A DNA stretch of 64,000 nt from Candidatus Buchananbacteria bacterium. Its GTDB lineage: Bacteria > Patescibacteriota > Patescibacteriia > 2-01-FULL-39-33. The stretch covers positions 182,627-246,626 of the forward strand of contig JBAYFY010000001.1 in the NCBI GenBank assembly GCA_041666945.1. The letters are read 5' to 3'. A model generated the notes under the pieces. It did no database searches. It saw nothing but the letters and a program-made list of their open reading frames with translations, and was not told where the DNA came from. This document shows, in pieces, positions 1-64,000 of the stretch. Position numbers and translations under genes: made by a program. Positions within the stretch are counted from its first letter, which is position 1. The number at the start of each line of letters is the position of its first letter.

Positions 1-210
1 ATCAAGGAAGACACGGTCATCAGGAGCTTGCGCGATTCAATTAAAATCAGCGATCTTAAATTGAACGATTTAGTGGTTATTATCGGCGACCCGGCGACCA
101 CCAGCGGCCAAATTATCGCTAAGCTTATCAGGGTTATGCCAACTCCGCCTGTCAGAGCGTCCGTTGTTGATTCCCCGGTTAATTCCATTACTGCTCCGGC
201 AATTAAATAA
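1..210 (+). CDS. C-terminal fragment of an unidentified protein (reading frame open from window edge)
   Basis: Frame 1 is open from nt 1 to the stop at 208-210. No recognisable motifs. Confidence 0.3.
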   Translation: MKEDTVIRSLRDSIKISDLKLNDLVVIIGDPATTSGQIIAKLIRVMPTPPVRASVVDSPVNSITAPAIK

Positions 211-248
211 TTTATTATTCATTCTTTCTGTTTTAATAATTGTAAATT

Positions 249-2018
249 ATGCTTAACAAGATCAGGGTTTTATTTAAAAAATTAGTTTTAGGCCATAAGA
301 TTATTTCCGGCATTGTTTTAGTCGCGATAATTGTCGGCGGTTATTTTGGCTGGCAGGCGTTATTCGGCGACAAACAGCAAGTGAGTTATGTTACCGCCAA
401 AGCCGCTAAAGATATTATCATTTCAACCGTCTCCGGCAGCGGTACCGTATCCGCCTCCAATGAAGTGGAGCTTAAAACCAAGGCCGCAAGCGATGTGACG
501 GCAATAAAAGTGAAGAAGGGCGATGCGGTCAAAGCCGGCGACGTTCTGATTCAGCTTAATGCCAAAGATGCGGCCAAATCGGTTCGCGACGCCCAGGCCA
601 ATTTGGACTCCGCCAAATTGTCATTGGAAAAATTGCAGCAACCGGCCGAGGAGTTGTCTTTGATTCAAGCGCGGAATTCCTTGATTCAAGCCCAACAAAC
701 TAAAGAAAACTCCCAATACGCTTTGACTAAGGCCTACGAAGACGCTTTTAACGACATATCCAACGCTTTTTTGGATTTGCCGACCATAATGACCGATTTG
801 GATAACATTTTATACAGCAAAGAGATAGGTACGGCGGAAAAATCAGTCGGCAGCAATCAAGATAATCTTTCCGCCTTGCTTTATACTTTGGAATCCGATG
901 ATCAGAATGAATTTCAAGGGTACGAATCGTCGGCGGAAAGCGATTATAAAACCGCTTATGCCAAATATCAGGACAATTTCAACAGTTTTAAGAATACTAA
1001 TCGTTATGCCGATAATCAAGCCATAGAAACATTGCTGGCTGAAACCATAGAAAACGTTAAAGCCGTAGCGCAAGCGGCCAAAAGCGAAAACAACATGATT
1101 GATGTTTGGGTGGAAAACAGATCGGAAAGCAATTGGTCCATCTTTGGCACGGTTAGCGGCTATCAAACAGATTTAAGCGCCGACATCGGTAAAATTAACA
1201 ATCACGTAACTGTCTTGTTGGCCATTCAGCAAACTCTAAAGACGGATAAAGACGCAATTGCCAATGCCGAGAGGACTATTATTGAAAAAACCGCCACCCT
1301 GGCTAACTTAGAGGCCGGAACCGACGCTTTGGACCTTAAGGCGCAACAAATGACCGTTCAACAACGGCAGAATTCTTTGGCTGACGCATTGGAACAATAC
1401 GCCAATTATTCTGTAACCGCTCCTTTTGACGGCGTGGTGGCTAATGTCGCCGTAACCAAGGGCGACACCGTTTCTTCCGGCGCGAGCGCCGTAACCCTGA
1501 TTACCGACCAAAAGATCGCCAATATTTCCCTTAATGAAGTAGATGTGTCTAAAGTCAAGACGGGTCAAAAAGTTACGATAACTTTTGACGCCGTCAGCGA
1601 TTTGACCGTTACCGGATCGGTGGCCGATGTGGATATGATCGGCACAGTCACTCAAGGCGTGGCCAGTTATGACGTAAAAATAGTTTTTGATTCGCAAAAT
1701 GATTTGATTAAATCGGGCATGACCGCCAACGTCAGCATCGTCATTGATTCTAAAGCCGATGCTTTGCAGGTCCCCAGTTCCGCCATTAAGACGCAAAACA
1801 GCATTAATTATGTCCAAGTATTAGTCAATGGCCAGCCCCAGCAGAAAGAAGTCGTTGTCGGCTTAGCCAGCGATACTATGACGGAAATTTTAAGCGGCAT
1901 AAACGAGGGCGATGAAGTGGTAACGCAAACCGTTACCGCGGGAAAATCCAGCGCTAAAACGACCAGCGGCTCCAACTCCGATACTCGTCCCCAGAGCGGG
2001 ATGATGATGGGGTTCTAA
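249..2018 (+). CDS. HlyD-family periplasmic adaptor / membrane-fusion protein of a MacAB-like efflux system
   Basis: N-terminal TM anchor, long coiled-coil-rich middle region, and C-terminal beta-barrel-like region (VTKGDTVSSG, VKTGQKVTITFDA). Sits immediately upstream of the ABC ATPase and FtsX permease genes. Confidence 0.75.
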   Translation: MLNKIRVLFKKLVLGHKIISGIVLVAIIVGGYFGWQALFGDKQQVSYVTAKAAKDIIISTVSGSGTVSASNEVELKTKAASDVTAIKVKKGDAVKAGDVLIQLNAKDAAKSVRDAQANLDSAKLSLEKLQQPAEELSLIQARNSLIQAQQTKENSQYALTKAYEDAFNDISNAFLDLPTIMTDLDNILYSKEIGTAEKSVGSNQDNLSALLYTLESDDQNEFQGYESSAESDYKTAYAKYQDNFNSFKNTNRYADNQAIETLLAETIENVKAVAQAAKSENNMIDVWVENRSESNWSIFGTVSGYQTDLSADIGKINNHVTVLLAIQQTLKTDKDAIANAERTIIEKTATLANLEAGTDALDLKAQQMTVQQRQNSLADALEQYANYSVTAPFDGVVANVAVTKGDTVSSGASAVTLITDQKIANISLNEVDVSKVKTGQKVTITFDAVSDLTVTGSVADVDMIGTVTQGVASYDVKIVFDSQNDLIKSGMTANVSIVIDSKADALQVPSSAIKTQNSINYVQVLVNGQPQQKEVVVGLASDTMTEILSGINEGDEVVTQTVTAGKSSAKTTSGSNSDTRPQSGMMMGF

Positions 2019-2027
2019 CCAATATTT

Positions 2028-2714
2028 ATGCTTAGATGCGAAAATATAAATAAGATTTATCAGATGGGCGAAGATAACGAGTTGGCAGTCCTGTCTGATA
2101 TAAATTTTAAGATAAACAAAGGGGAATTTGTGGCCATTATCGGTCCCTCCGGTTCAGGCAAGACCACCCTGATGAATATTTTAGGCGCCCTGGATCGTCC
2201 CAGCACCGGCAAGTATTTTCTTGACGATCAGGACGTATTCAGTTTGTCGGATGAAGAGATAGCTTTAATCCGTTGCAAGAAAATCGGCTTTGTTTTTCAA
2301 TCATTCAATCTGTTGTCGCGCTCTACCGTATTGCGCAATGTCATGGTGCCTTTAATTTATGCCAAAGTGCCGAAAGAACAGCGTTTGGCTTTGGCCGATC
2401 AAGCCCTTAAAGCCGTCGGCCTGGAAGAAAATCGCTGGCATCACTTGTCCAACCAGTTATCCGGCGGACAAATGCAACGCGTGGCCATCGCCCGGGCGTT
2501 GATTAACAATCCCGACATTATTTTAGCCGACGAACCGACAGGCAATCTTGACTCTAAGACGGGGGAGATTACTTTGGAGACCTTTAAGCGTTTGAACCGC
2601 GAATACGGCCATACGATAATCCTTATTACCCATGATCATAATGTCGCCAGCCATGCCGATCGGATAATTGAGATCAAGGACGGCCGGATTACCAGCGATA
2701 AAAAAATCAGATAA
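2028..2714 (+). CDS. ABC transporter ATP-binding protein (MacB/LolD-type)
   Basis: Walker [13 protein letters not shown] signature [15 protein letters not shown], Walker [13 protein letters not shown]-loop ITHD. Confidence 0.9.
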
Positions 2715-2717
2715 TTT

Positions 2718-3941
2718 ATGCTGTTTTACGATTTATCACAAGAAACATATTTTTCCTTGTTATCAAACAAATCTCGATCTGTTTTGACGATTTTAGGTAT
2801 TGTCATCGGTATCGCCTCGGTGATCGCCATGGTTTCCGTCGGCCAGGGAGCAACTTCAAACATTACCAGCAATATAGAATCTTTGGGCACTAATTTGTTG
2901 GTCGTTTCGCCATCTTCGCAGCGCCGCGCCGGTGAATTGGTCAAGGGCGGCATGGGTGAAGCAACCACTTTGACCTTGGAAGACGCGGAAGCGATTTATG
3001 ATTCCATTGGCGGCATTGACACTGTGGCGCCGACGGTAACTTCCCGCAAACAGGTTACGGCTAAAGGCACCAACACCAATACCAGTATTTATGGCGTCAA
3101 TGAGAATTATTTTATTGTCAAAAGCGTAACTACCGATGTCGGGTCTTTATTCGGCAATCAGCAAGTGGAAGCAAATGCCCGCGTAGCCGTAATCGGTCCC
3201 GATACCAGAGATGACTTATTCGGCGAGGAAGCCAATCCTATAGGACAGAAGATACGCATCAGCGGCCAGGAATTCACGGTTATCGGAGTTACCGCGAGCA
3301 AAGGCGGCAGCGCTTTGGGCAGTTCCGATGATTTGATTTATATTCCCCTTGGCGTGGCCCAGCAATATTTAAGCGGCAGCAAGTCCGTCAGCAATATAAA
3401 CATTCAGGTGTCCTCGGCTGATTTGATGGATGCGGTAGAACAGCAAATCTCCGATTTGCTTTTGTCGCGGCATGGCATTAGCAATGTTGATAATGCTGAT
3501 TTCCGCATTATGAACCAAGCCGACATGTTAAGCACGATGTCTTCAGTTTCGTCCACCCTTACCTGGCTTTTGGGAGCGATCGCCGGCATCTCGCTGGTGG
3601 TCGGCGGCATCGGCATTATGAATATGATGCTGACAACCGTAACTGAACGCACCAGGGAAATCGGCCTAAGGAAATCGTTGGGCGCCAAAAATTCCGATAT
3701 CAGCAGCCAGTTTCTGGCCGAGTCCGTGGCCCTGACCTTTATTGGCGGGTTCTTCGGCATTATTATCGGCTGGCTGGCGTCTTACGTTATCGGTGCTTTG
3801 GCCAGTATGACAACAAGCGTTACCTGGACTTCGGTTTTGTTGGCCTTCGGCATTTCCGCCCTCATTGGTATCGTGTTCGGCTATTATCCGGCGCGCCGCG
3901 CCGCCAAACTTAATCCGATTGACGCTTTGCGGTATCAGTAG
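2718..3941 (+). CDS. ABC transporter permease, FtsX/MacB-type with large extracytoplasmic domain
   Basis: TM1, then a roughly 230-aa periplasmic domain, then three C-terminal TMs with the typical FtsX tail (GIVFGYYPARRAAKLNPIDALR). Confidence 0.85.
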   Translation: MLFYDLSQETYFSLLSNKSRSVLTILGIVIGIASVIAMVSVGQGATSNITSNIESLGTNLLVVSPSSQRRAGELVKGGMGEATTLTLEDAEAIYDSIGGIDTVAPTVTSRKQVTAKGTNTNTSIYGVNENYFIVKSVTTDVGSLFGNQQVEANARVAVIGPDTRDDLFGEEANPIGQKIRISGQEFTVIGVTASKGGSALGSSDDLIYIPLGVAQQYLSGSKSVSNINIQVSSADLMDAVEQQISDLLLSRHGISNVDNADFRIMNQADMLSTMSSVSSTLTWLLGAIAGISLVVGGIGIMNMMLTTVTERTREIGLRKSLGAKNSDISSQFLAESVALTFIGGFFGIIIGWLASYVIGALASMTTSVTWTSVLLAFGISALIGIVFGYYPARRAAKLNPIDALRYQ

Positions 3942-3981
3942 GAATTAAGATTAATTATCAATTATTAATAATCAATAATTT

Positions 3982-4455
3982 ATGAAACAAAAATTACCCC
4001 TTCCTTTGATGATTCTGGCCGCCGTGGTCGTAATCGTGCTTGTCGGCGCCGCATCCTTTTATGCCGGCACCAAGTATTCTTCAGCCAAGAGATTCAGCTC
4101 GTTTGGCAATGGCAATTTTGGGCCGGGCCAACAGCAAGGCGATGCCGCTGCGGCCGGCCGGAAAATCAATGCCGGCGGGGGAATGATTAACGGCGATATC
4201 CTGTCTTTGGACGAAAAGAATATTACGGTTAAGGGTCGCGACGGCAGTTCCAAAATGGTTTTTTTCGCCACTTCAACGGAAGTGGGCAAGTTCGCCGTCG
4301 GAACCGTTAGTGATTTGGCTGTCGGACAGAATGTCATGGTAACAGGTAAAACCAATAGCGATGGCAGTATTGTCGCCCAGTCGATTCAGATTCGTCCGGC
4401 TGCGGCTAATCCCGATCTTGGCGCGCCCGCTGTTTCTGGCAATCCAGTTAAATAA
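3982..4455 (+). CDS. small secreted/anchored Gly-rich protein of unknown function
   Basis: N-terminal hydrophobic signal/anchor and a Gly/Ala-rich linker. No catalytic motifs. Confidence 0.5.
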   Translation: MKQKLPLPLMILAAVVVIVLVGAASFYAGTKYSSAKRFSSFGNGNFGPGQQQGDAAAAGRKINAGGGMINGDILSLDEKNITVKGRDGSSKMVFFATSTEVGKFAVGTVSDLAVGQNVMVTGKTNSDGSIVAQSIQIRPAAANPDLGAPAVSGNPVK

Positions 4456-4476
4456 TAATCAAATAATTTTGACCGC

Positions 4477-4511
4477 TAAAAGAACACTCCGTAGGAGGAG
4501 TGTTCTTTTTT
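4477..4511. terminator. bidirectional intrinsic terminator hairpin
   Basis: AAAAGAACACTCC-gtagga-GGAGTGTTCT followed by TTTTT. It has an A-tract on one side and a T-tract on the other, so it serves the + CDS and the minus-strand tRNA. Confidence 0.7.
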
Positions 4512-4512
4512 G

Positions 4513-4584
4513 TACCGCCACGGAGAATCGAACTCCGGTTCTCGCCTTGAGAAGGCGGTGTCCTAACCACTAGACGATGGCGGC
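4513..4584 (-). tRNA. tRNA-Glu (anticodon CUC)
   Basis: The reverse complement GCCGCCATCGTCTAGTGGTTAGGACACCGCCTTCTCAAGGCGAGAACCGGAGTTCGATTCTCCGTGGCGGTA folds as a cloverleaf. Anticodon loop is TTCTCAA and the T-loop is TTCGATT. It aligns closely to E. coli tRNA-Glu. Confidence 0.8.
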
Positions 4585-4830
4585 AAAAGCGTTACTTTTA
4601 TTGGCTAGTGAGCGAGCGAACCAGCGCTTTAAAGCGCTGGATTCCGAGCGAGCGACGCCAATATAGTCAAATACTGCTCGGCTTGCCGAGCTGTTAGTAC
4701 GCAAGTTCCACTATTACCCCGGGGCTTGTCCCGGGGGTTATATTATTAAAGACGAAATTATTATAGCATAAATTTTTGGAATAATCAAGTCGCCAGGCGT
4801 TTTTTTAATTTGCCGTCTTTGTCTGGTTGC

Positions 4831-4859
4831 TTGTTTCTGCCTTGTTTTTAGTGTAAAAT
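4831..4859 (+). promoter_or_regulatory. candidate sigma70-like promoter for the 4894 gene
   Basis: TTGTTT, then a 17-nt spacer, then TAAAAT with TG immediately upstream; about 35 nt before the ATG. Confidence 0.3.
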
Positions 4860-4893
4860 TAACTCTGTCAATCCGATTAATTTAATTAATTTT

Positions 4894-7134
4894 ATGAATC
4901 AAAAGCCGCTTTTGGCGTTGGCATTAAAAGCTGTAATCTGGGCTTGCTTGGGCGTTATTTTTTTCTCCGCCCTGTATGTCAGTTCGTATCTCTTTTTTCC
5001 TTTCATCACCACTAAAAATTTCGCTTTTCAAATCAGCGTAGAAATAATGTTTTTCGCTTTCCTGTTGCTGTGCCTGGTTGACGGTAGATACCGCATCCGG
5101 CTTAATCCCGCCGTGCTTTTGATTCTTCTTTACTTAGTGATTTTAACCGTGGCCTCGGCTTTTTCCGGCAATGATTTTTACCATTCTTTTTGGTCCAACA
5201 ATGAGCGTTGCGACGGCATCCTGCTTTTGTTGCACCTGTCTTTGTTCTGCGTGGTGCTGTCGGGTTTTTTCCGTTCCATTAAAGAATGGCTTTATGTGTT
5301 TGATTTGTTCCTTGTCGCTTCCTTCGCCGTCGCTCTGGTGGCGTTAGACCAATATTTGGCTTTGACTTTCGTCGGTTCCTGGTCGGATCATTTTATGCCG
5401 TCGTCAAACGGCGCGCGTTTGGCCGGCACAATAGGCAACTCCGGCTATGTCGGCGGTTATATGGTGTTTGGAATTTTTACCGCCCTGTTCATGTCTTTAA
5501 AGCGCTCGCAGTGGTGGGCCAAGGCCTGGTATGTCTTAGTGATGCTTTTAGAATTATTTATCGCCGTGCAAACTTTTACTCGCGGCGCTTATCTGGCTTT
5601 ATTGGTCGGAGCGGGCATTTCCGTGCCCTATTTGATGATATTTTATTATCGCAATCGCTACCTGAAAATCGCCGCCGTTTCGCTGATTGTTTTGTTCGTT
5701 TTGTCGTTCGCTTCCATTTTTGTTTTTAAAGATTCTGATTTTGTCAGGCAACAGCCGATTTTAAGCCGCATCTCCTCCATTTCCCTAAAAGACGGCACCG
5801 CCAACAACCGTCTCATCACTTGGGGGCTTGCCTTGCAGGCCGTAGAAGAAAAGCCGTTGTTGGGTTGGGGCCAGGAGAATTTTTATCAGATTTTTGACAA
5901 ATACTACACCACTAAAAACACCGAGCAATGGTTTGACCGTTCGCATAACATGATTTTTGATCGAGCCACTACCGGCGGCATTATCGGCCTGTTGAGTTAT
6001 CTGGCGTTATTGCTCCTGCCTTTTTATTTTATGTGGCGCTATTACTGGGGCGAATATAAAGAGAGGACGGACGACAAAGAGCATTTGGCCAGGCGTTTTC
6101 TTACGCCCGTAATTTTTTCCATTCTAATTCTGGCTTATATCATCCAGAACATGTTTATTTTTGAGGCCCTGGCGATTTATATCCCGCTGATTATGGTTCT
6201 AAGTTTTGTCGGACAGTACGGCCGGGGTTGGAATTTCGCCTTTTTGGACAATTTTAATTTCAAAGCGGGTTTGGCCGTGGTAATGGTTGTTTTATTGGCG
6301 CCCATGCTTTGGATTTTCAATCTTAAGCCGCTTTACGCCAATATAGATTTCATTAAGGCCCTGACTACGCCTTGGCCGACTTTGCAGGACAAAATAAACG
6401 CTTTTGAAGAAGTTATCGGCCGGGGTACTTTTGGCAATCAGGAATATCGCCGGCACTATTTTAATTTTTACGAGCAGACCATAATGGATTATCTCGGCCA
6501 GCAGGAAAATCGTACGGCGGAGAAAGACAAGCAAATGTCCGATTGGTCAAACTTAATGGAAAGCCAATTCCAGGCGCAACTGAAAGAGAACCCTAATAGC
6601 GTTACTAATTGGTTGCTTTTAAACCGTTTTTATAATATTTCCTATTATTTTGACGTGAGACGGCTGCAAAAGGCGACGGATATCGCTGAACAAGCCATCA
6701 GTTTGAGTCCGGGCCGGCCGCAGGGGTATTATGTGGCGGGCATGTCGTATTATTATTTCGGCGCTTATTTTTTAATGAACAAGAATGATGTTGAAGCGGC
6801 AAAATGCTACAAAGAAACCCTGGCATTATTCTGGCGCGGAGCCAATAAGAATGTCAGACCGGGCGAGGGTTTTGACCAGTTCGTTGATTTTATTCTGTCT
6901 TTGCAGAGCAATCCGGCCTCCGCTCCGATTTTCGCCCGACTGTTGGCCGAGGAGCCGATAAATAATTCAACCTCTATAGAGGTGATTAAAGAATTGGCCC
7001 GGTGGTCAAATTTATCCGCCGATCAAGAAATTATGGCGCAAAGGCAGGATAAGCTTAAGAGCATGGCGGCTTGGCTGATAGCTTCCAAGGCGGGCAGTCC
7101 AGAGCTAAGGCAATATTTGGAAACAATCAAGTAA
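4894..7134 (+). CDS. O-antigen ligase/polymerase-like (Wzy_C domain) polytopic membrane protein with C-terminal soluble TPR-like domain
   Basis: About 12 TM helices. Wzy_C-type motif RSHNMIFDRATTGGIIGLLSYLALL. About 250 aa of hydrophilic C-terminus. Confidence 0.65.
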   Translation: MNQKPLLALALKAVIWACLGVIFFSALYVSSYLFFPFITTKNFAFQISVEIMFFAFLLLCLVDGRYRIRLNPAVLLILLYLVILTVASAFSGNDFYHSFWSNNERCDGILLLLHLSLFCVVLSGFFRSIKEWLYVFDLFLVASFAVALVALDQYLALTFVGSWSDHFMPSSNGARLAGTIGNSGYVGGYMVFGIFTALFMSLKRSQWWAKAWYVLVMLLELFIAVQTFTRGAYLALLVGAGISVPYLMIFYYRNRYLKIAAVSLIVLFVLSFASIFVFKDSDFVRQQPILSRISSISLKDGTANNRLITWGLALQAVEEKPLLGWGQENFYQIFDKYYTTKNTEQWFDRSHNMIFDRATTGGIIGLLSYLALLLLPFYFMWRYYWGEYKERTDDKEHLARRFLTPVIFSILILAYIIQNMFIFEALAIYIPLIMVLSFVGQYGRGWNFAFLDNFNFKAGLAVVMVVLLAPMLWIFNLKPLYANIDFIKALTTPWPTLQDKINAFEEVIGRGTFGNQEYRRHYFNFYEQTIMDYLGQQENRTAEKDKQMSDWSNLMESQFQAQLKENPNSVTNWLLLNRFYNISYYFDVRRLQKATDIAEQAISLSPGRPQGYYVAGMSYYYFGAYFLMNKNDVEAAKCYKETLALFWRGANKNVRPGEGFDQFVDFILSLQSNPASAPIFARLLAEEPINNSTSIEVIKELARWSNLSADQEIMAQRQDKLKSMAAWLIASKAGSPELRQYLETIK

Positions 7135-7170
7135 TATAAAAATCCCCGGATAAAATCGGGGATTTTTAGT
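7135..7170. terminator. bidirectional terminator between convergent genes
   Basis: ATAAAAATCCCCGG-ataaaat-CGGGGATTTTTAG. Confidence 0.65.
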
Positions 7171-7188
7171 TAACTGATTTTTTGTTTT

Positions 7189-8340
7189 TTATTTCAAATA
7201 TGTCGCAAAGGTTTTTTCTACCATTTCGCTTAGGCCGAATTCTTTCTTTACCTTAGCCAGTCCCGCTTCGCCGAATTGTTTTCTTATCCGGTCGTCGGCT
7301 AAAAGCTTGATTTTTTCCGCTAACGATTCGGGAGAGCGCGGTTTGGCCAGATAGCCGGTAACGCCGTCGTCAATCATTTCCGGGATGCCGCCGACACGAG
7401 TCGTCACTATCGGCAAGCCGGCGGACATGGCTTCCAATATGAAATAGGGCAGGCCTTCTTTGACCGACGACATGACCGCCAAGTCCAGCGCCTTTAAATA
7501 TCTGGCGGCTTGCGGTTTGCCGCCGGCAAGAATAACGTCATCCTGTAATTCCAATTGTTTGATTTGCCGTTCCAATTCGCCTCTTAATTCTCCCTCGCCG
7601 ATGATTATCAGCTTATAGCTTAGGGCAGACGGCTTGCGGTTCAACAGCTTAATGGCATCAATCAGATAATTTAATCCTTTGGTGGCATAAAAATTAGCAA
7701 TCGTCCCAAGTATAAACTGTTGGCCGTTGATTATTGGCTGGCGGTTGAATAATTCGGCCGAAGCGATTTCTTTATCCCAAAAGTAATCTTCAGGAAAATC
7801 TACGCCATTATGGATAGTAATTAATTTATCGGGTTTGGCGATTTTTTTGTTTATGCCGATTTGCCGATCGTATTCGGAAACGCAGATAATGCGATGTTTG
7901 GTTCCGGCCGTCAGCCGTTCCAGCCAGAGGTACAACGACCGTTTAAGCGGATTCATTGGTTCATTGAAAACCCAGCCGTGAGCCGTGTAAATAAGCTTGC
8001 CCCGGATTGATCTGGGGCAAAACCAGAAGGCGAAAGTACCGACTACGCCCGCTTTGGAGCTGTTTAAATGGATTATGTCCGGTTTAATTTTTCGGTATAA
8101 TTTAGCCAATTCAAAAACAGCCAAAATATCGTTTAGGGGAGAGATGGCTCTTTTTAGGTGCTTTAGAGTCAAAAATTGGCTATTTTTAGCGTTAATTTGT
8201 TGACTAAGCCAATTACCGCTGTTTTCACCGACAGCCACGCTAACGTCCCAATTTTGGCCTGCAGCGGCCCTTGCTAAGGCGCTGATATAAAGTTGGGCGC
8301 CGCCGATTTCGCCCTGGGTTATGACATAAAGGATTTTCAT
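7189..8340 (-). CDS. glycosyltransferase family 4 (GT-B)
   Basis: N-terminal MKILYVITQGEIGGAQLY; EX7E-type motif EGLPYFILEAMSAGLPIVTTRVGGIPEMI. Confidence 0.85.
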   Translation of the reverse strand: MKILYVITQGEIGGAQLYISALARAAAGQNWDVSVAVGENSGNWLSQQINAKNSQFLTLKHLKRAISPLNDILAVFELAKLYRKIKPDIIHLNSSKAGVVGTFAFWFCPRSIRGKLIYTAHGWVFNEPMNPLKRSLYLWLERLTAGTKHRIICVSEYDRQIGINKKIAKPDKLITIHNGVDFPEDYFWDKEIASAELFNRQPIINGQQFILGTIANFYATKGLNYLIDAIKLLNRKPSALSYKLIIIGEGELRGELERQIKQLELQDDVILAGGKPQAARYLKALDLAVMSSVKEGLPYFILEAMSAGLPIVTTRVGGIPEMIDDGVTGYLAKPRSPESLAEKIKLLADDRIRKQFGEAGLAKVKKEFGLSEMVEKTFATYLK

Positions 8341-8359
8341 AATTTAAAACAAATGAAGC

Positions 8360-8389
8360 TTGAAATTTATAATCATTTTCTGCTATAAT
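8360..8389 (+). promoter_or_regulatory. strong sigma70-like promoter heading the long + strand gene array
   Basis: TTGAAA (8360-8365), then an 18-nt spacer, then TATAAT (8384-8389). Confidence 0.5.
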
Positions 8390-8423
8390 ATTAAGGTATT
8401 ATTTGACAATTTACAAGACCGCC

Positions 8424-9266
8424 ATGAATAAATTAATCGGTTTTATCGGCCAGGGCTGGATCGGCAAAAATTATGCCGACGATTTTGAAGTTAGGGGCTA
8501 TCAGGTAATCAGATATTCTTTGGAAGAACCGTATCTCGCCAACAAAGAAAAAATCAGCGAGTGTGATATCGTGTTCATTGCCGTGCCTACCCCGACTACC
8601 CGGACGGGGTTTGATGATTCCATTGTCAGAGGCGCCGTGAAGCTGGTCGGCCAAGGCAAGATCGCGGTAATCAAGTCCACGATTCTGCCCGGCACGACAG
8701 AGTCAATCCAAGCGGAAAATCCAAATATTTATTTGTTCCATTCGCCGGAATTTTTGTCTGTTTCCACCGCTTATGACGATTCGCGCCATCCGCAGAGGAA
8801 TATCGTCGGCCTGCCCATAGACAATGAAACATACAAAACCAAAGCCCGAGAGGTGATGTCGGTGTTGCCCCAGGCGGATTTTTCTCTTATTACTTCGGCC
8901 AAAGAAGCGGAATTATTCAAGTATTTGCGGAACTGCTTTTTTTATACCAAAGTCGTTTACATGAACATGCTTTATGATTTGGCCAAGAAGTTAGGTTGCC
9001 GGTGGGAAGTGCTAAGGGAAATCATGTCCAATGATCCCTGGATTGGCAACATGCATATTGATCCGGTGCATAAAAGCGGCCGGGGCGCCGGCGGAGAATG
9101 CTTTATCAAGGATTTAGCCGCACTTAGGCGTTTCTACAAACAGAATTTGAACGATGAAACGGCGGATTGGGTTTTTTCCGCTTTGGAGAAAAAGAATATT
9201 GAGTTGTTGTTAAAAAGCCAGAAAGATTTGGATTTGCTTAAAGGCGTTTATGGCGAGGATATTTAA
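8424..9266 (+). CDS. UDP-glucose/GDP-mannose dehydrogenase family protein, short form lacking the C-terminal UDP-binding domain
   Basis: N-terminal Rossmann motif IGFIGQGWIGKNYA. Catalytic-Cys motif GAGGECFIKD (UGDH GGxCxxKD). The ORF track starts at a TTG at 8403; the ATG at 8424 (MNKLIGF) is more plausible. Only about 280 aa, versus about 390-450 aa for typical UGDH. Confidence 0.6.
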   Translation: MNKLIGFIGQGWIGKNYADDFEVRGYQVIRYSLEEPYLANKEKISECDIVFIAVPTPTTRTGFDDSIVRGAVKLVGQGKIAVIKSTILPGTTESIQAENPNIYLFHSPEFLSVSTAYDDSRHPQRNIVGLPIDNETYKTKAREVMSVLPQADFSLITSAKEAELFKYLRNCFFYTKVVYMNMLYDLAKKLGCRWEVLREIMSNDPWIGNMHIDPVHKSGRGAGGECFIKDLAALRRFYKQNLNDETADWVFSALEKKNIELLLKSQKDLDLLKGVYGEDI

Positions 9267-9282
9267 GAGATAGTTTGTTATC

Positions 9283-9310
9283 TAACCTGTTACGTAGCAT
9301 GCTACGTAAC
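9283..9310. repeat. perfect 22-bp palindrome GTTACGTAGCATGCTACGTAAC, preceded by CCTGTTACGTA (minimal member of the same GTAACAGG element family)
   Basis: CCTGTTACGTA is the exact reverse complement of the TACGTAACAGG 11-mer found at 62712-62722. Confidence 0.6.
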
Positions 9311-9320
9311 AATTTATCGC

Positions 9321-10547
9321 ATGCCTGCGGAAAACAAAAAAAGAATTCTGATTTTTTCTTTGGCTTACCATCCTTTTGTGGGCGGAGCCGAAGTGGCCAT
9401 TAAAGAAATCACCGAGCGGCTGGGTGAAGATTTTGAATTTGACATGATTACGGCTAACTTGAGCGGCCATGAGCCGAAGGAAATTGAGAATTTTAACGGC
9501 ATCAGCCGGGTTTACCGTTTAGGCGCCGGAAAATTTGACAAGTATCGTTTTCCTTGGCTGGCGTACAACAAAGCGTTGGAGTTGCAGCAGAAAAACGATT
9601 ATGACGCGGTTTGGGCGATGATGGCCAATCAGGCGGGCTTGGCCGCCTTGAAATTCAAGCGTCGTTTTCCGCAGATTCCTTATTTATTGACTTTGCAAGA
9701 AGGGGACAGCGAACTGAATATCTGGCTGCGCACTTGGTTTATCCGGCCGATTTACAAGGCGATTTACCGCCGCGCCGATTATATTCAGGCGATCAGCAAT
9801 TTTTTGGCCAAGCGCGCCAAGCGTTTAGGCGCGAAATGTCCGATTGAAGTGGTGCCGAATGGCGGTGTTATCGAATTAAATTTAGTAGATTTAAAAGATT
9901 ACAGCAAACAAAAAAATAATGCCGAATTTGTTGCTGAATTTGATTCCACTATTGTGAAAGAAATAGAACAGATAAATAAAAATTTGAAAAAAGGTGATAA
10001 TTTAATCATAACTACTTCGCGATTAGTCAAGAAAAACGGAATAGTGTATTTAATACAGGCAATGAAATTTTTACCAAATAACTTTAAGTTAAGAATTATT
10101 GGTGACGGGAAGTTAAAATTAAAATTAAAAAAAACAGTTAAAAAATTAAATTTGAAAGATAGAGTTGAATTTATTGGTCAAATTGATTTTAGAAAATTGT
10201 ATAAATATTATTGGTATAAACCAATAATATTTGTCCGCCCGTCATTGTCGGAAGGATTGGGTAATGTTTTTTTGGAAGCGATGTCAATGAGTATTCCTGT
10301 AATTGGTACTAAAGTTGGTGGCATTCCTGATTTTTTGGTTGACGGCGAAACCGGCTGGTTCTGCAAAGTTAAAAATCCCGAAAGCATCGCGGAAAAAATC
10401 AATTACATTTTGTCTGAAAAAAATAAAGCCGAAGTTGAAAGAGTGGTTGAAAATGCCCAAAAATTAGTAGCCGAAAAGTATAATTGGAATAAAATAGCCG
10501 GCGAGATGAAAAATATTTTCAATAAATTGGCAAATGGACAAGAATAA
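9321..10547 (+). CDS. glycosyltransferase family 4, with an AT-rich mosaic C-terminal domain
   Basis: GT4 C-terminal domain motif EGLGNVFLEAMSMSIPVIGTKVGGIPDFLVDGETG. The segment from about 9860 to 10330 has sharply lower GC than its flanks. Confidence 0.8.
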   Translation: MPAENKKRILIFSLAYHPFVGGAEVAIKEITERLGEDFEFDMITANLSGHEPKEIENFNGISRVYRLGAGKFDKYRFPWLAYNKALELQQKNDYDAVWAMMANQAGLAALKFKRRFPQIPYLLTLQEGDSELNIWLRTWFIRPIYKAIYRRADYIQAISNFLAKRAKRLGAKCPIEVVPNGGVIELNLVDLKDYSKQKNNAEFVAEFDSTIVKEIEQINKNLKKGDNLIITTSRLVKKNGIVYLIQAMKFLPNNFKLRIIGDGKLKLKLKKTVKKLNLKDRVEFIGQIDFRKLYKYYWYKPIIFVRPSLSEGLGNVFLEAMSMSIPVIGTKVGGIPDFLVDGETGWFCKVKNPESIAEKINYILSEKNKAEVERVVENAQKLVAEKYNWNKIAGEMKNIFNKLANGQE

Positions 10548-11685
10548 CACAAAAATTTTAATCGCCACCGGCATTTATCCGCCGGATATCGGCGGCCCGG
10601 CCACGATGCTTGAAGCGCTGGCCTCGTCTTTGCGCGCCGAGGGTTTTGGCGTCAAGGTCATCACTTACTCCGGCCAAAAACGTTCAGAGCAAGACGTTTA
10701 TCGGGTGTTGAAAAACAGAATTTTCAGCCGCTTGCATTATTTTCTGGCTATGTTTTTTTTGTCTTTTGACGCCGATCTGATTTATGTAACCGATATTTAC
10801 AGCGTCGGCTGGTTTGCCAATCTGATAAAAAAGTTGACCGGCAAAAAATATTTGGTCAGGTTTGCCGGCGATGCCGCCTGGGAAACAGCCACTTCTAACG
10901 GTTGGACGACCGACTACATCACGGATTTTGAAAAAAATAATTATAATCAACGGATTGAAAAAATGAAAGCGCGCCGCCGCCGGATTTTAACGGAAGCTGA
11001 TGCGGTTATCGCCGTCAGTAATTTTATGGGCGACTTGGCCAAGCTGATCGGCGTTGATTCGGCAAAAATAAATGTCATATACAATGCGATTGATTTTAGC
11101 GATGAAACCGGCGTTAACGAGTCGGTTGCCGCCGATCTGCCCAAGGGCGGCCAAATTATCATGACGGTTTGCCGATTGACCAAATGGAAGGGCGTTGATC
11201 AGTTAATCAAGGCCATGCCGGAGATTATCAAGCGTTTGCCCCGGGTTTATTTGATTATTTTAGGCGACGGGCCGGAACTGGAAAGCTTGCAGGATTTAGC
11301 CCGGTCTTTGAATCTGGCCGATCAGGTAAAATTTCTTAACCGCATACCGCATGAAAACGTTTTGGAATATTTAAGCCGGGCCGACGTTTTCGTTTTAAAC
11401 ACCAATTATGAAGGTTTATCCCATACTTTACTGGAAGCCATAAAAGCCGGAACCCCGGTGATCGCCACCAATGTCGGCGGCAATCCTGAAGTTGTTACTG
11501 ACAACCAAAACGGACTGTTGGTAGATTATAACGATCAAAGCCGGTTAACCGAAGCGATTTGCCAATTATTGACTGACAGGCCGTTAGCCAAAAGATTGGC
11601 TGAAGCGGCGACGATTAAGTTAAAGGATTTTTCTTGGCGGCAAACAGTGGATAAAACTGTTGATTTATTGAAAAAATTGCGATGA
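10534..11685 (+). CDS. glycosyltransferase family 4
   Basis: EGLSHTLLEAIKAGTPVIATNVGGNPEVV. Overlaps the upstream gene by 14 nt. Confidence 0.85.
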   Translation: MDKNNTKILIATGIYPPDIGGPATMLEALASSLRAEGFGVKVITYSGQKRSEQDVYRVLKNRIFSRLHYFLAMFFLSFDADLIYVTDIYSVGWFANLIKKLTGKKYLVRFAGDAAWETATSNGWTTDYITDFEKNNYNQRIEKMKARRRRILTEADAVIAVSNFMGDLAKLIGVDSAKINVIYNAIDFSDETGVNESVAADLPKGGQIIMTVCRLTKWKGVDQLIKAMPEIIKRLPRVYLIILGDGPELESLQDLARSLNLADQVKFLNRIPHENVLEYLSRADVFVLNTNYEGLSHTLLEAIKAGTPVIATNVGGNPEVVTDNQNGLLVDYNDQSRLTEAICQLLTDRPLAKRLAEAATIKLKDFSWRQTVDKTVDLLKKLR

Positions 11686-13127
11686 AAAAAGTTTTATTGG
11701 TTAATCCCGAATTCAATATTGTCAAAGATAATTACGACAGCTCTATTTCTGTCGGTCTGTTGAGTATCGCGACGTATTTAAACAGCCAAGGAGTGGAAGT
11801 GAAAATAATAGACGGCGTCAGGCAAAAGGATTATCTGGCTTTATTGGAGCGAGCGATTAAGGAATTTGACCTTGTAGGCATTTCGGTCATGACCATGCAG
11901 ATTTCCAATGCTTTGAAGGTTTCCGAGTTGATAAGAAAGCTTAATCCCGCCGCGACGATTGTCTGGGGCGGCTCGCATCCGACTTTTTTTATTGAGCAGA
12001 CGGCCAAAAATCCCTTGATTGACGCGGTGTGTTTTGGCGAAGGGGAGGAAACCATGTTGCGATTGGCGCAGGGCCTGCCGTACGCTGAAGTTAAAGGCCT
12101 TGCCTATCGCGATTCCGGCGCGGTCGTCATTAATCAGCCGCAACCCCTGCATCGGCCGCAGTCCATGCCGCTGTTCAATTGGGATTTGGTGCCTCCGGAA
12201 ATCAGAGATCACTTGTATTTGATTCCCTCGCTGACTTCGCGCGGCTGTCCGCATCGCTGCACCTTTTGCATTAACGCGATTTTAAAAAATCAATGGCGCG
12301 CCCGAACCGTGGAACAAGTGCTTGAGGATTTGCGGATAATCAAAACCAAAGAATACTTCAAAGATAAAAAACTGCGTTTTTGGGACGAGAATTTTTTTGT
12401 GGATATCGGTCGCGCTAAAGCGATTATTGCCGGAATGATCAGGGAGAATCTGGTGTTGCCATGGGAAACCACCGTTCGCGCCGACTATATCAGGCCGGGC
12501 AAAATAGATGACGAATTTTTGGCCGAACTTAAGCGGTCCGGCTGTTATTTGCTGTCTTTTGGAGCTGAATCCGGCAGTAGCCACGTTTTAAAAATGATAA
12601 AAAAGGATGTTACGGCCGATGACATAGTCGCTTCCGCCGCCGCTTGCCTCAAACACGGCATCATACCCCAGTATTCATTTATGATCGGTTTGCCCGGCGA
12701 AACGCGAAGCGACATGCAGGATACCCTGAAACTGATTGACCGCTTGGTTGCTTTAAGCGACGAAGTCCAGATTTTGGGCCCGCAGGCCTTCCGCCCCTAT
12801 CCCGGATCGGAATTGTACGAGGAATGCGTTAAGGCCGGCTGGCAAGAACCGCAATCGCTGGAGGACTGGAAAAAAGTTTCGGAAAATGAATTGAGTTATA
12901 TGTCAGTCAAGAATTTCCCTTGGGTCAAAAACAAAGATTTTGTGGAATCAATGGAGGCCTATGTCAGGTTCGGCGCCCTGCCGTTTAAAAGCGCGATGAA
13001 TTCAACTATTTCTTCCAACAGATTGCTGAAATTTTGTTTCATTTGTTTATGCAAGTTGCGCTGGAAATTAAAGTTTTTTGCCTGGCCGTTGGAATTTAAA
13101 TTAGCCAAAAGATTTGTCACTAAATAA
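11682..13127 (+). CDS. B12-binding domain radical SAM protein (class B)
   Basis: N-terminal cobalamin-binding Rossmann region (LVGISVMT...VWGGSHPT, GEGEET) and radical SAM cluster SRGCPHRCTFC. ATGA overlap with the upstream gene. Confidence 0.85.
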   Translation: MKKVLLVNPEFNIVKDNYDSSISVGLLSIATYLNSQGVEVKIIDGVRQKDYLALLERAIKEFDLVGISVMTMQISNALKVSELIRKLNPAATIVWGGSHPTFFIEQTAKNPLIDAVCFGEGEETMLRLAQGLPYAEVKGLAYRDSGAVVINQPQPLHRPQSMPLFNWDLVPPEIRDHLYLIPSLTSRGCPHRCTFCINAILKNQWRARTVEQVLEDLRIIKTKEYFKDKKLRFWDENFFVDIGRAKAIIAGMIRENLVLPWETTVRADYIRPGKIDDEFLAELKRSGCYLLSFGAESGSSHVLKMIKKDVTADDIVASAAACLKHGIIPQYSFMIGLPGETRSDMQDTLKLIDRLVALSDEVQILGPQAFRPYPGSELYEECVKAGWQEPQSLEDWKKVSENELSYMSVKNFPWVKNKDFVESMEAYVRFGALPFKSAMNSTISSNRLLKFCFICLCKLRWKLKFFAWPLEFKLAKRFVTK

Positions 13128-13135
13128 TCATCGAC

Positions 13136-15334
13136 ATGAAAATATTAAATTTAGGCACGGATAAAGGCGTTTTTGTCCCGTCAGCGCCTGTGGCGCGGCG
13201 CTTGGTTGAGTATGGCGCCATGACCGACGGCTACGACATCATCGTGCCCGACAAACAGCCGAAAAAAAATAAATTGTCAGAAAAAGTAACCGCTTACGGC
13301 ACGGGCGGCAACAACAGATTGTCGGCTCTGCTCAAGACGTACCGGTTGGCGAAAAAATTATTCCGTCAAAACAATTACGACGTGATAACGGTTCAGGATC
13401 CTTTTGAATTGTCGCTGATAGGATTGTTGTTGGCCAAAAAATTCAATTGCGCCCTAAACATCCAAGAGCACGGCGATTTTTTCAGCACGACTCATTGGCG
13501 CAATGAGAATCCGATTAATTTTTGCCGTTACTATCTGGGACGCTGGCTGATCAAGCGGGCCGACAGCGTGCGCGCAGTCAGCGAGCGGATAAAAGATACG
13601 TTGATTAAGGATTTGCAGATAGCCGAAGATAAAATCGTGGTCGTCTCAGTTTACGTAAAAACAGACCGGCCGGCCGGGGGAAACAAGCCGGAAATCTTTG
13701 ACTGTTTGACCGGCAAGACCGTTTTTTTAACGATGGCGCGGCTGGTGAAGCAGAAAAATTTGCCGTTACTGGTTCGGTCTTTCGCTCTTGTCGTCAAACA
13801 GTCGCCGGACGCGGCCTTGCTTATTGTCGGCCGCGGTCCGGAAAAGGATAAATTGGCCAAACAAATAAAAGAATCGGGTCTGGAAGATAAAATTTTTCTG
13901 GTTGACTGGACCGACAGTATTTATGATTATTACAATTCGGCCGATGTTTATGTTTTAAGTTCCAATTACGAGGGCTGGGGGATGGTTGCAATAGAAGCCG
14001 CCAGTTGCGGCCTGCCCATAGTGATGACTGATGTCGGTTGCGCCGGCGAAGCGGTCAAGGACGGAGAGAGCGCTTTAGTCGTGCCTCTGGACGATGAGAA
14101 AAAATTGGCCGACGCCATGAAAAAACTTATCCAGGACGCTGATTTGCGCCGACGGCTTGGCCAATCGGCTAAGTTGGCGATTAACGCCCTGCCTACCCGC
14201 GAAGGGAATTTGGCGCTTTATTTAAAAAGCTGGCAAATCGCCAAAGACAAGAAAGGTCCGCAAACCTGCAAACATTTTTGGCCGGTTTTGGTACTCTTGG
14301 CGGTTGTGGCGTTAAATGTTTTCATGCGGCTTGATTTCGTCGGTTTTAGCGTCAATGGCGATGCCTATCAGTATATGGAAACGGCTAAATTGTTTATGAA
14401 CCAGCCGGCGGAAAGTTTTCCTTCCAGAATCTTGAAACCGTTGGGGCCGTTGGGCATTGCCTGGTTATCACCCTTAACCGGGGGCGATTTATCGGCGGCA
14501 TTTGAGGCGGAAGCGATTATATTTTATATTTTTTTGGCCTTGGCCGTTTATGCGCTGTTTAATTTGTTTTTTAAGGATAAGTGGCTGGCTTTGACAGGCG
14601 CATTGATTTATATTTCTTCCTATCCGTTGCTTAAATACGGCTTGGATTTATTCACTGAGTCGGGCGCGCAATTATTCTGGGTTCTGGCCGCCATCGGCGT
14701 TGTCAGGTTTTATAAGCGGCCGAATAATTTTAATTTATTTTTGACTTCGCTGATGGTTGTCGTCGGCATGCTGTGGAAAGAATACAGCAGCTTGGGCATG
14801 GTTTTCCTGTATTTGGTGATATTTTTCCATCCGCTGCTGCCCGCGGGCGAGAAATTTAAAAAAATATTTTTATCCACCGTTGCGGTCGGTTTGCCCCTGA
14901 TTGCCTGGCAGGTCGTGGTTTATTTCAATTATCATTATTCGTATTTGGACTGGTATAAGTTAGGTATCAGCGCTCCCAGCGGTTCGGAGTATCAGCCGTT
15001 TTTCGTCGTTAAGAGTATTGTCGGCGTTTATTTGGCCGCTTGGTTATTGGTGCCGCTGGGACTGATCAACTGGCGGGAGTTCACCGTTGATCAAAAATTC
15101 CTGATCAAGTGCATGATTTTGCCGTCTTTTATGTTTTTGCTTTGGACCGGCGTATCATCGCGTCTGTATTTTGTCCTGGCTTTGCTTTTAACTTTGCTGG
15201 CAATCAACGGATTAAAAAAATATTTTCACCGCTGCCCAAGCCGAGCCGCGGTCGTTGCCGTTATTATTTTGATTGATTATTTATGGTTGCTGACCAGCGA
15301 CGGGTTCAGGGAATTTTTCAGCAGATTTCTTTAA
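13136..15334 (+). CDS. fusion: N-terminal GT4 glycosyltransferase + C-terminal roughly 350-aa polytopic membrane domain
   Basis: GT4 motif EGWGMVAIEAASCGLPIVMTDVGCAGEAV in residues 1 to about 370. About 10 predicted TM helices from about residue 380 to the end. Confidence 0.7.
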   Translation: MKILNLGTDKGVFVPSAPVARRLVEYGAMTDGYDIIVPDKQPKKNKLSEKVTAYGTGGNNRLSALLKTYRLAKKLFRQNNYDVITVQDPFELSLIGLLLAKKFNCALNIQEHGDFFSTTHWRNENPINFCRYYLGRWLIKRADSVRAVSERIKDTLIKDLQIAEDKIVVVSVYVKTDRPAGGNKPEIFDCLTGKTVFLTMARLVKQKNLPLLVRSFALVVKQSPDAALLIVGRGPEKDKLAKQIKESGLEDKIFLVDWTDSIYDYYNSADVYVLSSNYEGWGMVAIEAASCGLPIVMTDVGCAGEAVKDGESALVVPLDDEKKLADAMKKLIQDADLRRRLGQSAKLAINALPTREGNLALYLKSWQIAKDKKGPQTCKHFWPVLVLLAVVALNVFMRLDFVGFSVNGDAYQYMETAKLFMNQPAESFPSRILKPLGPLGIAWLSPLTGGDLSAAFEAEAIIFYIFLALAVYALFNLFFKDKWLALTGALIYISSYPLLKYGLDLFTESGAQLFWVLAAIGVVRFYKRPNNFNLFLTSLMVVVGMLWKEYSSLGMVFLYLVIFFHPLLPAGEKFKKIFLSTVAVGLPLIAWQVVVYFNYHYSYLDWYKLGISAPSGSEYQPFFVVKSIVGVYLAAWLLVPLGLINWREFTVDQKFLIKCMILPSFMFLLWTGVSSRLYFVLALLLTLLAINGLKKYFHRCPSRAAVVAVIILIDYLWLLTSDGFREFFSRFL

Positions 15335-15337
15335 AGT

Positions 15338-16810
15338 ATGACGCAAGACAATCAAAAAAATTTGGATTGCCTGTTGATCGCTCCGCCTGATTATTACGGC
15401 GATGAGGATAATATTTGGCGGGAGATTAATTCTAATTTTCCTCCTTTGGGTTTGGCTTCCATCGCCGGCTATATTCGCCAACAGGGCCAGGCCGTGGAAA
15501 TAATCGATTGCGAGGTTTCCTGCCCTTCAGTCAGGGCTTTTGGCGATTATTTAAGGGATAATTTTATTAATCGCCGCAGAGACATCAGAGTGATAGGTTT
15601 TACCGCCACCACCGGCCAAATCAAAAAAGCTTATCAAGCCGCGGAAATTTGCCGGTCATATTATCCTAATGCCCTGATTGTTTTCGGCGGCGTTCACGCG
15701 ACCTTCGTTACTGACGAAGTTATTAATCAGCCGTTTATTGATTTGGCGGTAGTGGGTGAGGGAGAAATTACTTTGGGAGAAATATTATCCGGTAAAAATA
15801 TCGGGGAGATTGAGGGCGTGGTGTATAAGAAAGAGCTAAACGGCCAAAAGCAGATAATCCGCAACGCGCCGCGCCGGCGGATTGCCAATTTGGACGACTT
15901 GCCTTTGCCGGCTTATGATTTATTGCCGATTGACAAATATCGGCCGGCCAAAGGTTCATACAAAAAGCTGCCGGCTATGAGTTTGATGACCAGCCGCGGT
16001 TGTCCGGGGCGTTGCACTTTTTGCAATAAGACCCTGGGTGATCAGATGATTTTCAAATCGGCCGCCGGAATTTTTGCCGAAATAAAATATTTGGCCGCTA
16101 ATTACGGCATCAGGCAAATAATGTTTTATGACGATACTTTCACCGTCTTTCGCCAGAATGTCATTGATTTATGCGACCTGCTGTTAAAGAATAAAATGGA
16201 TTTGTCCTGGACATGTTTTGCCCGGGTGGATTACGTCGATGAAGCCATGTTGCGGAAAATGTCCGACGCCGGTTGCCATCAGATTATGTACGGCGTGGAA
16301 AATATTGACGAAGCCGTATTAAAAAATATCAATAAAAAAATAAATTTAACCCAAGTGATTAATGCCGTCAAATGGACCAAGCAGGCGGGGATAGAGTGCC
16401 GTTTGGCTTTCATGGTGGGCAACCCCGGCGATGATCGCCAAGTGATTGAGAAAAATATCCGCTTTATCAAAAAAATCAATCCCGATCTGCTGATCGTCAA
16501 TATCACCACGCCTTTTCCCGGCACGGCCATGTTTGATTGGGCCAAGGAACGCGGTTTGCTGTTGAGCGAGAACTGGGACGACTTTAATCTGGCCAAGCCG
16601 GTCATGAGATTGGAAAATCTTTCGGCGGCGGAAATAAAGGATTTATATAAAATCATGTACCGCAGTTTTTATTTTCGGCCGAAGTTCGTTCTTAAAAAAG
16701 TTTTTAGCATCAGATCGTTTGCTGACGCAAGAATTTTGCTTGACGGCTTTATGGCCCTGGTTTCATTTTTTATGCCCAAACGGTCGGGTGATGATATAAA
16801 AAGCGTTTAA
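15338..16810 (+). CDS. B12-binding domain radical SAM protein (class B)
   Basis: LPLPAYDLLP motif; cluster SRGCPGRCTFC; B12 region GGVHATF, GEGE. Confidence 0.85.
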   Translation: MTQDNQKNLDCLLIAPPDYYGDEDNIWREINSNFPPLGLASIAGYIRQQGQAVEIIDCEVSCPSVRAFGDYLRDNFINRRRDIRVIGFTATTGQIKKAYQAAEICRSYYPNALIVFGGVHATFVTDEVINQPFIDLAVVGEGEITLGEILSGKNIGEIEGVVYKKELNGQKQIIRNAPRRRIANLDDLPLPAYDLLPIDKYRPAKGSYKKLPAMSLMTSRGCPGRCTFCNKTLGDQMIFKSAAGIFAEIKYLAANYGIRQIMFYDDTFTVFRQNVIDLCDLLLKNKMDLSWTCFARVDYVDEAMLRKMSDAGCHQIMYGVENIDEAVLKNINKKINLTQVINAVKWTKQAGIECRLAFMVGNPGDDRQVIEKNIRFIKKINPDLLIVNITTPFPGTAMFDWAKERGLLLSENWDDFNLAKPVMRLENLSAAEIKDLYKIMYRSFYFRPKFVLKKVFSIRSFADARILLDGFMALVSFFMPKRSGDDIKSV

Positions 16811-16825
16811 TATTAATGATATTTT

Positions 16826-17521
16826 ATGAAATTGTCAGTTATTATACCGGTTTATAATGAACGGAAAACTATTTTGGAATTATTGCGCCGGGTTGAAGCG
16901 GTGCCTCTTTCAGGCGTAACCAAAGAAATCATCATCATTGATGACGGCTCCACCGATGGCACAAGAGAAGTCATTTCTGATTTTAGAGATAGATGCACGA
17001 TCATCCTAAAAGATAAAAATGAAGGCAAGGGTTCGGCCATTAAGCGCGGCCTTTCTGCGGCAACCGGCGACTTGCTGATCATCCAAGACGCCGATTTGGA
17101 ATATAACCCGCAAGAATATCAAGAAATTTTAGAGCCGATCATTAACGGCCAGGCCGATGTCGTTTACGGCTCGCGTTTCATCACCAGCAAACCGCACCGC
17201 GTTTTCTTTTTTTGGCATTATCTGGGCAACACTTTTTTGACAATCTTTTCCAATATTATGAGCAATTTGACTTTGACTGACATGGAAACTTGCTATAAGG
17301 CGTTTAATCGTCCGGTTATTGATTATTTAAAAAGCCGCTTGACTGCCAAGAGGTTCGGCGTTGAACCGGAAATTACCGCCTTGATCGCCAAAGGCAAATT
17401 TCGGATTTATGAAGTCGGCATTTCTTATTCCGGCCGCACTTATGAGGAAGGCAAGAAGGTTAATTGGAAAGACGGCCTGGCGGCGGTTTGGTATATTATT
17501 AAATTTAATTTATGGAAATAA
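16826..17521 (+). CDS. GT2 polyprenyl-phosphate sugar synthase (DPM1/GtrB/ArnC-like)
   Basis: SVIIPVYNE, IIIDDGSTDGT, DADLEY; about 230 aa. Confidence 0.85.
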   Translation: MKLSVIIPVYNERKTILELLRRVEAVPLSGVTKEIIIIDDGSTDGTREVISDFRDRCTIILKDKNEGKGSAIKRGLSAATGDLLIIQDADLEYNPQEYQEILEPIINGQADVVYGSRFITSKPHRVFFFWHYLGNTFLTIFSNIMSNLTLTDMETCYKAFNRPVIDYLKSRLTAKRFGVEPEITALIAKGKFRIYEVGISYSGRTYEEGKKVNWKDGLAAVWYIIKFNLWK

Positions 17522-18114
17522 CCAGTCCCGCCGCCCCCACCAGAGGTTACGGCGTGTTAGAGAAATATTTGGCTAAGCGGCGGGCGCAAAAAGTTGACCG
17601 ATTGATTCCCGCGAATTTAAGATCGGGAGCCATTCTTGATATTGGTTGCGGTTCTTATCCTTATTTTTTGACACAGATTAAGTTTGCCGACAAAGTCGGA
17701 TTAGACAAATCGGTGAACGAAGAAGGGATTGCCGGAATCAATCTGAAAAAATATGAATTCAAATCCGGCGACGATTTGCCCGTTGCTCTCGGCGGCTTTA
17801 CCGTTGTAACCATGTTGGCCGTTTTGGAACATCTGGATGAAACAGCGGCTTTAAATGTTTTAACCCAATCTTGCCGGGCGCTTGTTCCCGGCGGCTTGTT
17901 GATTGTAACGACGCCCTGGGGCAAAACCAAGGGTTTATTGACGTTACTGGCCGCGCTTAAGATAGTTTCGCCGGAAGAAATTAACGAGCATCAGCAGTTC
18001 TATAGCCGTCAAGATTTATTCAGGCAGCTTGTTGCCGCCGGTTTTACGGCTGATAAAATTACCATAGGAAGCTTTGAATTAGGTTTAAATTTATATGCCC
18101 TCGCCAGAAAATAA
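17512..18114 (+). CDS. class I SAM-dependent methyltransferase
   Basis: Motif I ILDIGCGSYPY; motif II-like VTMLAVLEHLDE; PGGLLIV. Confidence 0.75.
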   Translation: MEITSPAAPTRGYGVLEKYLAKRRAQKVDRLIPANLRSGAILDIGCGSYPYFLTQIKFADKVGLDKSVNEEGIAGINLKKYEFKSGDDLPVALGGFTVVTMLAVLEHLDETAALNVLTQSCRALVPGGLLIVTTPWGKTKGLLTLLAALKIVSPEEINEHQQFYSRQDLFRQLVAAGFTADKITIGSFELGLNLYALARK

Positions 18115-19180
18115 AAAATTGAAATTATTAATCCTGACCCAAAAAGTAGATAACGCCGACGGCTTACTCGGGTTCTTTCATGATTGGCTTAAAGAATTCG
18201 CCAACAATTTTTCCCAAGTAACCGTTATTTGTTTATTTAAGGGCGGATATGATTTGCCTGGCAATGTCAGGGTTTTATCTTTAGGCAAAGAAGACAAGCC
18301 GTCGCGTTGGCGGTATTTGTGGCGTTTTTATAAATACCTTTGGCTGGTTCGCCGTGATTATGACGCTGTTTTCGTCCATATCAACGTGGTTTACATTATC
18401 CTGGCCGGTTTAATCTGGCGCTGGCAGGGCAAGCCGGTCGGCTTATGGTACGCGCATAAGGCGGTTGATTTGAAATTAAGATTAGCCGAGCCGTTAACCG
18501 ATATGATTTTTACCGCCTCGCCCGAAAGTTTCCGCCTCGCCAGCGCCAAAGTGAAAGTCATCGGCCACGGCATTGATGTTGACAAATTTTCTTTAAAAGA
18601 TTGGGCGGAAGCAAAACAGGACAAAATCAAAATTATCAGCGTCGGCCGGATCAGTGAAATAAAAAATCAATTATTATTAATCAGGGCCGTTGATATTTTA
18701 GCGCATAAATCAGAAATAAAAAATCTAGCTGTGTCTTTTATCGGTTCGCCGCCGAATATTGAGGGTTTGGGTTATGCCGCTTTGCTGAAAGAGGAAGTAA
18801 AGAAGTTACAACTGGAGCCGTACGTTAGCTGGCTGGGCAATATTCCCAACAAGGATTTGCCCCGTTATTATCAACAAGCCGATTTAAGCGTTAATTTATG
18901 CCCCACCGGGGGATTAGACAAGGTGGTCTTGGAATCGCTGGCTTGCGGCGTGCCGGCCATAGTTTATAATCAAACCTTTTCCGCTATCTTGGGCGATTAT
19001 AAGGATTTGTTATTATTGACAAGCGCCGACGCTCAAGAGTTGGCTGAAAAAATCAAAAAAATCGTCGGGCTGGATTTACCCGGCAAACGGACTATGGCTT
19101 CTGATTTGCGCCGCATTGTCGTATCCTCTTACAGCATAAAAAATTTGGTTATTAACATCAGAAAGGCCTATGACAGATAA
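18095..19180 (+). CDS. GT-B glycosyltransferase (GT4-like)
   Basis: C-terminal ISVGRISEIKNQ ... ESLACGVPAIVYN. Confidence 0.6.
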   Translation: MPSPENKKLKLLILTQKVDNADGLLGFFHDWLKEFANNFSQVTVICLFKGGYDLPGNVRVLSLGKEDKPSRWRYLWRFYKYLWLVRRDYDAVFVHINVVYIILAGLIWRWQGKPVGLWYAHKAVDLKLRLAEPLTDMIFTASPESFRLASAKVKVIGHGIDVDKFSLKDWAEAKQDKIKIISVGRISEIKNQLLLIRAVDILAHKSEIKNLAVSFIGSPPNIEGLGYAALLKEEVKKLQLEPYVSWLGNIPNKDLPRYYQQADLSVNLCPTGGLDKVVLESLACGVPAIVYNQTFSAILGDYKDLLLLTSADAQELAEKIKKIVGLDLPGKRTMASDLRRIVVSSYSIKNLVINIRKAYDR

Positions 19181-19904
19181 AATAAAAATTTTTTTAAAGG
19201 ACCTTTTGGCCGGTTTGCTTGTTTTTTTGCCCGCTCGCCCTAATCGGGCGGTTATTCTGATGTACCATTCGTTGGGCGATAACGGCAAATTTTTTACCGT
19301 TAAGCCGGCTGATTTTTCTCTCCAGCTTGATTATTTAAAACGGCATAAATATAATGTGGTTTCTCTGGCTGTTTTGTCCGGTTATTTGACGGCGGGAAAA
19401 ATCCCGCCGCGAACGGTCGTAATTACCTTTGATGACGGTTACGCGGATAATTACTCAATCGCCTTCCCGGAGTTAAAAAAGCACGGTTTTCCCGCCACGA
19501 TTTTTTTGGCCACCGGCTTGCCGTTTTCCGGTTTGTCTTTGCTGACCAACGATCAAATTTCAGAGATGATTGCTTCCGCTTTGATTGATTTTGAACCTCA
19601 CACCGTCAGCCATGCCAAGCTGACTAAAATAGATTTGGCCGAGGCGCGACGGGAGATTGTTGAATCACGAATCTCCGTTGAACGTCTTTGCCAAAAATCA
19701 GCATCATATTTTGCCTACCCCTATGGTTGCTACAATCAGCAGATTATTGAACTGCTGAAAACCAACGGTTTTGAGCTGGCCCTAACCGTCGCTAAGGGCG
19801 TCGTTAGCCCTAAGAGCAACCGCTGGCTGCTCAAGCGTAACGCCATTGACTCCGCCGTCAGCCCGGTTCAATTTAAGGCCATCGTTAAATTCGGCAAAAG
19901 ATAA
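19170..19904 (+). CDS. polysaccharide deacetylase (CE4/NodB domain)
   Basis: VILMYHSL, VITFDDGYADN, HTVSHAKL. Confidence 0.8.
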   Translation: MTDKIKIFLKDLLAGLLVFLPARPNRAVILMYHSLGDNGKFFTVKPADFSLQLDYLKRHKYNVVSLAVLSGYLTAGKIPPRTVVITFDDGYADNYSIAFPELKKHGFPATIFLATGLPFSGLSLLTNDQISEMIASALIDFEPHTVSHAKLTKIDLAEARREIVESRISVERLCQKSASYFAYPYGCYNQQIIELLKTNGFELALTVAKGVVSPKSNRWLLKRNAIDSAVSPVQFKAIVKFGKR

Positions 19905-19908
19905 GATT

Positions 19909-20973
19909 ATGACTATTTGTTATTTTGGAATTTATGACCCCGGCTACAGCCGCAACAGGATTTTGCTGGCTGGCTTGCGTTTAAACAATATTAAAGTGAT
20001 TGAATGCCGGACTGCCGTTAAGGGACCGCTGAAATATTGGGACCTAATCGGTAAACACTGGTCAATCAGGAAAAAGTATGATATCATGATCGTTGGCTTC
20101 CCGGGGTTTCAGGCGATGATTTTGGCCCGATTCTTGACTTCTAAACCGATAATTTTTGACGCTTTTTATTCCTTTTTTGATTCCATGGTTGAAGACAGGA
20201 AAATCGTCAAAGCCCGGAGTTTCAGGGGCGGGTATTATTGGTTTTTGGATTGGCTGTCTTGCCGTTTGGCCGATAAGATTTTGTTAGATACCAACGCTCA
20301 TATTGATTATTTTGTAAAAAAATTAAAACTGGAACGAAGCAAATTTTTCCGAGTCCTGGTCGGTTGCGACGATAAAGTGATTTTCCCCGAGCCGCTTAGG
20401 AAAAAGGATTATTTTCTGGTTCATTTCCATGGCAGTTTCATTCCCTTGCAAGGCGTAGAGTATATTATTGAAGCGGCAAAAATTTTGGAAAATGAAAATA
20501 TCAAATTTAATATTATCGGCCGCGGCCAGACCTATGGAGAGATTATTGATTTGGCGCGCCGCCGGCAAATCCATAATGTTAATTTTTTAGAGCCGGTTCC
20601 CCTTGAAACCCTAAGGGATTATTTGGCACAAGCCGATCTCTGCCTGGGCGTATTCGGTTGCACCGATAAAGCCAAAAGAGTCATTCCCAATAAAGTTTAT
20701 GAAGGTTTGGCGGCGCGGCGGCCGGTTCTGACCGGTGATTCTCCGGCCGTCAGGGAGTTGCTTACGGACGGGCGGACTGCGGTTTTTTGCCGCTTGGCCG
20801 ATGCTCAAGATCTGGCCGCCAAGATTTTGGAGTTGAGAGAGGGGAGAATTGATTACGAAACGATTGCCGCCAACGGTTATGAAGTTTATCAGCGATTATG
20901 CCGGCCGGAGATCTTGGTCAAACAATTGTTAGATAGCCGTTTATTTGAAGGATTATTGAATCGAAAAAAATAA
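19909..20973 (+). CDS. GT-B fold glycosyltransferase (GT4-like, divergent)
   Basis: C-terminal Rossmann pattern NIIGRGQ ... NKVYEGLAARRPVLTGDSPAVRELL. Start taken at the ATG at 19909, directly after the upstream stop; the ORF track's 19846 start overlaps the upstream gene. Confidence 0.6.
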   Translation: MTICYFGIYDPGYSRNRILLAGLRLNNIKVIECRTAVKGPLKYWDLIGKHWSIRKKYDIMIVGFPGFQAMILARFLTSKPIIFDAFYSFFDSMVEDRKIVKARSFRGGYYWFLDWLSCRLADKILLDTNAHIDYFVKKLKLERSKFFRVLVGCDDKVIFPEPLRKKDYFLVHFHGSFIPLQGVEYIIEAAKILENENIKFNIIGRGQTYGEIIDLARRRQIHNVNFLEPVPLETLRDYLAQADLCLGVFGCTDKAKRVIPNKVYEGLAARRPVLTGDSPAVRELLTDGRTAVFCRLADAQDLAAKILELREGRIDYETIAANGYEVYQRLCRPEILVKQLLDSRLFEGLLNRKK

Positions 20974-20975
20974 TT

Positions 20976-23135
20976 ATGCTAAAAATCAATCAGGATAAGG
21001 ATTTAATTTTTATTTTGCCGCCCAAACGACTCAAAGAGCATCGTTATTCTTTGGGCTTGATGTATATCTCCGGCTATTTGCGGGATCATGGTTTTGACAA
21101 TTTGATTATTGACGGAAAATTCATTGCTACCCGGGGTTATCAATATGATAATCGCGAAAGGGCCAAGGAAGAAATCATCAAGGCGGTTGTGGAACTCAAG
21201 CCGCAAGTAATCGGTTTTACGGCTACGACTATGGAAATCGCCGAAGCCGTAGAAATGAATCGGAGAATCAAAGCGGAACTCGAAGTGTTCTCAATAATCG
21301 GCGGACCTCAAGCCACAGCCGATCCGGCCGGCGTGATTAATTCCGGTTTTGACGTGGCCGTTATCGGCGAAGGTGAAAAAACCGCGCTGGAATTGATGGA
21401 AGAGCTGCAAAAAGAACAACCGGATTTGCAAAGAGTGCGAGGCATTGCCTGGCCGGATCAAAACAATAATGTTGTCATTAATGAGCAGCGCGAGTACATG
21501 GATTTAACTGATTTGAGTTTGCCGGCTTATGATAAAGTGAACATGGCTTACTATACCAAGATCTGGGACGATATTATCAGGGGCATCCCCATGAAGGCGG
21601 TTATGGTCATGGCCTCTCGGGGCTGTCCGTATAGCTGCACCTTTTGCGCCTGCAACCAAGTTTTCGGGCGTCAGGTGCGTTACCGCGATTTGGAAAACAT
21701 CAAAAAAGAAATCAACCTTTTAAAAAATGAATATAACGTTGAGGGAATTTGGTTTGCTGACGACACTTTGACGACTAATTACGATCACGTGAGGAAAATC
21801 TGCCGGATTATGAAGGAGTCCGGTTTGTATTGGGGCGCGCAATCGCGGGTGGATTTGGTTAATGAGGAAATTATTAAGTTAATGGCTGAAAGCGGTTGTT
21901 TGCAGCTTGATTTTGGCGTGGAATCTGGCAGTCAGCGGGTTTTGGATGAAATCATCAATAAAAGAATAAAATTATCCGACGTGGAAAAGGCCTTTGAACT
22001 CTGCCAGAAATATGGCATTCGCCGAGAAGCGGGCTTTATGATCGGTTTGCCGAACGAAACCAAGGAAGAGATGCGACAAACTTTTGAATTCGCCAAAAAA
22101 ATCAAAGCCGATCATTACTCTTTCAGTATCTTTACCGCCCTGCCGGGAACGAAACTTTTCAATGATTTTTTTAAAGATCGCATCAGTGTCGCCGATTATT
22201 GCAATTTTTCTTTTTTTCAAAGCCAGGATAAATTCAATCGTTCCGGCGTCAGCGATTCCCAAGAATTAGAAAAATTATTCGAGGGTTGGCGCCAGGGCAT
22301 ATTTGAAGGCGTAAAAAAGAGAGGTTTGACCCATTTTTTAAGATTAGCGGCGATTTGGTTTAAACTGGGTAATAAAAAAGAACGCTGGGATTTTATATTC
22401 TTTAAAATTAAACGGGCTTTCAAATATTATTTTGGCAAGATTAGTAAAGGCATAGCGCGATCGTTTTTTTTCGAAGGTACGCGGCGCCCCGATTTTAAAA
22501 ATATTTCCAAGCATTTGGACTATAATCAGTATTGGCTGGAACGAGGATTCAAATTACGCAGCAAATTGATGGAAAGGGAAGTAATCTTTTTGGATTGGAT
22601 TAATCGGGGAGCGAAAGTTTTGGATTTGGGCTGCGGCAGTTCCCGTTTGCCTTACGAACTGAAAGAAAAGAAGGGTTGCCAAGTCAGCGGCCTGGATATT
22701 TCCAGTTTAGTGATTGATAATTTAAAGCGAGCCGGCATTGGCGGGGTAGTGGCTGATATTGAAAGCCCTGATTTTCACTTGGCCGATCAATATGATTACA
22801 TTGTTATTTCGGAAGTTTTGGAACACATCAAATATCCCGAAAATTTAATCGCTAAGATAAAGAATAGCGCCGACTATTTGGCGATTTCAATTCCCAATTC
22901 CGCTTTTTACCGTTATCGTTTCGGATTGATGTTCGGGGGTAGATTTTTTACCCAATGGATGACCCATCCGGCCGAACATCTGCGTTTTTGGAGCCATAAT
23001 GATTTTTTGCTTTGGCTGAACGATCTGGGTTTGGAAGTCGTTAAGTTTAAGTCGTCCAACGGTTTCCGTTTTAAGGACGTCTGGCCCAACATGTTCGGGC
23101 ATCAAATTTGCTATTTGGTAAAAACAAAAAAATGA
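20976..23135 (+). CDS. fusion: B12-binding radical SAM (N-terminal, about 470 aa) + class I SAM-dependent methyltransferase (C-terminal, about 200 aa)
   Basis: SLPAYD, SRGCPYSCTFC, GEGEKT; then VLDLGCGSSRLPYEL ... ISEVLEHIKYPENL. Confidence 0.8.
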   Translation: MLKINQDKDLIFILPPKRLKEHRYSLGLMYISGYLRDHGFDNLIIDGKFIATRGYQYDNRERAKEEIIKAVVELKPQVIGFTATTMEIAEAVEMNRRIKAELEVFSIIGGPQATADPAGVINSGFDVAVIGEGEKTALELMEELQKEQPDLQRVRGIAWPDQNNNVVINEQREYMDLTDLSLPAYDKVNMAYYTKIWDDIIRGIPMKAVMVMASRGCPYSCTFCACNQVFGRQVRYRDLENIKKEINLLKNEYNVEGIWFADDTLTTNYDHVRKICRIMKESGLYWGAQSRVDLVNEEIIKLMAESGCLQLDFGVESGSQRVLDEIINKRIKLSDVEKAFELCQKYGIRREAGFMIGLPNETKEEMRQTFEFAKKIKADHYSFSIFTALPGTKLFNDFFKDRISVADYCNFSFFQSQDKFNRSGVSDSQELEKLFEGWRQGIFEGVKKRGLTHFLRLAAIWFKLGNKKERWDFIFFKIKRAFKYYFGKISKGIARSFFFEGTRRPDFKNISKHLDYNQYWLERGFKLRSKLMEREVIFLDWINRGAKVLDLGCGSSRLPYELKEKKGCQVSGLDISSLVIDNLKRAGIGGVVADIESPDFHLADQYDYIVISEVLEHIKYPENLIAKIKNSADYLAISIPNSAFYRYRFGLMFGGRFFTQWMTHPAEHLRFWSHNDFLLWLNDLGLEVVKFKSSNGFRFKDVWPNMFGHQICYLVKTKK

Positions 23136-24250
23136 AAATAATTTATTTAGCCAACATCAGAATGCCGACCGAAAAAGCCCATGGTTGGCAAATCATGAAA
23201 ATGTGCGGGACCTTCTCCGCCTTGGGCCACCAAGTTGAATTAGTGGTCCCGCGGCGCCTTAATAATCTTAAGGCCGATCCTTTCGCGTACTATAATTTGC
23301 CGCCTAACTTCAAAATTACCAAATTGCCTTGTTTGGACCTGATTTTTCTGGATAAAATCATCGGCAATCTGGCATTTTGGCTGGCCACCGCGACTTTTTT
23401 GCTGGCCAGCAGATGCTACGTGTTTTTTAGGGAATATGATATTATATATACGCGCGAAGAACAATTCGGCTTATTTTTTAAATCGGCTTTTTTAGAACTC
23501 CACTCTTTACCCGCCGCCAGCAAATCGTATCATCGCCTTTTTTGGCGGCGTTTTAAGCGAATTATCGTTCTGACTGATTTCATTAAAACCGCTTTAATAA
23601 ATAACGGAATTGCCGCCTCTGAAATATTGATTGCTCCCGATGGCGTTGATTTGGCCGATTTTGATTTGGCTCTTTCAGCGCCGGCCGCCAGAAACAAAGT
23701 TAATCTGCCTTTAGATAAAAAACTGATTGTTTATACCGGCCATCTTTACGGCTGGAAGGGGGCTCAAGTTTTGGCTGAAGCCGCTAAATATTTGCCCGCC
23801 CAAGCCCTGGTCGTCTTTATCGGCGGCACCGAGGAAGATGTCAGGACGTTTCAAAAGAAAAACGAGGGCAACGCCAATATTTTAATTCTGGGTCATCAAC
23901 CTCATCAACAGATTCCGTTTTATTTGAAAGCCGCCGACGTTCTGGTTTTGCCGAATTCCGGAAAAGAAAAAATTTCTCAGTTTTATACCTCACCGCTTAA
24001 ACTTTTTGAATATTTAGCCAGCGGCGCGCCCCTGGTCGCTTCTAATTTGCCGTCGCTTCGGGAAATTTTAAATGAGCAGAACGCCGTTTTGGTTGAACCG
24101 GATAATCCTCGCCTGTTAGCGGAGGGGATCAGTAAGGTTTTAACACAGCGGCAATTGGCCGAGGCCATTTCCCGCCAGGCCCACAATGACGCCCAAAAGT
24201 ACAGCTGGGAAAAGAGAACTGAAAAGATTATTTCTTTCTTTAATTCATAA
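23132..24250 (+). CDS. glycosyltransferase family 4
   Basis: ATGA start/stop overlap with the upstream gene. GT-B C-terminal domain TGHLYGWKG ... LFEYLASGAPLVASNLPSLREIL. Confidence 0.75.
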   Translation: MKIIYLANIRMPTEKAHGWQIMKMCGTFSALGHQVELVVPRRLNNLKADPFAYYNLPPNFKITKLPCLDLIFLDKIIGNLAFWLATATFLLASRCYVFFREYDIIYTREEQFGLFFKSAFLELHSLPAASKSYHRLFWRRFKRIIVLTDFIKTALINNGIAASEILIAPDGVDLADFDLALSAPAARNKVNLPLDKKLIVYTGHLYGWKGAQVLAEAAKYLPAQALVVFIGGTEEDVRTFQKKNEGNANILILGHQPHQQIPFYLKAADVLVLPNSGKEKISQFYTSPLKLFEYLASGAPLVASNLPSLREILNEQNAVLVEPDNPRLLAEGISKVLTQRQLAEAISRQAHNDAQKYSWEKRTEKIISFFNS

Positions 24251-24259
24251 ACAGCCGAA

Positions 24260-24916
24260 ATGTTCAAAGAATTTTTAACCGCCAAATTAACCAGAAAAAA
24301 AATAGACAACTTCGTCGCTCGCTACGCTTCGGCCGACAAATTGGTTTTGGATTTGGGCTGCGGCGACGCTGCTTATAAGGATTTGTTTCCCCGGCGAATC
24401 GGTTTTGACCATCGGCCGGGAGTTAATGTTGATGTCGTCGGCGATGCCCATCAATTGCCTTTTGCCGACGAAAAATTTGATTTAATCCTGTGTACGGAAT
24501 TATTAGAACATGTTCATTCGCCGGTTGTGGTCATAAAAGAGATGAAAAGAGTATTAAAGCCCGGCGGACTGCTGCTTTTGACTACCAGATTCGTTTTTCC
24601 CCTCCATGACGTGCCGAATGATTATTATCGTTTCACCAAATACGGCTTGAAGTTTTTATTCAGCGAGGGCTGGGAAATTTTAGAATTACAGGACGAGGCC
24701 TCAACTAAGGATACTTTGGCCATACTCTTGCAGCGCATCGGCTTTCAAGCCGATTTATTCGGCGGTCCCATAATGAAAGTGCCCCTATTCTTATCAGTTA
24801 AGCTATTATATTTCTTGCCCTCGCTGATTAAAAAGGAATTCGGCGATATCAGGCATTCGCGTCCGGAAAAAAATATTTTATCCAGCGGTTATTATTTAGC
24901 TTGTAAAAAAAAATAA
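24260..24916 (+). CDS. class I SAM-dependent methyltransferase
   Basis: VLDLGCGDAAYKD; LLEHVHSP; PGGLLLLT. Confidence 0.75.
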   Translation: MFKEFLTAKLTRKKIDNFVARYASADKLVLDLGCGDAAYKDLFPRRIGFDHRPGVNVDVVGDAHQLPFADEKFDLILCTELLEHVHSPVVVIKEMKRVLKPGGLLLLTTRFVFPLHDVPNDYYRFTKYGLKFLFSEGWEILELQDEASTKDTLAILLQRIGFQADLFGGPIMKVPLFLSVKLLYFLPSLIKKEFGDIRHSRPEKNILSSGYYLACKKK

Positions 24917-24920
24917 TGTT

Positions 24921-25616
24921 ATGAAAATCAATAAACTTTCCATTGTTATCCCGGCTTATAATGAAGCAAAAACCATTGAAGCCATCTTGCAAAGAGTGGC
25001 GGAAGCCGATTTGGGCGTAGCCAAAGAAATCATCGTGATTAATGACGGTTCCAGCGATAATTCCAAGGAGGTGCTGGATCGTTACCGGGATAAATACGTT
25101 ATTATCCATTTCTCGCAAAATCAAGGCAAGGGAGCGGGTGTGGCTGCCGGTTACCAGGTGGCGACTGGCGATTACATCGTGGTGCAGGACGCCGATTTGG
25201 AATATGATCCGAATGATTTGAAGAAATTAATAAACGAAGTGGAAAATTGCGGCGCTCAAGCGGTTTACGGTTCCAGGCGCTTGGGGCTGACCAGAAAGAA
25301 AAGCCCTAAAGCCGGTTGGTTTTATTATTTGGGCGGAGTTTATCTGACCTGGTTGACAAATTTCCTTTATGGCACGGCCATAACCGATGAGGCGACTTGC
25401 TATAAGATGGTCAGCAAGCAAGTTCTGGATAAGATAAACATTAAAGCCAAGGGTTTTGAATTCTGTCCGGAAGTAACGGCTAAAATTTCCCGGCAGGGCG
25501 TTAAAATCTATGAAGTGCCGATCTCTTATATTCCCCGCTCGCAAGAAGAAGGCAAAAAAATAAAACTTCGCGACGGTTTAATCGCCATTTGGACATTAAT
25601 CAAATATCGTTTTTAA
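24921..25616 (+). CDS. GT2 polyprenyl-phosphate sugar synthase (DPM1/GtrB-like), paralog of 16826..17521
   Basis: SIVIPAYNE, VINDGSSDNS, DADLEYD. Confidence 0.85.
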   Translation: MKINKLSIVIPAYNEAKTIEAILQRVAEADLGVAKEIIVINDGSSDNSKEVLDRYRDKYVIIHFSQNQGKGAGVAAGYQVATGDYIVVQDADLEYDPNDLKKLINEVENCGAQAVYGSRRLGLTRKKSPKAGWFYYLGGVYLTWLTNFLYGTAITDEATCYKMVSKQVLDKINIKAKGFEFCPEVTAKISRQGVKIYEVPISYIPRSQEEGKKIKLRDGLIAIWTLIKYRF

Positions 25617-25647
25617 TTTTTATCGTCTTTATTTTTAATTTATCGTT

Positions 25648-27111
25648 ATGAAAATAATTTTAGTCCAACCCCCGCTTACTTTGGAAGAGAGGTATGGAAT
25701 AAAAAGCAAAAGCGGAGGAGAGTCCATTCCCTTGGGGTTGGTATATTTAGCCGCCGCCGCCAGAGCGGCCGGGCATCAAGTGGATATTATTGATGCGGAG
25801 ATTTTAAATTTGAATACGGCCTCGACGGTAGAAAAGATTTTGGCGGCTGATCCCGCCGTTGTCGGTTTTACGGCAGTCACCATTTCAATAGACAACGCGG
25901 CGGCAGTCGCTCGGGAAATAAAAAAAATCAAACCGGAAATAATCACGTTAATCGGCGGCCATCATTTAAGCACGGCGCCGGAGGAGACCCTGAAACTTTA
26001 TCCTCAATTCGATTTGGGAATCATCGGCGAAGGCGAGAAAACTTTGGTGGAGCTGTTAGCGGCATTGGCCCGGGGCGCTTGGGATAAAAATCAGCTAAGG
26101 GAGATTAACGGTTTGATTTTTAAATCCGATGATTCCGATGAATTTATCATTACGGCTCCGCGAGACAGAATTATTGATTTGGACACCTTGCCGCAGCCGG
26201 CTTTTGACCTGTTGCCGGATTTAATCAAATACTCTCCGCCGGTTCACACGGTTAAAAAATTTCCCGCCTCCACCTTAGTCACCTCGCGAGGTTGTCCCGG
26301 CCAATGCACTTTCTGCACCAGAAGCGTTTACGGCAATATCCTGTCATCCCATTCGGCGGAATATATGATGGAATTGGTTTTATTGCTTTATCATAAATAC
26401 GGCATCAGAGAGATCCAATTTCGCGACGACAATTTTACGGTTTTCAAACCGCGCCTTTACAAATTCTGCGAACTGTTGAAAAAGGAAAAATTGGATTTGG
26501 TTTGGACGGCCCTGGCTCGCGTTGATATGGTTGAACCGGAGATGTTTAAAGCGATGAAAGCGGCCGGCTGTTGGCAGGTTTGGTATGGCGTGGAGTCGGG
26601 CAATGAAAATATTTTGAAATTAATCAAAAAAAACACTACCAAGGAACAGATTAGAAACGCCATTAACTGGACGAAGAAAGCGGGAATCGACGTGGGAGCG
26701 TTTTTTATCATGGGTCATCCCGGAGAAACCAAAGAAACGCTGCAGGAAACCATTGATTTTGCCTTAACTTTAAAAATAGACGAATTTCATTGCACCCTCA
26801 TGACGCCCTTGCCCGGTTCGGAGATCAGCGGCAATTACTCCCGCTACGGGACATTTGAAAAAAATTGGAAAAAAATGAATGAATGGGAGCCGGTTTTCGT
26901 GCCCTTCGGCTTAACGAAAGAGGAACTGATAAAATACAACAGATTATTTTTCCGTAAATTTTATTTCCGCCCCCGGATCGTTCTAAATTATATGAAACGC
27001 TTGAGAAGTCCCAAGCATGTTAAAATTTATTTTTTGGGTTTTTTGGCGCTTTGTGAATGGATTATTAGCGGTAAAAAGCGGCAAGAACAGAAAATCGTAT
27101 GTCAACAATAA
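25648..27111 (+). CDS. B12-binding domain radical SAM protein (class B)
   Basis: LPQPAFDLLP; SRGCPGQCTFC; GGHHLS, GEGEKT. Confidence 0.85.
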   Translation: MKIILVQPPLTLEERYGIKSKSGGESIPLGLVYLAAAARAAGHQVDIIDAEILNLNTASTVEKILAADPAVVGFTAVTISIDNAAAVAREIKKIKPEIITLIGGHHLSTAPEETLKLYPQFDLGIIGEGEKTLVELLAALARGAWDKNQLREINGLIFKSDDSDEFIITAPRDRIIDLDTLPQPAFDLLPDLIKYSPPVHTVKKFPASTLVTSRGCPGQCTFCTRSVYGNILSSHSAEYMMELVLLLYHKYGIREIQFRDDNFTVFKPRLYKFCELLKKEKLDLVWTALARVDMVEPEMFKAMKAAGCWQVWYGVESGNENILKLIKKNTTKEQIRNAINWTKKAGIDVGAFFIMGHPGETKETLQETIDFALTLKIDEFHCTLMTPLPGSEISGNYSRYGTFEKNWKKMNEWEPVFVPFGLTKEELIKYNRLFFRKFYFRPRIVLNYMKRLRSPKHVKIYFLGFLALCEWIISGKKRQEQKIVCQQ

Positions 27112-29663
27112 AAAGCATTTTTTCCCGGTACCGATCATGGCTGATTATTGCCGCCGCTTTTTTGGCGGTGCGAATTTTGGTTTTTATCACTTTTTGGCAG
27201 GCCAGCGTAAGTCGGGGCGGTTGGCAGAATTTTTATAACCAAGCCCAGCCGGCGGTCTCCGTGTTGCTGGGTATTTTCCATGATTACTGCGATTGGCATC
27301 CGCCGCTTTATTATATGGCAACTTCCGTTTTATTGCATTGGCTGGGAGGGGAGTGGATGATTTATCTGGCGCAGGTGGCCTTAGCTTTCGTGACTTTATT
27401 CATCGGTTATAAACTGATCCGCTTGTTTTTTAGCGAAAGGATTTCTTTGTTGGTCACTTTTTTAGTCGCCATTGAACCTTATTGGGCTTGGCACAATTTT
27501 TTATTAGTCAGTGAAAATCTCGCCATCCCGCTGTTTTTGGGCGGCGTTTATTATTTTTTGAAATTTTTTCTATTTCCGGAAAATAAGCAATTAATGATTA
27601 GCGGGTTATTGCTGGGCTTGTCTACTTTGGTCAGGCAAAACACCTCGCCTTTGATGGCGATTCTGCCGGTTTTTCTCATCTTGGCCTATGTTTTTCGAAA
27701 AATATTAGCTTTAAAGGAATTGGAGCGGATTAATTGGCGCAAAATAGTTTTAGGCGCCGCCGCTTTTATTTTGGTTTTTGCCGCCGTTATCTCGCCTATT
27801 TTAATCAAGAATAAGATTGTTTATCAACGCTTGACCCTGGTTAATTTATTGGCGACGAATATTTATTTTTATAATCTGCCGGCGTTGATTTCTTATCAGA
27901 AACAAATTCCCTATGCTGATGCCTACAATCTTATCGTTAAGCAAGCTGATGACGCTTTGGGAGCGAATATTGGCAATCAAGGCGACTGCCTGTCGGTTAG
28001 TTTGCCTGAATTCAACCGTGAATTGGATTATTACAGCCAAACGGCCAAAACCTACATCTTAGGTAATTTTGCCGATTACCTCAAAGTGCATTTGATCAGA
28101 ACAGTGCCTTTCTTTTTCCAGCCCGGCTATTTTGAAATGTGGTCGGCTTACACCGGGGAATTTTCCAAACCGGATATTACCGGTTTCATTTTAAACGGCA
28201 ATTGGCAGGGGATTTTTGATTTTCTCAAGCAGATTAATCTTAAATTATTGACGTACTTTTCCGGCATCGCCCTGTGGGGCATCTGTTCCGTCGCCTTGCT
28301 TGCGGCCTTGGTTTACTCGTGTTTTAAAGATCGGGACAAACTGCTGTTTTTCGTTTTTTCGGCCATGATTATCCTTTATACCGCTTTGATGGTGTCGCCT
28401 TTTGTTTTGGCGCGTTATCGTTTGCCGGTTTATATTTTTTTCTTCTCTGCTTTAGCTTATTGCTGCGGCCTGCTTTTGGTCTTTTTGAAAAAGAATAAAC
28501 ATCAGGTGAAAAAAATTATTAAAGCTGTACCGATAATTTCTCCCTTAGCGAAATTATTTTATGATTGGCGCCGCGATAAACTGGCCGACGGCAAGATTAA
28601 AAAATTTATTGAATTGTCGGAACTGCCTTTTAAAACCGTCGCTCCGCCGATTTATGAAATCGGTTATGAGCCGACAATCAAATGCAATTTGCGTTGCAAG
28701 ATGTGCTATCAGGGCGAGAACAGGAATTTGCGCCAGCAGGAACTGTCAACCGAACAAATCCTGGAGGTTTTTAAAAAGATATCCGGTAAAACCAAAGAAA
28801 TAAAACTGGTCGGCGGCGAACCTTTCGCGCGACAGGATATTTTGGAACTGATTGCTTTTTGGGATTCTTTAGGCAAGAGAGTAATCCTCCAGACCAATTG
28901 CACGCTTATTAATGAGGATAATATTGATCGCTTGGCCGAATATAAACATTTGACCGATATTTTAACCTCATTAGACGGTCCCAAGGAATTGCATGATGCC
29001 ATTAGGGGCGTGCCAGGGACCTTTGACAGATTGGAGCGCGCTCTGGGGCTTTTACGGGTCAAGATGCCCCAGGTTCCGATTACTATTTTTGCCACCTTGC
29101 TGATTAATGACAACGTTGATAATTTTTTTGAATTAATCGATACGACCAAAAAATTAGGCATTACCACAATCAATGTTTTGTTTGAGCAGGTTTATTCAGC
29201 GGAAGAGGTCGCTCAAACCAAAAATATTTTTAATCAAGAATTCGGCTGGGAGGACGGCCGCGATTATCGTCTGAATACGCAGGTTCGGAATCCGATTTTC
29301 CCCTCCGATCTTGATGCCGGCGAATTGAAGAAAAAATTAGCTAAAATCAGATCGTATGGCCTTAAAAACGGTTGTTTCGTTAATTTTTCTCCGTTTAATT
29401 ACTACCACAATCTGCCGCAATATCTGGGTCGCCAGCCCGCCAGGCCCTTCTGTTTGAAACTGCTGCAGCCGGAATTGCGCATTAATCAGCGCGGCGAGGT
29501 TGTCTGGTGCGATATTATTGAGAAATCATTTGGCAATCTGTTGGATAAAACCCCGGATGAGATTTGGCTGTCTGATGATTATCAGAAATTCCGCCAGTAT
29601 TTGTTCAAGCATTCATTGTCCGTTTGTTCCAGATGTTGCAAGGCGGTTTATATTAATAATTAA
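27099..29663 (+). CDS. fusion: N-terminal GT-C-like (PMT/ArnT-like) polytopic membrane glycosyltransferase domain + C-terminal radical SAM domain with Cys-rich SPASM/twitch-like tail
   Basis: About 11 TMs in residues 1 to about 470, with an acidic first loop HDYCDWHPPLYY. Then YEPTIKCNLRCKMCYQ, GGEPF, and a C-terminal CxxC/CC cluster. Confidence 0.65.
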   Translation: MSTIKSIFSRYRSWLIIAAAFLAVRILVFITFWQASVSRGGWQNFYNQAQPAVSVLLGIFHDYCDWHPPLYYMATSVLLHWLGGEWMIYLAQVALAFVTLFIGYKLIRLFFSERISLLVTFLVAIEPYWAWHNFLLVSENLAIPLFLGGVYYFLKFFLFPENKQLMISGLLLGLSTLVRQNTSPLMAILPVFLILAYVFRKILALKELERINWRKIVLGAAAFILVFAAVISPILIKNKIVYQRLTLVNLLATNIYFYNLPALISYQKQIPYADAYNLIVKQADDALGANIGNQGDCLSVSLPEFNRELDYYSQTAKTYILGNFADYLKVHLIRTVPFFFQPGYFEMWSAYTGEFSKPDITGFILNGNWQGIFDFLKQINLKLLTYFSGIALWGICSVALLAALVYSCFKDRDKLLFFVFSAMIILYTALMVSPFVLARYRLPVYIFFFSALAYCCGLLLVFLKKNKHQVKKIIKAVPIISPLAKLFYDWRRDKLADGKIKKFIELSELPFKTVAPPIYEIGYEPTIKCNLRCKMCYQGENRNLRQQELSTEQILEVFKKISGKTKEIKLVGGEPFARQDILELIAFWDSLGKRVILQTNCTLINEDNIDRLAEYKHLTDILTSLDGPKELHDAIRGVPGTFDRLERALGLLRVKMPQVPITIFATLLINDNVDNFFELIDTTKKLGITTINVLFEQVYSAEEVAQTKNIFNQEFGWEDGRDYRLNTQVRNPIFPSDLDAGELKKKLAKIRSYGLKNGCFVNFSPFNYYHNLPQYLGRQPARPFCLKLLQPELRINQRGEVVWCDIIEKSFGNLLDKTPDEIWLSDDYQKFRQYLFKHSLSVCSRCCKAVYINN

Positions 29664-29676
29664 TCTTAAAGGCAAA

Positions 29677-31026
29677 ATGAAAATATTCTTATTGGTTCCC
29701 AATTTCAATCGGGAAAAAAAATCCATTATGAACGTCAGAGCCAGACAGCCGTTATCAATGGCTATAATCGCCTCCGGCTTGAGGCAATCCGGCCATGACG
29801 TTAGTTTGCTGGATGCCAATGTTTTAAATTTTTCATTAGAGCAGATTGGGCAGGCGATTAAAAATTTTAATCCCGAAATCCTGATTGTCACTTCTACGCC
29901 GATTGATCGCTGGGAATGCCCTAATTCCCATATTGAAAATGTTTTTAAGATCATCAACCAGGCGACGGCTCAATATAAAGTTTTAATCGGCAGCCATGGC
30001 ACCACTATGCCCGAGTGGGTGTTTGATAATTGCCAAACGGATTTTATCATCAGGGGCGAGCCGGAATTAGCCGTAGAAAAATTGATTGCCGCCTTATCGG
30101 CTAAGCAGTCCGCCGCAGGCGTTGCCGGCTTATCCTATCGCCAAGACGGTAAAGTTATAAATAATCCCGGTGAAAGAATCCTTGATTTGGACGCCTTGCC
30201 GCTGCCGGCTTATGATTTGTTGCCCATGGATAAGTATTCCAGCAATGATTATGAAAGGCCGTTTTCCATTATGATGACTTCGCGCGGCTGTCCTTACAAT
30301 TGCGTTTTTTGTCTCAAAGAAATGATGCCCGGCCGTTATATTGTCAGAAGCGTTGATAAAGTGATTGAGGAAATTGAATATTTGATAAAAAATTTCCAAA
30401 TCAAATCGATTTTTTTTCAGGATTGGGAATTTTTCATTGATGGCGACAGAGTAAAGAAGATTTGTTCCGCCATTGTTTCCCGGGACTTAAAATTTTCTTG
30501 GGGCGCCAATGCCCGGGCGACTGATATCATTAAAAGCAGGGAAATCATGCCATTAGTCAAACAAGCCGGCTGTGTTAACGTGAACTTGGGCATGGAATCA
30601 GCCAGTGATCGGGTTTTGACTAAAATCAATAAAAAAATAACCGCCGCTGATTTGCAATTGGCGATTGATATTTTGAAAGAAAATAATATCGCCGGAGGAT
30701 ATTGCGTTTTATTAAACGCGCCCGGGGAGAATCGGCAAACCATTAAAGAAACCATTGACTTTATTGTTAAAAATGATTTGCAAGTCAAGCAATTTTTACC
30801 TGTCATTCCTTATCCCGGAACGGTTCTTTTTGAGCAAATAAAAAAGAAATTTCCCGGAAAAAACATAAATTGGAATAACATTGAAAAATACGCGGGCTTG
30901 ATTGATACTGGATCAAAGCCGTTTTGGAGTTTTTTGTTTTTAAGAAATTATAAGCAACGCCTTAAGTATGGCCGGGGATATTGGCTGAAACCGGTTTTTT
31001 GGCGGGAAGTTATTTTTAAAGATTGA
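29677..31026 (+). CDS. B12-binding domain radical SAM protein (class B)
   Basis: LPLPAYDLLPMDKY; SRGCPYNCVFC. Start taken at the ATG at 29677 (MKIFLLV); the upstream extension in the ORF track overlaps the preceding gene. Confidence 0.85.
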   Translation: MKIFLLVPNFNREKKSIMNVRARQPLSMAIIASGLRQSGHDVSLLDANVLNFSLEQIGQAIKNFNPEILIVTSTPIDRWECPNSHIENVFKIINQATAQYKVLIGSHGTTMPEWVFDNCQTDFIIRGEPELAVEKLIAALSAKQSAAGVAGLSYRQDGKVINNPGERILDLDALPLPAYDLLPMDKYSSNDYERPFSIMMTSRGCPYNCVFCLKEMMPGRYIVRSVDKVIEEIEYLIKNFQIKSIFFQDWEFFIDGDRVKKICSAIVSRDLKFSWGANARATDIIKSREIMPLVKQAGCVNVNLGMESASDRVLTKINKKITAADLQLAIDILKENNIAGGYCVLLNAPGENRQTIKETIDFIVKNDLQVKQFLPVIPYPGTVLFEQIKKKFPGKNINWNNIEKYAGLIDTGSKPFWSFLFLRNYKQRLKYGRGYWLKPVFWREVIFKD

Positions 31027-31027
31027 T

Positions 31028-32443
31028 ATGAGAATAGCTCTAATTTTTCCTCCCTCGCTTTATCAAACCAAAGAAACTATGCCGCCGCTCGGCTTGGCGT
31101 GGTTAGCCGCGGTTTTGCGAAACAACGGTTTTGACGATATTTATATTATTGATAGCGTCATTAATCGGTATGACAATAAAAAAGTGGTGGAAATCCTGAA
31201 AGAAAAGGGCGCCGATATGATCGGGCTGTCTTTCGGCACGCAAAATCGTTTTCATGCTTTTGAATTGGCGGAATTGATTAAAAAAAGTTTTCCCGCGACA
31301 CCCATTGTGGCCGGCGGGCCTCATCCGACCCTAACTGCCGCCGATACGCTAAAGCATATTAAATCAATAGACATAATCGTCAGAGGCGAGGGGGAATTGA
31401 CTTTTTTGGAGTTGGTTAAGGCGGTTGTCGCCGGGGAAGATTTAGCCGATATCAAGGGCTTGTCTTACCGCAACAGCCAAGGAGAAATCATCCATAACGC
31501 TAACCGTCAAGCGATTGCTGACTTGGATGGCTTGCCGTTGCCGGCCAGGGATCTGCTCCCCATTGATGAATACCGACAAACAATACCGTTATCAACGAAG
31601 ATTTGCACCAGCATTATCAGCAGCCGCGGCTGCCCGTATAATTGCGTTTATTGCTCTACTGCCGAGCAATGGGGCCATAATATCAGATATCGCAGCGCCA
31701 AAAATGTGGTTGACGAAATAGAATTTTTAATGGACAAATACAAATTGGAGGGAGTGGGTTTTTTTGATGATTGTTTTACCATGAATAAGCAAAGGGTAAT
31801 TGATATTTGCCAGGAAATAATCGCCAGACAACTGAAGGTTGGTTGGTGGTGCGAAGCCCGAGCCAATAATATTGACGTTGAGTTGATTGATTGGATGAAA
31901 CGGGCCGGTTGCGAGCATATCGCCATGGCTGCGGAATCGGGCAGCGATGAAATTTTGAAAAATATAAAAAAAGCCATTACCGTCAGCCAGGTTATTGAAG
32001 CGATAAAAATAATCAAAGGGGCGGGGATAAAATTGAAAGTATTTTTCATGCACGGCTTGCCGGGGGAAACTTATAAGGATATCAAGAAAACCGTTTATTT
32101 GAGCCGATATCTGGAAAATAAACTCGGTGTTGACGAAACAACCCAAACCTTGACAATGATTTATCCCCATACTGCGATTGAGTTGGAAGCCAAAAGAATC
32201 GGCACTCTGCCGGAGGATTTTTCCTGGGCGGAATATTACGAAGAAAAGCGATCATACCCTCCCTTGATATCTTGCGCTCATGTGCCGATTTTTGAGCAAC
32301 CCGGTTTAAGTTATGAGAAAATTTTTCAATTTGCCCGGCGAGCCAAGATAGAATACTATTTATCGCATCCGTTTTTTTCAACACGAAAACTTTGGAAGAA
32401 CAGAAAGAATATCCTTAAGTGGCTTACCACTAAAACTCCCTGA
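31028..32443 (+). CDS. B12-binding domain radical SAM protein (class B)
   Basis: LPLPARDLLPIDEY; SRGCPYNCVYC; GGPHPT, GEGE. Confidence 0.85.
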   Translation: MRIALIFPPSLYQTKETMPPLGLAWLAAVLRNNGFDDIYIIDSVINRYDNKKVVEILKEKGADMIGLSFGTQNRFHAFELAELIKKSFPATPIVAGGPHPTLTAADTLKHIKSIDIIVRGEGELTFLELVKAVVAGEDLADIKGLSYRNSQGEIIHNANRQAIADLDGLPLPARDLLPIDEYRQTIPLSTKICTSIISSRGCPYNCVYCSTAEQWGHNIRYRSAKNVVDEIEFLMDKYKLEGVGFFDDCFTMNKQRVIDICQEIIARQLKVGWWCEARANNIDVELIDWMKRAGCEHIAMAAESGSDEILKNIKKAITVSQVIEAIKIIKGAGIKLKVFFMHGLPGETYKDIKKTVYLSRYLENKLGVDETTQTLTMIYPHTAIELEAKRIGTLPEDFSWAEYYEEKRSYPPLISCAHVPIFEQPGLSYEKIFQFARRAKIEYYLSHPFFSTRKLWKNRKNILKWLTTKTP

Positions 32444-32445
32444 TT

Positions 32446-33606
32446 ATGAAAATTTACTCGCTTGATTCAATTAGAAAAATATTTTTACTGCCCTTGGCTT
32501 TTTTCTTGCGTTTTTTGGGCCGGTTTTATTTTAGAAAAAAGAGGGGACGGGCGATCGTAGTTTTCTATACCGGCAAACTGGGGGATATGGTTTGTTTGAC
32601 TCCGATTTTGGAAGCCCTAAAGGATAATGATCGGGAAGCGAAATTGATTGTTTGCGCCAGGAGCAAATTTTTGGATATTTGGCGGAATAATCCTTTTATT
32701 GACGAGAAGATTGGGTTTGTTCATGAACGGGAAGCGGGCGGCGTTAAATGGCTGCTCAAACAATGGCGGTTTTTGAGTCGGTTTGAAATCGCAGCTTACT
32801 TCAATTTGGTGAATAATTTTGAAGGCGGTATTTTGGGTTTGACTTTGCCCGCCCTTAAGTCATATTTGGTCACCACGCGATTGGATGGCCGATTGTCGCG
32901 CCTGCTCTACCCATATTACTCAACCAAGGATTATAAGTTTGACCGCCCGATCAAGGAATTTTATTTTGAGTTGTTACGAGAAGCCGGTTTTAGCGTTAAA
33001 AATAAAAGCAACCGATTGTTTTTTCCTGATGTCTGCCAGGAGGCGGATGATTTTTCCCGCCTGAATTCTTTAAGCGGCAGAACGGTTGTCGGCATTGTTA
33101 TTTCATCAGGCAAGGACTACAAAGTTTGGCCTAAGGATTATTGGATAAAATTGATACAAAAAATTCATGCCGAATATCAGTCAGTTTTTTTATTATTCGG
33201 CTTACAGGAGGAAGAAGAATATTTGGAACAAATCAGGCGGGCCACCGGCGGGGAAATTCATTTGATTTTAGGCAAGAATTTAGATATCTTGCCGTACTAT
33301 TTGAAAAAATGCCATTTATTCATCAGTGTTGATACCGGCTTATTGTATATCGCTGACGCTCTGTCAGTCCCCGTAGTTGATATCCTCGGCCCTTGCGATG
33401 ATAACAATCAACGGCCGGAAAATAACTACCGTTTAGTTACCGATCGCCAGGTTTGCCGGCCGCAATGTAGAATGCTATATAATGCGGATATAAATATCGC
33501 CGAAGTAAGGGCTTGTTTTTCAGCCATAACCCCGGATCAAGTATTAAACGCTTGCCGAGAGTTATTGCCCCCGCCCCATTCCGAAGTTGCCGTTAAAAAC
33601 CATTAA
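32446..33606 (+). CDS. glycosyltransferase family 9 (heptosyltransferase-like)
   Basis: N-terminal GKLGDMVCLTPILEALK and C-terminal VDTGLLYIADALSVPVVDILGP, matching the GT9 LGD...P..L / D.G..H.A.A...P.V..FGP patterns. Confidence 0.65.
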   Translation: MKIYSLDSIRKIFLLPLAFFLRFLGRFYFRKKRGRAIVVFYTGKLGDMVCLTPILEALKDNDREAKLIVCARSKFLDIWRNNPFIDEKIGFVHEREAGGVKWLLKQWRFLSRFEIAAYFNLVNNFEGGILGLTLPALKSYLVTTRLDGRLSRLLYPYYSTKDYKFDRPIKEFYFELLREAGFSVKNKSNRLFFPDVCQEADDFSRLNSLSGRTVVGIVISSGKDYKVWPKDYWIKLIQKIHAEYQSVFLLFGLQEEEEYLEQIRRATGGEIHLILGKNLDILPYYLKKCHLFISVDTGLLYIADALSVPVVDILGPCDDNNQRPENNYRLVTDRQVCRPQCRMLYNADINIAEVRACFSAITPDQVLNACRELLPPPHSEVAVKNH

Positions 33607-33661
33607 TTATTTGATTTTTCCTTGAAAATGTGTTATAAAATATACTCTTACTGTTGTATGT

Positions 33662-35197
33662 TTGACGATATTAATCGGCAGGCAATACGCAAGTATACTT
33701 ATGAAATTTTTGTTAATCTCAATTAATCAGCAGGACGTTGAAGAGTTTAAAAAAGCTCCGACTGATATTAGCGCTTTGGGTGCCAGATATCTTTCTTCCT
33801 ACCTTAAAAGCCATGGCCGAGAAGTGGCGATTTTATTTTTATCCAAACCCCACGGAGAATTGGAAACCGCTGATGAATTGTGGCAGATCAATAACCTTGT
33901 TAAAAAATATCAGCCGGATTTAGTCGGCCTTAGTTTGATGTCAAATCATTTTTTTCGCGCCAAGAATATCACCATGGCCATCAAAAAATCTTTTCCGAGT
34001 TTGCCGATAATTTGGGGCGGAATTCATCCCACTATTGATCCGGAAAACTGCCTAAAGTACGCTGATTTGGTCTGTGTCGGGGAGGGCGAGTCGGCTCTTT
34101 TGCAATTAACTGAAAATAATAACTGGCTTGATTATCGGAGAGTTAACATTCCCGGCTTGTGGTACAGGGACGGCGATCAAATTGTCAGTGGCGGCAAATC
34201 GGTTTTAGTTGAAAATATCGACGAGTTGCCTTTTCCGGATTATGATTTTTCCGATCATTATATTATTCATCAGGGCGAATTACTGGCCATGACGGAGAGT
34301 ATTTTTCGGCAGTATTATCCGGCCGCGCGAGGCGATCATCGCTTATTATCTTCGCGCGGCTGCCCTCACGCCTGCGCTTATTGTTGTAATTCGGTTTTCC
34401 GTAACATTTATAGCGGTGTTTTTTTAAGGAAGCGTTCTGTCGATCAATTGATTGCCGAAATGAAAGCGATTAAAGAAAAATTTCCCTTTATCCATTCATT
34501 TAAAATCATGGATGACAGCTTTGCTGTCAATGACCTGAATTGGATCAATGAATTCAATCGGCTTTATAAAACAGAGATTAATTTGCCATTTTTTTGTTTG
34601 GCCAGCCCCACCACCATTGACGCCGTTAAATTGGAACTATTGGTTGATGCCGGACTGGAGACCATTCAAATAGGCCTGCAGAGCGGCAGCGACCGGGTAA
34701 ATCAAGAGGTCTACTTGAGATATGCCAAATCCGATCAGTTTTTAGCCGCTATGGCTCTCTTAGATAAATATCGCGGCAAGTTGCATGTCATCGTTGACGT
34801 CATCCTGGATAATCCCTATGAAAATGAAGCCGATTTGCTTTCAACCATCGCCGTTCTTAATCAGATTAAAAAACCTTTCCATCTCTCGTTATTCTCCCTG
34901 ACCTTCTATCCCGGTACGGAATTATACCGTCGGGCCATTGCTGACGGCCATTTGATCGACGGCCAGGAATATTTGAAGAAGCAGTTTCATTTGTTGAACA
35001 AGAATTATTTAAACAAAGTCATTTATCTTATTCCTCGGCTTCAGAAGAATCAAATTGATTATTTGGCGAAAAATCGCAATAATCCCTTTATCCGTGCGGG
35101 TGTTTCCATTTTGTATTTGTTTTTTATGAAGAAAAACAAGATTCCCCAACCCTTAATCAAGATTATGTTTTCCGTCAAAAAATTAATCAGCCATTAA
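33662..35197 (+). CDS. B12-binding domain radical SAM protein (class B)
   Basis: LPFPDYD; SSRGCPHACAYCC; GGIHPT, GEGES. The true start may instead be the ATG at 33701. Confidence 0.8.
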   Translation: MTILIGRQYASILMKFLLISINQQDVEEFKKAPTDISALGARYLSSYLKSHGREVAILFLSKPHGELETADELWQINNLVKKYQPDLVGLSLMSNHFFRAKNITMAIKKSFPSLPIIWGGIHPTIDPENCLKYADLVCVGEGESALLQLTENNNWLDYRRVNIPGLWYRDGDQIVSGGKSVLVENIDELPFPDYDFSDHYIIHQGELLAMTESIFRQYYPAARGDHRLLSSRGCPHACAYCCNSVFRNIYSGVFLRKRSVDQLIAEMKAIKEKFPFIHSFKIMDDSFAVNDLNWINEFNRLYKTEINLPFFCLASPTTIDAVKLELLVDAGLETIQIGLQSGSDRVNQEVYLRYAKSDQFLAAMALLDKYRGKLHVIVDVILDNPYENEADLLSTIAVLNQIKKPFHLSLFSLTFYPGTELYRRAIADGHLIDGQEYLKKQFHLLNKNYLNKVIYLIPRLQKNQIDYLAKNRNNPFIRAGVSILYLFFMKKNKIPQPLIKIMFSVKKLISH

Positions 35198-35209
35198 CAT
35201 TTAAAAACC

Positions 35210-36544
35210 ATGGCGGCAATAAAACAAAAAATTACCCAGGCCTGGCGGTATTTGTGGCAGTTGAATTTTTTTCGCGACCTATTGGTTTTGCAATGGGGTT
35301 CTTTTTGGGATTTGGGTTTATCACTGATCGCTTCCGTTATTTATGCCCGAGTTTTGGGCGTCGGCGCTTATGGCGACTATGCCTTGATTTTTGCTTTAGC
35401 CAGCTTCGCCGGATTATTCATGGATTGGGGCACCGGTTACGCCACTTTGACGCTTTTGGCCGAGGCCTATGCCAAAAGAAGCCGCCAGGATATCAAAGAC
35501 ATCATTACTTATTTTTTTAAATTGAATTTGATTATCGCGGTAACTTTTGGTTTGTTAGCCATTCTTTCGGCTCCGACTCTGGCGCAATATTTTTACCACA
35601 ACCGCCTGATTGGCGAATTGGCTCGGTTGATAATAGTCGGCTACATTTTCCAAATATTTTTCGGCTTATTGGTGAATTTGCTTCAAGTCATGCGGAAGAT
35701 AAAATACCTAACCATTATAGAAAATGTTAACAAATTTTTTGCCGTTTTTTTACCCGTAATTTTTGTCTTCATGGGGTTCGGCTTGGCTGGAATCGCCTGG
35801 GGTTATTTGCTGACTATCATCGGCACCATGGTTTTTTCTATTTTAGTTTATCGAAATTTTGCGCGCCGCAATGAATTGGTGCCGTCATTTCGCGAAATTT
35901 TGATTAACTTCCATCAAGTTAGAATTAAGAAATATTTTAATTTCGGTTTCGTTATGGCCGCGGATAAAAATATCTCTAATTTATTCAATATTCTGCCCTT
36001 ATTAATTCTTGGTTATCTGGCTTCTTCAGTTGAAGTGGCTAATCTGAAAATCGCCTTAGCTTATTTGGCTTTGTCTAATGTTTTTTTAACTCCGATCAGC
36101 CGTTTATTGCAGGTGCAATTGCCCAAAGCTAAAGTTGCCGGCATTAAGGATTTGAAGGTTAATTTTTATAAATCCTCGCTTTTTGCCGGATTGATTTTCT
36201 TTTTTATTGTTTTGGCTTCTTTGATTGTTGCTCCCTATGTTATTAGAATCGTTTATGGTTCGGCGTTTGATTTAAGCATTAAATTGGTTTATCCGCTGTC
36301 GTTAAGCGTTATTTTTTCCGGTTTCGCCATCGGCTTAGGAGCAGTTTATCGAACAATCAATAAAAATATCTATGCTATTGCCATAAATCTCGCCAATCTG
36401 ATTTCTGGTTTTATCTTGATGTTTTTTCTCTTGCAGTTCATTTCTCCGTTAAGCGCTATTATTATTTTAATAATTTACTGGTCGTTTTTTAGCTTAGCGG
36501 CCCATTTTTCGTATTTAAAGAGTTATTTTTTGAAACTATATTAA
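35210..36544 (+). CDS. polysaccharide biosynthesis protein / Wzx-like flippase (MOP superfamily)
   Basis: 444 aa, about 12-14 TM helices, no soluble domains. Confidence 0.65.
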   Translation: MAAIKQKITQAWRYLWQLNFFRDLLVLQWGSFWDLGLSLIASVIYARVLGVGAYGDYALIFALASFAGLFMDWGTGYATLTLLAEAYAKRSRQDIKDIITYFFKLNLIIAVTFGLLAILSAPTLAQYFYHNRLIGELARLIIVGYIFQIFFGLLVNLLQVMRKIKYLTIIENVNKFFAVFLPVIFVFMGFGLAGIAWGYLLTIIGTMVFSILVYRNFARRNELVPSFREILINFHQVRIKKYFNFGFVMAADKNISNLFNILPLLILGYLASSVEVANLKIALAYLALSNVFLTPISRLLQVQLPKAKVAGIKDLKVNFYKSSLFAGLIFFFIVLASLIVAPYVIRIVYGSAFDLSIKLVYPLSLSVIFSGFAIGLGAVYRTINKNIYAIAINLANLISGFILMFFLLQFISPLSAIIILIIYWSFFSLAAHFSYLKSYFLKLY

Positions 36545-36547
36545 GTT

Positions 36548-37777
36548 ATGAAAATATTATTCGTTTCCGATGATTTCCCGCCGGTAACTCATACGGGGCC
36601 GTCCATCGTGACTTATAATTTAGCCCAAGGCCTGATTAAATTGGGCCATAGTATTTTCGTCATCGCCAGCGTTCAAGATAAACAACGGGCCGGAATGGAG
36701 ATTTACGACGGCATAGAAGTCCATCGGATTTATGCTTGCTATCCGGATCGTTGGAATAGTTATGTGAGTTTGTTCAATCCCCAGGTCGTTTTCAAATTTA
36801 AGAAGATAATCAAGAAAATCAAGCCGGATATTTGCCATTTTCATAATGTCCATGGCCATATATCGTACCATACTTTTTCTCTCGGCCGGCGATATTCCCG
36901 AGCGGTTTTTTTGACGGCGCACGATACGATGCTTTTTAATTACGGCAAACTTAATTTAAAAAACGGCACCTGCCGTTATAAAGTGAGTTTTGTGGATAAT
37001 TTAAGAAACGCTAAAAAAAGATACAATCCCTTGCGTAATATTTTAATTAAGCATTATCTCAAATATATAGACAAAATTTTTTGCATTACTAATGCGCAAA
37101 AAGAACTTTTGGCTTTAAACGGTATTACTAACACAGCCACGATCCATAATGCCATTGCCAGCGATTATTGGCAAAATAATAATTCGGAGATTGAGGCGTT
37201 TAAGGAAAAATTCAAATTGGCCGGTAAAAAGGTGGTTATGTTTGGCGGACGATTGAGCGAGGCCAAGGGCGGCGGCGCCATTATTGAGGCCATGACTCGG
37301 GTGGTGAAGGAAGTGGATAATGCAGTATTAGTGGTAGTCGGAGAGATGACCGGTTATGCCAAGGATTTAATTAATAAAATTAATAATACCCGACTTGCCG
37401 ACAAGGTTTTATTTACCGGCTGGCTAAGTCGTCAAGAAATAGGGTTGGCTTTTTTTTCGGCTGACGTTTGCGTCACGCCGTCAATTTATTTCGATCCGTT
37501 TAATCTGTTTAATATCGAAGCCATGTCAGCCGGCAAACCGGTGGTCGGGACTTGTTTTGGCGGGACCCCGGAGATTGTAGTTGACGGCGTAACCGGCTAT
37601 ATAGTTAACCCGCTTAAAACCGAAGAATTCGCCGATAGAATCGTGGACTTATTGAAGCAGCCGGATCTGGCCGAGAAATTCGGGCGGGCTGGCCGCCAAA
37701 GAGTGCTAAAAGATTTTTCCCTTAATGAACAGATGACCGAAACTCTTGGCTGGTATAATAAGTTTATAGATAAATAA
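36548..37777 (+). CDS. glycosyltransferase family 4
   Basis: MKILFVSDDFPP; EAMSAGKPVVGTCFGGTPEIVVDGVTG. Confidence 0.85.
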   Translation: MKILFVSDDFPPVTHTGPSIVTYNLAQGLIKLGHSIFVIASVQDKQRAGMEIYDGIEVHRIYACYPDRWNSYVSLFNPQVVFKFKKIIKKIKPDICHFHNVHGHISYHTFSLGRRYSRAVFLTAHDTMLFNYGKLNLKNGTCRYKVSFVDNLRNAKKRYNPLRNILIKHYLKYIDKIFCITNAQKELLALNGITNTATIHNAIASDYWQNNNSEIEAFKEKFKLAGKKVVMFGGRLSEAKGGGAIIEAMTRVVKEVDNAVLVVVGEMTGYAKDLINKINNTRLADKVLFTGWLSRQEIGLAFFSADVCVTPSIYFDPFNLFNIEAMSAGKPVVGTCFGGTPEIVVDGVTGYIVNPLKTEEFADRIVDLLKQPDLAEKFGRAGRQRVLKDFSLNEQMTETLGWYNKFIDK

Positions 37778-37785
37778 TTATTACT

Positions 37786-39234
37786 ATGGATCTGTTGCTG
37801 ATTGAAGTCAGGGGTATAAACAAATACATCAATAACGGCTTGGCTTATTTGGGCGGCTCGCTGATCGGGCGTTGTGCTTTTAATATTATTGATTTGAATT
37901 TTTTGGCTTGGTCGCCCGATCAGTTGAAAGATTTTATCATTGCCGTTAATCCCAAAGTTTTGGGTTTTTCGGTCAAATCCACCAATGCGGCAGCAGTTGA
38001 GGATTTAATTGCCGAACTGAAAGGAAAAATCAACAGCTTGATCATTGTTGGGGGGCCGCATGTTAGTTTGTTGGGAACGGAATATTTGCGGGCTAACCCT
38101 GACATTGATTATGGCTTGCAGTTTGAGGCCGAACGATCCCTGCCGCTTTTTTTTGATTTTTTAGCCGGTCAAAAAAAAATTGATGAGGTCCCCGGATTGG
38201 TTTACAGGGCTAACGGAGAATGTCTCGCCAATCCTTACTCTTTTACCGTTGACTTGGATAAATTGAATTTTCCCGATTACGATCATTTTGCCGAGTTTAA
38301 TCCCAGCCGATATTTTAGGGATCATCCTTATCCGCTGTTAACCAGCCGCGGCTGTCCGTATAATTGTATTTATTGTTCGGTTAAGTTTGTCAGCGGCCGA
38401 CTTTGGCGGTTTAGGAGCGTGGAAAATATTATTGAAGAAATAATCGCCGCTAAGGAAAAATATCAGATAAGCAGCTTTGAATTGGTTGATGATAATTTCA
38501 CTCTGGATATTGATCGGGCTTTGCTGTTCTGCCGCTCATTGGTTGATCGGCAATTAAATCTCATTTGGGGCTGCCCCAATGGCATCAGGGCCGATCGGGT
38601 TAATCAGGAACTGTGCAAGGCCATGTATGAGTCAGGTTGCCGTCATGTCGCTTTGGGCATAGAAAGTGGCGTACCCGAAATTTTTGACCGGATAAAAAAA
38701 GGCGAGAAATTAGAAGATGTCGCCAAGGCCGCTAAGATGTTGATGGAAAGCGGCATCAAAGTTACGGGGTTTTTCATTGTCGGTTTGCCTGGCGATAGCA
38801 TCAAGCATACCAAACAAACGGTGAAATTTTTCAATCAATTAAAATTAAACGGCGGCATTAAGTGGAATTTTTTAATTCCCTATCCCCATACCGAATTGTG
38901 GGATTGGATTAAAAAAGAAGGGAAATTATTGAATAATTTCGCTTTAGGCCGTCATTTTTCTAAAACGGGGGATAGAATTATCCCGATTTTTGAAACTGCC
39001 GATTTTAGCTCTCAAGCTCGGTTGAAAGCTTGGAAAATTGCCAATTTATCCACCGAGTCGTATTCAGCCGTCTTTAAAATACCAAAAAATCCGATCGTTT
39101 TCAGGCTAAAAATGGCTTATTTTTTATTATTGTATGCCCCGCAAGTGTTGTGGCGGAAATTATCAGGGATAATCCCAAAATTGTTAAGGAATCAGCGGAA
39201 TATTAAAGCGGCTTCCAAGAAACATGATTTATGA
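37786..39234 (+). CDS. B12-binding domain radical SAM protein (class B)
   Basis: NFPDYD; TSRGCPYNCIYC; GGPHVS. Confidence 0.85.
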   Translation: MDLLLIEVRGINKYINNGLAYLGGSLIGRCAFNIIDLNFLAWSPDQLKDFIIAVNPKVLGFSVKSTNAAAVEDLIAELKGKINSLIIVGGPHVSLLGTEYLRANPDIDYGLQFEAERSLPLFFDFLAGQKKIDEVPGLVYRANGECLANPYSFTVDLDKLNFPDYDHFAEFNPSRYFRDHPYPLLTSRGCPYNCIYCSVKFVSGRLWRFRSVENIIEEIIAAKEKYQISSFELVDDNFTLDIDRALLFCRSLVDRQLNLIWGCPNGIRADRVNQELCKAMYESGCRHVALGIESGVPEIFDRIKKGEKLEDVAKAAKMLMESGIKVTGFFIVGLPGDSIKHTKQTVKFFNQLKLNGGIKWNFLIPYPHTELWDWIKKEGKLLNNFALGRHFSKTGDRIIPIFETADFSSQARLKAWKIANLSTESYSAVFKIPKNPIVFRLKMAYFLLLYAPQVLWRKLSGIIPKLLRNQRNIKAASKKHDL

Positions 39235-40187
39235 ATCAGATTAATCCCCGAGTTGACATCGTTATTTGCAGTTATAAGAATAAAGAATTGACCGCAAAAT
39301 GCCTTGACTCCTTGTTGGATTCAACGTATATTAACTATAATATTATTTTAGTTGATGACCATTCCCCGGATGATTCAGTTGATTATTTTCAACGACATTA
39401 CCCGGAAATCACTGTTATTGCAAATGAAGTTAATCTGGGTCCGGCGGCATCGCGCAACCGGGGAATTAATCATGGACAAGCCGAATATATCGTAACCATG
39501 GATAATGATGCGACGCTGTCTAAAACCTGGCTGACCGAAATGATCCGATTAATGGATTCAGACGAAAGCATAGGACAGGCCGTAGGAAAAATTTTGTTTG
39601 CCGGTGAACCCGGGAAAATAGCCGCTGCCGGCGGCAGCATGTTATTCCGCGGCAAGGGTTATGATATCGGTCTGGGCGCGGAAGCGGATAACCCCCGGTA
39701 TAACCAATTCAGACAGGTGCTTTATGCCTGCAGCGCTTCAATGATTATCAGACGCAGCGTCCTAGAGAAAATCGGCGGTTTTTACGAGGGCTACTATCAT
39801 GGTTATGAAGATACCGATTTGTCATTAAGAGCCAACATCGCCGGTTTCAAAGTCGTTTATCAGCCGAACAGCATCAGTTATCACGGCCTTAGCGCGACCG
39901 TAAATAAGACCATTGATAATAAACGAACAACTTATCTTTGGATGCGGAATCGGTTGCTAATCATGTTAAGAAATTATCCCTGGCCGTTTTTGATTAAATT
40001 TTTTCCGCTTAATATTCGTTTTAATATCGGCCATTGCCTAAGCGAGCCCGACGATTTCTTGCCGTTTATCAGAAGTATTATTTCCATTATTATTAATGCT
40101 TTCAATATCCATTCTGCTCGTAAAGAAAATAAACGGTTGAAAAAAATCAGCGACGAGCGGCTGGAACAATTATTCAATTTAAATTAA
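39231..40187 (+). CDS. glycosyltransferase family 2
   Basis: DIVICSYKN, ILVDDHSPDDS, DNDA. Confidence 0.8.
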   Translation: MNQINPRVDIVICSYKNKELTAKCLDSLLDSTYINYNIILVDDHSPDDSVDYFQRHYPEITVIANEVNLGPAASRNRGINHGQAEYIVTMDNDATLSKTWLTEMIRLMDSDESIGQAVGKILFAGEPGKIAAAGGSMLFRGKGYDIGLGAEADNPRYNQFRQVLYACSASMIIRRSVLEKIGGFYEGYYHGYEDTDLSLRANIAGFKVVYQPNSISYHGLSATVNKTIDNKRTTYLWMRNRLLIMLRNYPWPFLIKFFPLNIRFNIGHCLSEPDDFLPFIRSIISIIINAFNIHSARKENKRLKKISDERLEQLFNLN

Positions 40188-40190
40188 TCT

Positions 40191-41267
40191 ATGGAGTTTA
40201 TTAAGAGATTGAAGATAATCAAGCAGTATTTGCCGGTAAGTAAATTTTATTTTTATTATTTATTAAAAAAAGATTGGCCGCTTTACGGGTTGATTTTTCA
40301 GGTGACTAATAAATGCAATTCCCGTTGCTTGATGTGTTTTAATTGGCAGGTAATCAATACGGAAACCGACGAGCTTTCTTTGGCGGAGATAGAAAAGTTT
40401 GCCAAAACCGTCGGCGCCATAAGAAGCGTTACCTTGGGCGGCGGCGAACCGTTCTTGCGATCTGATTTGCCGGAAATTTGTGAGATTTTTTACCGTTGCA
40501 GTGCCACCCGAAAGATCGCCATACCGACAAACTGCCTCCTGCCCGACCGGATAATAGAACAAACCCAAAAAATATTAGCCGCCGTACCAATCAAACTGAA
40601 AGTCGTCTTATCTCTGGACGGGATCGGCGAAGTGCATGATACGATCAGGGGAATAGCCGGAAATTTTGAACGTTTCTCGGAGACCTATGAAAAATTAATG
40701 GAATTGGCCAAAGTTAATGAGGCCTTGCAAGTCAGCGTCAACTCCACTATTTCCAATGTTAATAAGGATAATATTGCCGACATTATTGATTTTATTGATC
40801 GGCATCCCGGCATTAAGTATCATACCGCCGAAGTTATCCGCGGCTCGTTTGACCCGCAAAAAATTGCTCCGCTGGATTTAAAGCAATACGAAGATTTGCT
40901 TAATCGGGTTTTGTTTAAAAGCAAGACCTTGGCTAATGATTTTGCCAATAAGTTGTTTTACGTTTATTATCATAAGATAGCCCTGCGGATAATGAAGCAA
41001 AAAAGGCAAATTTTACCGTGCCGCTCCGCTTCCTTTTTCCCGGTTGTTGATGCTTGGGGCAATGTGTATAATTGCGAAATGCTGCCAAAAATTGGGAACT
41101 TAAGAAACGCCGATTATGATTTTAAAAAAATCTGGCAATCAGCGGCTGCCAAACGGCAACGATTGGACATTAGGAATAAAAAATGTTGGTGTACCCACTA
41201 TTGCTATCAATTGCCCAATATTATAATGAGCCCCTGGCATCTGCTCCGGGCTGTTTTGGGGATTTAA
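40191..41267 (+). CDS. radical SAM / SPASM-domain protein (no B12 domain)
   Basis: FQVTNKCNSRCLMCFNW, GGEPFL. C-terminal Cys-rich CRSASFF...YNCEM...CWCTHYC. Confidence 0.75.
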   Translation: MEFIKRLKIIKQYLPVSKFYFYYLLKKDWPLYGLIFQVTNKCNSRCLMCFNWQVINTETDELSLAEIEKFAKTVGAIRSVTLGGGEPFLRSDLPEICEIFYRCSATRKIAIPTNCLLPDRIIEQTQKILAAVPIKLKVVLSLDGIGEVHDTIRGIAGNFERFSETYEKLMELAKVNEALQVSVNSTISNVNKDNIADIIDFIDRHPGIKYHTAEVIRGSFDPQKIAPLDLKQYEDLLNRVLFKSKTLANDFANKLFYVYYHKIALRIMKQKRQILPCRSASFFPVVDAWGNVYNCEMLPKIGNLRNADYDFKKIWQSAAAKRQRLDIRNKKCWCTHYCYQLPNIIMSPWHLLRAVLGI

Positions 41268-41287
41268 ATTATAAATAATCTAAAGTT

Positions 41288-43117
41288 ATGTGGCAACAGT
41301 CAAATAATCGTTTTAACCGATTGATTATCTTAATTTTACTGCCCGTGGTTTTTTTTATGGCGGCCGCCTTTTGGTATTTCCCGGTTTTTTTCAAAGGCAG
41401 CACCGCTCAGCCCGCTGAAGCGGAAAATTTTATCTTGGCCAGGAATCTGGTCCGGACCGGGTTTTACGGCATGGAAGACAGCCGCAATATCGTTTTAGCG
41501 CCGTCCTTAGTCAGTCAGCACGCCCAGCCCAGCACCCAGGGAAATAAGTTCACTACTTGGTCTTATGCCGCCTTGTTCAAATACATCGGCCTGCCCGATT
41601 TTAATGTGTTGATAATTATTGCCGTGATTATCCAAGCGCTGGCTTTAGTTTTATTTGCCGCCGTTGTTTTTTATTTATTCGGCTGGGAAGCGGCTATAAT
41701 TTTTTCTTTGGTTTATATCCTATTGCCGTTTAATTCCCAGATGGTTCAGACAATCGGCACTTATGAATTTGCCATGTTATATTTCGCAATTTTTTCCGTT
41801 TTGTTTTTTCTGGGCCGAAAAACCAAGGGTAAATATATTTTTTTGCCTTTAGCCGGTATTTTTCTATCGCTATCTTGTTTGGCGCGGGAAGTGATGTTTT
41901 TATTCCCCCCCGTGTTTTTCTGTTGGCTTATTTTTCAACCCCAGCAACAGCCCGTTGCCGCTTCAAAGATTTTATCGTCCCTGCAGTCGGTTCGGTCATG
42001 GTTTAAAACAACCGCGACTAATCTTAAAAAAAATGTCACTAAAATTAATTTAATAAACGCCGGCCTGGTTTTTGTTCCTTTCTTCGTCATGCTGGCGGTT
42101 TTTTGGTTGCCGGCGATAGTCGGTCTTCGCGGCACCAATGATTATTTCAGGGTTTTTGTCGCTAATAAAACACAGACCGGTAATTGGTCGGAATTTAATT
42201 TTTACGGCCATCTTTTCCCCGATCCTTATACCTTTTATTTCGATCAAAAAACCGTACTGGATAAATTCAATTCAGACATTGCCAGCCGGGGAATATTGGA
42301 ACGCATTGATTTAATCAAGGTGGGAGCCAATATCGGCATCCGCCCCATTAACTTAATGGAGAGAATGATTGTGGGGTCGAATAATTTACTCGCCCATCTT
42401 TCCCGCTTTGTTGCTTTGGAGTATATCGGCGGATCGTTGTTTTTCATTTTAATGCTGTTGGGCATTAAAGAATTGAGCCGTCGCGATAAGAATTTAACCG
42501 TTCTTTTTGCCAGTTGGCTGGTGTTCTCCATCTTAATTTCCAGTTACGTTGTTTTGGCTTCGCGCGACCATTTAATGGACTGGGGTTGGGCGATTGCGCT
42601 TTTTATCAGTTTTGGTTTAACGGGTTTAGTAAAAATTATTAGCGATCGTTATGTCGCCAACAAATTCAGCCGATTAGCCGGCTGGTTAGCCATTTTCTTG
42701 CTTATTTACGGCCTGATCCAGGCGAATCATGTTTATTGGGGGCGAGGATATGATGATAACGTCAACTTAAAGATCGTCTATTTGGCAGAACAGGTTCGTT
42801 CGCGGACCGAAGCCATCAAGCCGGAGGAAACGGTAGTCGTGGGCAATAGGGCGTTGCACCCCCTGTTGAATTATTTGACGGGAGTGTCAGCGGTTTATTT
42901 TTCTCCCGAGACCGTCGGCCGTTTACTGCAAGAGCAGAAACTTCAGTCGGCATTTGAAGCTTATAACGTGAAATACGTGATTGGTTATGACAGTGAATTG
43001 GCGCAACAAATCTCTTCCAGCAGCCAAGCAATAAATATCGCTGATTGGCCCCGGGCCGGAGTAGTGGAAGCCAAAGCCAGCCCCGGGAAAATGTGGTTTC
43101 TTAATTTGATAAAATAA
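41288..43117 (+). CDS. large polytopic membrane protein of unknown function (possible GT-C-like transferase)
   Basis: About 12 TMs with loops in between. No soluble catalytic motifs recognised. Confidence 0.45.
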   Translation: MWQQSNNRFNRLIILILLPVVFFMAAAFWYFPVFFKGSTAQPAEAENFILARNLVRTGFYGMEDSRNIVLAPSLVSQHAQPSTQGNKFTTWSYAALFKYIGLPDFNVLIIIAVIIQALALVLFAAVVFYLFGWEAAIIFSLVYILLPFNSQMVQTIGTYEFAMLYFAIFSVLFFLGRKTKGKYIFLPLAGIFLSLSCLAREVMFLFPPVFFCWLIFQPQQQPVAASKILSSLQSVRSWFKTTATNLKKNVTKINLINAGLVFVPFFVMLAVFWLPAIVGLRGTNDYFRVFVANKTQTGNWSEFNFYGHLFPDPYTFYFDQKTVLDKFNSDIASRGILERIDLIKVGANIGIRPINLMERMIVGSNNLLAHLSRFVALEYIGGSLFFILMLLGIKELSRRDKNLTVLFASWLVFSILISSYVVLASRDHLMDWGWAIALFISFGLTGLVKIISDRYVANKFSRLAGWLAIFLLIYGLIQANHVYWGRGYDDNVNLKIVYLAEQVRSRTEAIKPEETVVVGNRALHPLLNYLTGVSAVYFSPETVGRLLQEQKLQSAFEAYNVKYVIGYDSELAQQISSSSQAINIADWPRAGVVEAKASPGKMWFLNLIK

Positions 43118-44091
43118 TGATAAAAATTGGAACCAGGTGGAAAAAAATAATTTCTTTAATCATAACTTTGGCTTTAGTGGCCCTGCTTTTAACGCAGATT
43201 GATTTTACCCAAGCCAAAGATATTATTTTAAAAATATCGTGGCCCTACCTTTTAATCGCGTTTATTTTTTATTTTGTTGGCGTTTGTTTGCGGGCTTGGA
43301 GATGGCAAATTTTGATTCTTTCCAAGAAAGTTGGTTTTTTAAATTCTTTAAAAATCACTTTAGGTTATACTTTTTTCTGCAACTTGCTGCCCTTTAGAAG
43401 CGGCGAGTTAAGTTTTGTTTATTTTATAAAAAAACGCGAAAACATAGCCGTGGCTGAAGGCCTTAGTGTCTTGTTGATAGCCAGATTTTTTGATCTTTTA
43501 GCGGTGGCCGTTTCGTTTTTAGCCGGTTTTATTTTGCTTAATCCCGGCTATATTCCGCCCAATAAGATTTATTTAAGCTGCATTGTATTGGGTTTAGGCA
43601 CGATTGCCGTTTTATTTTACCTTGATCAACTGATTAAAGCGGCTATCGTTTTAATGGACAAGGCAGGATTGACTAAGTTTAAATTCGGTGCTAAGCTAAT
43701 CATCAAATTGAAAGAAGCTATAACCAGTATCAAAGCAATTCGCTCCCTGCCCGTTTATTTGATTAATTTATTGATTTCATTTTTATGGTTAGCGTCCGCC
43801 TCTTTAATGGTTATAGCATTCTTTCGTTCCTTAAATATCGATTTTGGCTGGTTAAAGGTAACCTTGGGGCTTATTTTCAGCCAGTTGATAAGCTTTCTGC
43901 CCGTTCAAGGACTGTGGGATTTCGGCACTTATGAAACCGGCTGGGCCATTGGTTTTGGCTTATTGGGCTTGAATAAGGAAGCAGCGATTATTTCCGGTTT
44001 TATGGTGCACTTATTCAGCTTGGCCTATCTTTTAATTTTGATTATTATCTTTTTACCCGTCAGAAGTATTTTAAAAAAGACCAATTTATGA
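43117..44091 (+). CDS. flippase-like / lysylphosphatidylglycerol-synthase-TM-region family membrane protein
   Basis: 8 TMs. N-terminal WKKIISLIITLALVALLL...ISWPYLLIAFIFYFVGVCLRAWRWQIL is typical of the family. ATGA overlaps with both neighbours. Confidence 0.6.
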   Translation: MIKIGTRWKKIISLIITLALVALLLTQIDFTQAKDIILKISWPYLLIAFIFYFVGVCLRAWRWQILILSKKVGFLNSLKITLGYTFFCNLLPFRSGELSFVYFIKKRENIAVAEGLSVLLIARFFDLLAVAVSFLAGFILLNPGYIPPNKIYLSCIVLGLGTIAVLFYLDQLIKAAIVLMDKAGLTKFKFGAKLIIKLKEAITSIKAIRSLPVYLINLLISFLWLASASLMVIAFFRSLNIDFGWLKVTLGLIFSQLISFLPVQGLWDFGTYETGWAIGFGLLGLNKEAAIISGFMVHLFSLAYLLILIIIFLPVRSILKKTNL

Positions 44092-45515
44092 AATATAAAC
44101 TCTTATTGATCAATCCTCCTTTCACTAATTATGACGGCATTGAAGGTCAGGGCGGCAAAACCGCCCCGCTTAATCTGGCTTATCTGGCGGCTTATTTGCG
44201 CCAATACGAAAAGGATGTGGAAATAACCATTCTTGACTGCGAAGCGCTGGAAATGTCTTACGACCAGATAGATGAAAAAATTAAGGGGATTGGGCCGCAT
44301 TTTGTCGCTTTAACATTTCCTACCCCGGTTTATAAGCAGCTTAAGGAGATTACGCGGCGAATAAAAGCCATTGATCAGAATATAAAAATTATTGTCGGCG
44401 GACCACATCCGACGATTGCCGCCCAAGAAACAATGCAAGACATGCCGGCGATAGATTTTTCCGTTTTAGGCGAAGGAGAAGTCACTTTTTTAGAGCTTAT
44501 CCGCGCCCTCATCGCCGGGCAAACCTACTTCAAGGATATTAAGGGTATTGCTTATCGCGACAATGGCGCGGTGCTGGTAACGGAATATCGCCCGCTGATT
44601 GATAATTTGGATACCATACCCTTTCCGGCTCGCGATTTATTGCCGATTGAAAAATATTATTTGCCGCCCACAAGGACAACGGATTCGGGGCAGGCGATAA
44701 ATATTATTTCCGGCCGCGGTTGTCCTTATTGCTGCACTTTTTGCATGGCGGAATCGGTTTGGAAAAGAAAATATCGCACCAGAAGCGTAGATAATGTTCT
44801 GGGTGAGATTGAAGAATGCGTTAGGAATTATCAGGCAACCTCCTTTAATTTCCATGATGAGCTTTTTACCGCCAATAAAGAAAGAGTGAGAAGATTTTGC
44901 GAAGAGATTATTAGGCGAAAACTTGATATTTCTTGGGTAGTCATGGCCCGGGTTGATTCGGTAAACGACGAAATACTAAAATTAATGCGACAGGCCGGCT
45001 GCAAAAGAATCGGCTTCGGATTTGAATCAGGTTCACAGAAGATTTTAGACAAAATGCGCAAGGGCGCTACTTTGGAGCAGGCCAGACAGGCCGTTGCTTT
45101 ATGCCGCAAGAATGACATTTTAGTTTCCGGAGCGTTTATCATCGGCTATATTGACGAGGACCCGGAAACAGTTAACCAGACGATTGATTTCGCCTGCAGT
45201 TTGGATTTGGATACGGCGGCTTTCTTCGTGGCCATTCCTTATCCCGGGACCAAACTCTACGAAGAGGCCAAAGCCCGGGGGTATATCAGGAAAGATTTTG
45301 ATTGGAGCGATTTTTGCTCGGTTTCCAATCATATACCGCCGATGGATCTGCCCGGTTTAAGCAGCGACACTCTATTGAAACTGAAGCGCCGGGCCTTTAT
45401 CAAATTTTATTTGCGGCCGAAATATATTATTTATCGGCTAAAAAAAATAAAGTCCTTGGCAGATTTGAAGGATATCTTGCTAGGACTTAATATTTTTAAA
45501 AACGTTCTCAAATAA
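44088..45515 (+). CDS. B12-binding domain radical SAM protein (class B)
   Basis: IPFPARDLLPIEKY; GRGCPYCCTFC; GGPHPT, GEGE. Confidence 0.85.
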   Translation: MKYKLLLINPPFTNYDGIEGQGGKTAPLNLAYLAAYLRQYEKDVEITILDCEALEMSYDQIDEKIKGIGPHFVALTFPTPVYKQLKEITRRIKAIDQNIKIIVGGPHPTIAAQETMQDMPAIDFSVLGEGEVTFLELIRALIAGQTYFKDIKGIAYRDNGAVLVTEYRPLIDNLDTIPFPARDLLPIEKYYLPPTRTTDSGQAINIISGRGCPYCCTFCMAESVWKRKYRTRSVDNVLGEIEECVRNYQATSFNFHDELFTANKERVRRFCEEIIRRKLDISWVVMARVDSVNDEILKLMRQAGCKRIGFGFESGSQKILDKMRKGATLEQARQAVALCRKNDILVSGAFIIGYIDEDPETVNQTIDFACSLDLDTAAFFVAIPYPGTKLYEEAKARGYIRKDFDWSDFCSVSNHIPPMDLPGLSSDTLLKLKRRAFIKFYLRPKYIIYRLKKIKSLADLKDILLGLNIFKNVLK

Positions 45516-45528
45516 GATCAGATAAGAT

Positions 45529-46947
45529 TCAGAATTTCAGAACTTGCCAGCCGGCTTTGGCCTTCCTGGCCAATTCATCCCAAGATCTGACGGCGAGAAG
45601 CTTTTTGATGATGTATTTGGGGCGGCGATAGAAAGAGGCGTAGAATTTTCTCATTAGCGCCAGTAATTCGTCACGGGTAAAATTCTCCGTCCATAATGGC
45701 GGGATGAATTGCGCCGCAGGGTTGGCGGCGAATTCTCGCCAAACGTCGGTTTTTATTATGCCCTTTTCCAGCGCGAGAGCGTATAATTGAGTGCCGGGGA
45801 AAGGGGTGGTGATAGAGACGTTAATGTAATCCGGATCGAGTTTTTTGGCGAATTTTATGGTTTGCTTGATGTCATCAAGCGTTTCCGAGGGGTTGCCAAT
45901 CATAAAGTAGGCGAGGGTTTCAATACCCTCTTTTTTTGTCCAGCGGATCGCTTTTTCCACCATTTCCAGAGTGATGTCTTTCTTGAGCGCGTCAAGAATT
46001 TTTTGGGTTCCTGCTTCAACGCCGAAATGAATTCTTTGGCAACCGGCCATTTTAAGCAGATGGAGCAGTTCCTCATCAACCGTATTGACGCGAGCACGGA
46101 TATCCCAATTGATTTTTAATTTCCTGTTGATTATTTCGCGGCAGATATCTACTGTTCTTTGGCGATTAATGGTGAAAGTGTCGTCGTAAATGAATATTTC
46201 CTCAATGCCCATTTTTTTGATTTCTGCCATTTCATCAACAACGTTATTAGCGCTGCGGGCGCGGAAAACCTTGCCTAAATGCGGACGGTCGCAAAACAAG
46301 CAGCGGTAAGGGCAGCCGCGTGAAGTAAACATCGTGGTAACCGGCGATTTTTGCGCGATAATGGAAAAATATTTATCGTATTTTGTCAGCTGGCGAGCCG
46401 GAAAGGGCAATTCGTCCAAATTATTGATCAGTCCGCAATGCCCGGTGTTGATAATTTGCCCGTTAGATTTAAAAACTATGCCGGGGATAGTTTTTAATTT
46501 TTCCCGGTCATTGATATTATCAATTAATTCTTTGAACGGTTTTTCGCCTTCCCCCAAAATAATAAAATCCACGCCCGGCAAATTAATTGTTTCATCCGGG
46601 TATAAATTAGGATGAGCGCCGCCTAAAACAATCGGGGTATCGGGCAATGCCGCTTTGATTGATTTAATAATGGCCATAACGTCCAGAAGGACGAAGGTTA
46701 AAGCGGTTATCCCGATTATGTCCGGCTGGAATTCTTTGGCCAGGCGGCCGATCTCATCGTAACTTATGTTTTCTACGCCGCAATCCGCGATTTTAATCTC
46801 GCAGTCGTTGAATTTTTTTAAATAAGCGGCTAAGTAGAGGATCCCCAATGATGGCAGATAATCAATTTCTTTGTCGTAGATTTCCGGCTGATTGGCAGCA
46901 ATCGGCTGAAATTGAGCGGGGTTAATCAGTAATATTTTCTTGGTCAT
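45529..46947 (-). CDS. B12-binding domain radical SAM protein (class B)
   Basis: LPFPARQL; TSRGCPYRCLFC; GGAHPN, GEGEK. Confidence 0.85.
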   Translation of the reverse strand: MTKKILLINPAQFQPIAANQPEIYDKEIDYLPSLGILYLAAYLKKFNDCEIKIADCGVENISYDEIGRLAKEFQPDIIGITALTFVLLDVMAIIKSIKAALPDTPIVLGGAHPNLYPDETINLPGVDFIILGEGEKPFKELIDNINDREKLKTIPGIVFKSNGQIINTGHCGLINNLDELPFPARQLTKYDKYFSIIAQKSPVTTMFTSRGCPYRCLFCDRPHLGKVFRARSANNVVDEMAEIKKMGIEEIFIYDDTFTINRQRTVDICREIINRKLKINWDIRARVNTVDEELLHLLKMAGCQRIHFGVEAGTQKILDALKKDITLEMVEKAIRWTKKEGIETLAYFMIGNPSETLDDIKQTIKFAKKLDPDYINVSITTPFPGTQLYALALEKGIIKTDVWREFAANPAAQFIPPLWTENFTRDELLALMRKFYASFYRRPKYIIKKLLAVRSWDELARKAKAGWQVLKF

Positions 46948-46951
46948 AATT

Positions 46952-47953
46952 TTAGGGCAGATATTTCCTTAATTTGGGCCCGATTAAGGCAGTGATATTC
47001 AAGGGCAATAAGCGGTAGATTTTTGACGCATAACGCAAACAGGATTTTTGAGGCGTTTTAATTGTTTTTTGATCGGATGAGATAAGATAATAGGGCAGAG
47101 TGATGTTGCGGCAATTCCATTGGCTTTTGAATTTGGCCACGGGGGAGCCAATTTGCGATCGGCCGAGATCTATCTTTTTGATTTCCGGCCGGCAAGATTC
47201 CGCCATTATTCGCCAATATAAGTAATCGTTAAAATTAAAAGATTTTAGCTTGCGGTCAGAAGCGGCCCAGGGTATATGCAACGTGTTTTTATAAACAAAG
47301 GTTAAAGCGGCGGCGGCTATCTTATCGTTGTATTTAACGGCGCAGATAGCGCCGTCAAATTGTTTCAATATATCCGCAAAAAAACCGATTTTATGCGCCG
47401 GCGTGCCGTGTCGTTTCATTGATTTAAGATAAAGCAGATAGAAATCCGGCAGTAATTCCTTTTGTTTTAAATATTCCGGGTTGTACTTTTCCGCCTTGCG
47501 CACTTGGTTCCTGGCTTTTTTATCAATCCTTTTCCATAAATCATCCGCCGTAACTCCCAAATCTATCAATGAACATATGTTATCAATGTTCGGCGATGCT
47601 TGGCCCAGGCCCGTTTCTCTTGACTGGCGTAATTCGTACTTTTCTCCCTGATTCAGGGATCGGTTGATTAAATAATCATTAAATTCCTTTTTAGCCGATT
47701 CAGCGCCGACAAATCCCGCCCAATCGGTAAAGGGTAGCGAGATGAAATTTTTTTTGCCGGTTTTAAATAATGGCAAAATTCCGGTGATTGAATCCCGGTT
47801 ATCAATATTAATCAAATAATGATCTGCCAGGCCGTAATTGTCCCGGATAATTTTTCGCATTCCAATACTATGGGAGAAATTTGCTTGCTCCTGGGCGGTT
47901 AAGAAATCTTCCCAAGCTTGTTCCCGGTCTTTTGTTAATTCTTTAATGGCCAT
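46952..47953 (-). CDS. FemAB-like / GNAT-fold acyltransferase family protein (EPS-locus associated)
   Basis: Overall resemblance to FemAB-related proteins that pair with a CE4 deacetylase in EPS loci. Weak motif support only. Confidence 0.45.
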   Translation of the reverse strand: MAIKELTKDREQAWEDFLTAQEQANFSHSIGMRKIIRDNYGLADHYLINIDNRDSITGILPLFKTGKKNFISLPFTDWAGFVGAESAKKEFNDYLINRSLNQGEKYELRQSRETGLGQASPNIDNICSLIDLGVTADDLWKRIDKKARNQVRKAEKYNPEYLKQKELLPDFYLLYLKSMKRHGTPAHKIGFFADILKQFDGAICAVKYNDKIAAAALTFVYKNTLHIPWAASDRKLKSFNFNDYLYWRIMAESCRPEIKKIDLGRSQIGSPVAKFKSQWNCRNITLPYYLISSDQKTIKTPQKSCLRYASKIYRLLPLNITALIGPKLRKYLP

Positions 47954-48785
47954 GGCGCATTCTATATTGTTCTATGCTTTCAATGGAAAAATCGTCCAGC
48001 AATCGATTAAATTTATCCCAACCCCTTTTAACGCCGAAATACTTAAGGGTTTTTCGCCAACGGGGGATTTTTATATCCGGTATTGATTCGTCCAAATCCA
48101 TCAGATGGAAATAAAGCACAATCAATTCGTTTTTTGCGGCCTTTCTTTTCAGAAGATAGGAGAAAATCCTATAGGGCAACAAACGGAAATAAAAACCGCC
48201 CGATATCGGCCAGTTTATTCCGGCCTGGCGGAAGGTGGAAACAGGGTATTCCAGAAACGGTCCGGCAGTCAGCGGCGGATAGGGTTTAGTCGGCAGCGGT
48301 TTTGTCGGATCAGAAGAAAAGGCGAAATAACTTGAATCATAGATGAAATCGTTTTTTTCTAAAATTTCCCAGGCCCATTTGTTATCCTGATTGATTGAAA
48401 AATTAGGCGCTCTGAATCCCTTAGGTTCTTCACCGATCACGCGCAAAAATATCTCTTTTGATTTGTTAAGATCATTCTCAAATTCAGCGGGGCTTAAGCG
48501 ATTAATCGGCGTATGATTGAGGCCATGCAAGCCGATTTCGTGGCCGACGGCCTTAATCGCCTTCAGTAAATCGGGGAAGCGATCCATCAGCTCGGCTAAG
48601 ACAAAGAAAGTCGCGTTGGCACCGGCAGAATCGCCCAGCCGGGATAAAATTTTTTCCAAAAGAACCGTATTGAGCGGCGGGGTGTCAGCTTGATTTCCGG
48701 ACAGGTATTTTTCCAGGAATTTGCTTGAGTGCCAGTACTCCAAATCGAAAGAAAGGATAATTTTAGGTTTATTGACATCAGTCAT
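47943..48785 (-). CDS. polysaccharide deacetylase family protein (CE4-like)
   Basis: ILSFDLEYWHS N-terminus; HGLNH. Confidence 0.65.
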   Translation of the reverse strand: MTDVNKPKIILSFDLEYWHSSKFLEKYLSGNQADTPPLNTVLLEKILSRLGDSAGANATFFVLAELMDRFPDLLKAIKAVGHEIGLHGLNHTPINRLSPAEFENDLNKSKEIFLRVIGEEPKGFRAPNFSINQDNKWAWEILEKNDFIYDSSYFAFSSDPTKPLPTKPYPPLTAGPFLEYPVSTFRQAGINWPISGGFYFRLLPYRIFSYLLKRKAAKNELIVLYFHLMDLDESIPDIKIPRWRKTLKYFGVKRGWDKFNRLLDDFSIESIEQYRMRHGH

Positions 48786-49473
48786 GCGGATTGTTTAATG
48801 ATGATTTTTCAAATAAGACGTTCGCGTCCAAACCCAAAAGAGAGCTTAAGTTGGTTTGATCCAGATAACGCATAACCGGAAAAGCCCACAATGGCGTTTT
48901 ATTGGGCGGAATCATGGCATCAATGAAAGTTTTTGCCGGCCGCAAGCCGGCCGCTTCGCCCAGGCCCTTAAGATAGGTTAATGAAAAGTCCAGTCCGCCT
49001 AATTCTTCCCGATTTAACAGGGAGAATGCCATTACAGCTGGATTCTTGCCGTTCGGTTCGCATAAAAACACATGCTTTTTTGCCACCCTGGTCATTTCTT
49101 TTACGGCCTTAGTCCTATCTTCTTTATTCATGTGATGAAGCAACGCGCTGCAGGTGACCAGATCAAAAGAATCATCCGGAAACGGTATTTCAGTTACCGA
49201 GGCGACCATTTTTCGCGGATTGGGATTATTGTCAATCATTTCTTTTGAGTAATCAATTCCCAGACAGTCCACCCCAAAGACATTGGTTAGAGCTTTTTGA
49301 AAAAAACCATTGCCGCAGCCGCAGTCAATAATACTGCCGATATTATCCGGCAGCAGATTTTTTAATTTTTTTGCTTTGTCTTGGAAAATGTAACTTACAA
49401 TCGGATGTTCTGGAGAACGGCGGGAAGATTTGTTTTGATTCCAGAATTTTTCTTGCAGATCTTCAGTTGGCAT
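48778..49473 (-). CDS. class I SAM-dependent methyltransferase
   Basis: IIDCGCGNGFF; LLHHMNKED. Confidence 0.75.
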   Translation of the reverse strand: MPTEDLQEKFWNQNKSSRRSPEHPIVSYIFQDKAKKLKNLLPDNIGSIIDCGCGNGFFQKALTNVFGVDCLGIDYSKEMIDNNPNPRKMVASVTEIPFPDDSFDLVTCSALLHHMNKEDRTKAVKEMTRVAKKHVFLCEPNGKNPAVMAFSLLNREELGGLDFSLTYLKGLGEAAGLRPAKTFIDAMIPPNKTPLWAFPVMRYLDQTNLSSLLGLDANVLFEKSSLNNPHD

Positions 49474-49487
49474 AAAAATTTAATGTT

Positions 49488-50414
49488 TCATTGGCGATTA
49501 TTAATCTCTCTTCTTAGGGCGGAAATCTGATCGGCAATCAAGCCGAAAAAGAAAATCAGTATTGAAGATAACGATATTAATACCGTGCTGGCGCTGATTC
49601 TGCCTTGATTAAGAATATCAAAGATCAATAAACTTCCGCCCAAGAGGAACAATAGCAAGCCAATGGGCAAAAATATTCTTAAGGGCGAGAAAAGCATGAT
49701 TAAACGCAGAATTAAAAATAAGTAAGTTATAAATTCCCTCGGTTTAACCATGCTTTGCCCGCTTTCTCTTTTGTTTATTTGAATGGGTATGAATTTAACA
49801 TTCAGGCCTTCACGCAAAAAGGCGAACAGGGTGGTGGTTGAGCAAGAAAAGCCATTAGGCAAAATATGAGTGAATCTTAAGAATTCTTTCTTCTTTATCA
49901 ACCTTAAACCGCAATTGAAATCGGCTATCTTTTTACCCAATAAATAAATGGCCAGCAAGTGGATTAATTTTTTACCCGGTTGGCGAATCCAGGGTCCTTG
50001 ATAGCCCATTCGTTCGCCCGATATCAAATCGAAATTTTCCGTATAAACCAGCATTCTTTTGATGTCTTCGGCCTGATGCTGGCCGTCAGCGTCAAAAAAC
50101 ACCAGCCAGTCATATTGAGCGTTCTTGGCCCCGGTTTTTAAACTGGCGCCATAGCCCTTATTGTAAGGATGATTAATCGTCTTTATCCTGTCATCTTGCT
50201 TTAATATTTCTCCGCTCTGATCCGTTGAACCGTCGTTAACGACAATAATTTCGTGGATTATTTGATTTCCAATCAATTCTTTGGTTAAGGAATCAATAAC
50301 CTTGGGCAGGGCTTCGCCGTCGTTAAAATTAGGAATGATTATTGATAATGCCGGAAATGTATTCATAATTATCGCTATTATTTGGTCTCTATTGGCCTCG
50401 GCCGCCCAGAACAA
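49488..50414 (-). CDS. GT2 polyprenyl-phosphate sugar synthase with C-terminal TM helices (GtrB/ArnC-like)
   Basis: SIIIPNFND, VVNDGSTDQS, DADGQHQ. Two C-terminal TMs. Confidence 0.85.
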   Translation of the reverse strand: MFWAAEANRDQIIAIIMNTFPALSIIIPNFNDGEALPKVIDSLTKELIGNQIIHEIIVVNDGSTDQSGEILKQDDRIKTINHPYNKGYGASLKTGAKNAQYDWLVFFDADGQHQAEDIKRMLVYTENFDLISGERMGYQGPWIRQPGKKLIHLLAIYLLGKKIADFNCGLRLIKKKEFLRFTHILPNGFSCSTTTLFAFLREGLNVKFIPIQINKRESGQSMVKPREFITYLFLILRLIMLFSPLRIFLPIGLLLFLLGGSLLIFDILNQGRISASTVLISLSSILIFFFGLIADQISALRREINNRQ

Positions 50415-51738
50415 CCCTGATGGTTTTTAGGGCAATGCTTAAATCAAGAAGCGGGGAACGATTTTTGACGTAATATAAGTCGTATTTGATTTTTTCCACC
50501 GTTTCTTCTTTAGAACCGCCGTAAGACGGGCCCATCAATTGCGCCCAGCCGGTTAATCCCGGTTTAACCAAGAGCCGCTCGCTGTAAAAGGGGATTTCTT
50601 GGGACAAGGATTGGATAAATTCCGGCCGCTCCGGCCTGGGACCGATTAATGACATTTCACCGCGCAGAACATTAAGCAATTGGGGAACCTCGTCCAATCG
50701 GGTTTTTCTCATTATCCGGCCGAAGCGGGTAACGCGGGCATCGTTTTTGGTCGCCCATTGAGCGCCATTTTTTTCCGCGTCCCGAACCATTGAGCGGAAT
50801 TTTTTGGCCAGAAATTCCTTGCCATTCTTGCCCACTCTGATTTGCCGAAAAATTATCGGGCCGGGGCTTTCCAATTTAATGATTAAAGCGATAAGAGGCA
50901 CAAGCGGCGCCGTCACCATCAAGCCGATGACGGCTAAAATGATATCTATTAGTCGCTTTAACAGCTCGTATGATTTTTTGGAATTTTCAGTTAAGTTCTC
51001 CAAAAACCAACCCAGCTCAATTGACTCTATCGGCACTTTCTGGGTGATGGTTTCATAAAAATCAGTCAGCCGGTGCACATCAATGCCCAGCGACAGGCAA
51101 TCAAATATTTTTTTGGCCGTGGCGGCGTCGGTATGCAAGCTATTGTCGGTGATAACAATGTCAATATTATTGTCCAGGCAATATTTTTTCAGATCTTCCG
51201 GCGCCCGTTCAAGCAATGTAGCCACGTAACCTAATTGCGGCCGGCGGACTATTTCTTTCATTAGATTTTCGGCTAAACTGTTTTGCCCGATGATTAAGAT
51301 ATAGTTAGCTATTTGCGGCGATTTGATTAAGCCGTAAAAAATTCTGCGCCAAGAAAAAATGAAAATAAAGGTAATGATCAAATCAATGATTAAAACTTTC
51401 TGCGGCTTGATGGCGGGGAAAAAAGGAGCCAGAAAATAAAAAGCGAACACCGCGATAATGCCGTTGATTATCGTGGCCCTGAATAAGACGGAAAACAGAG
51501 AGAAATTATTGTAACTGGTTTTTAGATCGTAAAAATCGCAGATGTAAAAAACCAACAGCCATAAGGCAAAAATAAAAGTCAGAGCCCGGTAATGAATCTG
51601 CCAAGAATTGGCATCAAAACCCGAGCCGTAGCGAATCCAAAGAGTCAGCCAAAGCGCCAGATAAAGGCAGGCAATATCGCCTAAAATTAGAAGTAATTTT
51701 TTGGTTTTTAGGATAAGGCCGGTCATAATTCCAGTCAA
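50389..51738 (-). CDS. polyprenyl-phosphate hexose-1-phosphate transferase (WbaP/sugar transferase family), priming enzyme
   Basis: Five N-terminal TMs. C-terminal bacterial sugar transferase domain PGPIIFRQIRVGKNGKEF...DEVPQLLNVLRGEMSLIGPRP. Confidence 0.85.
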   Translation of the reverse strand: MTGIMTGLILKTKKLLLILGDIACLYLALWLTLWIRYGSGFDANSWQIHYRALTFIFALWLLVFYICDFYDLKTSYNNFSLFSVLFRATIINGIIAVFAFYFLAPFFPAIKPQKVLIIDLIITFIFIFSWRRIFYGLIKSPQIANYILIIGQNSLAENLMKEIVRRPQLGYVATLLERAPEDLKKYCLDNNIDIVITDNSLHTDAATAKKIFDCLSLGIDVHRLTDFYETITQKVPIESIELGWFLENLTENSKKSYELLKRLIDIILAVIGLMVTAPLVPLIALIIKLESPGPIIFRQIRVGKNGKEFLAKKFRSMVRDAEKNGAQWATKNDARVTRFGRIMRKTRLDEVPQLLNVLRGEMSLIGPRPERPEFIQSLSQEIPFYSERLLVKPGLTGWAQLMGPSYGGSKEETVEKIKYDLYYVKNRSPLLDLSIALKTIRVVLGGRGQ

Positions 51739-51782
51739 TTAACAGAACTATTTATACCATATTTAGATGAAAAAAACAAGTT

Positions 51783-51809
51783 TTGACTTAATTTAATTTA
51801 TGTTATAAT
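51783..51809 (+). promoter_or_regulatory. sigma70-like promoter for the GtrA/UXS/GT2 array
   Basis: TTGACT (51783-51788), then a 15-nt spacer, then TATAAT (51804-51809); about 28 nt upstream of the 51837 start. Confidence 0.45.
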
Positions 51810-51836
51810 GAAATAGGGTTAAATGCCCCGATTTTT

Positions 51837-52265
51837 ATGTTAAGCATGATTAAAGAAAAATTTTGCCAACTGCCGTTTTTCCGCCGGCCAATTTTCAGGC
51901 AATTCATCAAATTTTGCCTTGTCGGCGCTTCTAATTTTTTTATTGATTTTTCAGTGTATTTGCTTTTTACGCGTTTATTCGGCTTGCATTACCTTCCCGC
52001 CTCGGTGATTTCTTTCGTTGTCGCCGTAACCTGGAGCTTTGAATGGAATCGCAAGTGGACTTTCCGTTATCGCAACGAGGGTTTGAGATGGCAATATATT
52101 AAATTTTTTATTGCCAATATCATCAGCTTGTCGCTGAATCTTGGTCTTTTGAGTTTATTGATTGAATTGGTCCATATCCCTGATTTGTGGGCCAAAGCCG
52201 TTTCCTCGCTTATAGTCGCCGTCTTTAATTTCAGTTTGAACCGCTTTTGGACTTTTAAAAGATAG
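51837..52265 (+). CDS. GtrA family membrane protein
   Basis: 142 aa, 4 TMs. FIKFCLVGASNFFIDFSVYLLF is the GtrA signature. Confidence 0.8.
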   Translation: MLSMIKEKFCQLPFFRRPIFRQFIKFCLVGASNFFIDFSVYLLFTRLFGLHYLPASVISFVVAVTWSFEWNRKWTFRYRNEGLRWQYIKFFIANIISLSLNLGLLSLLIELVHIPDLWAKAVSSLIVAVFNFSLNRFWTFKR

Positions 52266-52338
52266 TTGTTCGGTAAGGGCAAATCATGTTATAATTTATG
52301 TATGAACTAAATATCCATTTAAGGAATAAATTAAATCT

Positions 52339-53379
52339 ATGCCAGTCAAAAAGGCGATATTTGACAAAAAAAACATCTTAGTCGTTGGCGGAGCCGGATT
52401 TGTCGGTTCCAATCTTTGCGATGAATTGGTCAAAACCGCCAAAGTCATCTGCTTGGATAACTTTATTACCGGCGATTCCGCCAATATCTCTCATTTATTG
52501 GCCAATCCCGATTTTAAATTTATTAACCACGACATTATAAACCCCATTAATCTGGAGAGCCGTCCGGAATTGGCCGAATTCAAAGTTGCTTTCCAGGGAG
52601 TGCAAGAAATTTATTTTTTGGCCTCGCCGACTTCACCCAAGGCCTATGTCGCTCATCCGGTAGAAACGCTGTTGGTTAACTCGGTCGGTCTGCGTCACGC
52701 GTTGGATTTGGCGGTTAAGTATGAGGCCTCGATTTTATTCGCCTCCGCTCCGGCGGTTTACGGCACCGGCACCGGCCCCATGCCGATTAAAGAGGATTAT
52801 ATCGGTCCGGTTGACCAGCTTGGCCCGCGGGCTTGTTACGCCGAAGCCAAGCGTTTCGGCGAGTCGCTGGTTAATAATTACCGTTTGGCTTATAAGCTTA
52901 ATACGAAAATCGCCAGAATTTTCAATTGTTACGGCCCGCGGCTGGGATTAACCGACGGCCGCATGATTCCGGAAATGATTTCTGCCGCTTACAGCGGAAC
53001 GCCGCTTACCATTTACGGCCGCGAAAGCGAGTTCGCTTCTTATTTTTATATCACTGATTTGATCCGCGGATTAATGAAACTCATGGAGAGCGGGGAAAGC
53101 GGTCCGGTGAATATGGCGTCAGAATGGAAAATGGGCGTAACGGAAATCGCCAAAAAGATAATCGCCTTGACCAACTCCGTATCCGCGATTGAATTTAAGG
53201 ATCGGCCGGCTCATTTTGAGGCCCAACCCTTGGCCAATATCTCTTTAGCTAAAGAAAAATTGGGCTGGTTTCCGATAATCCTAATGGATGAAGGCCTGCA
53301 AAAAACCATTGATTACTTAAGCGCGCAAAAGGGGATAAGGCGGCCTGAAGCAACTCTTAGTTCCGTCCAGACGGTTTAA
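52339..53379 (+). CDS. NAD-dependent epimerase/dehydratase (extended SDR), probably UDP-glucuronate decarboxylase-like
   Basis: ILVVGGAGFVGSNLCDELV; catalytic YAEAK (YxxxK). Confidence 0.75.
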   Translation: MPVKKAIFDKKNILVVGGAGFVGSNLCDELVKTAKVICLDNFITGDSANISHLLANPDFKFINHDIINPINLESRPELAEFKVAFQGVQEIYFLASPTSPKAYVAHPVETLLVNSVGLRHALDLAVKYEASILFASAPAVYGTGTGPMPIKEDYIGPVDQLGPRACYAEAKRFGESLVNNYRLAYKLNTKIARIFNCYGPRLGLTDGRMIPEMISAAYSGTPLTIYGRESEFASYFYITDLIRGLMKLMESGESGPVNMASEWKMGVTEIAKKIIALTNSVSAIEFKDRPAHFEAQPLANISLAKEKLGWFPIILMDEGLQKTIDYLSAQKGIRRPEATLSSVQTV

Positions 53380-53383
53380 ACTT

Positions 53384-54046
53384 ATGAAATTGGCGATAAT
53401 TATCCCGGCTTACAATGAAGCGGAAAAAATAAGCTCTGTTGTTTTAGCGGTCAAAGCCGCTCAGCCCGAATCCTTGATTATAGTTGTGGATGACGGTTCC
53501 GGCGATGCGACGGCTGAACTGGCCGCTTCGGCCGGCGCTGATGTTTTACGGCATAAAATCAACCGCGGGCAGGGAGCGGCGCTTAAGACCGGCGTAGAAT
53601 ACGCTTTTCGCCGCTACATTGACGCGGCTGTTTTTTTTGACGCGGACGGGCAGATGGAGCCGTCGGAGATTAAATTGCTGGCAGCCGAACTGTCCCAAGG
53701 TTATGATGTGGTGCTGGGTTCCAGAAATTTGGGCCGCGCCCTGAATATGCCGCTGGCTAAAAAAATCGCCAAGAAATTAGCTTTGTATTTCACCCGCTTT
53801 ACCACTGGTTTGAAATTGACTGATACGCACAACGGTTTTCAGGCCTGGACCAGCGGATCGTTAAAACGCTTGAATTTAGGTCAAGATCGTCAGGCCTATG
53901 CCAGCGAGGTGTTGCACGAAATTAAGCGCCTTAAGTTAAAATACTGCGAGGTGCCGGTGACGATTCGTTATACCGGCTATTCCATAAAAAAGGGCCAAAG
54001 CATCTGGAATGCGTTTGGGATTTTGTGGGACCTGTTAATAAAGTAA
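53384..54046 (+). CDS. GT2 polyprenyl-phosphate sugar synthase (DPM1-like)
   Basis: AIIIPAYNE, VVDDGSGDAT, DADGQ. Confidence 0.8.
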   Translation: MKLAIIIPAYNEAEKISSVVLAVKAAQPESLIIVVDDGSGDATAELAASAGADVLRHKINRGQGAALKTGVEYAFRRYIDAAVFFDADGQMEPSEIKLLAAELSQGYDVVLGSRNLGRALNMPLAKKIAKKLALYFTRFTTGLKLTDTHNGFQAWTSGSLKRLNLGQDRQAYASEVLHEIKRLKLKYCEVPVTIRYTGYSIKKGQSIWNAFGILWDLLIK

Positions 54047-54100
54047 CAGGTAATAAGTAACAAGTAATTTTTAATAATTTATTACATATTACGTATTACT
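54043..54100. repeat. inverted heptamer-array element (GTAAYAN)x3 ... (NTRTTAC)x3, copy 1
   Basis: AAGTAACAGGTAATAAGTAACAAGTAA, then tttttaataat, then TTATTACATATTACGTATTAC; immediately after the GT2 stop codon. Confidence 0.6.
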
Positions 54101-54113
54101 ATTTATAAACAAT

Positions 54114-54449
54114 ATGCTTATACAAATCATCCTGCTTATTATTATCGCCGTTATTGTTTTACGCTTAGCGGTTAAATACCGCGCCAAGGAATTGCCCGGC
54201 AAGCAATTCATCAGTTGGCTTGTTTTTTGGCTGGCGGCTTCCGCGGCCGTGATTTGGCCCCAGTTGACAGTTAATATTGCCAATCGCGTGGGTGTGGGTC
54301 GCGGTTCTGACTTGGTAGTTTACTTGGCCTTGATATTTTTGTTTTATATCCTCTTCCGCTTGTTTTTGCGCATTGAGAAACTGGAGAAAAACTTGACTAA
54401 AGTCGCCCGGGCTGAAGCCCTAAAAGAAAAAAATGATTCAACCGAATAA
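54114..54449 (+). CDS. DUF2304-like small membrane protein
   Basis: 111 aa, three TMs plus a C-terminal amphipathic helix. Commonly paired with GT2 genes. Confidence 0.55.
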   Translation: MLIQIILLIIIAVIVLRLAVKYRAKELPGKQFISWLVFWLAASAAVIWPQLTVNIANRVGVGRGSDLVVYLALIFLFYILFRLFLRIEKLEKNLTKVARAEALKEKNDSTE

Positions 54450-55485
54450 AAAGATCGTCATTGGCATCGTAACTTATAATTCCCGCCATAAAATCGCCGA
54501 TTGCCTTAACAGCGTTAATCGGCAGAATTATCCGCGCGAATTGGTGCAGGTGGCGGTAGTTGATAACAACAGCAATGACTCAACTAAAGATTATTTGGCT
54601 GAAGCTTGGCCGCAAGTGACGGTTATTGCCAATAACAATAATACCGGTTTTGCCGCGGCCAATAATCAGATCTATGCCTTCGCCAAAGGCCAAGCCGATT
54701 ATCTGGTCCTGCTTAATGATGACACGATAGTAGAGCCCAATTGGCTGACACGACTGGTTAACGCCGCCTTAAGCGATGATAAAATTGCCGCCGTTCAGTC
54801 AAAATTATTGCTTTATCCGGAAAAGAATTTGGTCAATAGCTTGGGCAACTCCATCCAGTTTTTGGGTTTCGCTTTTTGCAATCACTATCGCGAGCCCGAT
54901 AATCATGATTACACCGCCTTGTTTGATTTGCCTTACGCTTCCGGCGCCGCCGTGTTGTTAAAACTTTCAGCGCTTGAAGAAATTGGTTTATTTGATGAAA
55001 AATTATTCATGTATCACGAAGACGTGGACTTGGGCTGGCGCTTGCGGCTTTTGGGTTACCGCGCGGTCATTGATCCGCTCTCCGTCGTTTATCACAAATA
55101 TAACTATTCCAAAGCCAAGTACAAGTTCTACTACATGGATCGCAATCGCTGGATCGTCCTGCTGAAGAACTACCGCTTAGCGACTATTATATTATTAGCG
55201 CCCATGCTATTGATAATGGAATTCGGCATTACGCTTTATTCTATTAAAAACGGCTGGTTTAAGGAAAAACTTAAGGGCTGGGCCTGGCTGATAAAAAATC
55301 TCGGCTATGTTTTGAGCGAACGGAAGAAAATTCAAGGCCTGCGGCAAACATCCGACCGTAAAATTTTGAATTTGTTTGTCGGTTCAATCACCAATCAGGA
55401 AGTGGAAAATAAATTATTGTCTTGGATAGCCAATCCTCTAATGGAGATTTATTTTCTTTTAATCCGCTTGGTTGTTTTTTGGTAA
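54433..55485 (+). CDS. glycosyltransferase family 2
   Basis: VIGIVTYNS, VAVVDNNSNDST, LNDD; C-terminal membrane-associated tail. Confidence 0.8.
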   Translation: MIQPNKKIVIGIVTYNSRHKIADCLNSVNRQNYPRELVQVAVVDNNSNDSTKDYLAEAWPQVTVIANNNNTGFAAANNQIYAFAKGQADYLVLLNDDTIVEPNWLTRLVNAALSDDKIAAVQSKLLLYPEKNLVNSLGNSIQFLGFAFCNHYREPDNHDYTALFDLPYASGAAVLLKLSALEEIGLFDEKLFMYHEDVDLGWRLRLLGYRAVIDPLSVVYHKYNYSKAKYKFYYMDRNRWIVLLKNYRLATIILLAPMLLIMEFGITLYSIKNGWFKEKLKGWAWLIKNLGYVLSERKKIQGLRQTSDRKILNLFVGSITNQEVENKLLSWIANPLMEIYFLLIRLVVFW

Positions 55486-55633
55486 CGGCCGGACTTGATT
55501 TTTTTTTAATTTTACATTATAATTCACCCTGTTAAATGCGCTAAAGCGCAATTCGCTTTGGGCGAGTTATTTAACGGGTTAACAAAATTCACGGTATTTT
55601 ATTCAAATATCGTGATTTAGGAAGGGACAAAAT

Positions 55634-56413
55634 ATGGATCAAATTACGCAACCGATCAAAAGAATGGGGGCCGGCAAGATTGCCGTTTACATTGTTTTGA
55701 TCTTGGCACTTTCTGCCGTCGCCATTATTTCCATTGTGCGCGATCGCATTGTCAACTACCCGCAGAATTCGGTTTCCGTCACCGGCCAAGGCAAAGTCAC
55801 TTATCAGCCGGACATCGCCATTATCACCTTGGGCGTACAAATTGACAAGGTGGCCAAACCGGATGAAGCTCTCAATCAGTTGAATGATAAAATCACCAAG
55901 ATTGTTGCGGCGATTAAGGCCTTGGGCATAGCGACGGAAGATATTGTCACGCAGAGTTATTCCCTGTATCCGCAATATGATTATGTCAATAACGTCAGCA
56001 GCTTATCCGGCTATAGCGCCAATCAGCAGATTACCGTCAAAGCGCGGGATATCAAAGTTAGTCCGGATAAAACCAGCAAGGTGATTGCCGAAGCCAGTAA
56101 GGCCGGCGCCAATCAGGTTTTGGGAATTTCTTTTGACGTTTCCAATTTAGATGATCTTAAGCAGCAAGCCAGGGTTGAGGCCTTGGGCGACGCCAATAAT
56201 AAAGCGATCAAAATGGCTTCGGCGGCTGAAGTGAAGTTGGGAGAGATTACCGGCTGGTGGGAGAATTATCTCCAGGGTCCGGGGCAGTCGCAGAATTATT
56301 ACGGTGGCAGCGATAAGGGCGGCCTGGGCGGCGGCGGCAGTGTCAGCGCCACAATTCCGACCGGCAGTTATGAGATTGTTATGGAGATGAATGTAAATTA
56401 TAAATTAAAATAA
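55634..56413 (+). CDS. SIMPL-domain (DUF541/BP26-like) secreted protein
   Basis: N-terminal TM/signal; SVSVTGQGKVTYQPDIAIITLGVQ; C-terminal Gly-rich region. Good SD GGAAGGG. Confidence 0.65.
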   Translation: MDQITQPIKRMGAGKIAVYIVLILALSAVAIISIVRDRIVNYPQNSVSVTGQGKVTYQPDIAIITLGVQIDKVAKPDEALNQLNDKITKIVAAIKALGIATEDIVTQSYSLYPQYDYVNNVSSLSGYSANQQITVKARDIKVSPDKTSKVIAEASKAGANQVLGISFDVSNLDDLKQQARVEALGDANNKAIKMASAAEVKLGEITGWWENYLQGPGQSQNYYGGSDKGGLGGGGSVSATIPTGSYEIVMEMNVNYKLK

Positions 56414-56420
56414 ATTCCTC

Positions 56421-56446
56421 GGGGGCTGTTACCAAACAGCCCCTTT
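56421..56446 (+). terminator. intrinsic terminator hairpin
   Basis: GGGGGCTGTT-acc-AAACAGCCCC, then TTT. Confidence 0.5.
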
Positions 56447-56448
56447 AA

Positions 56449-56519
56449 GGGCCTATAGTCTAGTGGTACGACGCTACATTCGCATTGTAGAGGCGGCGGT
56501 TCGATTCCGCCTAGGTCCA
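56449..56519 (+). tRNA. tRNA-Ala (anticodon CGC)
   Basis: Cloverleaf GGGCCTA/TAGGTCC with the G3:U70 Ala identity pair. Anticodon loop TTCGCAT; T-loop TTCGATT. Confidence 0.8.
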
Positions 56520-56570
56520 CTGCTTCGCTAAAGCTACGCAGTGCAGGTATTTTAAAAGATTAATTTAAAT

Positions 56571-56647
<77 letters not shown>

Positions 56648-56654
56648 TTTATTT

Positions 56655-57398
56655 ATGTCTAATCTTATTTGGGCGTTGCTGGCGGTCGCGTTAATCAGCG
56701 TTATGTCTTTTTCCGGCGCCTTGGCTCTGATATTAAACGATCACCGGCTCAAAAATTTTTTGATTTATTTCGTGTCTTTCGCGGCCGGATCAATGATGGG
56801 CGCGGCCTTTTTTCATTTATTGCCCGAGGTTTTGAACTCTATCCCGCCGCTGGAAGCGTTTATTGCCGTACTCGTCGGCTTTTCCCTCTTTTTTATTTTG
56901 GAAAGATTCCTGCGTTGGCATCATTGCCATGAAGAGTCCTGCGAAACCCACGACCATTTGGGCTGGCTTAATTTGATCGGCGACGGCTTCCATAACATGA
57001 TTGACGGCATGATTATTTTTGCCTCTTTTTTAGGCGGTCCGGTTCTGGGCATACCGGTAACTTTGTCCATAATCCTTCACGAAATTCCGCAGGAATTGGG
57101 TGATTTCGGGGTTTTATTGTATTCCGGATTCACCAAAAAACGCGCTTTGTTTTATAATTTGCTTTCCGCCTGCGCGGCTTTTATCGGCGTTTTGCTGGGC
57201 TGGATGTTTTATCGGCAAAGCGAAATGCTTTTTTCTTTGCTCCTGCCTTTTGCCGCCGGCGGGTTTATTTACATCGCCGCCTCGGATTTGATCCCCGAGT
57301 TGCATAAAGACAGGAATTTGACTCGCGCTGTTTTTTCTTACATTTTGTTTATTTTAGCTTTAGCGTTTATGTATTTGATGAAAATATTGTTTGAATAA
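56655..57398 (+). CDS. ZIP family metal (Zn/Fe) transporter
   Basis: 8 TMs; HEIPQELGDFGVLL ZIP signature; His-rich loop HHCHEESCETHDH. Confidence 0.85.
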   Translation: MSNLIWALLAVALISVMSFSGALALILNDHRLKNFLIYFVSFAAGSMMGAAFFHLLPEVLNSIPPLEAFIAVLVGFSLFFILERFLRWHHCHEESCETHDHLGWLNLIGDGFHNMIDGMIIFASFLGGPVLGIPVTLSIILHEIPQELGDFGVLLYSGFTKKRALFYNLLSACAAFIGVLLGWMFYRQSEMLFSLLLPFAAGGFIYIAASDLIPELHKDRNLTRAVFSYILFILALAFMYLMKILFE

Positions 57399-57643
57399 CC
57401 CTCCTGTCATCCTCTTGAATAATCCCCACTGTCATCCTCTTGAATAATCCCCACTGTCATCCTCGCGGAGGCGAGGATCCAAGAGGTTAAAATTATATAA
57501 TAATGGATTCCCGCCTACGCGGGAATGACGGATAAAAAATTGAAACAGCAGGAACAATGCGGAGGCGAGGATCCAAGAGGTTAAAATTATATAATAATGG
57601 ATTCCCGCCTACGCGGGAATGACGGATAAAAAATTGAAACAGT
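57389..57643. repeat. composite repeat cluster: about 2.5 tandem copies of a 25-bp unit, then two identical 84-bp direct repeats separated by 10 bp
   Basis: Two perfect copies of the 25-bp unit CTGTCATCCTCTTGAATAATCCCCA (57404-57428 and 57429-57453); a degenerate half-copy in the ZIP 3' end (57389-57403) and a partial copy at 57454-57464. 84-bp unit GCGGAGGCGAGGATCC...ATTGAAACAG at 57465-57548 and 57559-57642, 100% identical. Internal palindromes ATCCTCGC-gga-GGCGAGGAT and TTCCCGC-ctac-GCGGGAA. Confidence 0.85.
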
Positions 57644-57901
57644 AATACTCGATCGGAATGGCAATAAAAAGGATGCTCAAGCTGGGCATGACTTATAATT
57701 ATTACTATCTGTTTTGTCTATTAAATATAAAAATTATCTAAAATTATATAAAAAGTGATAATCGCTAATTATAAAAATAGATAAATCTATTGACAAAATA
57801 TTTAAGGTATGATATGACATTCACAGCACGTTACATTGGCAGGCCTTAGGCCGGGGACTATTTCTCTGGTAGGAGGTAAGCCGCAATATGGGAGAAAAAC
57901 C

Positions 57902-58600
57902 ATGAAAAAGAGTGAGTTCTTGAGCGCGTTGGGTGTTATGTGGGAAATTTGGAAGTCGCTGACGGATGAAATTTTGTCTTTAGGCGGCGACGATGAGGCG
58001 ATCCGCCTCATTAAGACGGATGACGGTCTGCGGCGGAGAATCGCCGAATTGGTGATGGCTAAAGCGCGTGGCGTCAAGGTTGCCGCCAAGCAAATTGGCG
58101 CTGATATGTCCGCCGGCAGCTACGATGTAATCGTTGACTTTAGCCAGAATCTTGAGCAGATGATCGCCGCCGGTCGCTATAATAGAGCGAGCTCGGACAT
58201 CAACGCCAATAATTTTTCGCTAAACGGAGCGGGTAAACGTAGAGTCAAAGTGGAATTGCTCCACTTTAATCAGAGTTTAGAAAATGGTGACCAAATCTTC
58301 GCCAAACTAAAAGAAGTCAATGATTGGCTGGCGCAACAAGGAGTGAAGTATCGCTACCGTTTTGCCCAAATAGAAGAGCTTCTGGCTCTGGGCGCGACTC
58401 AACCCGAGTTGCAACGGCAACTCCTGATTGCTGCTTTGGGTTCAATTTGGCACCATTATGGCAACCGCGACTTCGTTTGCCTTGGCGGGAATATTATAGA
58501 GCGCCACCTGCTCTTGGGTTCTCTTAAGGGTCGCTTCTCCGGTGACTACTGGCGGTTCGCTGTTGTCCGCGAGGTTTTTGATGACACCTTGAAACCTTGA
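57902..58600 (+). CDS. hypothetical protein, paralog A of a duplicated pair
   Basis: Shares a C-terminal module with 58631..59248 (SDINA..F..NG.GK, ELLALGA.QPELQRQ.LIAALGSIW, YWRFAVVR). The ORF track starts at 57836; MKKSEF at 57902 is more plausible. Confidence 0.45.
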   Translation: MKKSEFLSALGVMWEIWKSLTDEILSLGGDDEAIRLIKTDDGLRRRIAELVMAKARGVKVAAKQIGADMSAGSYDVIVDFSQNLEQMIAAGRYNRASSDINANNFSLNGAGKRRVKVELLHFNQSLENGDQIFAKLKEVNDWLAQQGVKYRYRFAQIEELLALGATQPELQRQLLIAALGSIWHHYGNRDFVCLGGNIIERHLLLGSLKGRFSGDYWRFAVVREVFDDTLKP

Positions 58601-58630
58601 ATCAGAAAAAATCGGGAAAAGGAGAATAGC

Positions 58631-59248
58631 ATGAAAACTGCAAGTAAAACTGGAAATAGAAATAAGAAAGTCGGAACCGGGATTATCACCGCTATTACCG
58701 TCGCAGTTGTAAGCCAAGGCGGAAAAGCCGAGGACTTGACTGCGGTTGTCGGGCACAATGAGTTGCTCAAGCAATTAGCCGCGGCCGTCATTGAGCTTTC
58801 CCGTAAGATCATCCAACTCGTCATTGACTATCGTATGACTTTGGCGCAGATGATCATCGCTGGCAAGTATGACCGGGTGAATTCGGACATCAACGCCGAA
58901 CATTTCCCGATCAATGGGAAGGGCAAGAAGGCGGTCGACATTGAACTCTGGCATCCGAACAGATATTTTAAAAACGGCGACGAAGTGATTGCCGAGCTGA
59001 AAAAGTCCAAATATGGTTATCGTTTCGCCACCCTGCCGGAACTTTTGGCTCTGGGCGCGGCTCAACCCGAGTTGCAACGGCAATTCCTGATTGCCGCTTT
59101 GGGTTCAATTTGGCGCCGCACCGGCTACCGCCGTTTCGCCTACCTCCACGGGTCTGACGCTATGCGCGACCTGGACCTGGGCTTTCTCGGGGGTGCTTTC
59201 CACGGCTATTGGCGCTTTGCGGTTGTCCGCGATCCTGCCTGCCGGTAG
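58631..59248 (+). CDS. hypothetical protein, paralog B of the duplicated pair
   Basis: SD AAGGAGA 7 nt upstream. N-terminal TM. Conserved C-terminal module as in paralog A. Confidence 0.5.
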   Translation: MKTASKTGNRNKKVGTGIITAITVAVVSQGGKAEDLTAVVGHNELLKQLAAAVIELSRKIIQLVIDYRMTLAQMIIAGKYDRVNSDINAEHFPINGKGKKAVDIELWHPNRYFKNGDEVIAELKKSKYGYRFATLPELLALGAAQPELQRQFLIAALGSIWRRTGYRRFAYLHGSDAMRDLDLGFLGGAFHGYWRFAVVRDPACR

Positions 59249-59285
59249 GTAAGTAATTTTGATTAGACATTGACCTCTGAATTTT

Positions 59286-59318
59286 CCGCGCGATAACCCT
59301 TATCGCGCGGCTTTTATT
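59286..59318 (+). terminator. intrinsic terminator
   Basis: CCGCGCGATAA-ccc-TTATCGCGCGG, then CTTTTATTT. Confidence 0.65.
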
Positions 59319-59486
59319 TGATAAAGCTCATAAAAAATTGGCACGGAATTGGAAAGTATGTTATACTGTATATATTGCGGGGTTAATTGCCCGGCCAAAA
59401 TAGATTGGCAGGTATGATACTGGTGAAATTTCAATAAATTTACTTATTAAATCAATTTTTATAAATTTTTATTTAACAGGGTAAAT

Positions 59487-60422
59487 ATGAAAAAAATTAT
59501 TTCTAAAATTTCCGACTGGTGCAAGAATGTTTGCGCCAAGCGCGAGGGGCAAAGCAATTTTAAACGCGGCCTGATAATCGGCCTGATCGTTGCCGTAATC
59601 ATTATTATCATTTTAGTATTGGTTTTATGGCTATCCGGCGTTTGGGACGGCAAAAAAGACGATTCTCAGCCGGCTAATCCCGTCGCCGAAGCCAAAGTAA
59701 TCATTTTGACTTCCACTCATTGCGGCAACAAATGCTGGGATACTGATTTGTTCATAGACGCCCTAAAAAGCAGGAGCATAAAAATCACCGATACGGAAAC
59801 GCTTAAGGTTGACGGTTGGTGGCCTTGGAGTAAAGGCAAGGCCTTGGCTAAAAAACTGCAGGTAACCAAAGTCCCGACGGTCATAGTGGAAGCCGATTTT
59901 AGCAAAAATCCAGATTTGGCGGCTTTTTTCACCAGCACTTTAGGCAACACGGTGGATAACCAGTTTGTCTTAACTAAAATCCTGGCACCCTATTATGATT
60001 TGGCTCTAAAAAAACTTAAGGGCGAAATTTTGATTACTTACTTGACCGACGCTTCATGCAAAACCTGCTATGACGTCAAGACCCATGAAACGGCTTTGAA
60101 GAATTTGGGCATGCCGACCAACCGATCCAAAACCGTGGACATTTCCTCATCTGCCGGCAAGGCCTTGATTGATAAGTATAAGATCACTAAAGCCCCGACA
60201 GTCATAATTAGCGGCGAAGTCAGCGAGTACCCGGTGTTTATTCAGGCCTGGGTTGACGTGGGAACTGTTACCGGCGATGGCGTTTATATTTTTACCAATC
60301 TGGATTTGATGGGTGATTATAAGGATTTGACTACCGGCCAAGAGGTGAAAGCGGACGCCGCCAAGGCCTCCGGTTCGCAGACAACGCAAACCACGGCAGC
60401 CGCCAAAACAACAACCAAATAA
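59487..60422 (+). CDS. membrane-anchored protein with two tandem thioredoxin-fold-like domains and Thr/Ala-rich C-terminal tail
   Basis: N-terminal signal anchor. Domain 1 has CGNKC ... TKVPTVIV; domain 2 has CKTC ... TKAPTVII (CxxC-type motif plus cis-Pro loop). Tail QTTQTTAAAKTTTK. Confidence 0.5.
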   Translation: MKKIISKISDWCKNVCAKREGQSNFKRGLIIGLIVAVIIIIILVLVLWLSGVWDGKKDDSQPANPVAEAKVIILTSTHCGNKCWDTDLFIDALKSRSIKITDTETLKVDGWWPWSKGKALAKKLQVTKVPTVIVEADFSKNPDLAAFFTSTLGNTVDNQFVLTKILAPYYDLALKKLKGEILITYLTDASCKTCYDVKTHETALKNLGMPTNRSKTVDISSSAGKALIDKYKITKAPTVIISGEVSEYPVFIQAWVDVGTVTGDGVYIFTNLDLMGDYKDLTTGQEVKADAAKASGSQTTQTTAAAKTTTK

Positions 60423-60434
60423 TTTGTAAAAGCT

Positions 60435-60465
60435 TCAACCTCGCTAAAGCGAGGTTGATTTTTTT
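60435..60465 (+). terminator. intrinsic terminator
   Basis: TCAACCTCGC-taaa-GCGAGGTTGA, then TTTTTTT. Confidence 0.75.
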
Positions 60466-60497
60466 CGGTTAAAATGTTATATTTTAATCATCCGATT

Positions 60498-61187
60498 ATG
60501 AAGTTATACATCGTGGCTACGCCGCTGGGCAATCTAAAAGATATCACTTTGCGGGCGTTGGAAGTCCTAAGATCAGCGCCTTTAATCGCCTGCGAAGACA
60601 CCCGCGTTTCCGGCAAATTGTTAGCGGCTTACAATATTAAAACCCCGACCGTTTCTTATCACCAGCACAGTTCTTCGGGCAAGGTGGATTTTTTGTTGAA
60701 TAAACTGGCTGAAGCGGGGGAGATGGCAATTATCACCGATGCCGGCACGCCGGGCATTTCCGATCCCGGGAATTTGTTAGTGGAAGCGGCGGTTAAAAAG
60801 TTTGGCTTAAAGTGCGAAATTATACCCATTCCCGGGCCTTCAGCCATTATCGCGCTGCTATCAATTTCCGGCTTGCCGACCGACCGATTTTTGTTTTTGG
60901 GTTTTTTGCCTCATAAAAAAGGCAAAGAAACCATGCTGAAACGAATTATAGACAGCGAAGAAACCGTTGTTTTTTACGAGTCCACCCATCGGATTATCAA
61001 GTCCCTGGAAAAGTTAGGGGAGTTGATGTCTTTGGGGGCGAATAATGACAGACGAATCGTGGTCGGCCGCGAGCTGACGAAAAAATTTGAAACCGTCCAT
61101 CGCGGCAATATTAAGCAAATTTTAGAGCAATTAAAATCCGATACCGCTAAGGGTGAATTTGTCGTGGTGGTGGAAGGAAAGAAATAA
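60498..61187 (+). CDS. rsmI: 16S rRNA (cytidine1402-2'-O)-methyltransferase RsmI (tetrapyrrole-methylase fold)
   Basis: MKLYIVATPLGNLKDITLRALEVL...ACEDTR matches the RsmI N-terminus. Start taken at the ATG at 60498. Confidence 0.85.
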   Translation: MKLYIVATPLGNLKDITLRALEVLRSAPLIACEDTRVSGKLLAAYNIKTPTVSYHQHSSSGKVDFLLNKLAEAGEMAIITDAGTPGISDPGNLLVEAAVKKFGLKCEIIPIPGPSAIIALLSISGLPTDRFLFLGFLPHKKGKETMLKRIIDSEETVVFYESTHRIIKSLEKLGELMSLGANNDRRIVVGRELTKKFETVHRGNIKQILEQLKSDTAKGEFVVVVEGKK

Positions 61188-61188
61188 T

Positions 61189-62694
61189 ATGTCCAAGTTT
61201 TATATTACAACGCCAATTTATTATTCCAACGCCGAACCGCACATCGGTTCGGCTTATCCGACGATTGCCGCCGATGTTTTGGCTCGCTATCACCGCTTGC
61301 GCGGCGAAGAAGTGCGCTATCTGACCGGAGTGGATGAACACGGCCAGAAGATGTCCGATTCGGCCGCGGCCGCGAATAAATCGCCGCAGGAATTTTGCGA
61401 TGAAATGGCGGCCAAATGGCAATTCGCCTGGGACGCGCTTGATATCTCTAATGATGATTTTATCCGCACCACTTCCAATCGCCATAAGGACGGCGTGGCC
61501 AAGTTGCTATTGAAATTAAAGGAAGCCGGGGCGGTTTACGAAGGCAAATATGAGGGTTATTATTGCAAAGGTTGCGAGGCCTTTGTGACGGAAAAGGACT
61601 TGATTGACGGCAAATGCCCGGTGCATCAAACCAAGCCGGAATTGATTGAAGAAAAAAATTATTTTTTTAATCTGAAAAAATATCTGCCGGAAGTGGAGCG
61701 GCTGATTGATACGGATAAAATCAGAATTTTGCCGGCCAGCAAAAAGAAAGAAGTGCTGGGGTTGTTCAAACAAGAATTATCTGATTTTTCCATTTCCCGC
61801 CAAAATCTCAAATGGGGCATACCTCTGCCCTGGGATCCGACCCAGGTTGCTTACGTCTGGGCCGATGCTTTAAGCAATTACATTAACGCTTTGGGATATG
61901 GCTCCGATGATGAGACAATGTTAAACAAATTCTGGCCGGCCGACGTGCACGTCATCGGCAAGGATATTATCAAATTCCACTGTATTTTTTGGCCGGCCAT
62001 GCTTTTGGCTGCGGAAATACAGCCGCCCCAGACCGTTTTTGCCCATGGATTTTTTACGGTTGACGGCCAGAAAATGGGCAAATCACTGGGTAACATCATT
62101 GACCCGCTGGAGTTAGTAAAAGGATTTGGCGCCGATGCCGTCAGATATTTGTTATTGTCGCAATTTCCGTTCGGCCAAGACGGGGATATCAAAGCGGAAA
62201 AATTCGTTACCCAATATAATTCCGATTTAGCCAACGGCATCGGTAATTTTTCTTCCCGCGTAACCGCCATGGCCGAGAAATATTTTAACGGCTCGGTGCC
62301 CGGCAATCGCGACAGCGAATTAAAGGCGGAAACGGAAAAGATTATCGGCCAGTATGACCAGGCCATGGCTGATTTCTTGCCTGACGGAGGCATTGAAGCG
62401 GTCAAGGCGCTGGTTGCCTTAGGCGACGCTTATGTGGAAAAAAACAAGCCCTGGGAATTGGCCAAGTCCGATACCAAAAGATTGGAAGAAGTGATTTATA
62501 ATCTGTTGGAATTATTGCGCCATGTCGGTGTTTTGCTCTGGCCCGTGATGCCTGAAACCGCCGGTAAAATCCTGTCATCCTTGGGCCAGGATAAGTTTAC
62601 CGGCCAGGATTACAAAAACTTGATCGTCTGGGGGCTACTGGAACCGCAGGGCAAGGTAGAAAAGATTTCCGGCTTATTCCCTAGAATTCAATAA
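61189..62694 (+). CDS. metG: methionine--tRNA ligase, short form without C-terminal tRNA-binding extension
   Basis: HIGH motif PHIGSAY. KMSKS motif QKMGKSLGN. Zinc knuckle CKGCEAF...CPVHQ. Starts 1 nt after the rsmI stop. Confidence 0.9.
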   Translation: MSKFYITTPIYYSNAEPHIGSAYPTIAADVLARYHRLRGEEVRYLTGVDEHGQKMSDSAAAANKSPQEFCDEMAAKWQFAWDALDISNDDFIRTTSNRHKDGVAKLLLKLKEAGAVYEGKYEGYYCKGCEAFVTEKDLIDGKCPVHQTKPELIEEKNYFFNLKKYLPEVERLIDTDKIRILPASKKKEVLGLFKQELSDFSISRQNLKWGIPLPWDPTQVAYVWADALSNYINALGYGSDDETMLNKFWPADVHVIGKDIIKFHCIFWPAMLLAAEIQPPQTVFAHGFFTVDGQKMGKSLGNIIDPLELVKGFGADAVRYLLLSQFPFGQDGDIKAEKFVTQYNSDLANGIGNFSSRVTAMAEKYFNGSVPGNRDSELKAETEKIIGQYDQAMADFLPDGGIEAVKALVALGDAYVEKNKPWELAKSDTKRLEEVIYNLLELLRHVGVLLWPVMPETAGKILSSLGQDKFTGQDYKNLIVWGLLEPQGKVEKISGLFPRIQ

Positions 62695-62696
62695 AA

Positions 62697-62790
62697 AAGT
62701 AATAAGTAATACGTAACAGGTAACAAGTAAATAAATAGCTATAATAAAAAATTGCTTTTTACTTTTTACTTATTACATATTACGGTTATC
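62697..62790. repeat. inverted heptamer-array element, copy 2 (contains TACGTAACAGG core)
   Basis: GTAATAAGTAATACGTAACAGGTAACAAGTAA, then an AT-rich spacer containing TATAAT, then TTACTTTTTACTTATTACATATTAC; between metG and cvpA. Confidence 0.6.
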
Positions 62791-62798
62791 ATAAATTT

Positions 62799-63320
62799 AT
62801 GACATTCACGCTTGTCGACGTTATCTTAATCATTATCGTTTTGATTTTCGTGATGTGGGGGTTTGTCATGGGCCTGATACGTTCCATCGGCGCTTTAGTC
62901 GGCATAGTTTTGGGCACTTGGCTGGCCGGCCATTATTTTATGCCGGTGGCCGATTGGCTGACGCCGGTGCTGATGGGTCACGCCGTGGCCGCGAAGATCA
63001 TCGCCTTTCTGCTGGTTTTTATTATAGTCAATCGTCTAACAGTCCTGCTGTTTTACCTGATTGACCGCGGTTTCAAGCTGATTTCCATCATTCCTTTTCT
63101 GGGCTCTTTAAATCGGCTGGGCGGCATGCTTTTAGGGCTGGTTGAGGGCGTTTTGACTTCCGGCATCATGATATTCGTTTTAGCCAAAATCGCCCCGGAT
63201 ATTTCCTTAGTCAAGGACTCCTTGGCTAATTCCCAGGTGGCGTATTGGCTGGTTTTGTCAGCTACTTGGCTGACTAAGCTTTTGCCTGAAGCGTTTAACA
63301 AGATCCAGTCAATATTTTAG
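62799..63320 (+). CDS. cvpA: CvpA family membrane protein
   Basis: 173 aa, 4 TMs, typical CvpA N-terminus MTFTLVDVILIIIVLIFVMWGF. Confidence 0.7.
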   Translation: MTFTLVDVILIIIVLIFVMWGFVMGLIRSIGALVGIVLGTWLAGHYFMPVADWLTPVLMGHAVAAKIIAFLLVFIIVNRLTVLLFYLIDRGFKLISIIPFLGSLNRLGGMLLGLVEGVLTSGIMIFVLAKIAPDISLVKDSLANSQVAYWLVLSATWLTKLLPEAFNKIQSIF

Positions 63321-63358
63321 GATTTTTCAATTTTTTTAAAAGTCGCGATTAACCGGCT

Positions 63359-64000
63359 ATGTTAGTTGATTCCCATTGCCATTTGAATTTTATCTCTTTC
63401 AAAGACGACGCCGCTAAAGTGGCGGCTGATTTTTTGTCGTCCAATTACGCTTTAATCAATGTGGGCGCGCAATATTCCACTTCCCAACGGGCAATCAAAT
63501 TGGCGGAAACATTCAAGCGCGGCGTTTATGCCGCGGTCGGTTTGCACCCGCTGCATCTGATTGAGGACGGCGAGGAAACCGTAATGCTTGACGGCCAGCC
63601 CCATACTTTTAAAACCGCGCAAGAGGACTTTGACCCTGACAAGTACCGCCAATTGGCCAAATCTTCGGTTAAAGTCGTGGCCCTCGGGGAAGTCGGCTTG
63701 GATTATTATTATTTTGATAAATTTTCCGCCAGCGAAATTGCCGATCTTAAAATTAAGCAGGAGCGGGCTTTTCGCGGTTTCATCGCTTTAAGCGAAGAGT
63801 TGAATTTGCCCCTGATCATTCACACCCGCGGTTCGCGGCAAGCGCCTGACGACGCTTATGATGACATTTTACGCCTGCTGCAAGATGAAATTAATTCCGG
63901 CCGGAAGATTAAAGGGGTGGTGCACTGTTTCGGCGGCAATGCCGAACAAGCTAAAAGTTTTCTTCAGCTCGGATTATTTTTGGGTTTTACCGGCATCATA
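63359..64000 (+). CDS. TatD family metal-dependent hydrolase (5' partial; continues past window end)
   Basis: Hand translation from the ATG at 63359: MLVDSHCHLNF...GEVGLDYYY...IIHTRGS...VVHCFGG. It has no in-window stop, so it is absent from the ORF track. Confidence 0.8.
   Translation, partial: MLVDSHCHLNFISFKDDAAKVAADFLSSNYALINVGAQYSTSQRAIKLAETFKRGVYAAVGLHPLHLIEDGEETVMLDGQPHTFKTAQEDFDPDKYRQLAKSSVKVVALGEVGLDYYYFDKFSASEIADLKIKQERAFRGFIALSEELNLPLIIHTRGSRQAPDDAYDDILRLLQDEINSGRKIKGVVHCFGGNAEQAKSFLQLGLFLGFTGII

Follow-up and report, generated by a model that had tools for sequence, protein, structure and literature searches.

The 64,000-nucleotide stretch analysed here (the window), from a Candidatus Buchananbacteria metagenome-derived tiny genome (Patescibacteria/CPR), harbours a ~51-kb, tRNA-flanked envelope-glycan island in which radical enzymes probably tailor polyprenyl-phosphate-linked sugars before their flipping and transfer. 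The lipid-carried sugars are most likely altered in ways undescribed for bacterial surface glycans, and no account of a comparable system turned up in a limited search of open-access papers and preprints. New here is a widespread orthogroup of B12-type radical SAM proteins, that of paralog 10 below, whose genes almost always lie immediately downstream of one for an ArnC/GtrB-like polyprenyl-phosphate sugar synthase.

Judging from its gene content, the locus is a lipid-linked envelope-glycan assembly island, in agreement with the first-pass annotation. Family profile searches identified 8 GT4, 6 GT2 and 1 GT9 glycosyltransferases, and the island also encodes a Bac_transf primer, a Wzx-type flippase, a Wzy_C protein, two polysaccharide deacetylases, FemAB-like, GtrA and DUF2304 proteins and an LPG_synthase_TM flippase-like protein. 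The four class I methyltransferases announced earlier were found, three free-standing and one fused to the C-terminus of the 20976-23135 product. There are three GT-C candidates: TM609, the PMT_2 domain of 27099-29663 and the C-terminal half of 13136-15334. The island had been delimited as 7189-55485; its right edge is indeed at 55485, but on the left it reaches ~4894 and includes the Wzy_C gene. Thirty co-directional genes form a plus-strand array (8403-45515) in which no intergenic gap exceeds 55 bp; the genes of the minus-strand operon (45529..51738) are packed just as tightly. The features are listed below; assignments are from domain searches unless otherwise indicated, and all ten numbered paralogs have PF02310 and PF04055 domains.

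249-3941, MacB-type ABC exporter and HlyD adaptor, near the island
4512..4584, minus, tRNA-Glu, left flank
4894..7134, plus, Wzy_C (O-antigen ligase/polymerase or PglL-like) polytopic membrane protein, 746 aa, ~14 hydrophobic segments (PF04932 68.1 bits, cutoff 31.7)
7189..8340, minus, GT4 (GT4a; PF00534 132 bits, PF13439)
8403..9266, plus, short UDP-glucose/GDP-mannose dehydrogenase-like ORF, 287 aa, without C-terminal domain (PF03721, PF00984); opens the 30-gene array
9321-10547 and 10534-11685, plus, GT4 pair (PF00534 131 and 161 bits)
11682..13127, plus, paralog 1, 481 aa (PF02310 76.5 bits, PF04055 79.4 bits)
13136..15334, plus, GT4 (PF00534 138.8 bits) with C-terminal polytopic, weakly PMT_2-like membrane domain (PF13231 E=0.0012, aa 450-589; 9 hydrophobic segments within aa 384-722)
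15338..16810, plus, paralog 2, module 1 (dN/dS 0.046)
16826-17521, plus, AglJ/ArnC-like GT2, 231 aa, module 1 (AglJ 113.7 bits, ArnC 65 bits)
17512-18114, plus, class I methyltransferase, module 1
18095-19180, plus, GT4
19170-19904, plus, polysaccharide deacetylase
about 19909-20973, plus, GT4
20976..23135, plus, paralog 3 with C-terminal class I (MetW-like) methyltransferase, 719 aa (PF07021/PF13489 aa 531-714)
23108..24250, plus, GT4
24260-24916, plus, class I methyltransferase, module 2
24921-25616, plus, AglJ/ArnC-like GT2, 231 aa, module 2 (family search)
25648..27111, plus, paralog 4, module 2
27099..29663, plus, fusion of N-terminal PMT_2 membrane domain, radical SAM (aa 524-681) and SPASM (aa 790-846), module 2 (9 hydrophobic segments in the fusion by crude hydropathy count)
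29677..31026, plus, paralog 5 (dN/dS 0.077)
31028..32443, plus, paralog 6 (dN/dS 0.039)
32446..33606, plus, GT9, heptosyltransferase family (PF01075 63.8 bits; heptosyltransferase I 65 bits, under its cutoff)
33662..35197, plus, paralog 7, 511 aa
35210-36544, plus, Wzx-type flippase (PF01943, PF13440)
36548-37777, plus, GT4 (PF00534)
37786..39234, plus, paralog 8, 482 aa (dN/dS 0.074)
39231-40187, plus, GT2
40191..41267, plus, stand-alone radical SAM/SPASM protein, both domains present
41288..43117, plus, TM609, 609-aa GT-C-fold membrane glycosyltransferase (AlphaFold2 model, pLDDT 85.6; NCBI entry WCT16_01035)
43117..44091, plus, LPG_synthase_TM/TIGR00374 flippase-like membrane protein (PF03706 113.8 bits)
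44088..45515, plus, paralog 9, 475 aa (dN/dS 0.042)
45529..46947, minus, paralog 10, last gene of the module 3 operon
46952-47953, minus, FemAB-like protein, module 3
47943-48785, minus, DUF3473 polysaccharide deacetylase, module 3
48778-49473, minus, class I methyltransferase, module 3
49488-50414, minus, ArnC/GtrB-like GT2, module 3 (family and structure matches)
50389-51738, minus, priming polyprenyl glycosylphosphotransferase, Bac_transf, module 3 (TIGR03025 374.6 bits, cutoff 295.55)
51837-52265, plus, GtrA-like protein
52339-53379, plus, NAD-dependent sugar epimerase/dehydratase
53384-54046, plus, PpgS-like GT2 (PpgS 157 bits)
54114-54449, plus, DUF2304
54433-55485, plus, GT2, right edge of the island
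56449..56647, plus, tRNA-Ala and tRNA-Val, right flank

The assignment of ten ORFs as class B-type radical SAM proteins with a Rossmann B12-type domain, made in the first-pass annotation, is supported by scores above the Pfam gathering cutoffs in all ten, both for PF02310 (B12-binding; 43.6-96.2 bits, cutoff 32.1) and for PF04055 (Radical_SAM; 59-105 bits, cutoff 29.5). As announced, each harbours a CxxxCxxC motif, exactly once and in the context (S/G)RGCP-x-x-C-x-(F/Y)C; in paralog 1 it reads CPHRCTFC, at residue 189. LPxPAxDLLP, attributed to most paralogs, is intact in only five and degenerate in a sixth. The SPASM radical SAM proteins are two, as described, but the claimed one-for-one interleaving with glycan genes is not strict: paralogs 5 and 6 are adjacent, and the ORFs at 44088 and 45529 abut. 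Pairwise identities among the ten (21-38% over 277-493 aligned residues, in line with the earlier estimate of about 25-40%) are lower than those of seven of them with relatives in other lineages (42-74%). The paralogs are thus old and do not stem from a recent tandem duplication, as already proposed.

Synteny in metagenomes, suggested earlier as a check, was found in two related genomes (Ga0265297_10000004 and Ga0172379_10001653), in which the island is colinear with equal ORF lengths. Together with dN/dS values of 0.04-0.08 for the nine testable B12-type paralogs, both SPASM proteins and the GT-C protein, this indicates that the island genes are functional. The closest related locus is on a 957,791-bp Patescibacteria contig. 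Paralog 1 has an ortholog at 86% identity in locus L088 (dN/dS 0.061), and the paralog 3-methyltransferase fusion is kept in L087-L091 (80-87% identity); the L056 ortholog of paralog 3 (61% identity) lacks the methyltransferase. In L056, the paralog 7 ortholog (65% identity) adjoins GT9 and Wzx genes, as in the window. A Terrybacteria locus (L097) has kept the block GT4-GT2-B12-PMT_2 at 46/61/74/43% identity, with PMT_2 and SPASM, fused in the window, as separate genes. In the paralog-4 orthogroup, the GT2-radical SAM-PMT_2 order of the window is found in Terrybacteria, and the order is GT2-methyltransferase-B12-methyltransferase-PMT in Elusimicrobia. The stand-alone SPASM protein has orthologs in CPR core loci (45-69% identity), Wzy_C homologues adjoin the priming transferase in many CPR loci, and paralog 9 orthologs (42-49% identity) adjoin those of paralog 10 in many loci. 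Uncharacterized related loci of CPR, Elusimicrobia and anammox bacteria regularly carry two to four B12-type radical SAM genes per ~21 kb, so that allowing known glycan loci at most one such enzyme was an overstatement; with its ten genes, the window stands at the far end of a recurrent pattern and is not an isolated case. Fusion proteins were also found elsewhere, including a paralog-10 ortholog fused to LPG_synthase_TM (P0096) and two B12-radical SAM proteins fused to three GT4 (P0282). Like the PMT_2-radical SAM/SPASM fusion of the window, they speak for a link to lipid-linked sugars, but the giant ones may be artefacts of stop-codon read-through in gene calling.

The paralog-10 orthogroup has 492 matches (50-58% identity) among GTDB species genomes of bacterial and archaeal phyla, labelled CPR, Chloroflexota, anammox Planctomycetota, Nitrospirota, and DPANN and methanogen archaea. 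In 52 of the 73 GTDB loci with upstream sequence present, the GT2 ortholog is found upstream on the same strand within 1.5 kb of the radical SAM gene; the gap is at most 60 bp in 38 of these 52, most commonly a 4-bp overlap. Eleven further loci have one within 3.5 kb (63/73 in total). A recognizable methyltransferase is nearby in only 30 of 70 paralog-10 loci, and a BLAST-detectable homologue of TM609 in only 21 of 80. The module 3 GT2, which has two C-terminal hydrophobic helices, aligns over its full length with the solved structures of ArnC (9hwj, E=1.8e-20), GtrB and DPMS, and its best family matches are ArnC, PpgS, AglJ and PgfS. GT-C-type partners occur near paralog-10 orthologs in three very distant lineages: TM609, the conserved partner in CPR loci, a PA14+PMT_2 protein in Brocadia pituitae and a YfhO-like protein in a Methanosarcinales genome. 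In Foldseek searches, the TM609 model matched STT3/AglB/PglB, ArnT, DPY19, Pmt4, ALG and Aft enzymes (E=4e-7 to 1e-2). Based on these comparisons, the minimal conserved unit pairs a putative polyprenyl-phosphate sugar synthase GT2 with a B12-type radical SAM protein encoded after it, often joined by a methyltransferase and a GT-C protein. It is reminiscent of an Arn/Gtr-type pathway into which a radical step has been built. The window has three copies of the cassette (modules 1-3), in addition to GT4-paired radical SAM genes; module 3 is transcribed in the order primer, GT2, methyltransferase, deacetylase, FemAB-like, paralog 10. Gene adjacency by itself would fit three kinds of substrate alike, namely lipid-linked sugars, nucleotide sugars and the lipid itself; lipid-linked sugars are indicated because the conserved unit contains a polyprenyl-phosphate sugar synthase.

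Going by the family assignments, the WbaP/WcaJ-type phosphoglycosyltransferase primes the polyprenyl-phosphate carrier, the eight GT4, the GT9 and several GT2 extend the chain on the cytoplasmic side, Wzx flips it and the Wzy_C protein polymerizes or ligates it. In a proposed parallel branch, the ArnC/GtrB/PpgS/AglJ-like GT2 would make polyprenyl-phosphate monosaccharides, which the GtrA and LPG_synthase_TM-like proteins would flip to serve as donors for the GT-C-fold enzymes outside the membrane. The ten soluble B12-type and two SPASM radical SAM enzymes are likely to act in the cytoplasm on lipid-linked sugars, each coupled to the transferase by which its substrate is put in place, and to modify unactivated carbons by radical chemistry. 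The class I methyltransferases would add O/N-methyl groups, the deacetylases free amines and the FemAB-like protein N-acyl/aminoacyl decorations. The least certain step is the radical reaction: cobalamin-dependent C-methylation is the likeliest single choice for most paralogs, with HpnJ/OxsB/Cds-like ring contraction or AprD4-like dehydration as a real alternative for some.

None of the ten paralogs reaches the cutoff of any characterized family among the NCBIfam equivalog profiles. The radical C-methylation put forward earlier is therefore not established: it is plausible, and HpnJ- or OxsB-like ring chemistry is equally possible. The first interpretation is supported as to the class B type, the glycan locus, the age of the paralogs and their non-RiPP nature; it had missed the CPR affiliation of the organism and the conserved GT2-radical SAM unit. 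The same locus and substrates with mainly non-methylating chemistry, i.e. rearrangement, contraction, dehydration or epimerization, is a serious though less probable reading; examples would be the HpnJ/Cds-like conversion of a deacetylated hexosamine to a carbocyclic pseudo-sugar, OxsB-like ring contraction or AprD4-like deoxygenation. The best partial matches are mostly to the non-methylating HpnJ, BchE, AprD4 and OxsB, HpnJ and BchE being the best for most paralogs, and separate class I methyltransferases are already present for methylation. Nevertheless, these matches are far under the family cutoffs (paralog 10 scores 257 bits to HpnJ, nearly full length, with a cutoff of 577.6), and the methylases PhpK, HpnR, MgmA, TsrM, TokK and CysS are matched too. 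The AlphaFold2 model of paralog 10 (pLDDT 91) superposes over its full length on AprD4, TsrM, OxsB, MgmA, CysS and TokK, AprD4 and OxsB being the best matches among solved structures and AprD4 the top one. As AprD4 has the same two-domain fold and is not known to use cobalamin, the fold is no proof of cobalamin dependence. Cobalamin synthesis is not expected in CPR genomes; the window contains no cobalamin riboswitch, and no cobalamin transporter was identified among its proteins scanned by domain profiles. Most characterized cobalamin-binding radical SAM enzymes are methylases, which argues for methylation, and the adjacent GT-C enzyme could no longer use a polyprenyl-phosphate-bound carbocycle as its glycosyl donor. 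Module 3 shares three enzyme classes with HpnI-HpnK-HpnJ (GT2, deacetylase and B12-type radical SAM protein), and the action of radical SAM enzymes on sugar head groups carried by lipids has been proposed for that system and for Cds (PMC13459092).

Many recently characterized radical SAM enzymes act on lipids (PMC13459092), and those of the island might instead target the polyprenyl carrier, or membrane lipids or glycolipids that the cell has scavenged. Methylation, cyclization or cross-linking, as by HpnP/HpnR and GDGT enzymes or in ladderane synthesis, would then yield an unusual glycolipid in a bacterium unable to build its own lipids. Consistent with this are partial matches to HpnJ, HpnR and the ladderane-associated TIGR04072, the P0096 fusion and the adjacent LPG_synthase_TM gene in the window. 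We consider it unlikely, given that the invariant partner is a glycosyltransferase rather than a lipid-synthesis gene, that domain searches of the island proteins detected no fatty-acid, isoprenoid or glycerolipid genes, and that ten divergent paralogs among 15 glycosyltransferases fit stepwise glycan tailoring better. That the genes instead make a natural product for secretion, an oligosaccharide or aminoglycoside-like compound exported by the neighbouring MacAB/HlyD pump (249-3941), is considerably less probable still. The sugar-acting class B-type enzymes GenK, GenD1 and AprD4, the last being the top structural match of paralog 10, originate from antibiotic clusters; however, the primer, Wzx, Wzy_C, GtrA, ArnC/PpgS-like GT2 and GT-C proteins are hallmarks of lipid-linked envelope glycan assembly, the island has no cyclitol synthase, aminotransferase or NRPS/PKS gene, and its core is kept across hundreds of species beside cell-wall genes such as murB. 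Lastly, that the radical SAM proteins are RiPP maturases placed by chance among glycosyltransferase genes is hardly credible. SPASM domains are common in peptide maturases and there are partial matches to ApyD and TIGR03975, but all RiPP-family scores are far under cutoffs. The adjacent precursors that would have pointed to RiPPs are excluded by the 55-bp maximal gap, which leaves no room for their genes, and in the 80 loci compared it is a GT2, not a small ORF, that is conserved as the partner.

The ten B12-type radical SAM genes, two SPASM radical SAM genes and the glycan-assembly genes around them form an island bracketed by tRNA genes.

Main features of the island (positions in the window)
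4512-4584, minus strand, tRNA-Glu, left bracket of the island
4894-7134, Wzy_C protein (PF04932, 68.1 bits), a candidate polymerase, ligase or O-oligosaccharyltransferase
11682, 15338, 20976, 25648, 29677, 31028, 33662, 37786 and 44088, plus strand, starts of B12-type radical SAM paralogs 1 to 9
45529-46947, minus strand, B12-type radical SAM paralog 10
27099-29663, SPASM radical SAM protein
40191-41267, SPASM radical SAM protein
15338-18114, GT2-radical SAM cassette, copy 1
24260-29663, GT2-radical SAM cassette, copy 2
45529-50414, GT2-radical SAM cassette, copy 3
56449-56520 and 56571-56647, plus strand, tRNA-Ala and tRNA-Val, right bracket of the island

All ten B12-type ORFs proposed in the first-pass annotation were recovered by mechanical ORF listing, and a Pfam scan placed each of them above the gathering cutoffs both for the radical SAM domain (PF04055, 59-105 bits; cutoff 29.5) and for an N-terminal, Rossmann-type B12-binding domain (PF02310, 43.6-96.2 bits; cutoff 32.1). 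Each has a single CxxxCxxC motif in the context (S/G)RGCPxxCx(F/Y)C. The motif LPxPAxDLLP, said to occur in most of them, is less general, as PxPAxDLLP is intact in five of the ten and degenerate in a sixth, i.e. present in about half. Pairwise BLASTP yielded identities of 21-38% between paralogs. The AF2 model of 45529-46947 (pLDDT 91), the one paralog of the ten that was modelled, aligns over its full length with TsrM, OxsB, MgmA, CysS and TokK. Its top structural match is AprD4, which has the same fold and to our knowledge does not use cobalamin. An Rfam scan of the window matched three tRNAs as the only RNA elements and no cobalamin riboswitch. Membership of characterised class B families is ruled out by the NCBIfam cutoffs: none of the ten paralogs reached those of HpnJ, BchE, PhpK, HpnR, MgmA, BzaD, TsrM, KedN5, ApyD, the ladderane family TIGR04072 or TIGR04295. 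The best score of any paralog, 257 bits, was obtained with HpnJ (cutoff 577.6), the top-scoring NCBIfam family for five of the ten.

Both SPASM proteins were likewise found. The first (27099-29663) is a single protein of 854 aa in which an N-terminal, GT-C-type PMT_2 membrane domain is fused to a radical SAM/SPASM module; PF13231 scores 30.7 bits in it (cutoff 26.1). The two halves are separate genes in a Terrybacteria locus, L097 (43% and 61% identity).

Family scans also bore out the view that the neighbouring genes serve glycan assembly. They code for eight GT4, six GT2 and one GT9 glycosyltransferases, two polysaccharide deacetylases (one with DUF3473), a FemAB-like protein and a sugar epimerase/dehydratase, along with the membrane or transport proteins Wzx (flippase; PF01943, 60.5 bits; PF13440, 54.6 bits), LPG_synthase_TM (flippase-like), GtrA and DUF2304. 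Three class I methyltransferases are free-standing, and the B12-type paralog 20976-23135 has an additional, MetW-like class I methyltransferase domain at its C-terminus. A WbaP/WcaJ-type priming transferase is recognized by PF02397 (227.6 bits) and TIGR03025 (374.6 bits; cutoff 295.55). The priming transferase, Wzx and a Wzy_C membrane protein that characterize a Wzx/Wzy-dependent lipid-linked glycan locus were thus all found. The genes are arranged in a plus-strand array of 30 co-directional genes separated by at most 55 bp (8403-45515), which converges on a six-gene minus-strand operon (51738-45529) with the priming transferase gene at its head. The first ORF of the array (8403-9266) has a TTG start and codes for a UDP-glucose/GDP-mannose dehydrogenase-like protein that is only 287 aa long and lacks the C-terminal UDP-binding domain; truncation of a longer gene or a divergent short variant could account for this.

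B12-type radical SAM genes were also counted in other loci.

Number of B12-type genes within 10 kb on either side of the radical SAM gene (80 surveyed loci)
1 gene per locus, 55 loci
2 genes per locus, 19 loci
3 genes per locus, 8 loci
4 genes per locus, 4 loci

The statement that known glycan loci hold none or one such enzyme was therefore too strong, since two to four B12-type genes are found in many of the surveyed loci. L097 harbours two B12-type and four SPASM radical SAM genes, and another locus, L098, three B12-type genes and one other radical SAM gene. With ten B12-type and two SPASM genes in operonic arrangement, the island of the window is the densest among the loci surveyed.

The 609-aa protein of the window (41288-43117) is NCBI entry WCT16_01035, from a Candidatus Buchananbacteria MAG. 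The radical SAM genes have their nearest relatives under the labels Patescibacteria, Buchananbacteria, Portnoybacteria, Kuenenbacteria, Terrybacteria and Falkowbacteria, and the host is a CPR bacterium. A 957,791-bp contig of a Patescibacteria MAG carries the locus closest in synteny; judged from this close relative, the host genome measures about 1 Mb, of which the island takes up about 5%. The locus is colinear in Ga0265297_10000004 (tiled by L002 and L088) and in Ga0172379_10001653 (L087), with ORFs of the same or nearly the same lengths as in the window and 74-93% amino-acid identity. Between the window and Ga0265297_10000004, Nei-Gojobori dN/dS values were 0.04-0.08 for nine B12-type paralogs (all but paralog 7, which falls in a 2.3-kb stretch outside the sequence compared), both SPASM proteins and the GT-C protein; these values are approximate, as dS is close to saturation. 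It is very probable that the locus is an island for an envelope glycan and that its class B-type radical SAM enzymes are functional.

In L091, a more distant relative, most blocks are retained, but the pair formed by a GT2 gene and paralog 4 is missing and other genes are swapped. The related Patescibacteria genome L009 (JBAZRV010000002.1) has right-flank genes with 85-92% identity to those of the window, but its island interior differs in gene content and reaches only 33-69% identity. Because of these differences, we regard the island as a variable, surface-antigen-like locus made of exchangeable blocks, which suggests a hypervariable surface-glycan island. That it is flanked by tRNA genes and varies in gene content among close relatives also suggests host recognition or phage as a source of diversifying pressure on the surface glycan, and a dependence of glycan synthesis on scavenged B12. 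The block 51837-55485, coding for a GtrA-like protein, an epimerase, a PpgS-like GT2 of 220 aa, DUF2304 and another GT2, is 85-92% identical in relatives even when the island interior differs. The block resembles the arrangement of the mycobacterial PpgS/Rv3632 polyprenyl-phosphate GalNAc synthase.

Analyses of the orthologs of paralog 10 revealed how widespread its association with GT2 genes is. More than 5,500 database proteins match this orthogroup at E≤1e-20, and 492 matches were confirmed in GTDB species-representative genomes, at 50-58% identity. Bacterial labels comprise CPR, Anaerolineae/Chloroflexota, Brocadia and other Planctomycetota, Nitrospirota, Omnitrophota, KSB1, Eisenbacteria and Thermodesulfobacteriota, and archaeal ones Woese-, Iain- and Nanohaloarchaeota and Methanosarcinales, some of these MAG labels being perhaps unreliable. 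A related paralog has 14,208 cluster representatives at E≤1e-30. Of the 80 loci surveyed, 73 extend upstream beyond the radical SAM gene. An ortholog of the GT2 gene 49488-50414 was found on the same strand within 1.5 kb upstream in 52 of the 73, and within 3.5 kb in a further 11. The gap between the two genes is at most 60 bp in 38 of these 52 loci, and the commonest arrangement is a 4-bp overlap. A class I methyltransferase gene follows in 30 of 70 loci.

The GT2 protein 49488-50414 has two C-terminal hydrophobic helices and can be aligned over its full length with solved structures of ArnC (residues 22-291 with residues 9-282 of 9hwj; E=1.8e-20); it also aligns with GtrB and DPMS. Its top family matches, ArnC, PpgS, AglJ and PgfS, are polyprenyl- or dolichyl-phosphate monosaccharide synthases, a match at the family level only since its scores lie far under the equivalog cutoffs of ArnC, PpgS and AglJ. 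In CPR, in Brocadia pituitae and in a Methanosarcinales genome, three lineages very far from one another, a GT-C-type membrane enzyme is encoded near the cassette. In CPR this is the 609-aa protein 41288-43117, which has no sequence match in the PDB; its GT-C fold is visible only in the predicted structure (AF2 pLDDT 85.6), for which Foldseek returned STT3/AglB/PglB, ArnT, DPY19, Pmt4, ALG and Aft. In the complete genome of Candidatus Brocadia pituitae (AP021856.1; L063), the minimal cassette adjoins genes for a GT2-methyltransferase fusion and a PA14+PMT_2 protein, and in a Methanosarcinales MAG (L030) those for a YfhO-like protein and a UDP-GlcNAc 2-epimerase. Genes for large membrane proteins number 1.30 per 10 kb near the cassette versus 0.50 per 10 kb farther off; this lends the cassette model support of an unspecific kind, as the counts include Wzx and Wzy proteins.

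Paralog 4 represents a second widespread orthogroup, with 66-74% identity in other CPR classes, ~52% in Elusimicrobia and 51% in Woesearchaeota. The gene order is GT2 (231 aa)-radical SAM-PMT_2 in Terrybacteria, and GT2-methyltransferase-B12-methyltransferase-PMT-B12-B12-GT9-radical SAM-PMT_2-methyltransferase in an Elusimicrobia genome. Paralogs outside the three cassettes of the window adjoin GT4 or GT9 genes.

The cassettes have features in common with several known systems. As in the Arn (ArnC-ArnD-ArnE/F-ArnT) and Gtr/CsbB-YfhO/PpgS-Rv3779 pathways, a GT2 (49488-50414 in the window) would charge polyprenyl phosphate with one sugar. The synthase with its C-terminal helices and a nearby GT-C-fold transferase are both present at the family or fold level, as are small or flippase-like membrane proteins (GtrA, LPG_synthase_TM). 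The polysaccharide-deacetylase-family enzyme 47943-48785 would be the ArnD analogue, acting at the lipid-linked stage, and the window also has a PpgS-like GT2 with DUF2304. However, those pathways have no radical SAM enzyme, whereas in the window and in other phyla a B12-type gene follows the GT2 gene, often with a 4-bp overlap. A parallel for such a combination is provided by the hopanoid side-chain pathway HpnI (GT2)-HpnK (deacetylase)-HpnJ (B12-type radical SAM) and by the archaeal calditol synthase Cds: a glycosyltransferase forms the hexosamine or hexose head group on a lipid, and after deacetylation a radical SAM enzyme transforms it (PMC13459092). The minus-strand operon has the same GT2-deacetylase-radical SAM composition, its GT2-deacetylase part being also that of ArnC-ArnD. 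Nevertheless, the window proteins score at most 257 bits against the HpnJ cutoff of 577.6, and the GT2 resembles polyprenyl-phosphate sugar synthases rather than HpnI. Moreover, the island has a Wzx/Wzy/GT-C context without hopanoid genes, in organisms not known as hopanoid makers.

The paralogs also share a Rossmann domain, a radical SAM barrel and potential action at unactivated sugar carbons with GenK, GenD1, AprD4 and OxsB; AprD4 and OxsB, the two compared directly, are among the best structural matches (TM-score 0.74-0.76, ~20% identity). These four enzymes come from the secondary metabolism of actinomycetes (aminoglycoside and nucleoside antibiotic pathways), with soluble pseudo-oligosaccharides or nucleotides as substrates and one or two enzymes per cluster, in contrast with ten per locus in the lipid-linked envelope-glycan context of a CPR bacterium. 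TIGR04295 (B12_rSAM_oligo) is an uncharacterised B12-type family, reported by NCBIfam curators from a glycosyltransferase-rich cassette with one radical SAM enzyme each; no experimental characterisation of it is known. It would set a precedent for a glycan locus with a single enzyme of this type; paralog 5 matches it partially (135.8 bits, below the cutoff of 400). Lastly, PEP-CTERM-associated families are the best matches of three proteins, namely the FemAB-like one, the DUF3473 deacetylase and the priming transferase, which is of EpsB_2 type. An XrtA/PEP-CTERM exopolysaccharide system was rejected, as scores stay below the cutoffs (TIGR03019, 164.7 vs 260.35; TIGR03006, 176.9 vs 276.2; TIGR03013, 363.3 vs 393.35), and no match to any exosortase family was found among the window ORFs scanned.

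Judged by families and folds, the island codes for two kinds of assembly route. The Wzx/Wzy-type route consists of the priming transferase, cytoplasmic GT4, GT9 and GT2 enzymes, Wzx and the Wzy_C protein; Arn/Gtr-type routes consist of a polyprenyl-phosphate sugar synthase, flippase-like proteins and a GT-C transferase. The soluble radical SAM enzymes would act at the cytoplasmic face, on the lipid-linked products of the neighbouring transferases. On balance, we favour the view that they tailor lipid-linked sugars, because the GT2-radical SAM pairing is near-invariant and often translationally coupled across domains of life, and because PMT_2 and SPASM domains are fused in the window and separate in Terrybacteria. 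Possibly artefactual fusions in the database proteins P0096 and P0282 argue in the same direction, and HpnI-HpnK-HpnJ and Cds give precedent (PMC13459092). P0096 (798 aa, from a 3.6-kb Logan contig) is a putative fusion of the 45529-46947 ortholog with a C-terminal LPG_synthase_TM domain, and in locus L004 the corresponding genes are neighbours that overlap by 1 bp. P0282 joins a pair of B12-type radical SAM modules to DUF362, a ferredoxin domain, three GT4 domains and TPR repeats; both fusions may be gene-calling artefacts. More generally, P0269, P0270, P0272 and P0282 are giant predicted proteins of 2,000-2,600 aa with 3-6 tandem radical SAM/B12 modules, which could be real assembly-line fusions or artefacts of gene calling by stop-codon read-through.

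Regarding the chemistry, C-methylation is the single most likely reaction for most paralogs, with somewhat less than an even chance of being the main one. It is favoured because most characterised cobalamin-binding radical SAM enzymes are methylases and because a methylated sugar can still act as a glycosyl donor. A serious competing possibility is ring contraction or dehydration. The partial matches to family models and structures are mixed, comprising the non-methylating HpnJ, BchE, AprD4 and OxsB as well as the methylases PhpK, HpnR, MgmA, TsrM, TokK and CysS. The initial interpretation is thus supported in part, firmly for the glycan locus and the class B-type enzymes, with C-methylation as a plausible candidate reaction. 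We also considered that the enzymes might be RiPP maturases. This was rejected, as the intergenic gaps of the 30-gene array (≤55 bp) are too short for a precursor gene, no conserved small ORF was seen and the conserved neighbour across the 80 loci is a GT2 gene.

The tailored glycan could be attached to an S-layer protein or pilin, to the cell wall or to a glycolipid. Protein glycosylation is a live option, because the Wzy_C domain is common to PglL-type O-oligosaccharyltransferases and the best fold matches of the 609-aa protein are oligosaccharyltransferases.

We found no description of such radical SAM glycan loci in open-access papers and preprints, which is a weak negative. The lipid-linked glycan locus and the class B-type radical SAM enzymes are of known kinds; what is new is the hypothesis, well supported and open to test, that polyprenyl-phosphate sugars undergo radical tailoring. 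In its broadest form, to which we give just short of an even chance, class B-type enzymes of a widespread, uncharacterised pathway would rewrite polyprenyl-phosphate-linked sugars, by C-methylation or carbocycle-forming rearrangement, before flipping and GT-C transfer to the cell surface. This pathway would operate in CPR, DPANN, methanogenic archaea, anammox Planctomycetota, Chloroflexota, Nitrospirota and Elusimicrobia, with the Buchananbacteria island, with its ten B12-type and two SPASM enzymes, as its most elaborate known form. Envelope-glycan biosynthesis would then gain a new reaction class, the radical, probably cobalamin-dependent tailoring of lipid-linked sugars, and one or more large unannotated radical SAM orthogroups their first functional context. 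The surface glycan would carry many radical-installed modifications, and the outer surface of an ultra-small symbiont would depend on cobalamin from its host or community. That a CPR episymbiont with a ~1-Mb genome nevertheless spends ~5% of it on the island adds to the significance of the locus. For experiments, anammox enrichment cultures with the minimal GT2-radical SAM cassette could be a tractable point of entry. The S-layer O-glycan of Kuenenia contains a methylated HexNAc whose methyl position is unassigned (PMC5088730), which the cassette, seen in Brocadia genomes, might account for.

For three successive ORFs beyond the right bracket (57836-60422; 254, 205 and 311 aa), Pfam gave no match at E≤0.001. 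Directly left of the island (249-3941 and 3982-4455) are genes for an HlyD-type adaptor, a MacB-type ABC ATPase and permease, and a DUF5666 protein.

What the first reader, a model, noticed from the sequence alone, without database searches (positions are those of the whole stretch)
9860..10330. Sharp AT-rich mosaic segment inside a GT4 gene, suggesting a recombined C-terminal domain
Within 9321..10547, GC drops abruptly over roughly 470 bp, with long runs such as aaattaaaattaaaaaaaacagttaaaaaattaaatttgaaa. The flanking sequence, and indeed the rest of the window, is markedly more GC-rich. The low-GC block encodes precisely the core of the C-terminal Rossmann domain of the glycosyltransferase, which binds the donor nucleotide-sugar and runs from about ITTSRLVKKNG to GGIPDF. 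The reading frame is preserved throughout. This looks like a domain replacement by horizontal recombination from a low-GC donor. Such a swap could re-programme donor-sugar specificity.
Basis: seen in the sequence. Interest (0 to 1): 0.65.

Follow-up and report, generated by a model that had tools for sequence, protein, structure and literature searches.

The report
Recombined AT-rich block in glycosyltransferase gene
A sugar-transferring enzyme gene in an uncultivated groundwater-type bacterium carries a foreign, AT-rich middle piece acquired by recombination, at a spot where relatives also carry very different versions; this is a real but fairly ordinary kind of event for cell-surface sugar genes.

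Summary
Window 9866-10336 is the lowest-GC 471-bp stretch in the 64 kb (26.5% vs 43.8%, z -4.5). The shift sits at synonymous sites: GC3 is 0.20-0.22 vs 0.51 for the window's genes.

The gene (9321-10547) is an intact GT4 glycosyltransferase of a Candidatus Buchananbacteria (Patescibacteria) MAG. It is a three-part mosaic:
- The N-domain is 88.7% nt identical to a co-occurring relative (L001), and that alignment stops at 9862.
- The tail and downstream genes are 85% identical to L004.
- The tract 9864 to about 10304-10335 groups with a different, 'long-linker' branch of the family. No close donor is known.

- The tract begins at the interdomain linker, about 45 codons earlier than stated.
- The same cassette is hypervariable, and usually AT-richer than its flanks, in relatives, with recurring junctions at VVPNG and FVRPSLSEG.
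- Re-programmed donor specificity is untested, and every family-invariant position inside the tract is retained.

This is a new example of a known kind of event: recombination and low GC in surface-glycan loci. Interest is modest.

The parts
9321..10547 (+). Intact GT4 (GT-B, retaining-type) glycosyltransferase gene of 408 aa. It is the mosaic gene that carries the AT-rich tract.
   Evidence: Pfam Glycos_transf_1 scores 131 bits and Glyco_transf_4 64.7 bits, both above their cut-offs. A 100% match is annotated 'glycosyltransferase family 4 protein [Candidatus Buchananbacteria]'. The AF2 model has pLDDT 89.8 and shows two Rossmann-type domains. The best PDB sequence matches are BshA-type GT4s, E 4e-18.
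9321..9863 (+). N-terminal domain (aa 1-181, ending in VVPNG). It has host-like composition, and its closest relative is the gene of a co-occurring population (L001/P0008).
   Evidence: GC is 48.4% and GC3 0.58. Window 8377-9862 aligns with L001 at 88.7% nt identity and stops at 9862. It is 90% aa identical to P0008. Its NJ sister is the short-linker clade in 199 of 200 bootstraps.
9864..10229 (+). Hypervariable core of the imported tract (aa 182-303). It comprises a long interdomain linker plus C-domain strands and helices beta1-alpha3, including the conserved SRLVKKNG motif.
   Evidence: GC is 23.0% and GC3 0.197. It gives no blastn alignment to the close relatives L001, L004, L091 or L093, and L092 aligns only from 10003. 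Its nearest relatives are long-linker proteins: P0010 at 66% over 85 aa and P0041 at 55% over 107 aa. Its NJ sister is the long-linker group in 191 of 200 bootstraps. Secondary structure comes from the model.
10230..10335 (+). Conserved-motif part of the tract (FVRPSLSEGLGNVFLEAM..GGIPDF, containing EX7E at E311/E319). It is still donor-like up to about 10304, and the right breakpoint lies somewhere in about 10304-10335.
   Evidence: In 30-nt bins covering 10260-10304 the window is 97% and 83% identical to L003 but only 80% and 63% to L004, with a 27-nt exact match to L003 at 10263. L004 and L092 match better from about 10305. The max-chi2 inner blocks end at 10304 and 10319. GC3 over 10230-10331 is 0.32.
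10336..10547 (+). C-terminal helices of the GT4. They belong to the right-hand block, which is shared with L004 and L092 and continues into the downstream genes.
   Evidence: Window 10230-12175 aligns with L004 at 84.9% nt identity. The C segment is 85.7% aa identical to P0002 and P0006. Its NJ sister is the short-linker clade in 196 of 200 bootstraps.
8403..9266 (+). Upstream gene for a UDP-glucose/GDP-mannose dehydrogenase-like protein (287 aa). It is part of the left-hand block shared with L001.
   Evidence: Pfam UDPG_MGDP_dh_N and the central domain both hit. It lies within the 88.7% alignment to L001. The gene is syntenic in L001, L004, L091, L092 and L093.
10534..11685 (+). Downstream GT4 gene that overlaps the mosaic gene by 14 nt. 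It is part of the right-hand block shared with L004.
   Evidence: ORF and Pfam results. It is covered by the 85% alignment to L004.

Best explanation
The AT-rich block is a recombinant tract inside an otherwise host-like GT4 glycosyltransferase gene. Recombination between diverged copies of the same gene family replaced about 440-470 bp. I infer homologous recombination anchored on two short conserved motif-coding stretches: VVPNG on the left, and FVRPSLSEGLGN...GGIPD on the right. The replaced piece encodes the interdomain linker and most of the C-terminal Rossmann core.

The incoming piece is of the 'long-linker' cassette type. It carries the codon usage of a genome of roughly 30-35% GC, presumably another Patescibacterium that has not been sampled. 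The flanks remain of the local type: the left flank is closest to a co-occurring population (L001) and the right flank to L004/L092.

The event is one instance of a wider pattern. In this clade the same cassette differs between nearly all relatives while the N-domain stays 80-90% identical, and the junctions recur. The gene lies in a patchwork surface-glycan locus (Wzy_C-like protein, several GT4s, radical SAM enzymes).

Shown: the compositional anomaly at synonymous sites, the breakpoints, the discordant segment phylogeny, and the intact frame and invariant residues.
Inferred: the recombination mechanism, the low-GC donor, and any functional consequence. A change in donor nucleotide-sugar use or in partner contacts is possible but untested.
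For: Composition:
- The tract is the lowest-GC 471-bp window in the 64 kb, z -4.5.
- GC3 is 0.20-0.22 against 0.51 +/- 0.057 for the window's genes.
- Codon resampling gives z -5.9. Codon choice is TTA 12/15 Leu, ATA 7/14 Ile, GGC 0/6 Gly and AGA 3/4 Arg.

Breakpoints:
- blastn to L001, L004, L091 and L093 stops at 9862-9863 in all four. It resumes at 10230 with L001, L004 and L091, and at 10226 with L093.
- Max-chi2 for window vs L004/L003 puts the inner block at 9860-10304. It matches L004 at 34/112 informative sites, against 188/230 outside (permutation p <= 0.005). All five triplets are significant.
- Fine mapping places the right edge at about 10304-10335.

Phylogeny:
- The bootstrapped NJ sister group is short-linker for the N segment (199/200), long-linker for the cassette (191/200) and short-linker for the tail (196/200).
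- The cassette shares indel architecture with L003 and L085-L088.
- The beta1-alpha3 part is 60-63% aa identical to L003, L085 and L086 but 40-50% identical to the N-domain's own relatives.

Donor composition is plausible:
- Family cassettes in 30-34% GC loci have GC 0.25-0.26 and GC3 0.16-0.18 (L038, L034, L017, L024).
- Long-linker genes have 23-31% GC in this region.

Functionality:
- All invariant family residues are present.
- The model is confident, with pLDDT 89.8.

Family pattern:
- Among 42 pairs with N-domains >= 78% identical, cassette identity has a median of 42%.
- All six close loci carry AT-rich cassettes, GC3 0.29-0.41 against 0.51-0.60 in their N-domains.
Against: - No donor is identified. 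The best cassette match is only 55-66% aa and about 65-70% nt identical. The exhaustive search of 1.84 billion representatives gave no hit at E <= 1e-30.
- A milder AT dip at this position is common in the family: mean dGC3 is -0.08 and 63 of 75 genes are negative. Part of the composition signal may therefore be intrinsic to this region and not a sign of import.
- The middle region is the least conserved part of the family generally. Alignments would break at the same motif boundaries under rapid in-situ divergence too.
- Only one assembly holds this gene, so neither read support for the junctions nor population polymorphism could be checked.
- The timing of the event is unknown.
Confidence: 0.72

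Rival explanations
1. In-situ origin. The cassette is a resident, fast-evolving part of the gene, under relaxed or diversifying selection, that drifted AT-rich under AT-biased mutation. No import took place. A related idea is that AT-ending, rare codons after the N-domain are selected, for example to slow translation at the domain boundary.
For: - The same region is the most variable part of the protein among all close relatives, for example P0002 vs P0003 at 80/49/79% for N/M/C.
- A GC3 dip at this position is widespread: mean -0.08, and 63 of 75 genes are negative.
- All six close relatives have AT-rich cassettes.
- No donor was found.
Against: - Synonymous sites in the adjacent N-domain are far from saturated relative to L001 (88.7% nt identity), yet GC3 falls from 0.58 to 0.20 across a single codon boundary. 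Ordinary mutation over the same time span cannot do that.
- The cassette groups with a different branch of the family in 191 of 200 bootstraps and shares that branch's indels.
- The dip is not universal. Many mid-GC family members show none (for example L037, L018, L067).
- A tract of 122-156 codons is much longer than the rare-codon pause clusters I recall being proposed (from my own knowledge).
Confidence: 0.13
2. Assembly artefact. The MAG contig is a chimera in which the assembler joined reads from two or three co-occurring related populations at the conserved motifs.
For: - The window's contig and the closely related L001 contig come from the same MEGAHIT assembly, ERZ27249449.
- Only one contig carries this exact protein.
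- The junctions fall on conserved motifs.
Against: - The contig names (k141_...) imply a final k of 141.
- The longest exact match between this gene and any sampled locus is 44 nt. Matches reach only 17 nt around the left junction, 27 nt around the right junction and 16 nt inside the cassette. No sampled population could supply a switch point.
- Two switches within 470 bp that keep the frame and every invariant residue would be needed.
- Relatives from independent assemblies show the same cassette architecture with their own AT-rich cassettes.
Confidence: 0.05
3. The flanks, not the cassette, are the imported parts. On this view a resident long-linker gene had its N-domain and tail overwritten by recombination with P0008/P0002-type neighbours.
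For: - The left and right flanks have different nearest relatives: L001 at 88.7% and L004 at 85%. The flanks themselves therefore have separate histories.
- The whole locus is a patchwork, with 69-89% identity to L001 from block to block.
Against: - The flanks have the composition and codon usage of the host genome: N-domain GC3 is 0.58 against a genome-wide 0.51. The cassette is the compositional outlier.
- Synteny of the flanking genes with the short-linker clade extends over several kb on both sides.
Confidence: 0.05
4. Targeted hypervariation by a dedicated mechanism acting on the cassette, such as a diversity-generating retroelement or another localized mutator.
For: - The cassette is hypervariable with fixed boundaries across relatives.
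- DGRs are reported as frequent in CPR bacteria (from my own knowledge).
Against: - No second copy or template-like repeat of the cassette exists anywhere in the 64 kb.
- The variable tract is 366 bp and carries indels, unlike the roughly 100-150 bp substitution-only DGR variable regions I know of (from my own knowledge).
- The cassette shows phylogenetic affinity to a specific other branch of the family.
Confidence: 0.02

Closest known systems
Low-GC, recombination-shuffled variable regions of bacterial surface-polysaccharide loci (O-antigen rfb, capsule kps/cps)
   Same: A glycan-biosynthesis locus in which a variable part of atypically low GC sits between conserved, higher-GC flanks and is exchanged by recombination and lateral transfer. 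PMC10433991 states that surface-polysaccharide clusters typically have lower GC than the genome and reads this as lateral acquisition. [quoted passage not shown] Here the locus contains a Wzy_C-like protein and several GT4s.
   Different: - From my own knowledge, the unit of exchange in those loci is usually whole genes. Here it is a sub-genic cassette of about 0.37-0.47 kb inside one GT4 gene.
- The host is an uncultivated Patescibacterium whose glycan product is unknown.
- No serotype or phenotype data exist.
Mosaic genes formed by interspecies homologous recombination (for example pneumococcal and Neisseria penicillin-binding protein genes; recalled from my own knowledge, not checked here)
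   Same: Blocks of sequence with sharply different divergence and different nearest relatives lie within one intact reading frame. They are detected by breakpoint and segment-phylogeny tests.
   Different: - In those cases donors are usually identifiable close relatives and the selective agent (antibiotic) is known.
- Here the donor is unsampled, the imported block is only 55-66% aa identical to its nearest known relative, and the selective benefit is unknown.
Engineered GT-B domain-swap chimeras
   Same: GT-B enzymes have an acceptor-binding N-domain and a donor-binding C-domain joined by a linker. Single-chain chimeras fused in the linker are active, and donor specificity follows the C-domain (PMC10937113). 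The left junction here lies at the start of the linker.
   Different: - This is a natural event.
- The right junction lies inside the C-domain, after beta5 and the GGIPD loop, so the C-terminal helices are not swapped.
- No activity data exist.
- The cited engineered chimeras are mostly GT1, not GT4.
BshA-type retaining GT4 enzymes (PDB 2JJM, 3MBO, 5D00)
   Same: These are the best solved-structure sequence matches, at E 4e-18 to 3e-12. The match is mainly over the C-domain and includes the EX7E region.
   Different: Similarity is low and is confined largely to generic GT4 features. The genomic context is a multi-GT glycan cluster, not a bacillithiol pathway. There is no basis for assigning the same substrate.

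Membership tests
GT4 glycosyltransferase (GT-B fold, CAZy family 4) | Pfam Glycos_transf_1 C-domain and Glyco_transf_4 N-domain both above the curated cut-offs | tested here: met
   PF00534 scores 131.3 bits (cut-off 26.4) and PF13439 scores 64.7 bits (cut-off 28.5).
GT4 glycosyltransferase (GT-B fold, CAZy family 4) | Two Rossmann-like beta/alpha/beta domains joined by a linker | tested here: met
   The AF2 model has pLDDT 89.8 and pTM 0.87. Strands and helices alternate in aa 7-177 and in aa 227-348, and C-terminal helices follow. No structural database comparison was run.
GT4 glycosyltransferase (GT-B fold, CAZy family 4) | EX7E motif in the C-domain, and the R/K pair after C-beta1 | tested here: met
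   EGLGNVFLE lies at aa 311-319. R234, K238 and E311 are invariant in 32 family members, and E319 is >= 90% conserved. The assignment of a phosphate-binding role to R/K rests on my own knowledge of GT4 structures.
GT4 glycosyltransferase (GT-B fold, CAZy family 4) | Demonstrated glycosyl transfer, with a defined donor and acceptor | not testable with these tools
   This needs biochemistry.
Mosaic gene produced by recombination | Statistically supported breakpoints in informative-site patterns | tested here: met
   Two-breakpoint max-chi2 values are 41-87, with permutation p <= 0.005 in all five triplets.
Mosaic gene produced by recombination | Discordant phylogenetic placement of adjacent segments | tested here: met
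   Bootstrapped NJ sister groups for N / cassette / tail are short-linker 199/200, long-linker 191/200 and short-linker 196/200. These are distance trees only; no ML analysis was run.
Mosaic gene produced by recombination | Compositional or codon-usage signature of foreign origin at synonymous sites | tested here: met
   GC3 is 0.197 against an expected 0.438 +/- 0.041, z -5.9. It is the lowest of 1223 coding windows.
Mosaic gene produced by recombination | An identifiable donor lineage with high nucleotide identity to the tract | tested here: not met
   The best match is 55-66% aa and 65-70% nt identical. Nothing closer was found among 5.8 billion proteins, 1.84 billion cluster representatives, or the metagenome, viral, phage and plasmid collections.
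Mosaic gene produced by recombination | Junctions supported by reads, or by independent assemblies of the same allele | not testable with these tools
   Only one contig carries this protein and reads are not available. Indirectly, shared exact matches at the junctions reach only 17 and 27 nt, against an assembler k of 141.
Variable low-GC region of a surface-polysaccharide locus | Lies in a glycan-assembly gene cluster (GTs, Wzy/ligase-type membrane protein, sugar-nucleotide enzymes) | tested here: met
   The neighbours are a Wzy_C-family membrane protein (seen in the syntenic loci), three more GT4 genes and a UDP-Glc/GDP-Man dehydrogenase-like gene.
Variable low-GC region of a surface-polysaccharide locus | The variable part is lower in GC than its conserved flanks, and this holds in relatives | tested here: met
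   Six close loci have cassette GC3 of 0.29-0.41 against 0.51-0.60 in their N-domains. The mean dGC3 across 75 family genes is -0.08.
Variable low-GC region of a surface-polysaccharide locus | Variation changes the glycan structure or serotype | not testable with these tools
   No glycan or phenotype data exist for these uncultivated organisms.
Diversity-generating retroelement target | A template repeat homologous to the variable region, near a reverse transcriptase | tested here: not met
   No direct or inverted repeat of 9864-10335 occurs anywhere in the 64 kb. A reverse transcriptase was not specifically searched for.

The most novel reading that the evidence does not exclude
The tract may be one allele of a family-wide, exchangeable sub-domain cassette. 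It comprises the interdomain linker plus the donor-binding half of the C-terminal Rossmann fold. It is bounded by two conserved motif-coding anchors, VVPNG and FVRPSLSEG...GGIPD. On this reading, Patescibacteria populations swap the cassette among themselves, including between co-occurring lineages of different GC content, to change the sugar added at one step of surface-glycan synthesis. That would be a modular way of diversifying the cell surface at sub-gene resolution. Unusually for GT-B enzymes, the acceptor-side N-domain stays conserved while the donor side is the variable part.
Probability: 0.2. Interest if true: 0.6.

Novelty: new member of a known kind. Interest (0 to 1): 0.35.

Why it matters
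Candidate Phyla Radiation bacteria are thought to live attached to host cells (abstract of PMC8080830), so their surface glycans are likely to matter for host and phage interactions. Almost nothing is known about how those glycans vary.

This locus gives a clean, testable example of sub-genic recombination between diverged populations, one of which co-occurs in the same sample. It also points to a cassette that differs between nearly all relatives while the rest of the enzyme is conserved. If the cassette sets donor specificity, natural chimeras like this one would be ready-made guides for engineering GT4 enzymes. If it does not, the pattern is still a useful marker of gene flow among uncultivated lineages.

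As a single event it is not surprising, because recombination and low GC are the norm in surface-polysaccharide loci.

Tried and rejected
- **Protein search with the middle segment alone.** It returned only fragments of <= 273 aa. This looks like a length-related limit of the candidate step, and it was not informative about donors.
- **Metagenome scan with the cassette protein.** This is not a meaningful negative.
- **Viral contigs, phage records and plasmid records.** Nothing exceeded 38% identity, so there is no support for a mobile-element vector.
- **Exhaustive representative search.** It found no close cassette.
- **Local source or template.** There is no repeat of the cassette in the window, so I rejected gene conversion from a paralogue within the 64 kb and rejected a DGR.
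- **Protein-level identity drop as evidence on its own.** I rejected this because the control showed the same drop between most pairs of relatives.
- **My first estimate of the tract end, 10229, taken from blastn.** I revised it to about 10304-10335 after per-site comparison.
- **Rfam scan.** It found only three tRNAs and nothing in or near the gene.
- **Literature searches for natural mosaic GT genes and for CPR glycosyltransferase recombination.** They gave context papers but no description of this family or cassette.
Full report
**1. Observation**

The quoted A/T run occurs once, at 10116-10157. The peptides ITTSRLVKKNG and GGIPDF are encoded at 10008-10040 and 10317-10334. The ORF 9321-10547 is unbroken.

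GC is 27.6% in 9860-10330, 48.2% in the first part of the gene and 43.8% for the window. Of all 471-bp windows in the 64 kb, the lowest is 9866-10336 at 26.5% (z -4.5). The next lowest non-overlapping window has 33.1%. So the drop is real and far outside local variance.

**2. The drop is not just amino-acid composition**

Third-position GC is 0.224 in 9864-10331 and 0.197 in 9864-10229. It is 0.58 in the N-terminal part and 0.51 +/- 0.057 for all 156-codon windows of the 50 long ORFs. The 12 lowest of 1223 such windows all fall in this gene.

I re-encoded the block's own amino acids with the window's codon usage. This predicts GC 0.331 and GC3 0.438 +/- 0.041, against 0.230 and 0.197 observed (z -5.9). 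Codon choice in the block is TTA 12 of 15 Leu, ATA 7 of 14 Ile, GGC 0 of 6 Gly, AGA 3 of 4 Arg and CCA 2 of 2 Pro. Roughly half of the drop comes from a K/N/I/L-rich sequence and half from a codon usage foreign to this genome.

**3. What the gene is**

The product (408 aa) is a GT4, GT-B-fold glycosyltransferase.
- Pfam Glycos_transf_1 and Glyco_transf_4 both score above their cut-offs.
- The EX7E motif lies at E311-E319.
- All residues invariant across 32 family members are present.
- The AlphaFold2 model is confident (pLDDT 89.8) and shows two Rossmann-type domains.
- The best solved-structure matches by sequence are BshA-type GT4s at E 4e-18, too distant to infer a substrate.

An identical protein is annotated in a Candidatus Buchananbacteria MAG. 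The gene sits in a glycan-assembly cluster. Upstream are a large Wzy_C-type membrane protein, a divergently oriented GT4 and a UDP-Glc/GDP-Man dehydrogenase-like gene. Downstream are an overlapping GT4, a B12-binding radical SAM enzyme, a GT4-membrane fusion and another radical SAM enzyme. The upstream gene order is conserved in relatives.

**4. Mosaic structure at DNA level**

- Against L001 (the P0008 locus), window 8377-9862 aligns at 88.7% and stops at 9862.
- Against L004 (the P0002 locus), 9184-9862 aligns at 79.6% and stops at 9862. The alignment resumes at 10230 and runs at 84.9% to 12175, through the tail and the downstream genes.
- The stretch between aligns with none of these. Its best nucleotide match is L003 (P0010), at about 70% over 9993-10490, although L003's N-domain is only 64% identical.

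Per-site comparison shows the window is still nearly identical to L003 over 10260-10304, with a 27-nt exact match at 10263. L004 and L092 match better from about 10305. Its hypervariable core is 9864-10229.

**5. Formal tests**

- Two-breakpoint maximum chi-square tests on informative sites are significant in all five triplets (permutation p <= 0.005). With L004 and L003 as references, the inner block 9860-10304 matches L004 at 34 of 112 sites, against 188 of 230 outside.
- Bootstrapped neighbour-joining trees on 34 proteins place the N-domain with the short-linker clade in 199 of 200 replicates. They place the cassette with the long-linker group in 191 of 200, and the tail with the short-linker clade in 196 of 200.
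- The cassette also shares the indel architecture of the long-linker genes L003 and L085-L088. These features are an extra roughly 25-aa linker, no insertion after helix alpha1, and the LP-N-[FY]-KLRI[IV]GDGKL motif.
- Its beta1-alpha3 part is 60-63% aa identical to L003, L085 and L086, but only 40-50% identical to the N-domain's own relatives.

**6. What the tract encodes**

According to the model, aa 182-225 form the interdomain linker. It is of low confidence at 187-204, which is the extra segment. After it come C-domain beta1 (227-232), alpha1, beta2, alpha2, beta3 and alpha3 (to 297). Next are beta4 (302-306), the EX7E helix (315-322) and beta5 (327-330), with the GGIPD loop at 333-337.

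The tract thus covers the linker and most of the donor-binding Rossmann core. The C-terminal helices belong to the right-hand block.

**7. The family-wide control**

This changes the interpretation. Among close homologues the same region is the least conserved part for most pairs, for example P0002 vs P0003 at 80/49/79% for N/M/C. Among 42 pairs with N-domains >= 78% identical, cassette identity has a median of 42% (range 29-77%). Nearly every protein has its own cassette type.

In pairwise DNA comparisons of six close loci, alignments stop at the last base of the PNG codons and resume at the first base of FVRPSLSEG in most pairs. In several pairs one gapped alignment instead runs on into or through the cassette. 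Only L004 and L091 actually share a cassette.

These relatives also have AT-rich cassettes, with GC3 0.29-0.41 against 0.51-0.60 in their N-domains. In 75 family genes from named genomes, the cassette is on average 5.9 GC points and 8.3 GC3 points below the N-domain, and 63 of 75 genes are negative. The effect is heterogeneous, and many mid-GC members show none. The window is the most extreme (dGC3 -0.38), followed by its closest relatives.

But the relatives' cassettes are not the same sequence, so the feature is not simply ancestral. It is a recurrently replaced or otherwise hypervariable cassette, and the window carries an especially foreign allele.

**8. Donor**

None was found.
- The full-length protein search found nothing with more than 64% identity in the middle segment.
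- The segment-only search returned only fragments.
- An exhaustive HMMER search of 1.84 billion cluster representatives gave no hit at E <= 1e-30 and identities of <= 53%.
- Viral contigs, phage records and plasmids gave nothing above 38%.

Compositionally, a donor of about 30-35% GC is plausible. Family cassettes in loci of 30-34% GC have GC 0.25-0.26 and GC3 0.16-0.18 (L038, L034, L017, L024). Long-linker genes have 23-31% GC in this region.

**9. Rivals**

*In-situ fast divergence with AT-biased mutation.* This explains the general variability and the mild family-wide dip. It does not explain a GC3 step from 0.58 to 0.20 next to an N-domain that is still 88.7% identical to a relative. It also fails to explain the cassette's affinity to another branch of the family.

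*Assembly chimera.* The window's contig and L001 come from the same MEGAHIT assembly, so this had to be considered. However, the longest exact matches to any sampled locus are 17 nt at the left junction, 27 nt at the right junction and 16 nt inside the cassette. The assembler's k, going by the contig names, is 141. Two frame-preserving switches would also be needed. Reads were not available.

*Imported flanks around a resident cassette.* Composition contradicts this.

*A DGR or other template-driven mechanism.* Nothing supports this, as no repeat of the cassette exists in the 64 kb.

**10. Function**

The proposal that the swap re-programmes donor-sugar specificity is reasonable in principle. 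In GT-B enzymes the C-domain binds the donor. Engineered chimeras fused in the linker are active, with donor specificity following the C-domain (PMC10937113).

It is not shown here, however. All invariant positions inside the tract (S233, R234, L235, K238, N239, G261, G263, G286, E311), and the >= 90% conserved E319, are the same in every cassette type. The donor and acceptor are unknown.

**11. Comparison with what is known, and verdict**

Low GC and recombination-driven patchworks are typical of bacterial surface-polysaccharide loci (PMC10433991). Mosaic genes with sharp breakpoints are a classic outcome of recombination between diverged lineages (from my own knowledge). This case is a new example in an uncultivated Patescibacterium. 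Two features are less usual. The exchanged unit is a sub-genic cassette with recurring junctions at conserved motifs. And the acceptor-side N-domain is the conserved part while the donor side varies.

I rate it a new member of a known kind, with modest interest (0.35). The most novel reading not excluded is a family-wide, exchangeable donor-side cassette used to diversify the cell surface. I give this a probability of about 0.2 and an interest of about 0.6 if true.

Noticed in passing
window 9289-9310: A perfect 22-nt palindrome, GTTACGTAGCATGCTACGTAAC, lies 10 nt upstream of the GT4 start codon, between the dehydrogenase-like gene and the GT4. It is conserved exactly, with its flanks, in the P0008-lineage loci L001, L002 and L005, but not in the other fetched loci. 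It could be an operator or an RNA hairpin.
   Followed up: partly
window 57465-57548 and 57559-57642: Two exact copies of an 84-nt sequence are separated by 10 nt, in an AT-rich intergenic stretch (57399-57835) downstream of two tRNA genes and one ORF. Each copy contains a GGATTCCCGC...GCGGGAATG hairpin-like element. No Rfam family matches.
   Followed up: partly
window 11682-13127, 15338-16810, and repeats at 12215, 15970, 21593, 26262, 30258, 31621, 34350, 38343, 44690: The repeat families that encode the CxxxCxxC motif mark about nine sites across the glycan cluster. The two I inspected are radical SAM genes, and the syntenic homologues carry Pfam B12-binding and Radical_SAM domains. This is an unusually high density of such genes next to glycosyltransferases.
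   Followed up: no
window 4001-9862 vs L001: Identity to the co-occurring relative L001 varies block by block on the left flank: 84% over 4001-4481, 78% over 4756-5600, 69% over 5853-7887 and 88.7% over 8377-9862. L001's genes to the right of the GT4 are unrelated (PMT_2, GT2 and others). The whole locus is therefore a patchwork, not only this gene.
   Followed up: partly
proteins P0004, P0005, P0009 (for example L091 3001-4842): Some close homologues of this GT4 carry a C-terminal fusion to a class I SAM methyltransferase domain and are about 613 aa long. In the window the gene ends where the fusion begins in those proteins.
   Followed up: no
window 36104-36574, 39900-40370, 43104-43574, 51499-51969: These are the other locally low-GC stretches, at 33-34% GC (z about -2.5 to -2.8). 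They are much milder than the GT4 tract, and I did not examine them for mosaicism.
   Followed up: no
Genome contigs record titles (for example L008, L009, L012, L013): Many MAGs that carry close homologues of this Patescibacteria-type GT4 are titled 'uncultured Gammaproteobacteria bacterium' or 'Candidatus Saccharibacteria' in TPA assemblies. Given the gene family and its context, these look like placeholder or erroneous taxonomic labels.
   Followed up: no

What the first reader, a model, noticed from the sequence alone, without database searches (positions are those of the whole stretch)
16826..54046. Four DPM1/GtrB-like GT2 synthases plus GtrA and GT-C-like partners point to extracytoplasmic, lipid-linked glycosylation steps
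Four small GT2 proteins of the polyprenyl-phosphate-sugar synthase type sit in the locus (16826..17521, 24921..25616, 49488..50414, 53384..54046). Alongside them are a GtrA-family protein (51837..52265), a DUF2304 protein, a flippase-like protein (43117..44091) and two or three large polytopic GT-C-like proteins (C-terminus of 13136..15334, N-terminus of 27099..29663, and 41288..43117). This is the gene logic of GtrABC, ArnC/ArnT or Ppm1/Pmt systems. Sugars are loaded onto polyprenyl phosphate in the cytoplasm, flipped, and then transferred outside the membrane. Having multiple such modules in parallel suggests several different sugars are added after export.
Basis: inference. Interest (0 to 1): 0.5.

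Follow-up and report, generated by a model that had tools for sequence, protein, structure and literature searches.

The report
Lipid-linked surface glycosylation modules, radical-SAM-coupled
A tiny-genome candidate-phyla (Buchananbacteria) bacterium carries four enzymes that load sugars onto a membrane lipid carrier, with matching flippase-like proteins and three outside-facing transferases, which is a known way to decorate the cell surface; unusually, these modules are fused or tightly linked to radical-SAM enzymes.

Summary

Fusion proteins and gene neighbourhoods in other Patescibacteria pair them:
- GT2 16826 with the mini GT-C tail of 13136-15334, plus GtrA.
- GT2 24921 with the GT-C head of 27099-29663.
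- GT2 49488 with GT-C 41288 and the flippase-like 43117.
- GT2 53384 with DUF2304, a GacI/GacJ- or PpgS/Rv3632-type synthase.

One relative fuses GT-C, GtrA and GT2 in a single chain. The window also holds a PGT, Wzx and Wzy_C, so the GT-Cs are most likely decorating enzymes rather than polymerases.

The core idea is therefore a known kind, multi-component transmembrane glycosylation, as in Lactococcus with three pairs and one flippase. What is new is the radical-SAM coupling: GT-C-SPASM fusions, GT2-GT-C-SPASM triple fusions, and a conserved B12 radical-SAM gene beside GT2 and GT-C. This suggests radical tailoring of the lipid-linked sugar. That step is inferred, not shown.

The parts
13136..15334 (+). 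Fusion protein of 732 aa. The N-terminal part is a cytoplasmic GT4. The C-terminal part is a 'mini' GT-C (aa ~371-732, window 14246-15334). This is the module A transferase.
15338..16810 (+). B12-binding radical SAM enzyme lying between the mini GT-C and GT2_A. It is the module A-associated radical SAM.
   Evidence: Pfam gives B12-binding plus Radical_SAM. The CX3CX2C motif is intact. It is the reciprocal best paralog of 25648-27111. Its ortholog (75% identity) again lies directly upstream of the GT2_A ortholog in L014.
16826..17521 (+). GT2_A: a soluble polyprenyl-phosphate-sugar synthase-type GT2 of 231 aa. Module A.
   Evidence: PF00535 at 3e-35. Best PDB hits are DPMS 5mlz at 3e-21 and ArnC. 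Best NCBIfam match is AglJ at 1e-32. DAD motif at residue 88. No TM helix. The protein ends in a Trp/Ile/Lys-rich helix. Orthologs are adjacent to a mini GT-C, or fused to GtrA, in L004, L005 and L009.
24921..25616 (+). GT2_B: a soluble polyprenyl-phosphate-sugar synthase-type GT2 of 231 aa. Module B.
   Evidence: PF00535 at 4e-34. It aligns with DPMS residues 24-230, including the DADL motif. It is 52-58% identical, end to end, to the N-terminal GT2 domain of the GT2+GT-C(+rSAM) fusion proteins P0007, P0009, P0010 and P0027.
25648..27111 (+). B12-binding radical SAM enzyme lying between GT2_B and the GT-C. It is the module B-associated radical SAM.
   Evidence: Pfam match. CX3CX2C motif present. 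Orthologs at 49-71% identity sit next to the GT2_B and GT-C genes in L009, L011 and L015.
27099..29663 (+). Fusion protein of 854 aa. The N-terminal part is a GT-C (aa ~1-465, about 10 TM helices). The C-terminal part is a radical SAM/SPASM domain (aa ~520-854). This is the module B transferase.
   Evidence: Pfam gives PMT_2 at 30.7 bits (above the 26.1 gathering score), Radical_SAM at 3e-23 and SPASM at 5e-8. The motif CNLRCKMC is at residue 529. Asp65 is invariant (17/17) within CDWHPP in the first outer loop. Hydropathy indicates about 10 TM helices with the N-terminus inside, so the radical SAM domain would be cytoplasmic. The same architecture occurs in P0002-P0006 and P0096, and the triple fusion occurs in P0007-P0009.
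39231..41267 (+). A non-DPM1-type GT2 (39231-40187) followed by a stand-alone SPASM radical SAM (40191-41267). This conserved pair lies upstream of GT-C 41288.
   Evidence: Pfam matches. The pair is conserved in L003 and L013 and is fused into one 682-aa protein in L012.
41288..43117 (+). GT-C glycosyltransferase of 609 aa with a small C-terminal alpha/beta domain. This is the module C transferase.
43117..44091 (+). MprF-type (LPG_synthase_TM) flippase-like membrane protein. Its start codon overlaps the stop codon of the GT-C gene. It is the candidate flippase of module C.
   Evidence: PF03706 at 1e-32. TIGR00374 at 48.5 bits against a 43.2 cutoff. At least 6 TM helices. A homolog accompanies the same GT-C family in L003, L012, L013 and the P0044 contig.
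49488..50414 (-). GT2_C: a GtrB/ArnC-architecture synthase with a GT2 domain and two C-terminal TM helices. The probable true start is at 50366, giving 292 aa. Module C.
   Evidence: PF00535 at 1e-27. It aligns with ArnC 9hwj over residues 22-291, including the TM region, at 2e-20. TM helices at 247-265 and 275-293. DAD motif present. GT2s of similar size (290-302 aa) accompany the A2 GT-C in L003, L012, L013 and the P0044 contig; blastp against the window proteins, run only for the L012 and L013 copies, gave GT2_C as best match in L013 (40% identity) but GT2_D narrowly ahead of GT2_C in L012.
51837..52265 (+). GtrA-family small membrane protein. It is the candidate flippase for polyprenyl-phosphate sugars, probably shared between modules A, B and D.
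   Evidence: PF04138 at 1e-32. GtrA is fused to the mini GT-C in P0063 and to GT2 in L005, and it is adjacent to a GT2_A-type gene in L004.
53384..54449 (+). GT2_D (53384-54046, soluble, 220 aa) plus a DUF2304 membrane protein (54114-54449, 111 aa). Together they form a two-part polyprenyl-phosphate-HexNAc synthase of the GacI/GacJ or PpgS/Rv3632 type. Module D.
   Evidence: NCBIfam PpgS gives 157 bits over the full length, which is below the equivalog cutoff of 370. DUF2304 matches at 1e-25. GacJ is a DUF2304 protein, it activates GacI, and Rv3632 is its homolog (bioRxiv 10.1101/180810; PMC6487176).
50389..51738 (-). Context gene: the initiating phosphoglycosyl transferase (Bac_transf). Together with Wzx (35210-36544) and a Wzy_C protein (4894-7134) it makes up a Wzx/Wzy-type assembly line that can supply the acceptor glycan.
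   Evidence: Pfam gives Bac_transf at 1e-67, Polysacc_synt at 2e-16 and Wzy_C at 9e-19.

Best explanation
The window is part of a cell-surface glycan locus of about 50 kb from a Candidatus Buchananbacteria (Patescibacteria/CPR) genome. A Wzx/Wzy-type backbone is present: a phosphoglycosyl transferase, many GT4s, Wzx and Wzy_C. Alongside it are four polyprenyl-phosphate-sugar synthases. Three of them pair with their own GT-C transferase, giving parallel multi-component transmembrane glycosylation modules.

- Module A: GT2 16826 with the mini GT-C tail of 13136-15334 (GtrA-linked in relatives).
- Module B: GT2 24921 with the GT-C head of 27099-29663.
- Module C: the membrane-anchored GT2 49488 with GT-C 41288 and the MprF-like flippase-like protein 43117.
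- Module D: GT2 53384 with DUF2304, a GacI/GacJ-type synthase with no dedicated GT-C in the window.

Proposed mechanism. Each GT2 transfers one sugar from a nucleotide sugar to polyprenyl phosphate on the cytoplasmic face. GtrA or the MprF-like protein flips the lipid-linked sugar. The GT-C then transfers it outside the membrane onto an already exported acceptor. The most likely acceptor is the Wzx/Wzy-made polymer; a surface protein is also possible.

Shown here: family and fold membership, catalytic motifs, topology logic, gene fusions and conserved neighbourhoods.
Inferred: the lipid acceptor, the flipping step, the sugars and the acceptor.

A further, less certain inference (about 0.3-0.4) concerns the radical SAM enzymes. 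These are the B12-dependent enzymes wedged beside the GT2s and the SPASM domain fused to the GT-C. They may modify the lipid-linked sugar on the cytoplasmic face before it is flipped.
For: GT2 clade. The best solved relatives of all four GT2s are polyprenyl-phosphate glycosyltransferases (DPMS 5mlz, ArnC, GtrB sll0501), with scores 18-34 bits above other GT2s. The best NCBIfam matches are AglJ, ArnC, PpgS and PgfS. Of the two other GT2s in the window, the one scanned (54433-55485) instead best matches MftF, EpsD and PgaC; 39231-40187 was not scanned and is only 23-30% identical to the four over short stretches. All four have a DAD motif. GT2_C has the two-TM tail of GtrB and ArnC. The three soluble GT2s end in a membrane-interface-like helix, which in the fusion proteins runs straight into TM1 of the GT-C.

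Rosetta-stone fusions:
- GT2+GT-C: P0010, P0027-32, P0153, P0191.
- GtrA+GT-C: P0063, P0115.
- GT-C+GtrA+GT2: P0196.
- GT4+GT-C: P0221.

Neighbourhoods. Evidence comes from L003, L004, L005, L009, L011, L012, L013, L014 and L015.

Wzy_C, Wzx and a PGT are all present, so a separate polymerase or ligase already exists.

Precedents. Lactococcus lactis has three GT-A/GT-C pairs served by one GtrA flippase, and GacI works with GacJ (PMC8035078). GacJ is a DUF2304 protein.
Against: - No biochemical data exist for any of these proteins.
- All NCBIfam equivalog cutoffs are missed by a wide margin.
- Two of the three GT-Cs fail the Pfam threshold on their own.
- Neither single sequences nor profiles found any solved structure.
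- Profile-profile links between the three GT-C families are only moderate or absent (66%, 74% and 0.5%).
- No structure model was made for the 27099 GT-C, so its topology rests on hydropathy alone.
- Family A2 has no invariant Asp in the first outer loop, only a Glu or acidic residue in 22/24 sequences.
- In the window the partner genes are not adjacent. GtrA is 34 kb from module A, and GT2_C is 6 kb from its GT-C on the opposite strand.
- A role for an LPG_synthase_TM protein in flipping polyprenyl-phosphate sugars has no experimental precedent that I could find.
Confidence: 0.8

Rival explanations
1. This is the same lipid-linked machinery, but it works as a protein O-glycosylation system of the Ppm1/Pmt type. 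In this reading the GT-Cs transfer sugars from polyprenyl phosphate onto exported proteins such as pilins, S-layer proteins or other surface proteins, and not onto the Wzx/Wzy-made polysaccharide.
Confidence: 0.2
2. The small GT2s are ordinary Leloir enzymes that extend the polyprenyl-diphosphate-linked repeat unit. The GT-C proteins then act on polyprenyl-diphosphate-oligosaccharides, as oligosaccharyltransferases, ligases or polymerases. In this reading there is no polyprenyl-monophosphate-sugar route.
Against: The closest solved and curated relatives of all four GT2s are monophosphate-sugar synthases, whereas the other GT2 that was scanned against NCBIfam (54433-55485) is not. GT2, GtrA and GT-C are fused into single chains, and a GtrA-GT2 fusion of the DPMS type also occurs. 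The DUF2304 partner is specific to GacI/PpgS-type synthases. A Wzy_C protein already covers the polymerase or ligase role. The GT-Cs lack the large C-terminal periplasmic domain of oligosaccharyltransferases.
Confidence: 0.1
3. The GT-C domains are catalytically inactive membrane anchors or scaffolds. Their only role would be to hold cytoplasmic enzymes (GT4, GT2, radical SAM) at the membrane, as proposed for the membrane domain of Ppm1.
For: All three occur in, or have relatives in, fusions with cytoplasmic enzymes. Two of them miss the Pfam threshold.
Against: Stand-alone versions are the commonest form of every family. The invariant residues, including the outer-loop Asp, mostly lie on the predicted outer face by my reading, which is unnecessary for an anchor. 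The fold is complete, with 342 of 362 residues aligned to Pmt4.
Confidence: 0.05

Closest known systems
Multi-component (three-component) transmembrane glycosylation systems: GtrA/GtrB/GtrC of Shigella and Salmonella, CsbB/GtcA/YfhO of Bacillus and Staphylococcus, and CsdAB, CsdCD and CsdEF plus CflA of Lactococcus lactis (PMC8035078)
   Same: A GT-A-fold GT2 makes a polyprenyl-phosphate sugar, a small flippase moves it across the membrane, and a polytopic GT-C transfers it outside. Several GT2/GT-C pairs run in parallel with one GtrA, as in L. lactis. The system sits beside a polysaccharide assembly locus.
   Different: The host is a CPR bacterium. Three of the four synthases are soluble. The GT-Cs belong to divergent families that standard thresholds do not detect. 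One GT-C is fused to a GT4 and one to a radical SAM/SPASM domain. B12 radical SAM genes are interleaved with the modules. One module has an MprF-type protein as its candidate flippase in place of GtrA.
GacI/GacJ (Streptococcus pyogenes) and PpgS/Rv3632 (Mycobacterium tuberculosis): polyprenyl-phosphate-HexNAc synthases with a DUF2304 activator
   Same: A soluble GT2 of about 220 aa is followed by a DUF2304 membrane protein of about 111 aa (53384-54449). The PpgS model is the best NCBIfam hit and covers the full length. GacJ is a DUF2304 protein and Rv3632 is its homolog.
   Different: The score of 157 bits is far below the PpgS equivalog cutoff of 370, so the sugar specificity is unknown. The cognate GT-C (GacL or Rv3779 in the known systems) is not identifiable for this module.
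ArnC/ArnD/ArnE-F/ArnT, and the GT136 pentofuranose systems with auxiliary epimerases (PMC11127046)
   Same: A synthase, a flippase and a GT-C are joined by an extra enzyme that alters the sugar between its synthesis and its transfer. GT2_C aligns with ArnC over its full length, including the TM helices.
   Different: The proposed tailoring enzymes here are radical SAM proteins (B12-binding and SPASM types), not a deformylase or an epimerase. Their substrate is unproven.
HpnI/HpnK/HpnJ/HpnL hopanoid head-group pathway
   Same: It combines a GT2, a polysaccharide-deacetylase-type enzyme, a B12-binding radical SAM enzyme thought to act on a lipid-bound amino sugar (PMC13459092), and, from my own recollection and not checked here, an LPG_synthase_TM-family membrane protein (HpnL). 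HpnJ is the top or near-top NCBIfam match of the window's B12 radical SAM proteins.
   Different: The scores (156-257 bits) are far below the HpnJ cutoff of 577. No squalene-hopene cyclase or other hopanoid genes are in the window. The lipid here would be a polyprenyl phosphate.

Membership tests
Polyprenyl-phosphate glycosyltransferases (DPM1/GtrB/ArnC clade of GT2) | GT-A-fold GT2 catalytic domain with a DXD motif | tested here: met
   PF00535 matches at E 1e-22 to 3e-35 for all four. A DAD motif is present at residues 86-108 in all four and aligns with the DADL motif of P. furiosus DPMS.
Polyprenyl-phosphate glycosyltransferases (DPM1/GtrB/ArnC clade of GT2) | Closer to known polyprenyl-phosphate synthases than to other GT2 enzymes | tested here: met
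   The top PDB hits for all four are DPMS, ArnC and GtrB. The top NCBIfam hits are AglJ, ArnC, PpgS and PgfS. The control GT2 54433 instead best matches MftF, EpsD and PgaC.
Polyprenyl-phosphate glycosyltransferases (DPM1/GtrB/ArnC clade of GT2) | Membrane attachment through C-terminal TM helices, a fused membrane domain or a small partner protein | tested here: inconclusive
   This is met for 49488 (two TM helices) and for 53384 (DUF2304 neighbour). ORFs 16826 and 24921 have no TM helix and only a C-terminal interface-like helix. Their orthologous domains are fused to GT-C or GtrA in relatives.
Polyprenyl-phosphate glycosyltransferases (DPM1/GtrB/ArnC clade of GT2) | Score above the cutoff of a named equivalog (ArnC, AglJ, PpgS or PgfS) | tested here: not met
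   The best scores are 77-157 bits against cutoffs of 325-529. These proteins are clade members, not orthologs of any characterised enzyme.
Polyprenyl-phosphate glycosyltransferases (DPM1/GtrB/ArnC clade of GT2) | Transfers a sugar to polyprenyl monophosphate | not testable with these tools
   This needs an enzyme assay.
GT-C fold glycosyltransferases (PMT_2 / ArnT-PMT-like group) | Pfam PMT_2 gathering score | tested here: inconclusive
   ORF 27099 scores 30.7 bits, above the 26.1 cutoff. ORFs 41288 (18.5 bits) and 13136 (19.5 to 21.4 bits) are below it. Among their homologs, 10/24 and 25/36 match PMT_2 at E<0.01, and no other family recurs.
GT-C fold glycosyltransferases (PMT_2 / ArnT-PMT-like group) | GT-C fold | tested here: met
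GT-C fold glycosyltransferases (PMT_2 / ArnT-PMT-like group) | Conserved acidic residue in the first extracytoplasmic loop | tested here: met
   A1 has D65 in 17/17 sequences, A3 has D39 in 36/36, and A2 has an acidic residue at E63 in 22/24. Structural equivalence to the catalytic Asp of ArnT, PglB or PMT was not checked by superposition.
GT-C fold glycosyltransferases (PMT_2 / ArnT-PMT-like group) | N-terminus in the cytoplasm, consistent with the fused cytoplasmic domains | tested here: met
   GT4 or GT2 domains precede TM1. The A1 domain has about 10 hydropathy peaks and a Lys-rich segment after the last one, which places the radical SAM domain inside the cell. This rests on hydropathy only.
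GtrA-family flippase | PF04138 domain in a small protein with 3-4 TM helices | tested here: met
   The match scores 113 bits against a cutoff of 26.1. The protein is 142 aa with at least 3 hydrophobic helices. Flipping activity cannot be tested here.
MprF-type flippase-like domain (LPG_synthase_TM, TIGR00374) | Family model above its cutoff and a polytopic membrane protein | tested here: met
   PF03706 scores 113.8 bits against 33.4, and TIGR00374 scores 48.5 against 43.2. At least 6 TM helices. Whether it flips polyprenyl-phosphate sugars is not testable here and has no known precedent.
GacI/GacJ - PpgS/Rv3632 two-part synthase | A soluble GT2 immediately followed by a DUF2304 membrane protein | tested here: met
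   ORFs 53384-54046 and 54114-54449 are separated by a 67-nt gap. DUF2304 scores 90 bits against a cutoff of 25.5.
Multi-component transmembrane glycosylation system | Genetic linkage of the synthase, flippase and GT-C | tested here: met
   The evidence is the set of fusions P0196, P0115, P0063, P0153, P0191 and P0010/27-32, together with adjacency in L004, L005, L009, L011, L013 and L015.

The most novel reading that the evidence does not exclude
In these CPR bacteria, radical SAM enzymes are built into lipid-linked glycosylation modules. A B12-dependent enzyme is encoded beside the GT2 synthase, and a SPASM-type domain is fused to the cytoplasmic end of the GT-C. In some relatives GT2, GT-C and radical SAM form a single chain. 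Under this reading, these enzymes carry out radical chemistry, such as C-methylation, epimerisation or ring rearrangement, on the polyprenyl-phosphate-bound sugar before it is flipped and transferred. That would be a new class of tailoring step for lipid-linked sugar donors, and a source of unusual sugars on CPR cell surfaces.
Probability: 0.3. Interest if true: 0.75.

Novelty: new variant of a known kind. Interest (0 to 1): 0.55.

Why it matters
Patescibacteria live attached to other cells and have genomes of about 1 Mb. Their surface chemistry probably decides host recognition, yet it is almost unstudied. This window shows that such a genome spends about 50 kb on a glycan locus. That locus contains three or four parallel extracytoplasmic glycosylation modules and twelve radical SAM domains.

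The pairing of each synthase with its GT-C, supported by natural fusion proteins, gives a ready-made parts list for heterologous reconstitution.

If the radical SAM enzymes do act on the lipid-linked sugars, three things follow. The known chemistry of polyprenyl-phosphate sugar donors would be extended. The cobalamin dependence of these organisms would be explained. Mini GT-C enzymes of about 350 aa would become available as minimal models of the fold.

Tried and rejected
- Sequence searches of the solved-structure library with the three GT-C regions found nothing, either as single sequences or as profiles. Fold comparison was needed.
- Profile-profile comparison between the three GT-C families gave only 66%, 74% and 0.5% probability. 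I do not claim they are close paralogs of each other.
- I considered that one of the large membrane proteins might be the Wzy polymerase. I rejected this as the main reading because a Wzy_C protein is present at 4894-7134 and every top fold match is an ArnT, PMT, ALG or STT3-type GT-C enzyme.
- I asked whether the GT4+GT-C fusion in 13136-15334 is an assembly artefact. The same 732-aa gene call is on record, and an independent GT4+GT-C fusion exists (P0221). However, the orthologous GT4 is separate in L008 and L010, so the fusion is lineage-specific.
- The promoter and terminator scan of 44000-56500 did no better than shuffled sequence.
- The genome-contig scan with A1 returned only 5 loci, so no statistical co-occurrence test was possible.
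- The afdb50 fold library was unavailable.
- Five literature searches for radical SAM combined with GT-C, CPR or polysaccharide loci found nothing relevant. This is weak evidence of novelty, because the library is partial.

Full report
**Source and setting.** The 854-aa protein encoded at 27099-29663 is found by exact look-up on a 300,510-bp metagenome contig (ena:ERZ27249449:k141_1081614). NCBI names it as a protein of a Candidatus Buchananbacteria MAG. The window is therefore from a Patescibacteria/CPR genome. From about 4894 to 55485 it is almost entirely a glycan locus. It contains a Wzy_C protein, eight GT4s, a GT9, Wzx, a Bac_transf phosphoglycosyl transferase, two deacetylases, class-I methyltransferases, a FemAB-family protein and six GT2s. 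It also contains ten B12-binding radical SAM genes and two SPASM radical SAM domains. A 957,791-bp Patescibacteria contig carries a syntenic copy of the region corresponding to window 31000-53000 (L003).

**The four GT2s.**
- Against all solved structures, the best hits of every one are the polyprenyl-phosphate glycosyltransferases: P. furiosus DPMS (5mlz), ArnC (9hwj, 9bhc, 8vxh) and GtrB (sll0501). Other GT2s score clearly lower.
- In NCBIfam the top models are AglJ, ArnC, PpgS and PgfS.
- Of the two other GT2s in the window, 54433-55485 (the one scanned against NCBIfam) best matches MftF, EpsD and PgaC, so the result is not a generic GT2 effect; 39231-40187 groups with it (30% identity over the full length) and away from the four.
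- All four carry DAD, which aligns with the DADL motif of DPMS.
- None has a processive-synthase extension.
- Only 49488-50414 has the two C-terminal TM helices of GtrB and ArnC, and it aligns with ArnC through that region. Its start is probably the ATG at 50366, giving 292 aa like the L003 ortholog.
- The other three are soluble proteins of 220-231 aa that end in a Trp/Ile/Leu/Lys-rich helix.
- All scores are far below the equivalog cutoffs, so these are clade members of unknown sugar specificity.

**The accessory membrane proteins.** GtrA (51837-52265) and DUF2304 (54114-54449) are clear Pfam members. GT2 53384-54046 gives its best NCBIfam score to PpgS (157 bits, full length) and is followed after 67 nt by the DUF2304 gene. 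GacJ of S. pyogenes is a DUF2304 protein that binds and activates the GlcNAc-P-undecaprenol synthase GacI. Its M. tuberculosis homolog Rv3632 stimulates PpgS (bioRxiv 10.1101/180810; PMC6487176). This pair is therefore a two-part synthase of that type. ORF 43117-44091 is an LPG_synthase_TM (MprF flippase-domain) family member and passes NCBIfam's 'flippase-like domain' model.

**The three GT-C proteins.**
- The N-terminal half of 27099-29663 passes the PMT_2 gathering score. The other two do not. No solved structure is found by sequence or by profile.
- I collected homologs and built three alignments: A1 (GT-C of 27099), A2 (41288) and A3 (the C-terminal domain of 13136). PMT_2 is the only recurrent Pfam family among their members, in 10/24 for A2 and 25/36 for A3.
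- AlphaFold models from A2 and A3 are confident: pLDDT 86 with pTM 0.87, and pLDDT 93 with pTM 0.92.
- The 13136 tail is a minimal GT-C of about 360 aa, and 342 of its residues superpose on Pmt4.
- Each family keeps an acidic residue in the first outer loop: D65 in 17/17 (motif CDWHPP), D39 in 36/36, and E63 acidic in 22/24.
- In A1, most of the 53 invariant residues fall in predicted outer loops, by my reading of the invariant list against the hydropathy peaks rather than a computed count.
- Hydropathy indicates about 10 TM helices with a Lys-rich segment after the last one. With the N-terminus inside, this places the fused radical SAM domain in the cytoplasm, where it must be.

**Who works with whom.** Natural fusions and gene neighbourhoods give the following pairing.
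1. GT2_B and the A1 GT-C.
   - GT2_B (24921) is 52-58% identical, end to end, to the N-terminal domain of proteins whose next domain is an A1-type GT-C. These are P0010 and P0027-32 (about 700 aa) and P0007-9 (about 1080 aa, with the radical SAM/SPASM domain as well).
   - In L009 and L011 the order GT2_B, B12 radical SAM (25648 type), GT-C is kept, followed in L009, where the sequence continues, by a separate SPASM radical SAM gene. In Falkowbacteria the unit is reduced to a GT2-GT-C fusion plus that same B12 radical SAM (L015).
2. GT2_A and the mini GT-C.
   - GT2_A (16826; 44% identical to GT2_B) has orthologs directly upstream of a stand-alone mini GT-C (L009), next to GtrA and one gene from a mini GT-C (L004), or fused to GtrA and adjacent to a mini GT-C (L005).
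   - P0063 is a GtrA-mini-GT-C fusion.
3. The A2 GT-C and GT2_C. The A2 GT-C keeps company with an LPG_synthase_TM gene, a B12 radical SAM gene and a 290-302-aa GT2 in L003, L012, L013 and the P0044 contig. Blastp against the window proteins, run only for the L012 and L013 copies, gave GT2_C as best match in L013 and GT2_D narrowly ahead of GT2_C in L012.
4. The wider A1 family. An exhaustive profile search of 1.84 billion representatives gave 65 hits at E<1e-30 and 8,883 at E<1e-3. The family includes a GT-C+GtrA+GT2 single chain (P0196), a chain with GtrA and PMT_2 (matched in two stretches, the best one after GtrA) (P0115), further GT2+GT-C fusions (P0153, P0191) and a GT4+GT-C fusion (P0221).

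These fusions are the strongest evidence that the three component types act in one pathway.

**Comparison with known systems.** This is the logic of three-component, now 'multi-component transmembrane', glycosylation. A GT-A synthase makes C55-P-sugar, a flippase moves it, and a GT-C transfers it outside the membrane. Variants are known in which a soluble synthase needs a small membrane partner. Lactococcus lactis runs three GT-A/GT-C pairs with a single GtrA-type flippase (PMC8035078). Systems with other flippase families, and with auxiliary enzymes that diversify the transferred sugar, are also known (PMC11127046).

**What is unusual.**
- The A1 GT-C was examined in nine independent contexts beyond the window: L008-L011 and L014-L017.
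  - In three (L008, and L014 with the triple fusion) plus the window itself, the GT-C is fused to a radical SAM/SPASM domain.
  - In L009, L010, L011, L015 and L016 it is immediately next to a radical SAM gene.
  - In L017 a SPASM radical SAM gene lies 5 kb upstream in the same gene string.

- The two B12 enzymes that sit next to GT2_A and GT2_B (15338 and 25648) are reciprocal best paralogs, as are the two GT2s themselves. This fits duplication of a GT2 plus B12 radical SAM unit. The 15338-type gene is again upstream of GT2_A in L014.
- GT2 39231 and the SPASM enzyme 40191 are fused into one protein in L012.
- All twelve radical SAM domains keep the CX3CX2C motif.
- Their nearest curated families are HpnJ and BchE, with scores far below the cutoffs. 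HpnJ is thought to rearrange a lipid-bound glucosamine (PMC13459092).

I infer, at about 0.3-0.4, that these enzymes modify the polyprenyl-phosphate sugar before it is flipped. They could equally act on nucleotide sugars or on the growing repeat unit. I found no paper describing such fusions in the held library.

**Limits.** The study has the following gaps.
- No enzyme activity, sugar identity or acceptor is known.
- The 27099 GT-C was not modelled.
- The flippase assignments are by family only.
- Module D has no identifiable GT-C.
- The context sample is small and was chosen by homology, so it is not a statistical survey.

Noticed in passing
window 11682-46947: There are ten B12-binding radical SAM genes, starting at 11682, 15338, 20976, 25648, 29677, 31028, 33662, 37786 and 44088, plus 45529 on the minus strand. 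There are also two SPASM radical SAM domains (the C-terminus of 27099-29663, and 40191-41267). All have an intact CX3CX2C motif. Their best NCBIfam matches are HpnJ and BchE, far below the cutoffs. This is an exceptional density for a genome of about 1 Mb that presumably cannot make cobalamin.
   Followed up: partly
window 20976-23135: A single 719-aa protein fuses a B12-binding radical SAM enzyme to a class-I SAM methyltransferase (MetW/Methyltransf_23). It is 80% conserved in L008.
   Followed up: no
window 39231-41267; L012 2247-4295: A non-DPM1 GT2 and the following SPASM radical SAM gene are separate in the window, in L003 and in L013. In another Buchananbacteria genome (L012) they are fused into one 682-aa protein. 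This is a second kind of glycosyltransferase-radical SAM coupling.
   Followed up: partly
window 32446-33606; L016 5765-6940 and 11291-12451: GT9 (heptosyltransferase-family) genes occur in these CPR glycan loci, and CPR bacteria are not expected to make LPS. Their role is unknown.
   Followed up: no
window 46952-48785 (minus strand): A FemAB-family protein is paired with a DUF3473 polysaccharide deacetylase. The FemAB protein's best match is the XrtA/PEP-CTERM-associated TIGR03019 model (165 bits, below the 260 cutoff). This pairing is typical of PEP-CTERM exopolysaccharide loci, and it is conserved in L003.
   Followed up: no
window 8403-9266: A UDP-glucose/GDP-mannose dehydrogenase-like ORF is only 287 aa and starts with TTG. 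It has the N-terminal and central domains but no match to the C-terminal domain. It may be truncated or a pseudogene.
   Followed up: no
window 29500-31026: The longest-ORF start (TTG at 29500) overlaps the preceding gene by 164 nt. The database gene call starts at 29677 (449 aa), which is the more likely start.
   Followed up: yes
L015 7001-10785 (Falkowbacteria): This is the minimal version of module B: a GT2-GT-C fusion followed only by a 25648-type B12 radical SAM (49% identity). A squalene-hopene-cyclase-like repeat protein and DUF4430 genes lie next to it.
   Followed up: partly
window 13136-15334 compared with L008, L009 and L010: The GT4+mini-GT-C fusion is lineage-specific. The orthologous GT4 stands alone in L008 and L010, and the mini GT-C stands alone in L009. 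An independent GT4+GT-C fusion (P0221) exists elsewhere.
   Followed up: yes
window 249-3941: A HlyD-like adaptor, an ABC ATPase and a MacB/FtsX-type permease form a tripartite-pump-like operon upstream of the glycan locus, in an organism that has no outer membrane.
   Followed up: no
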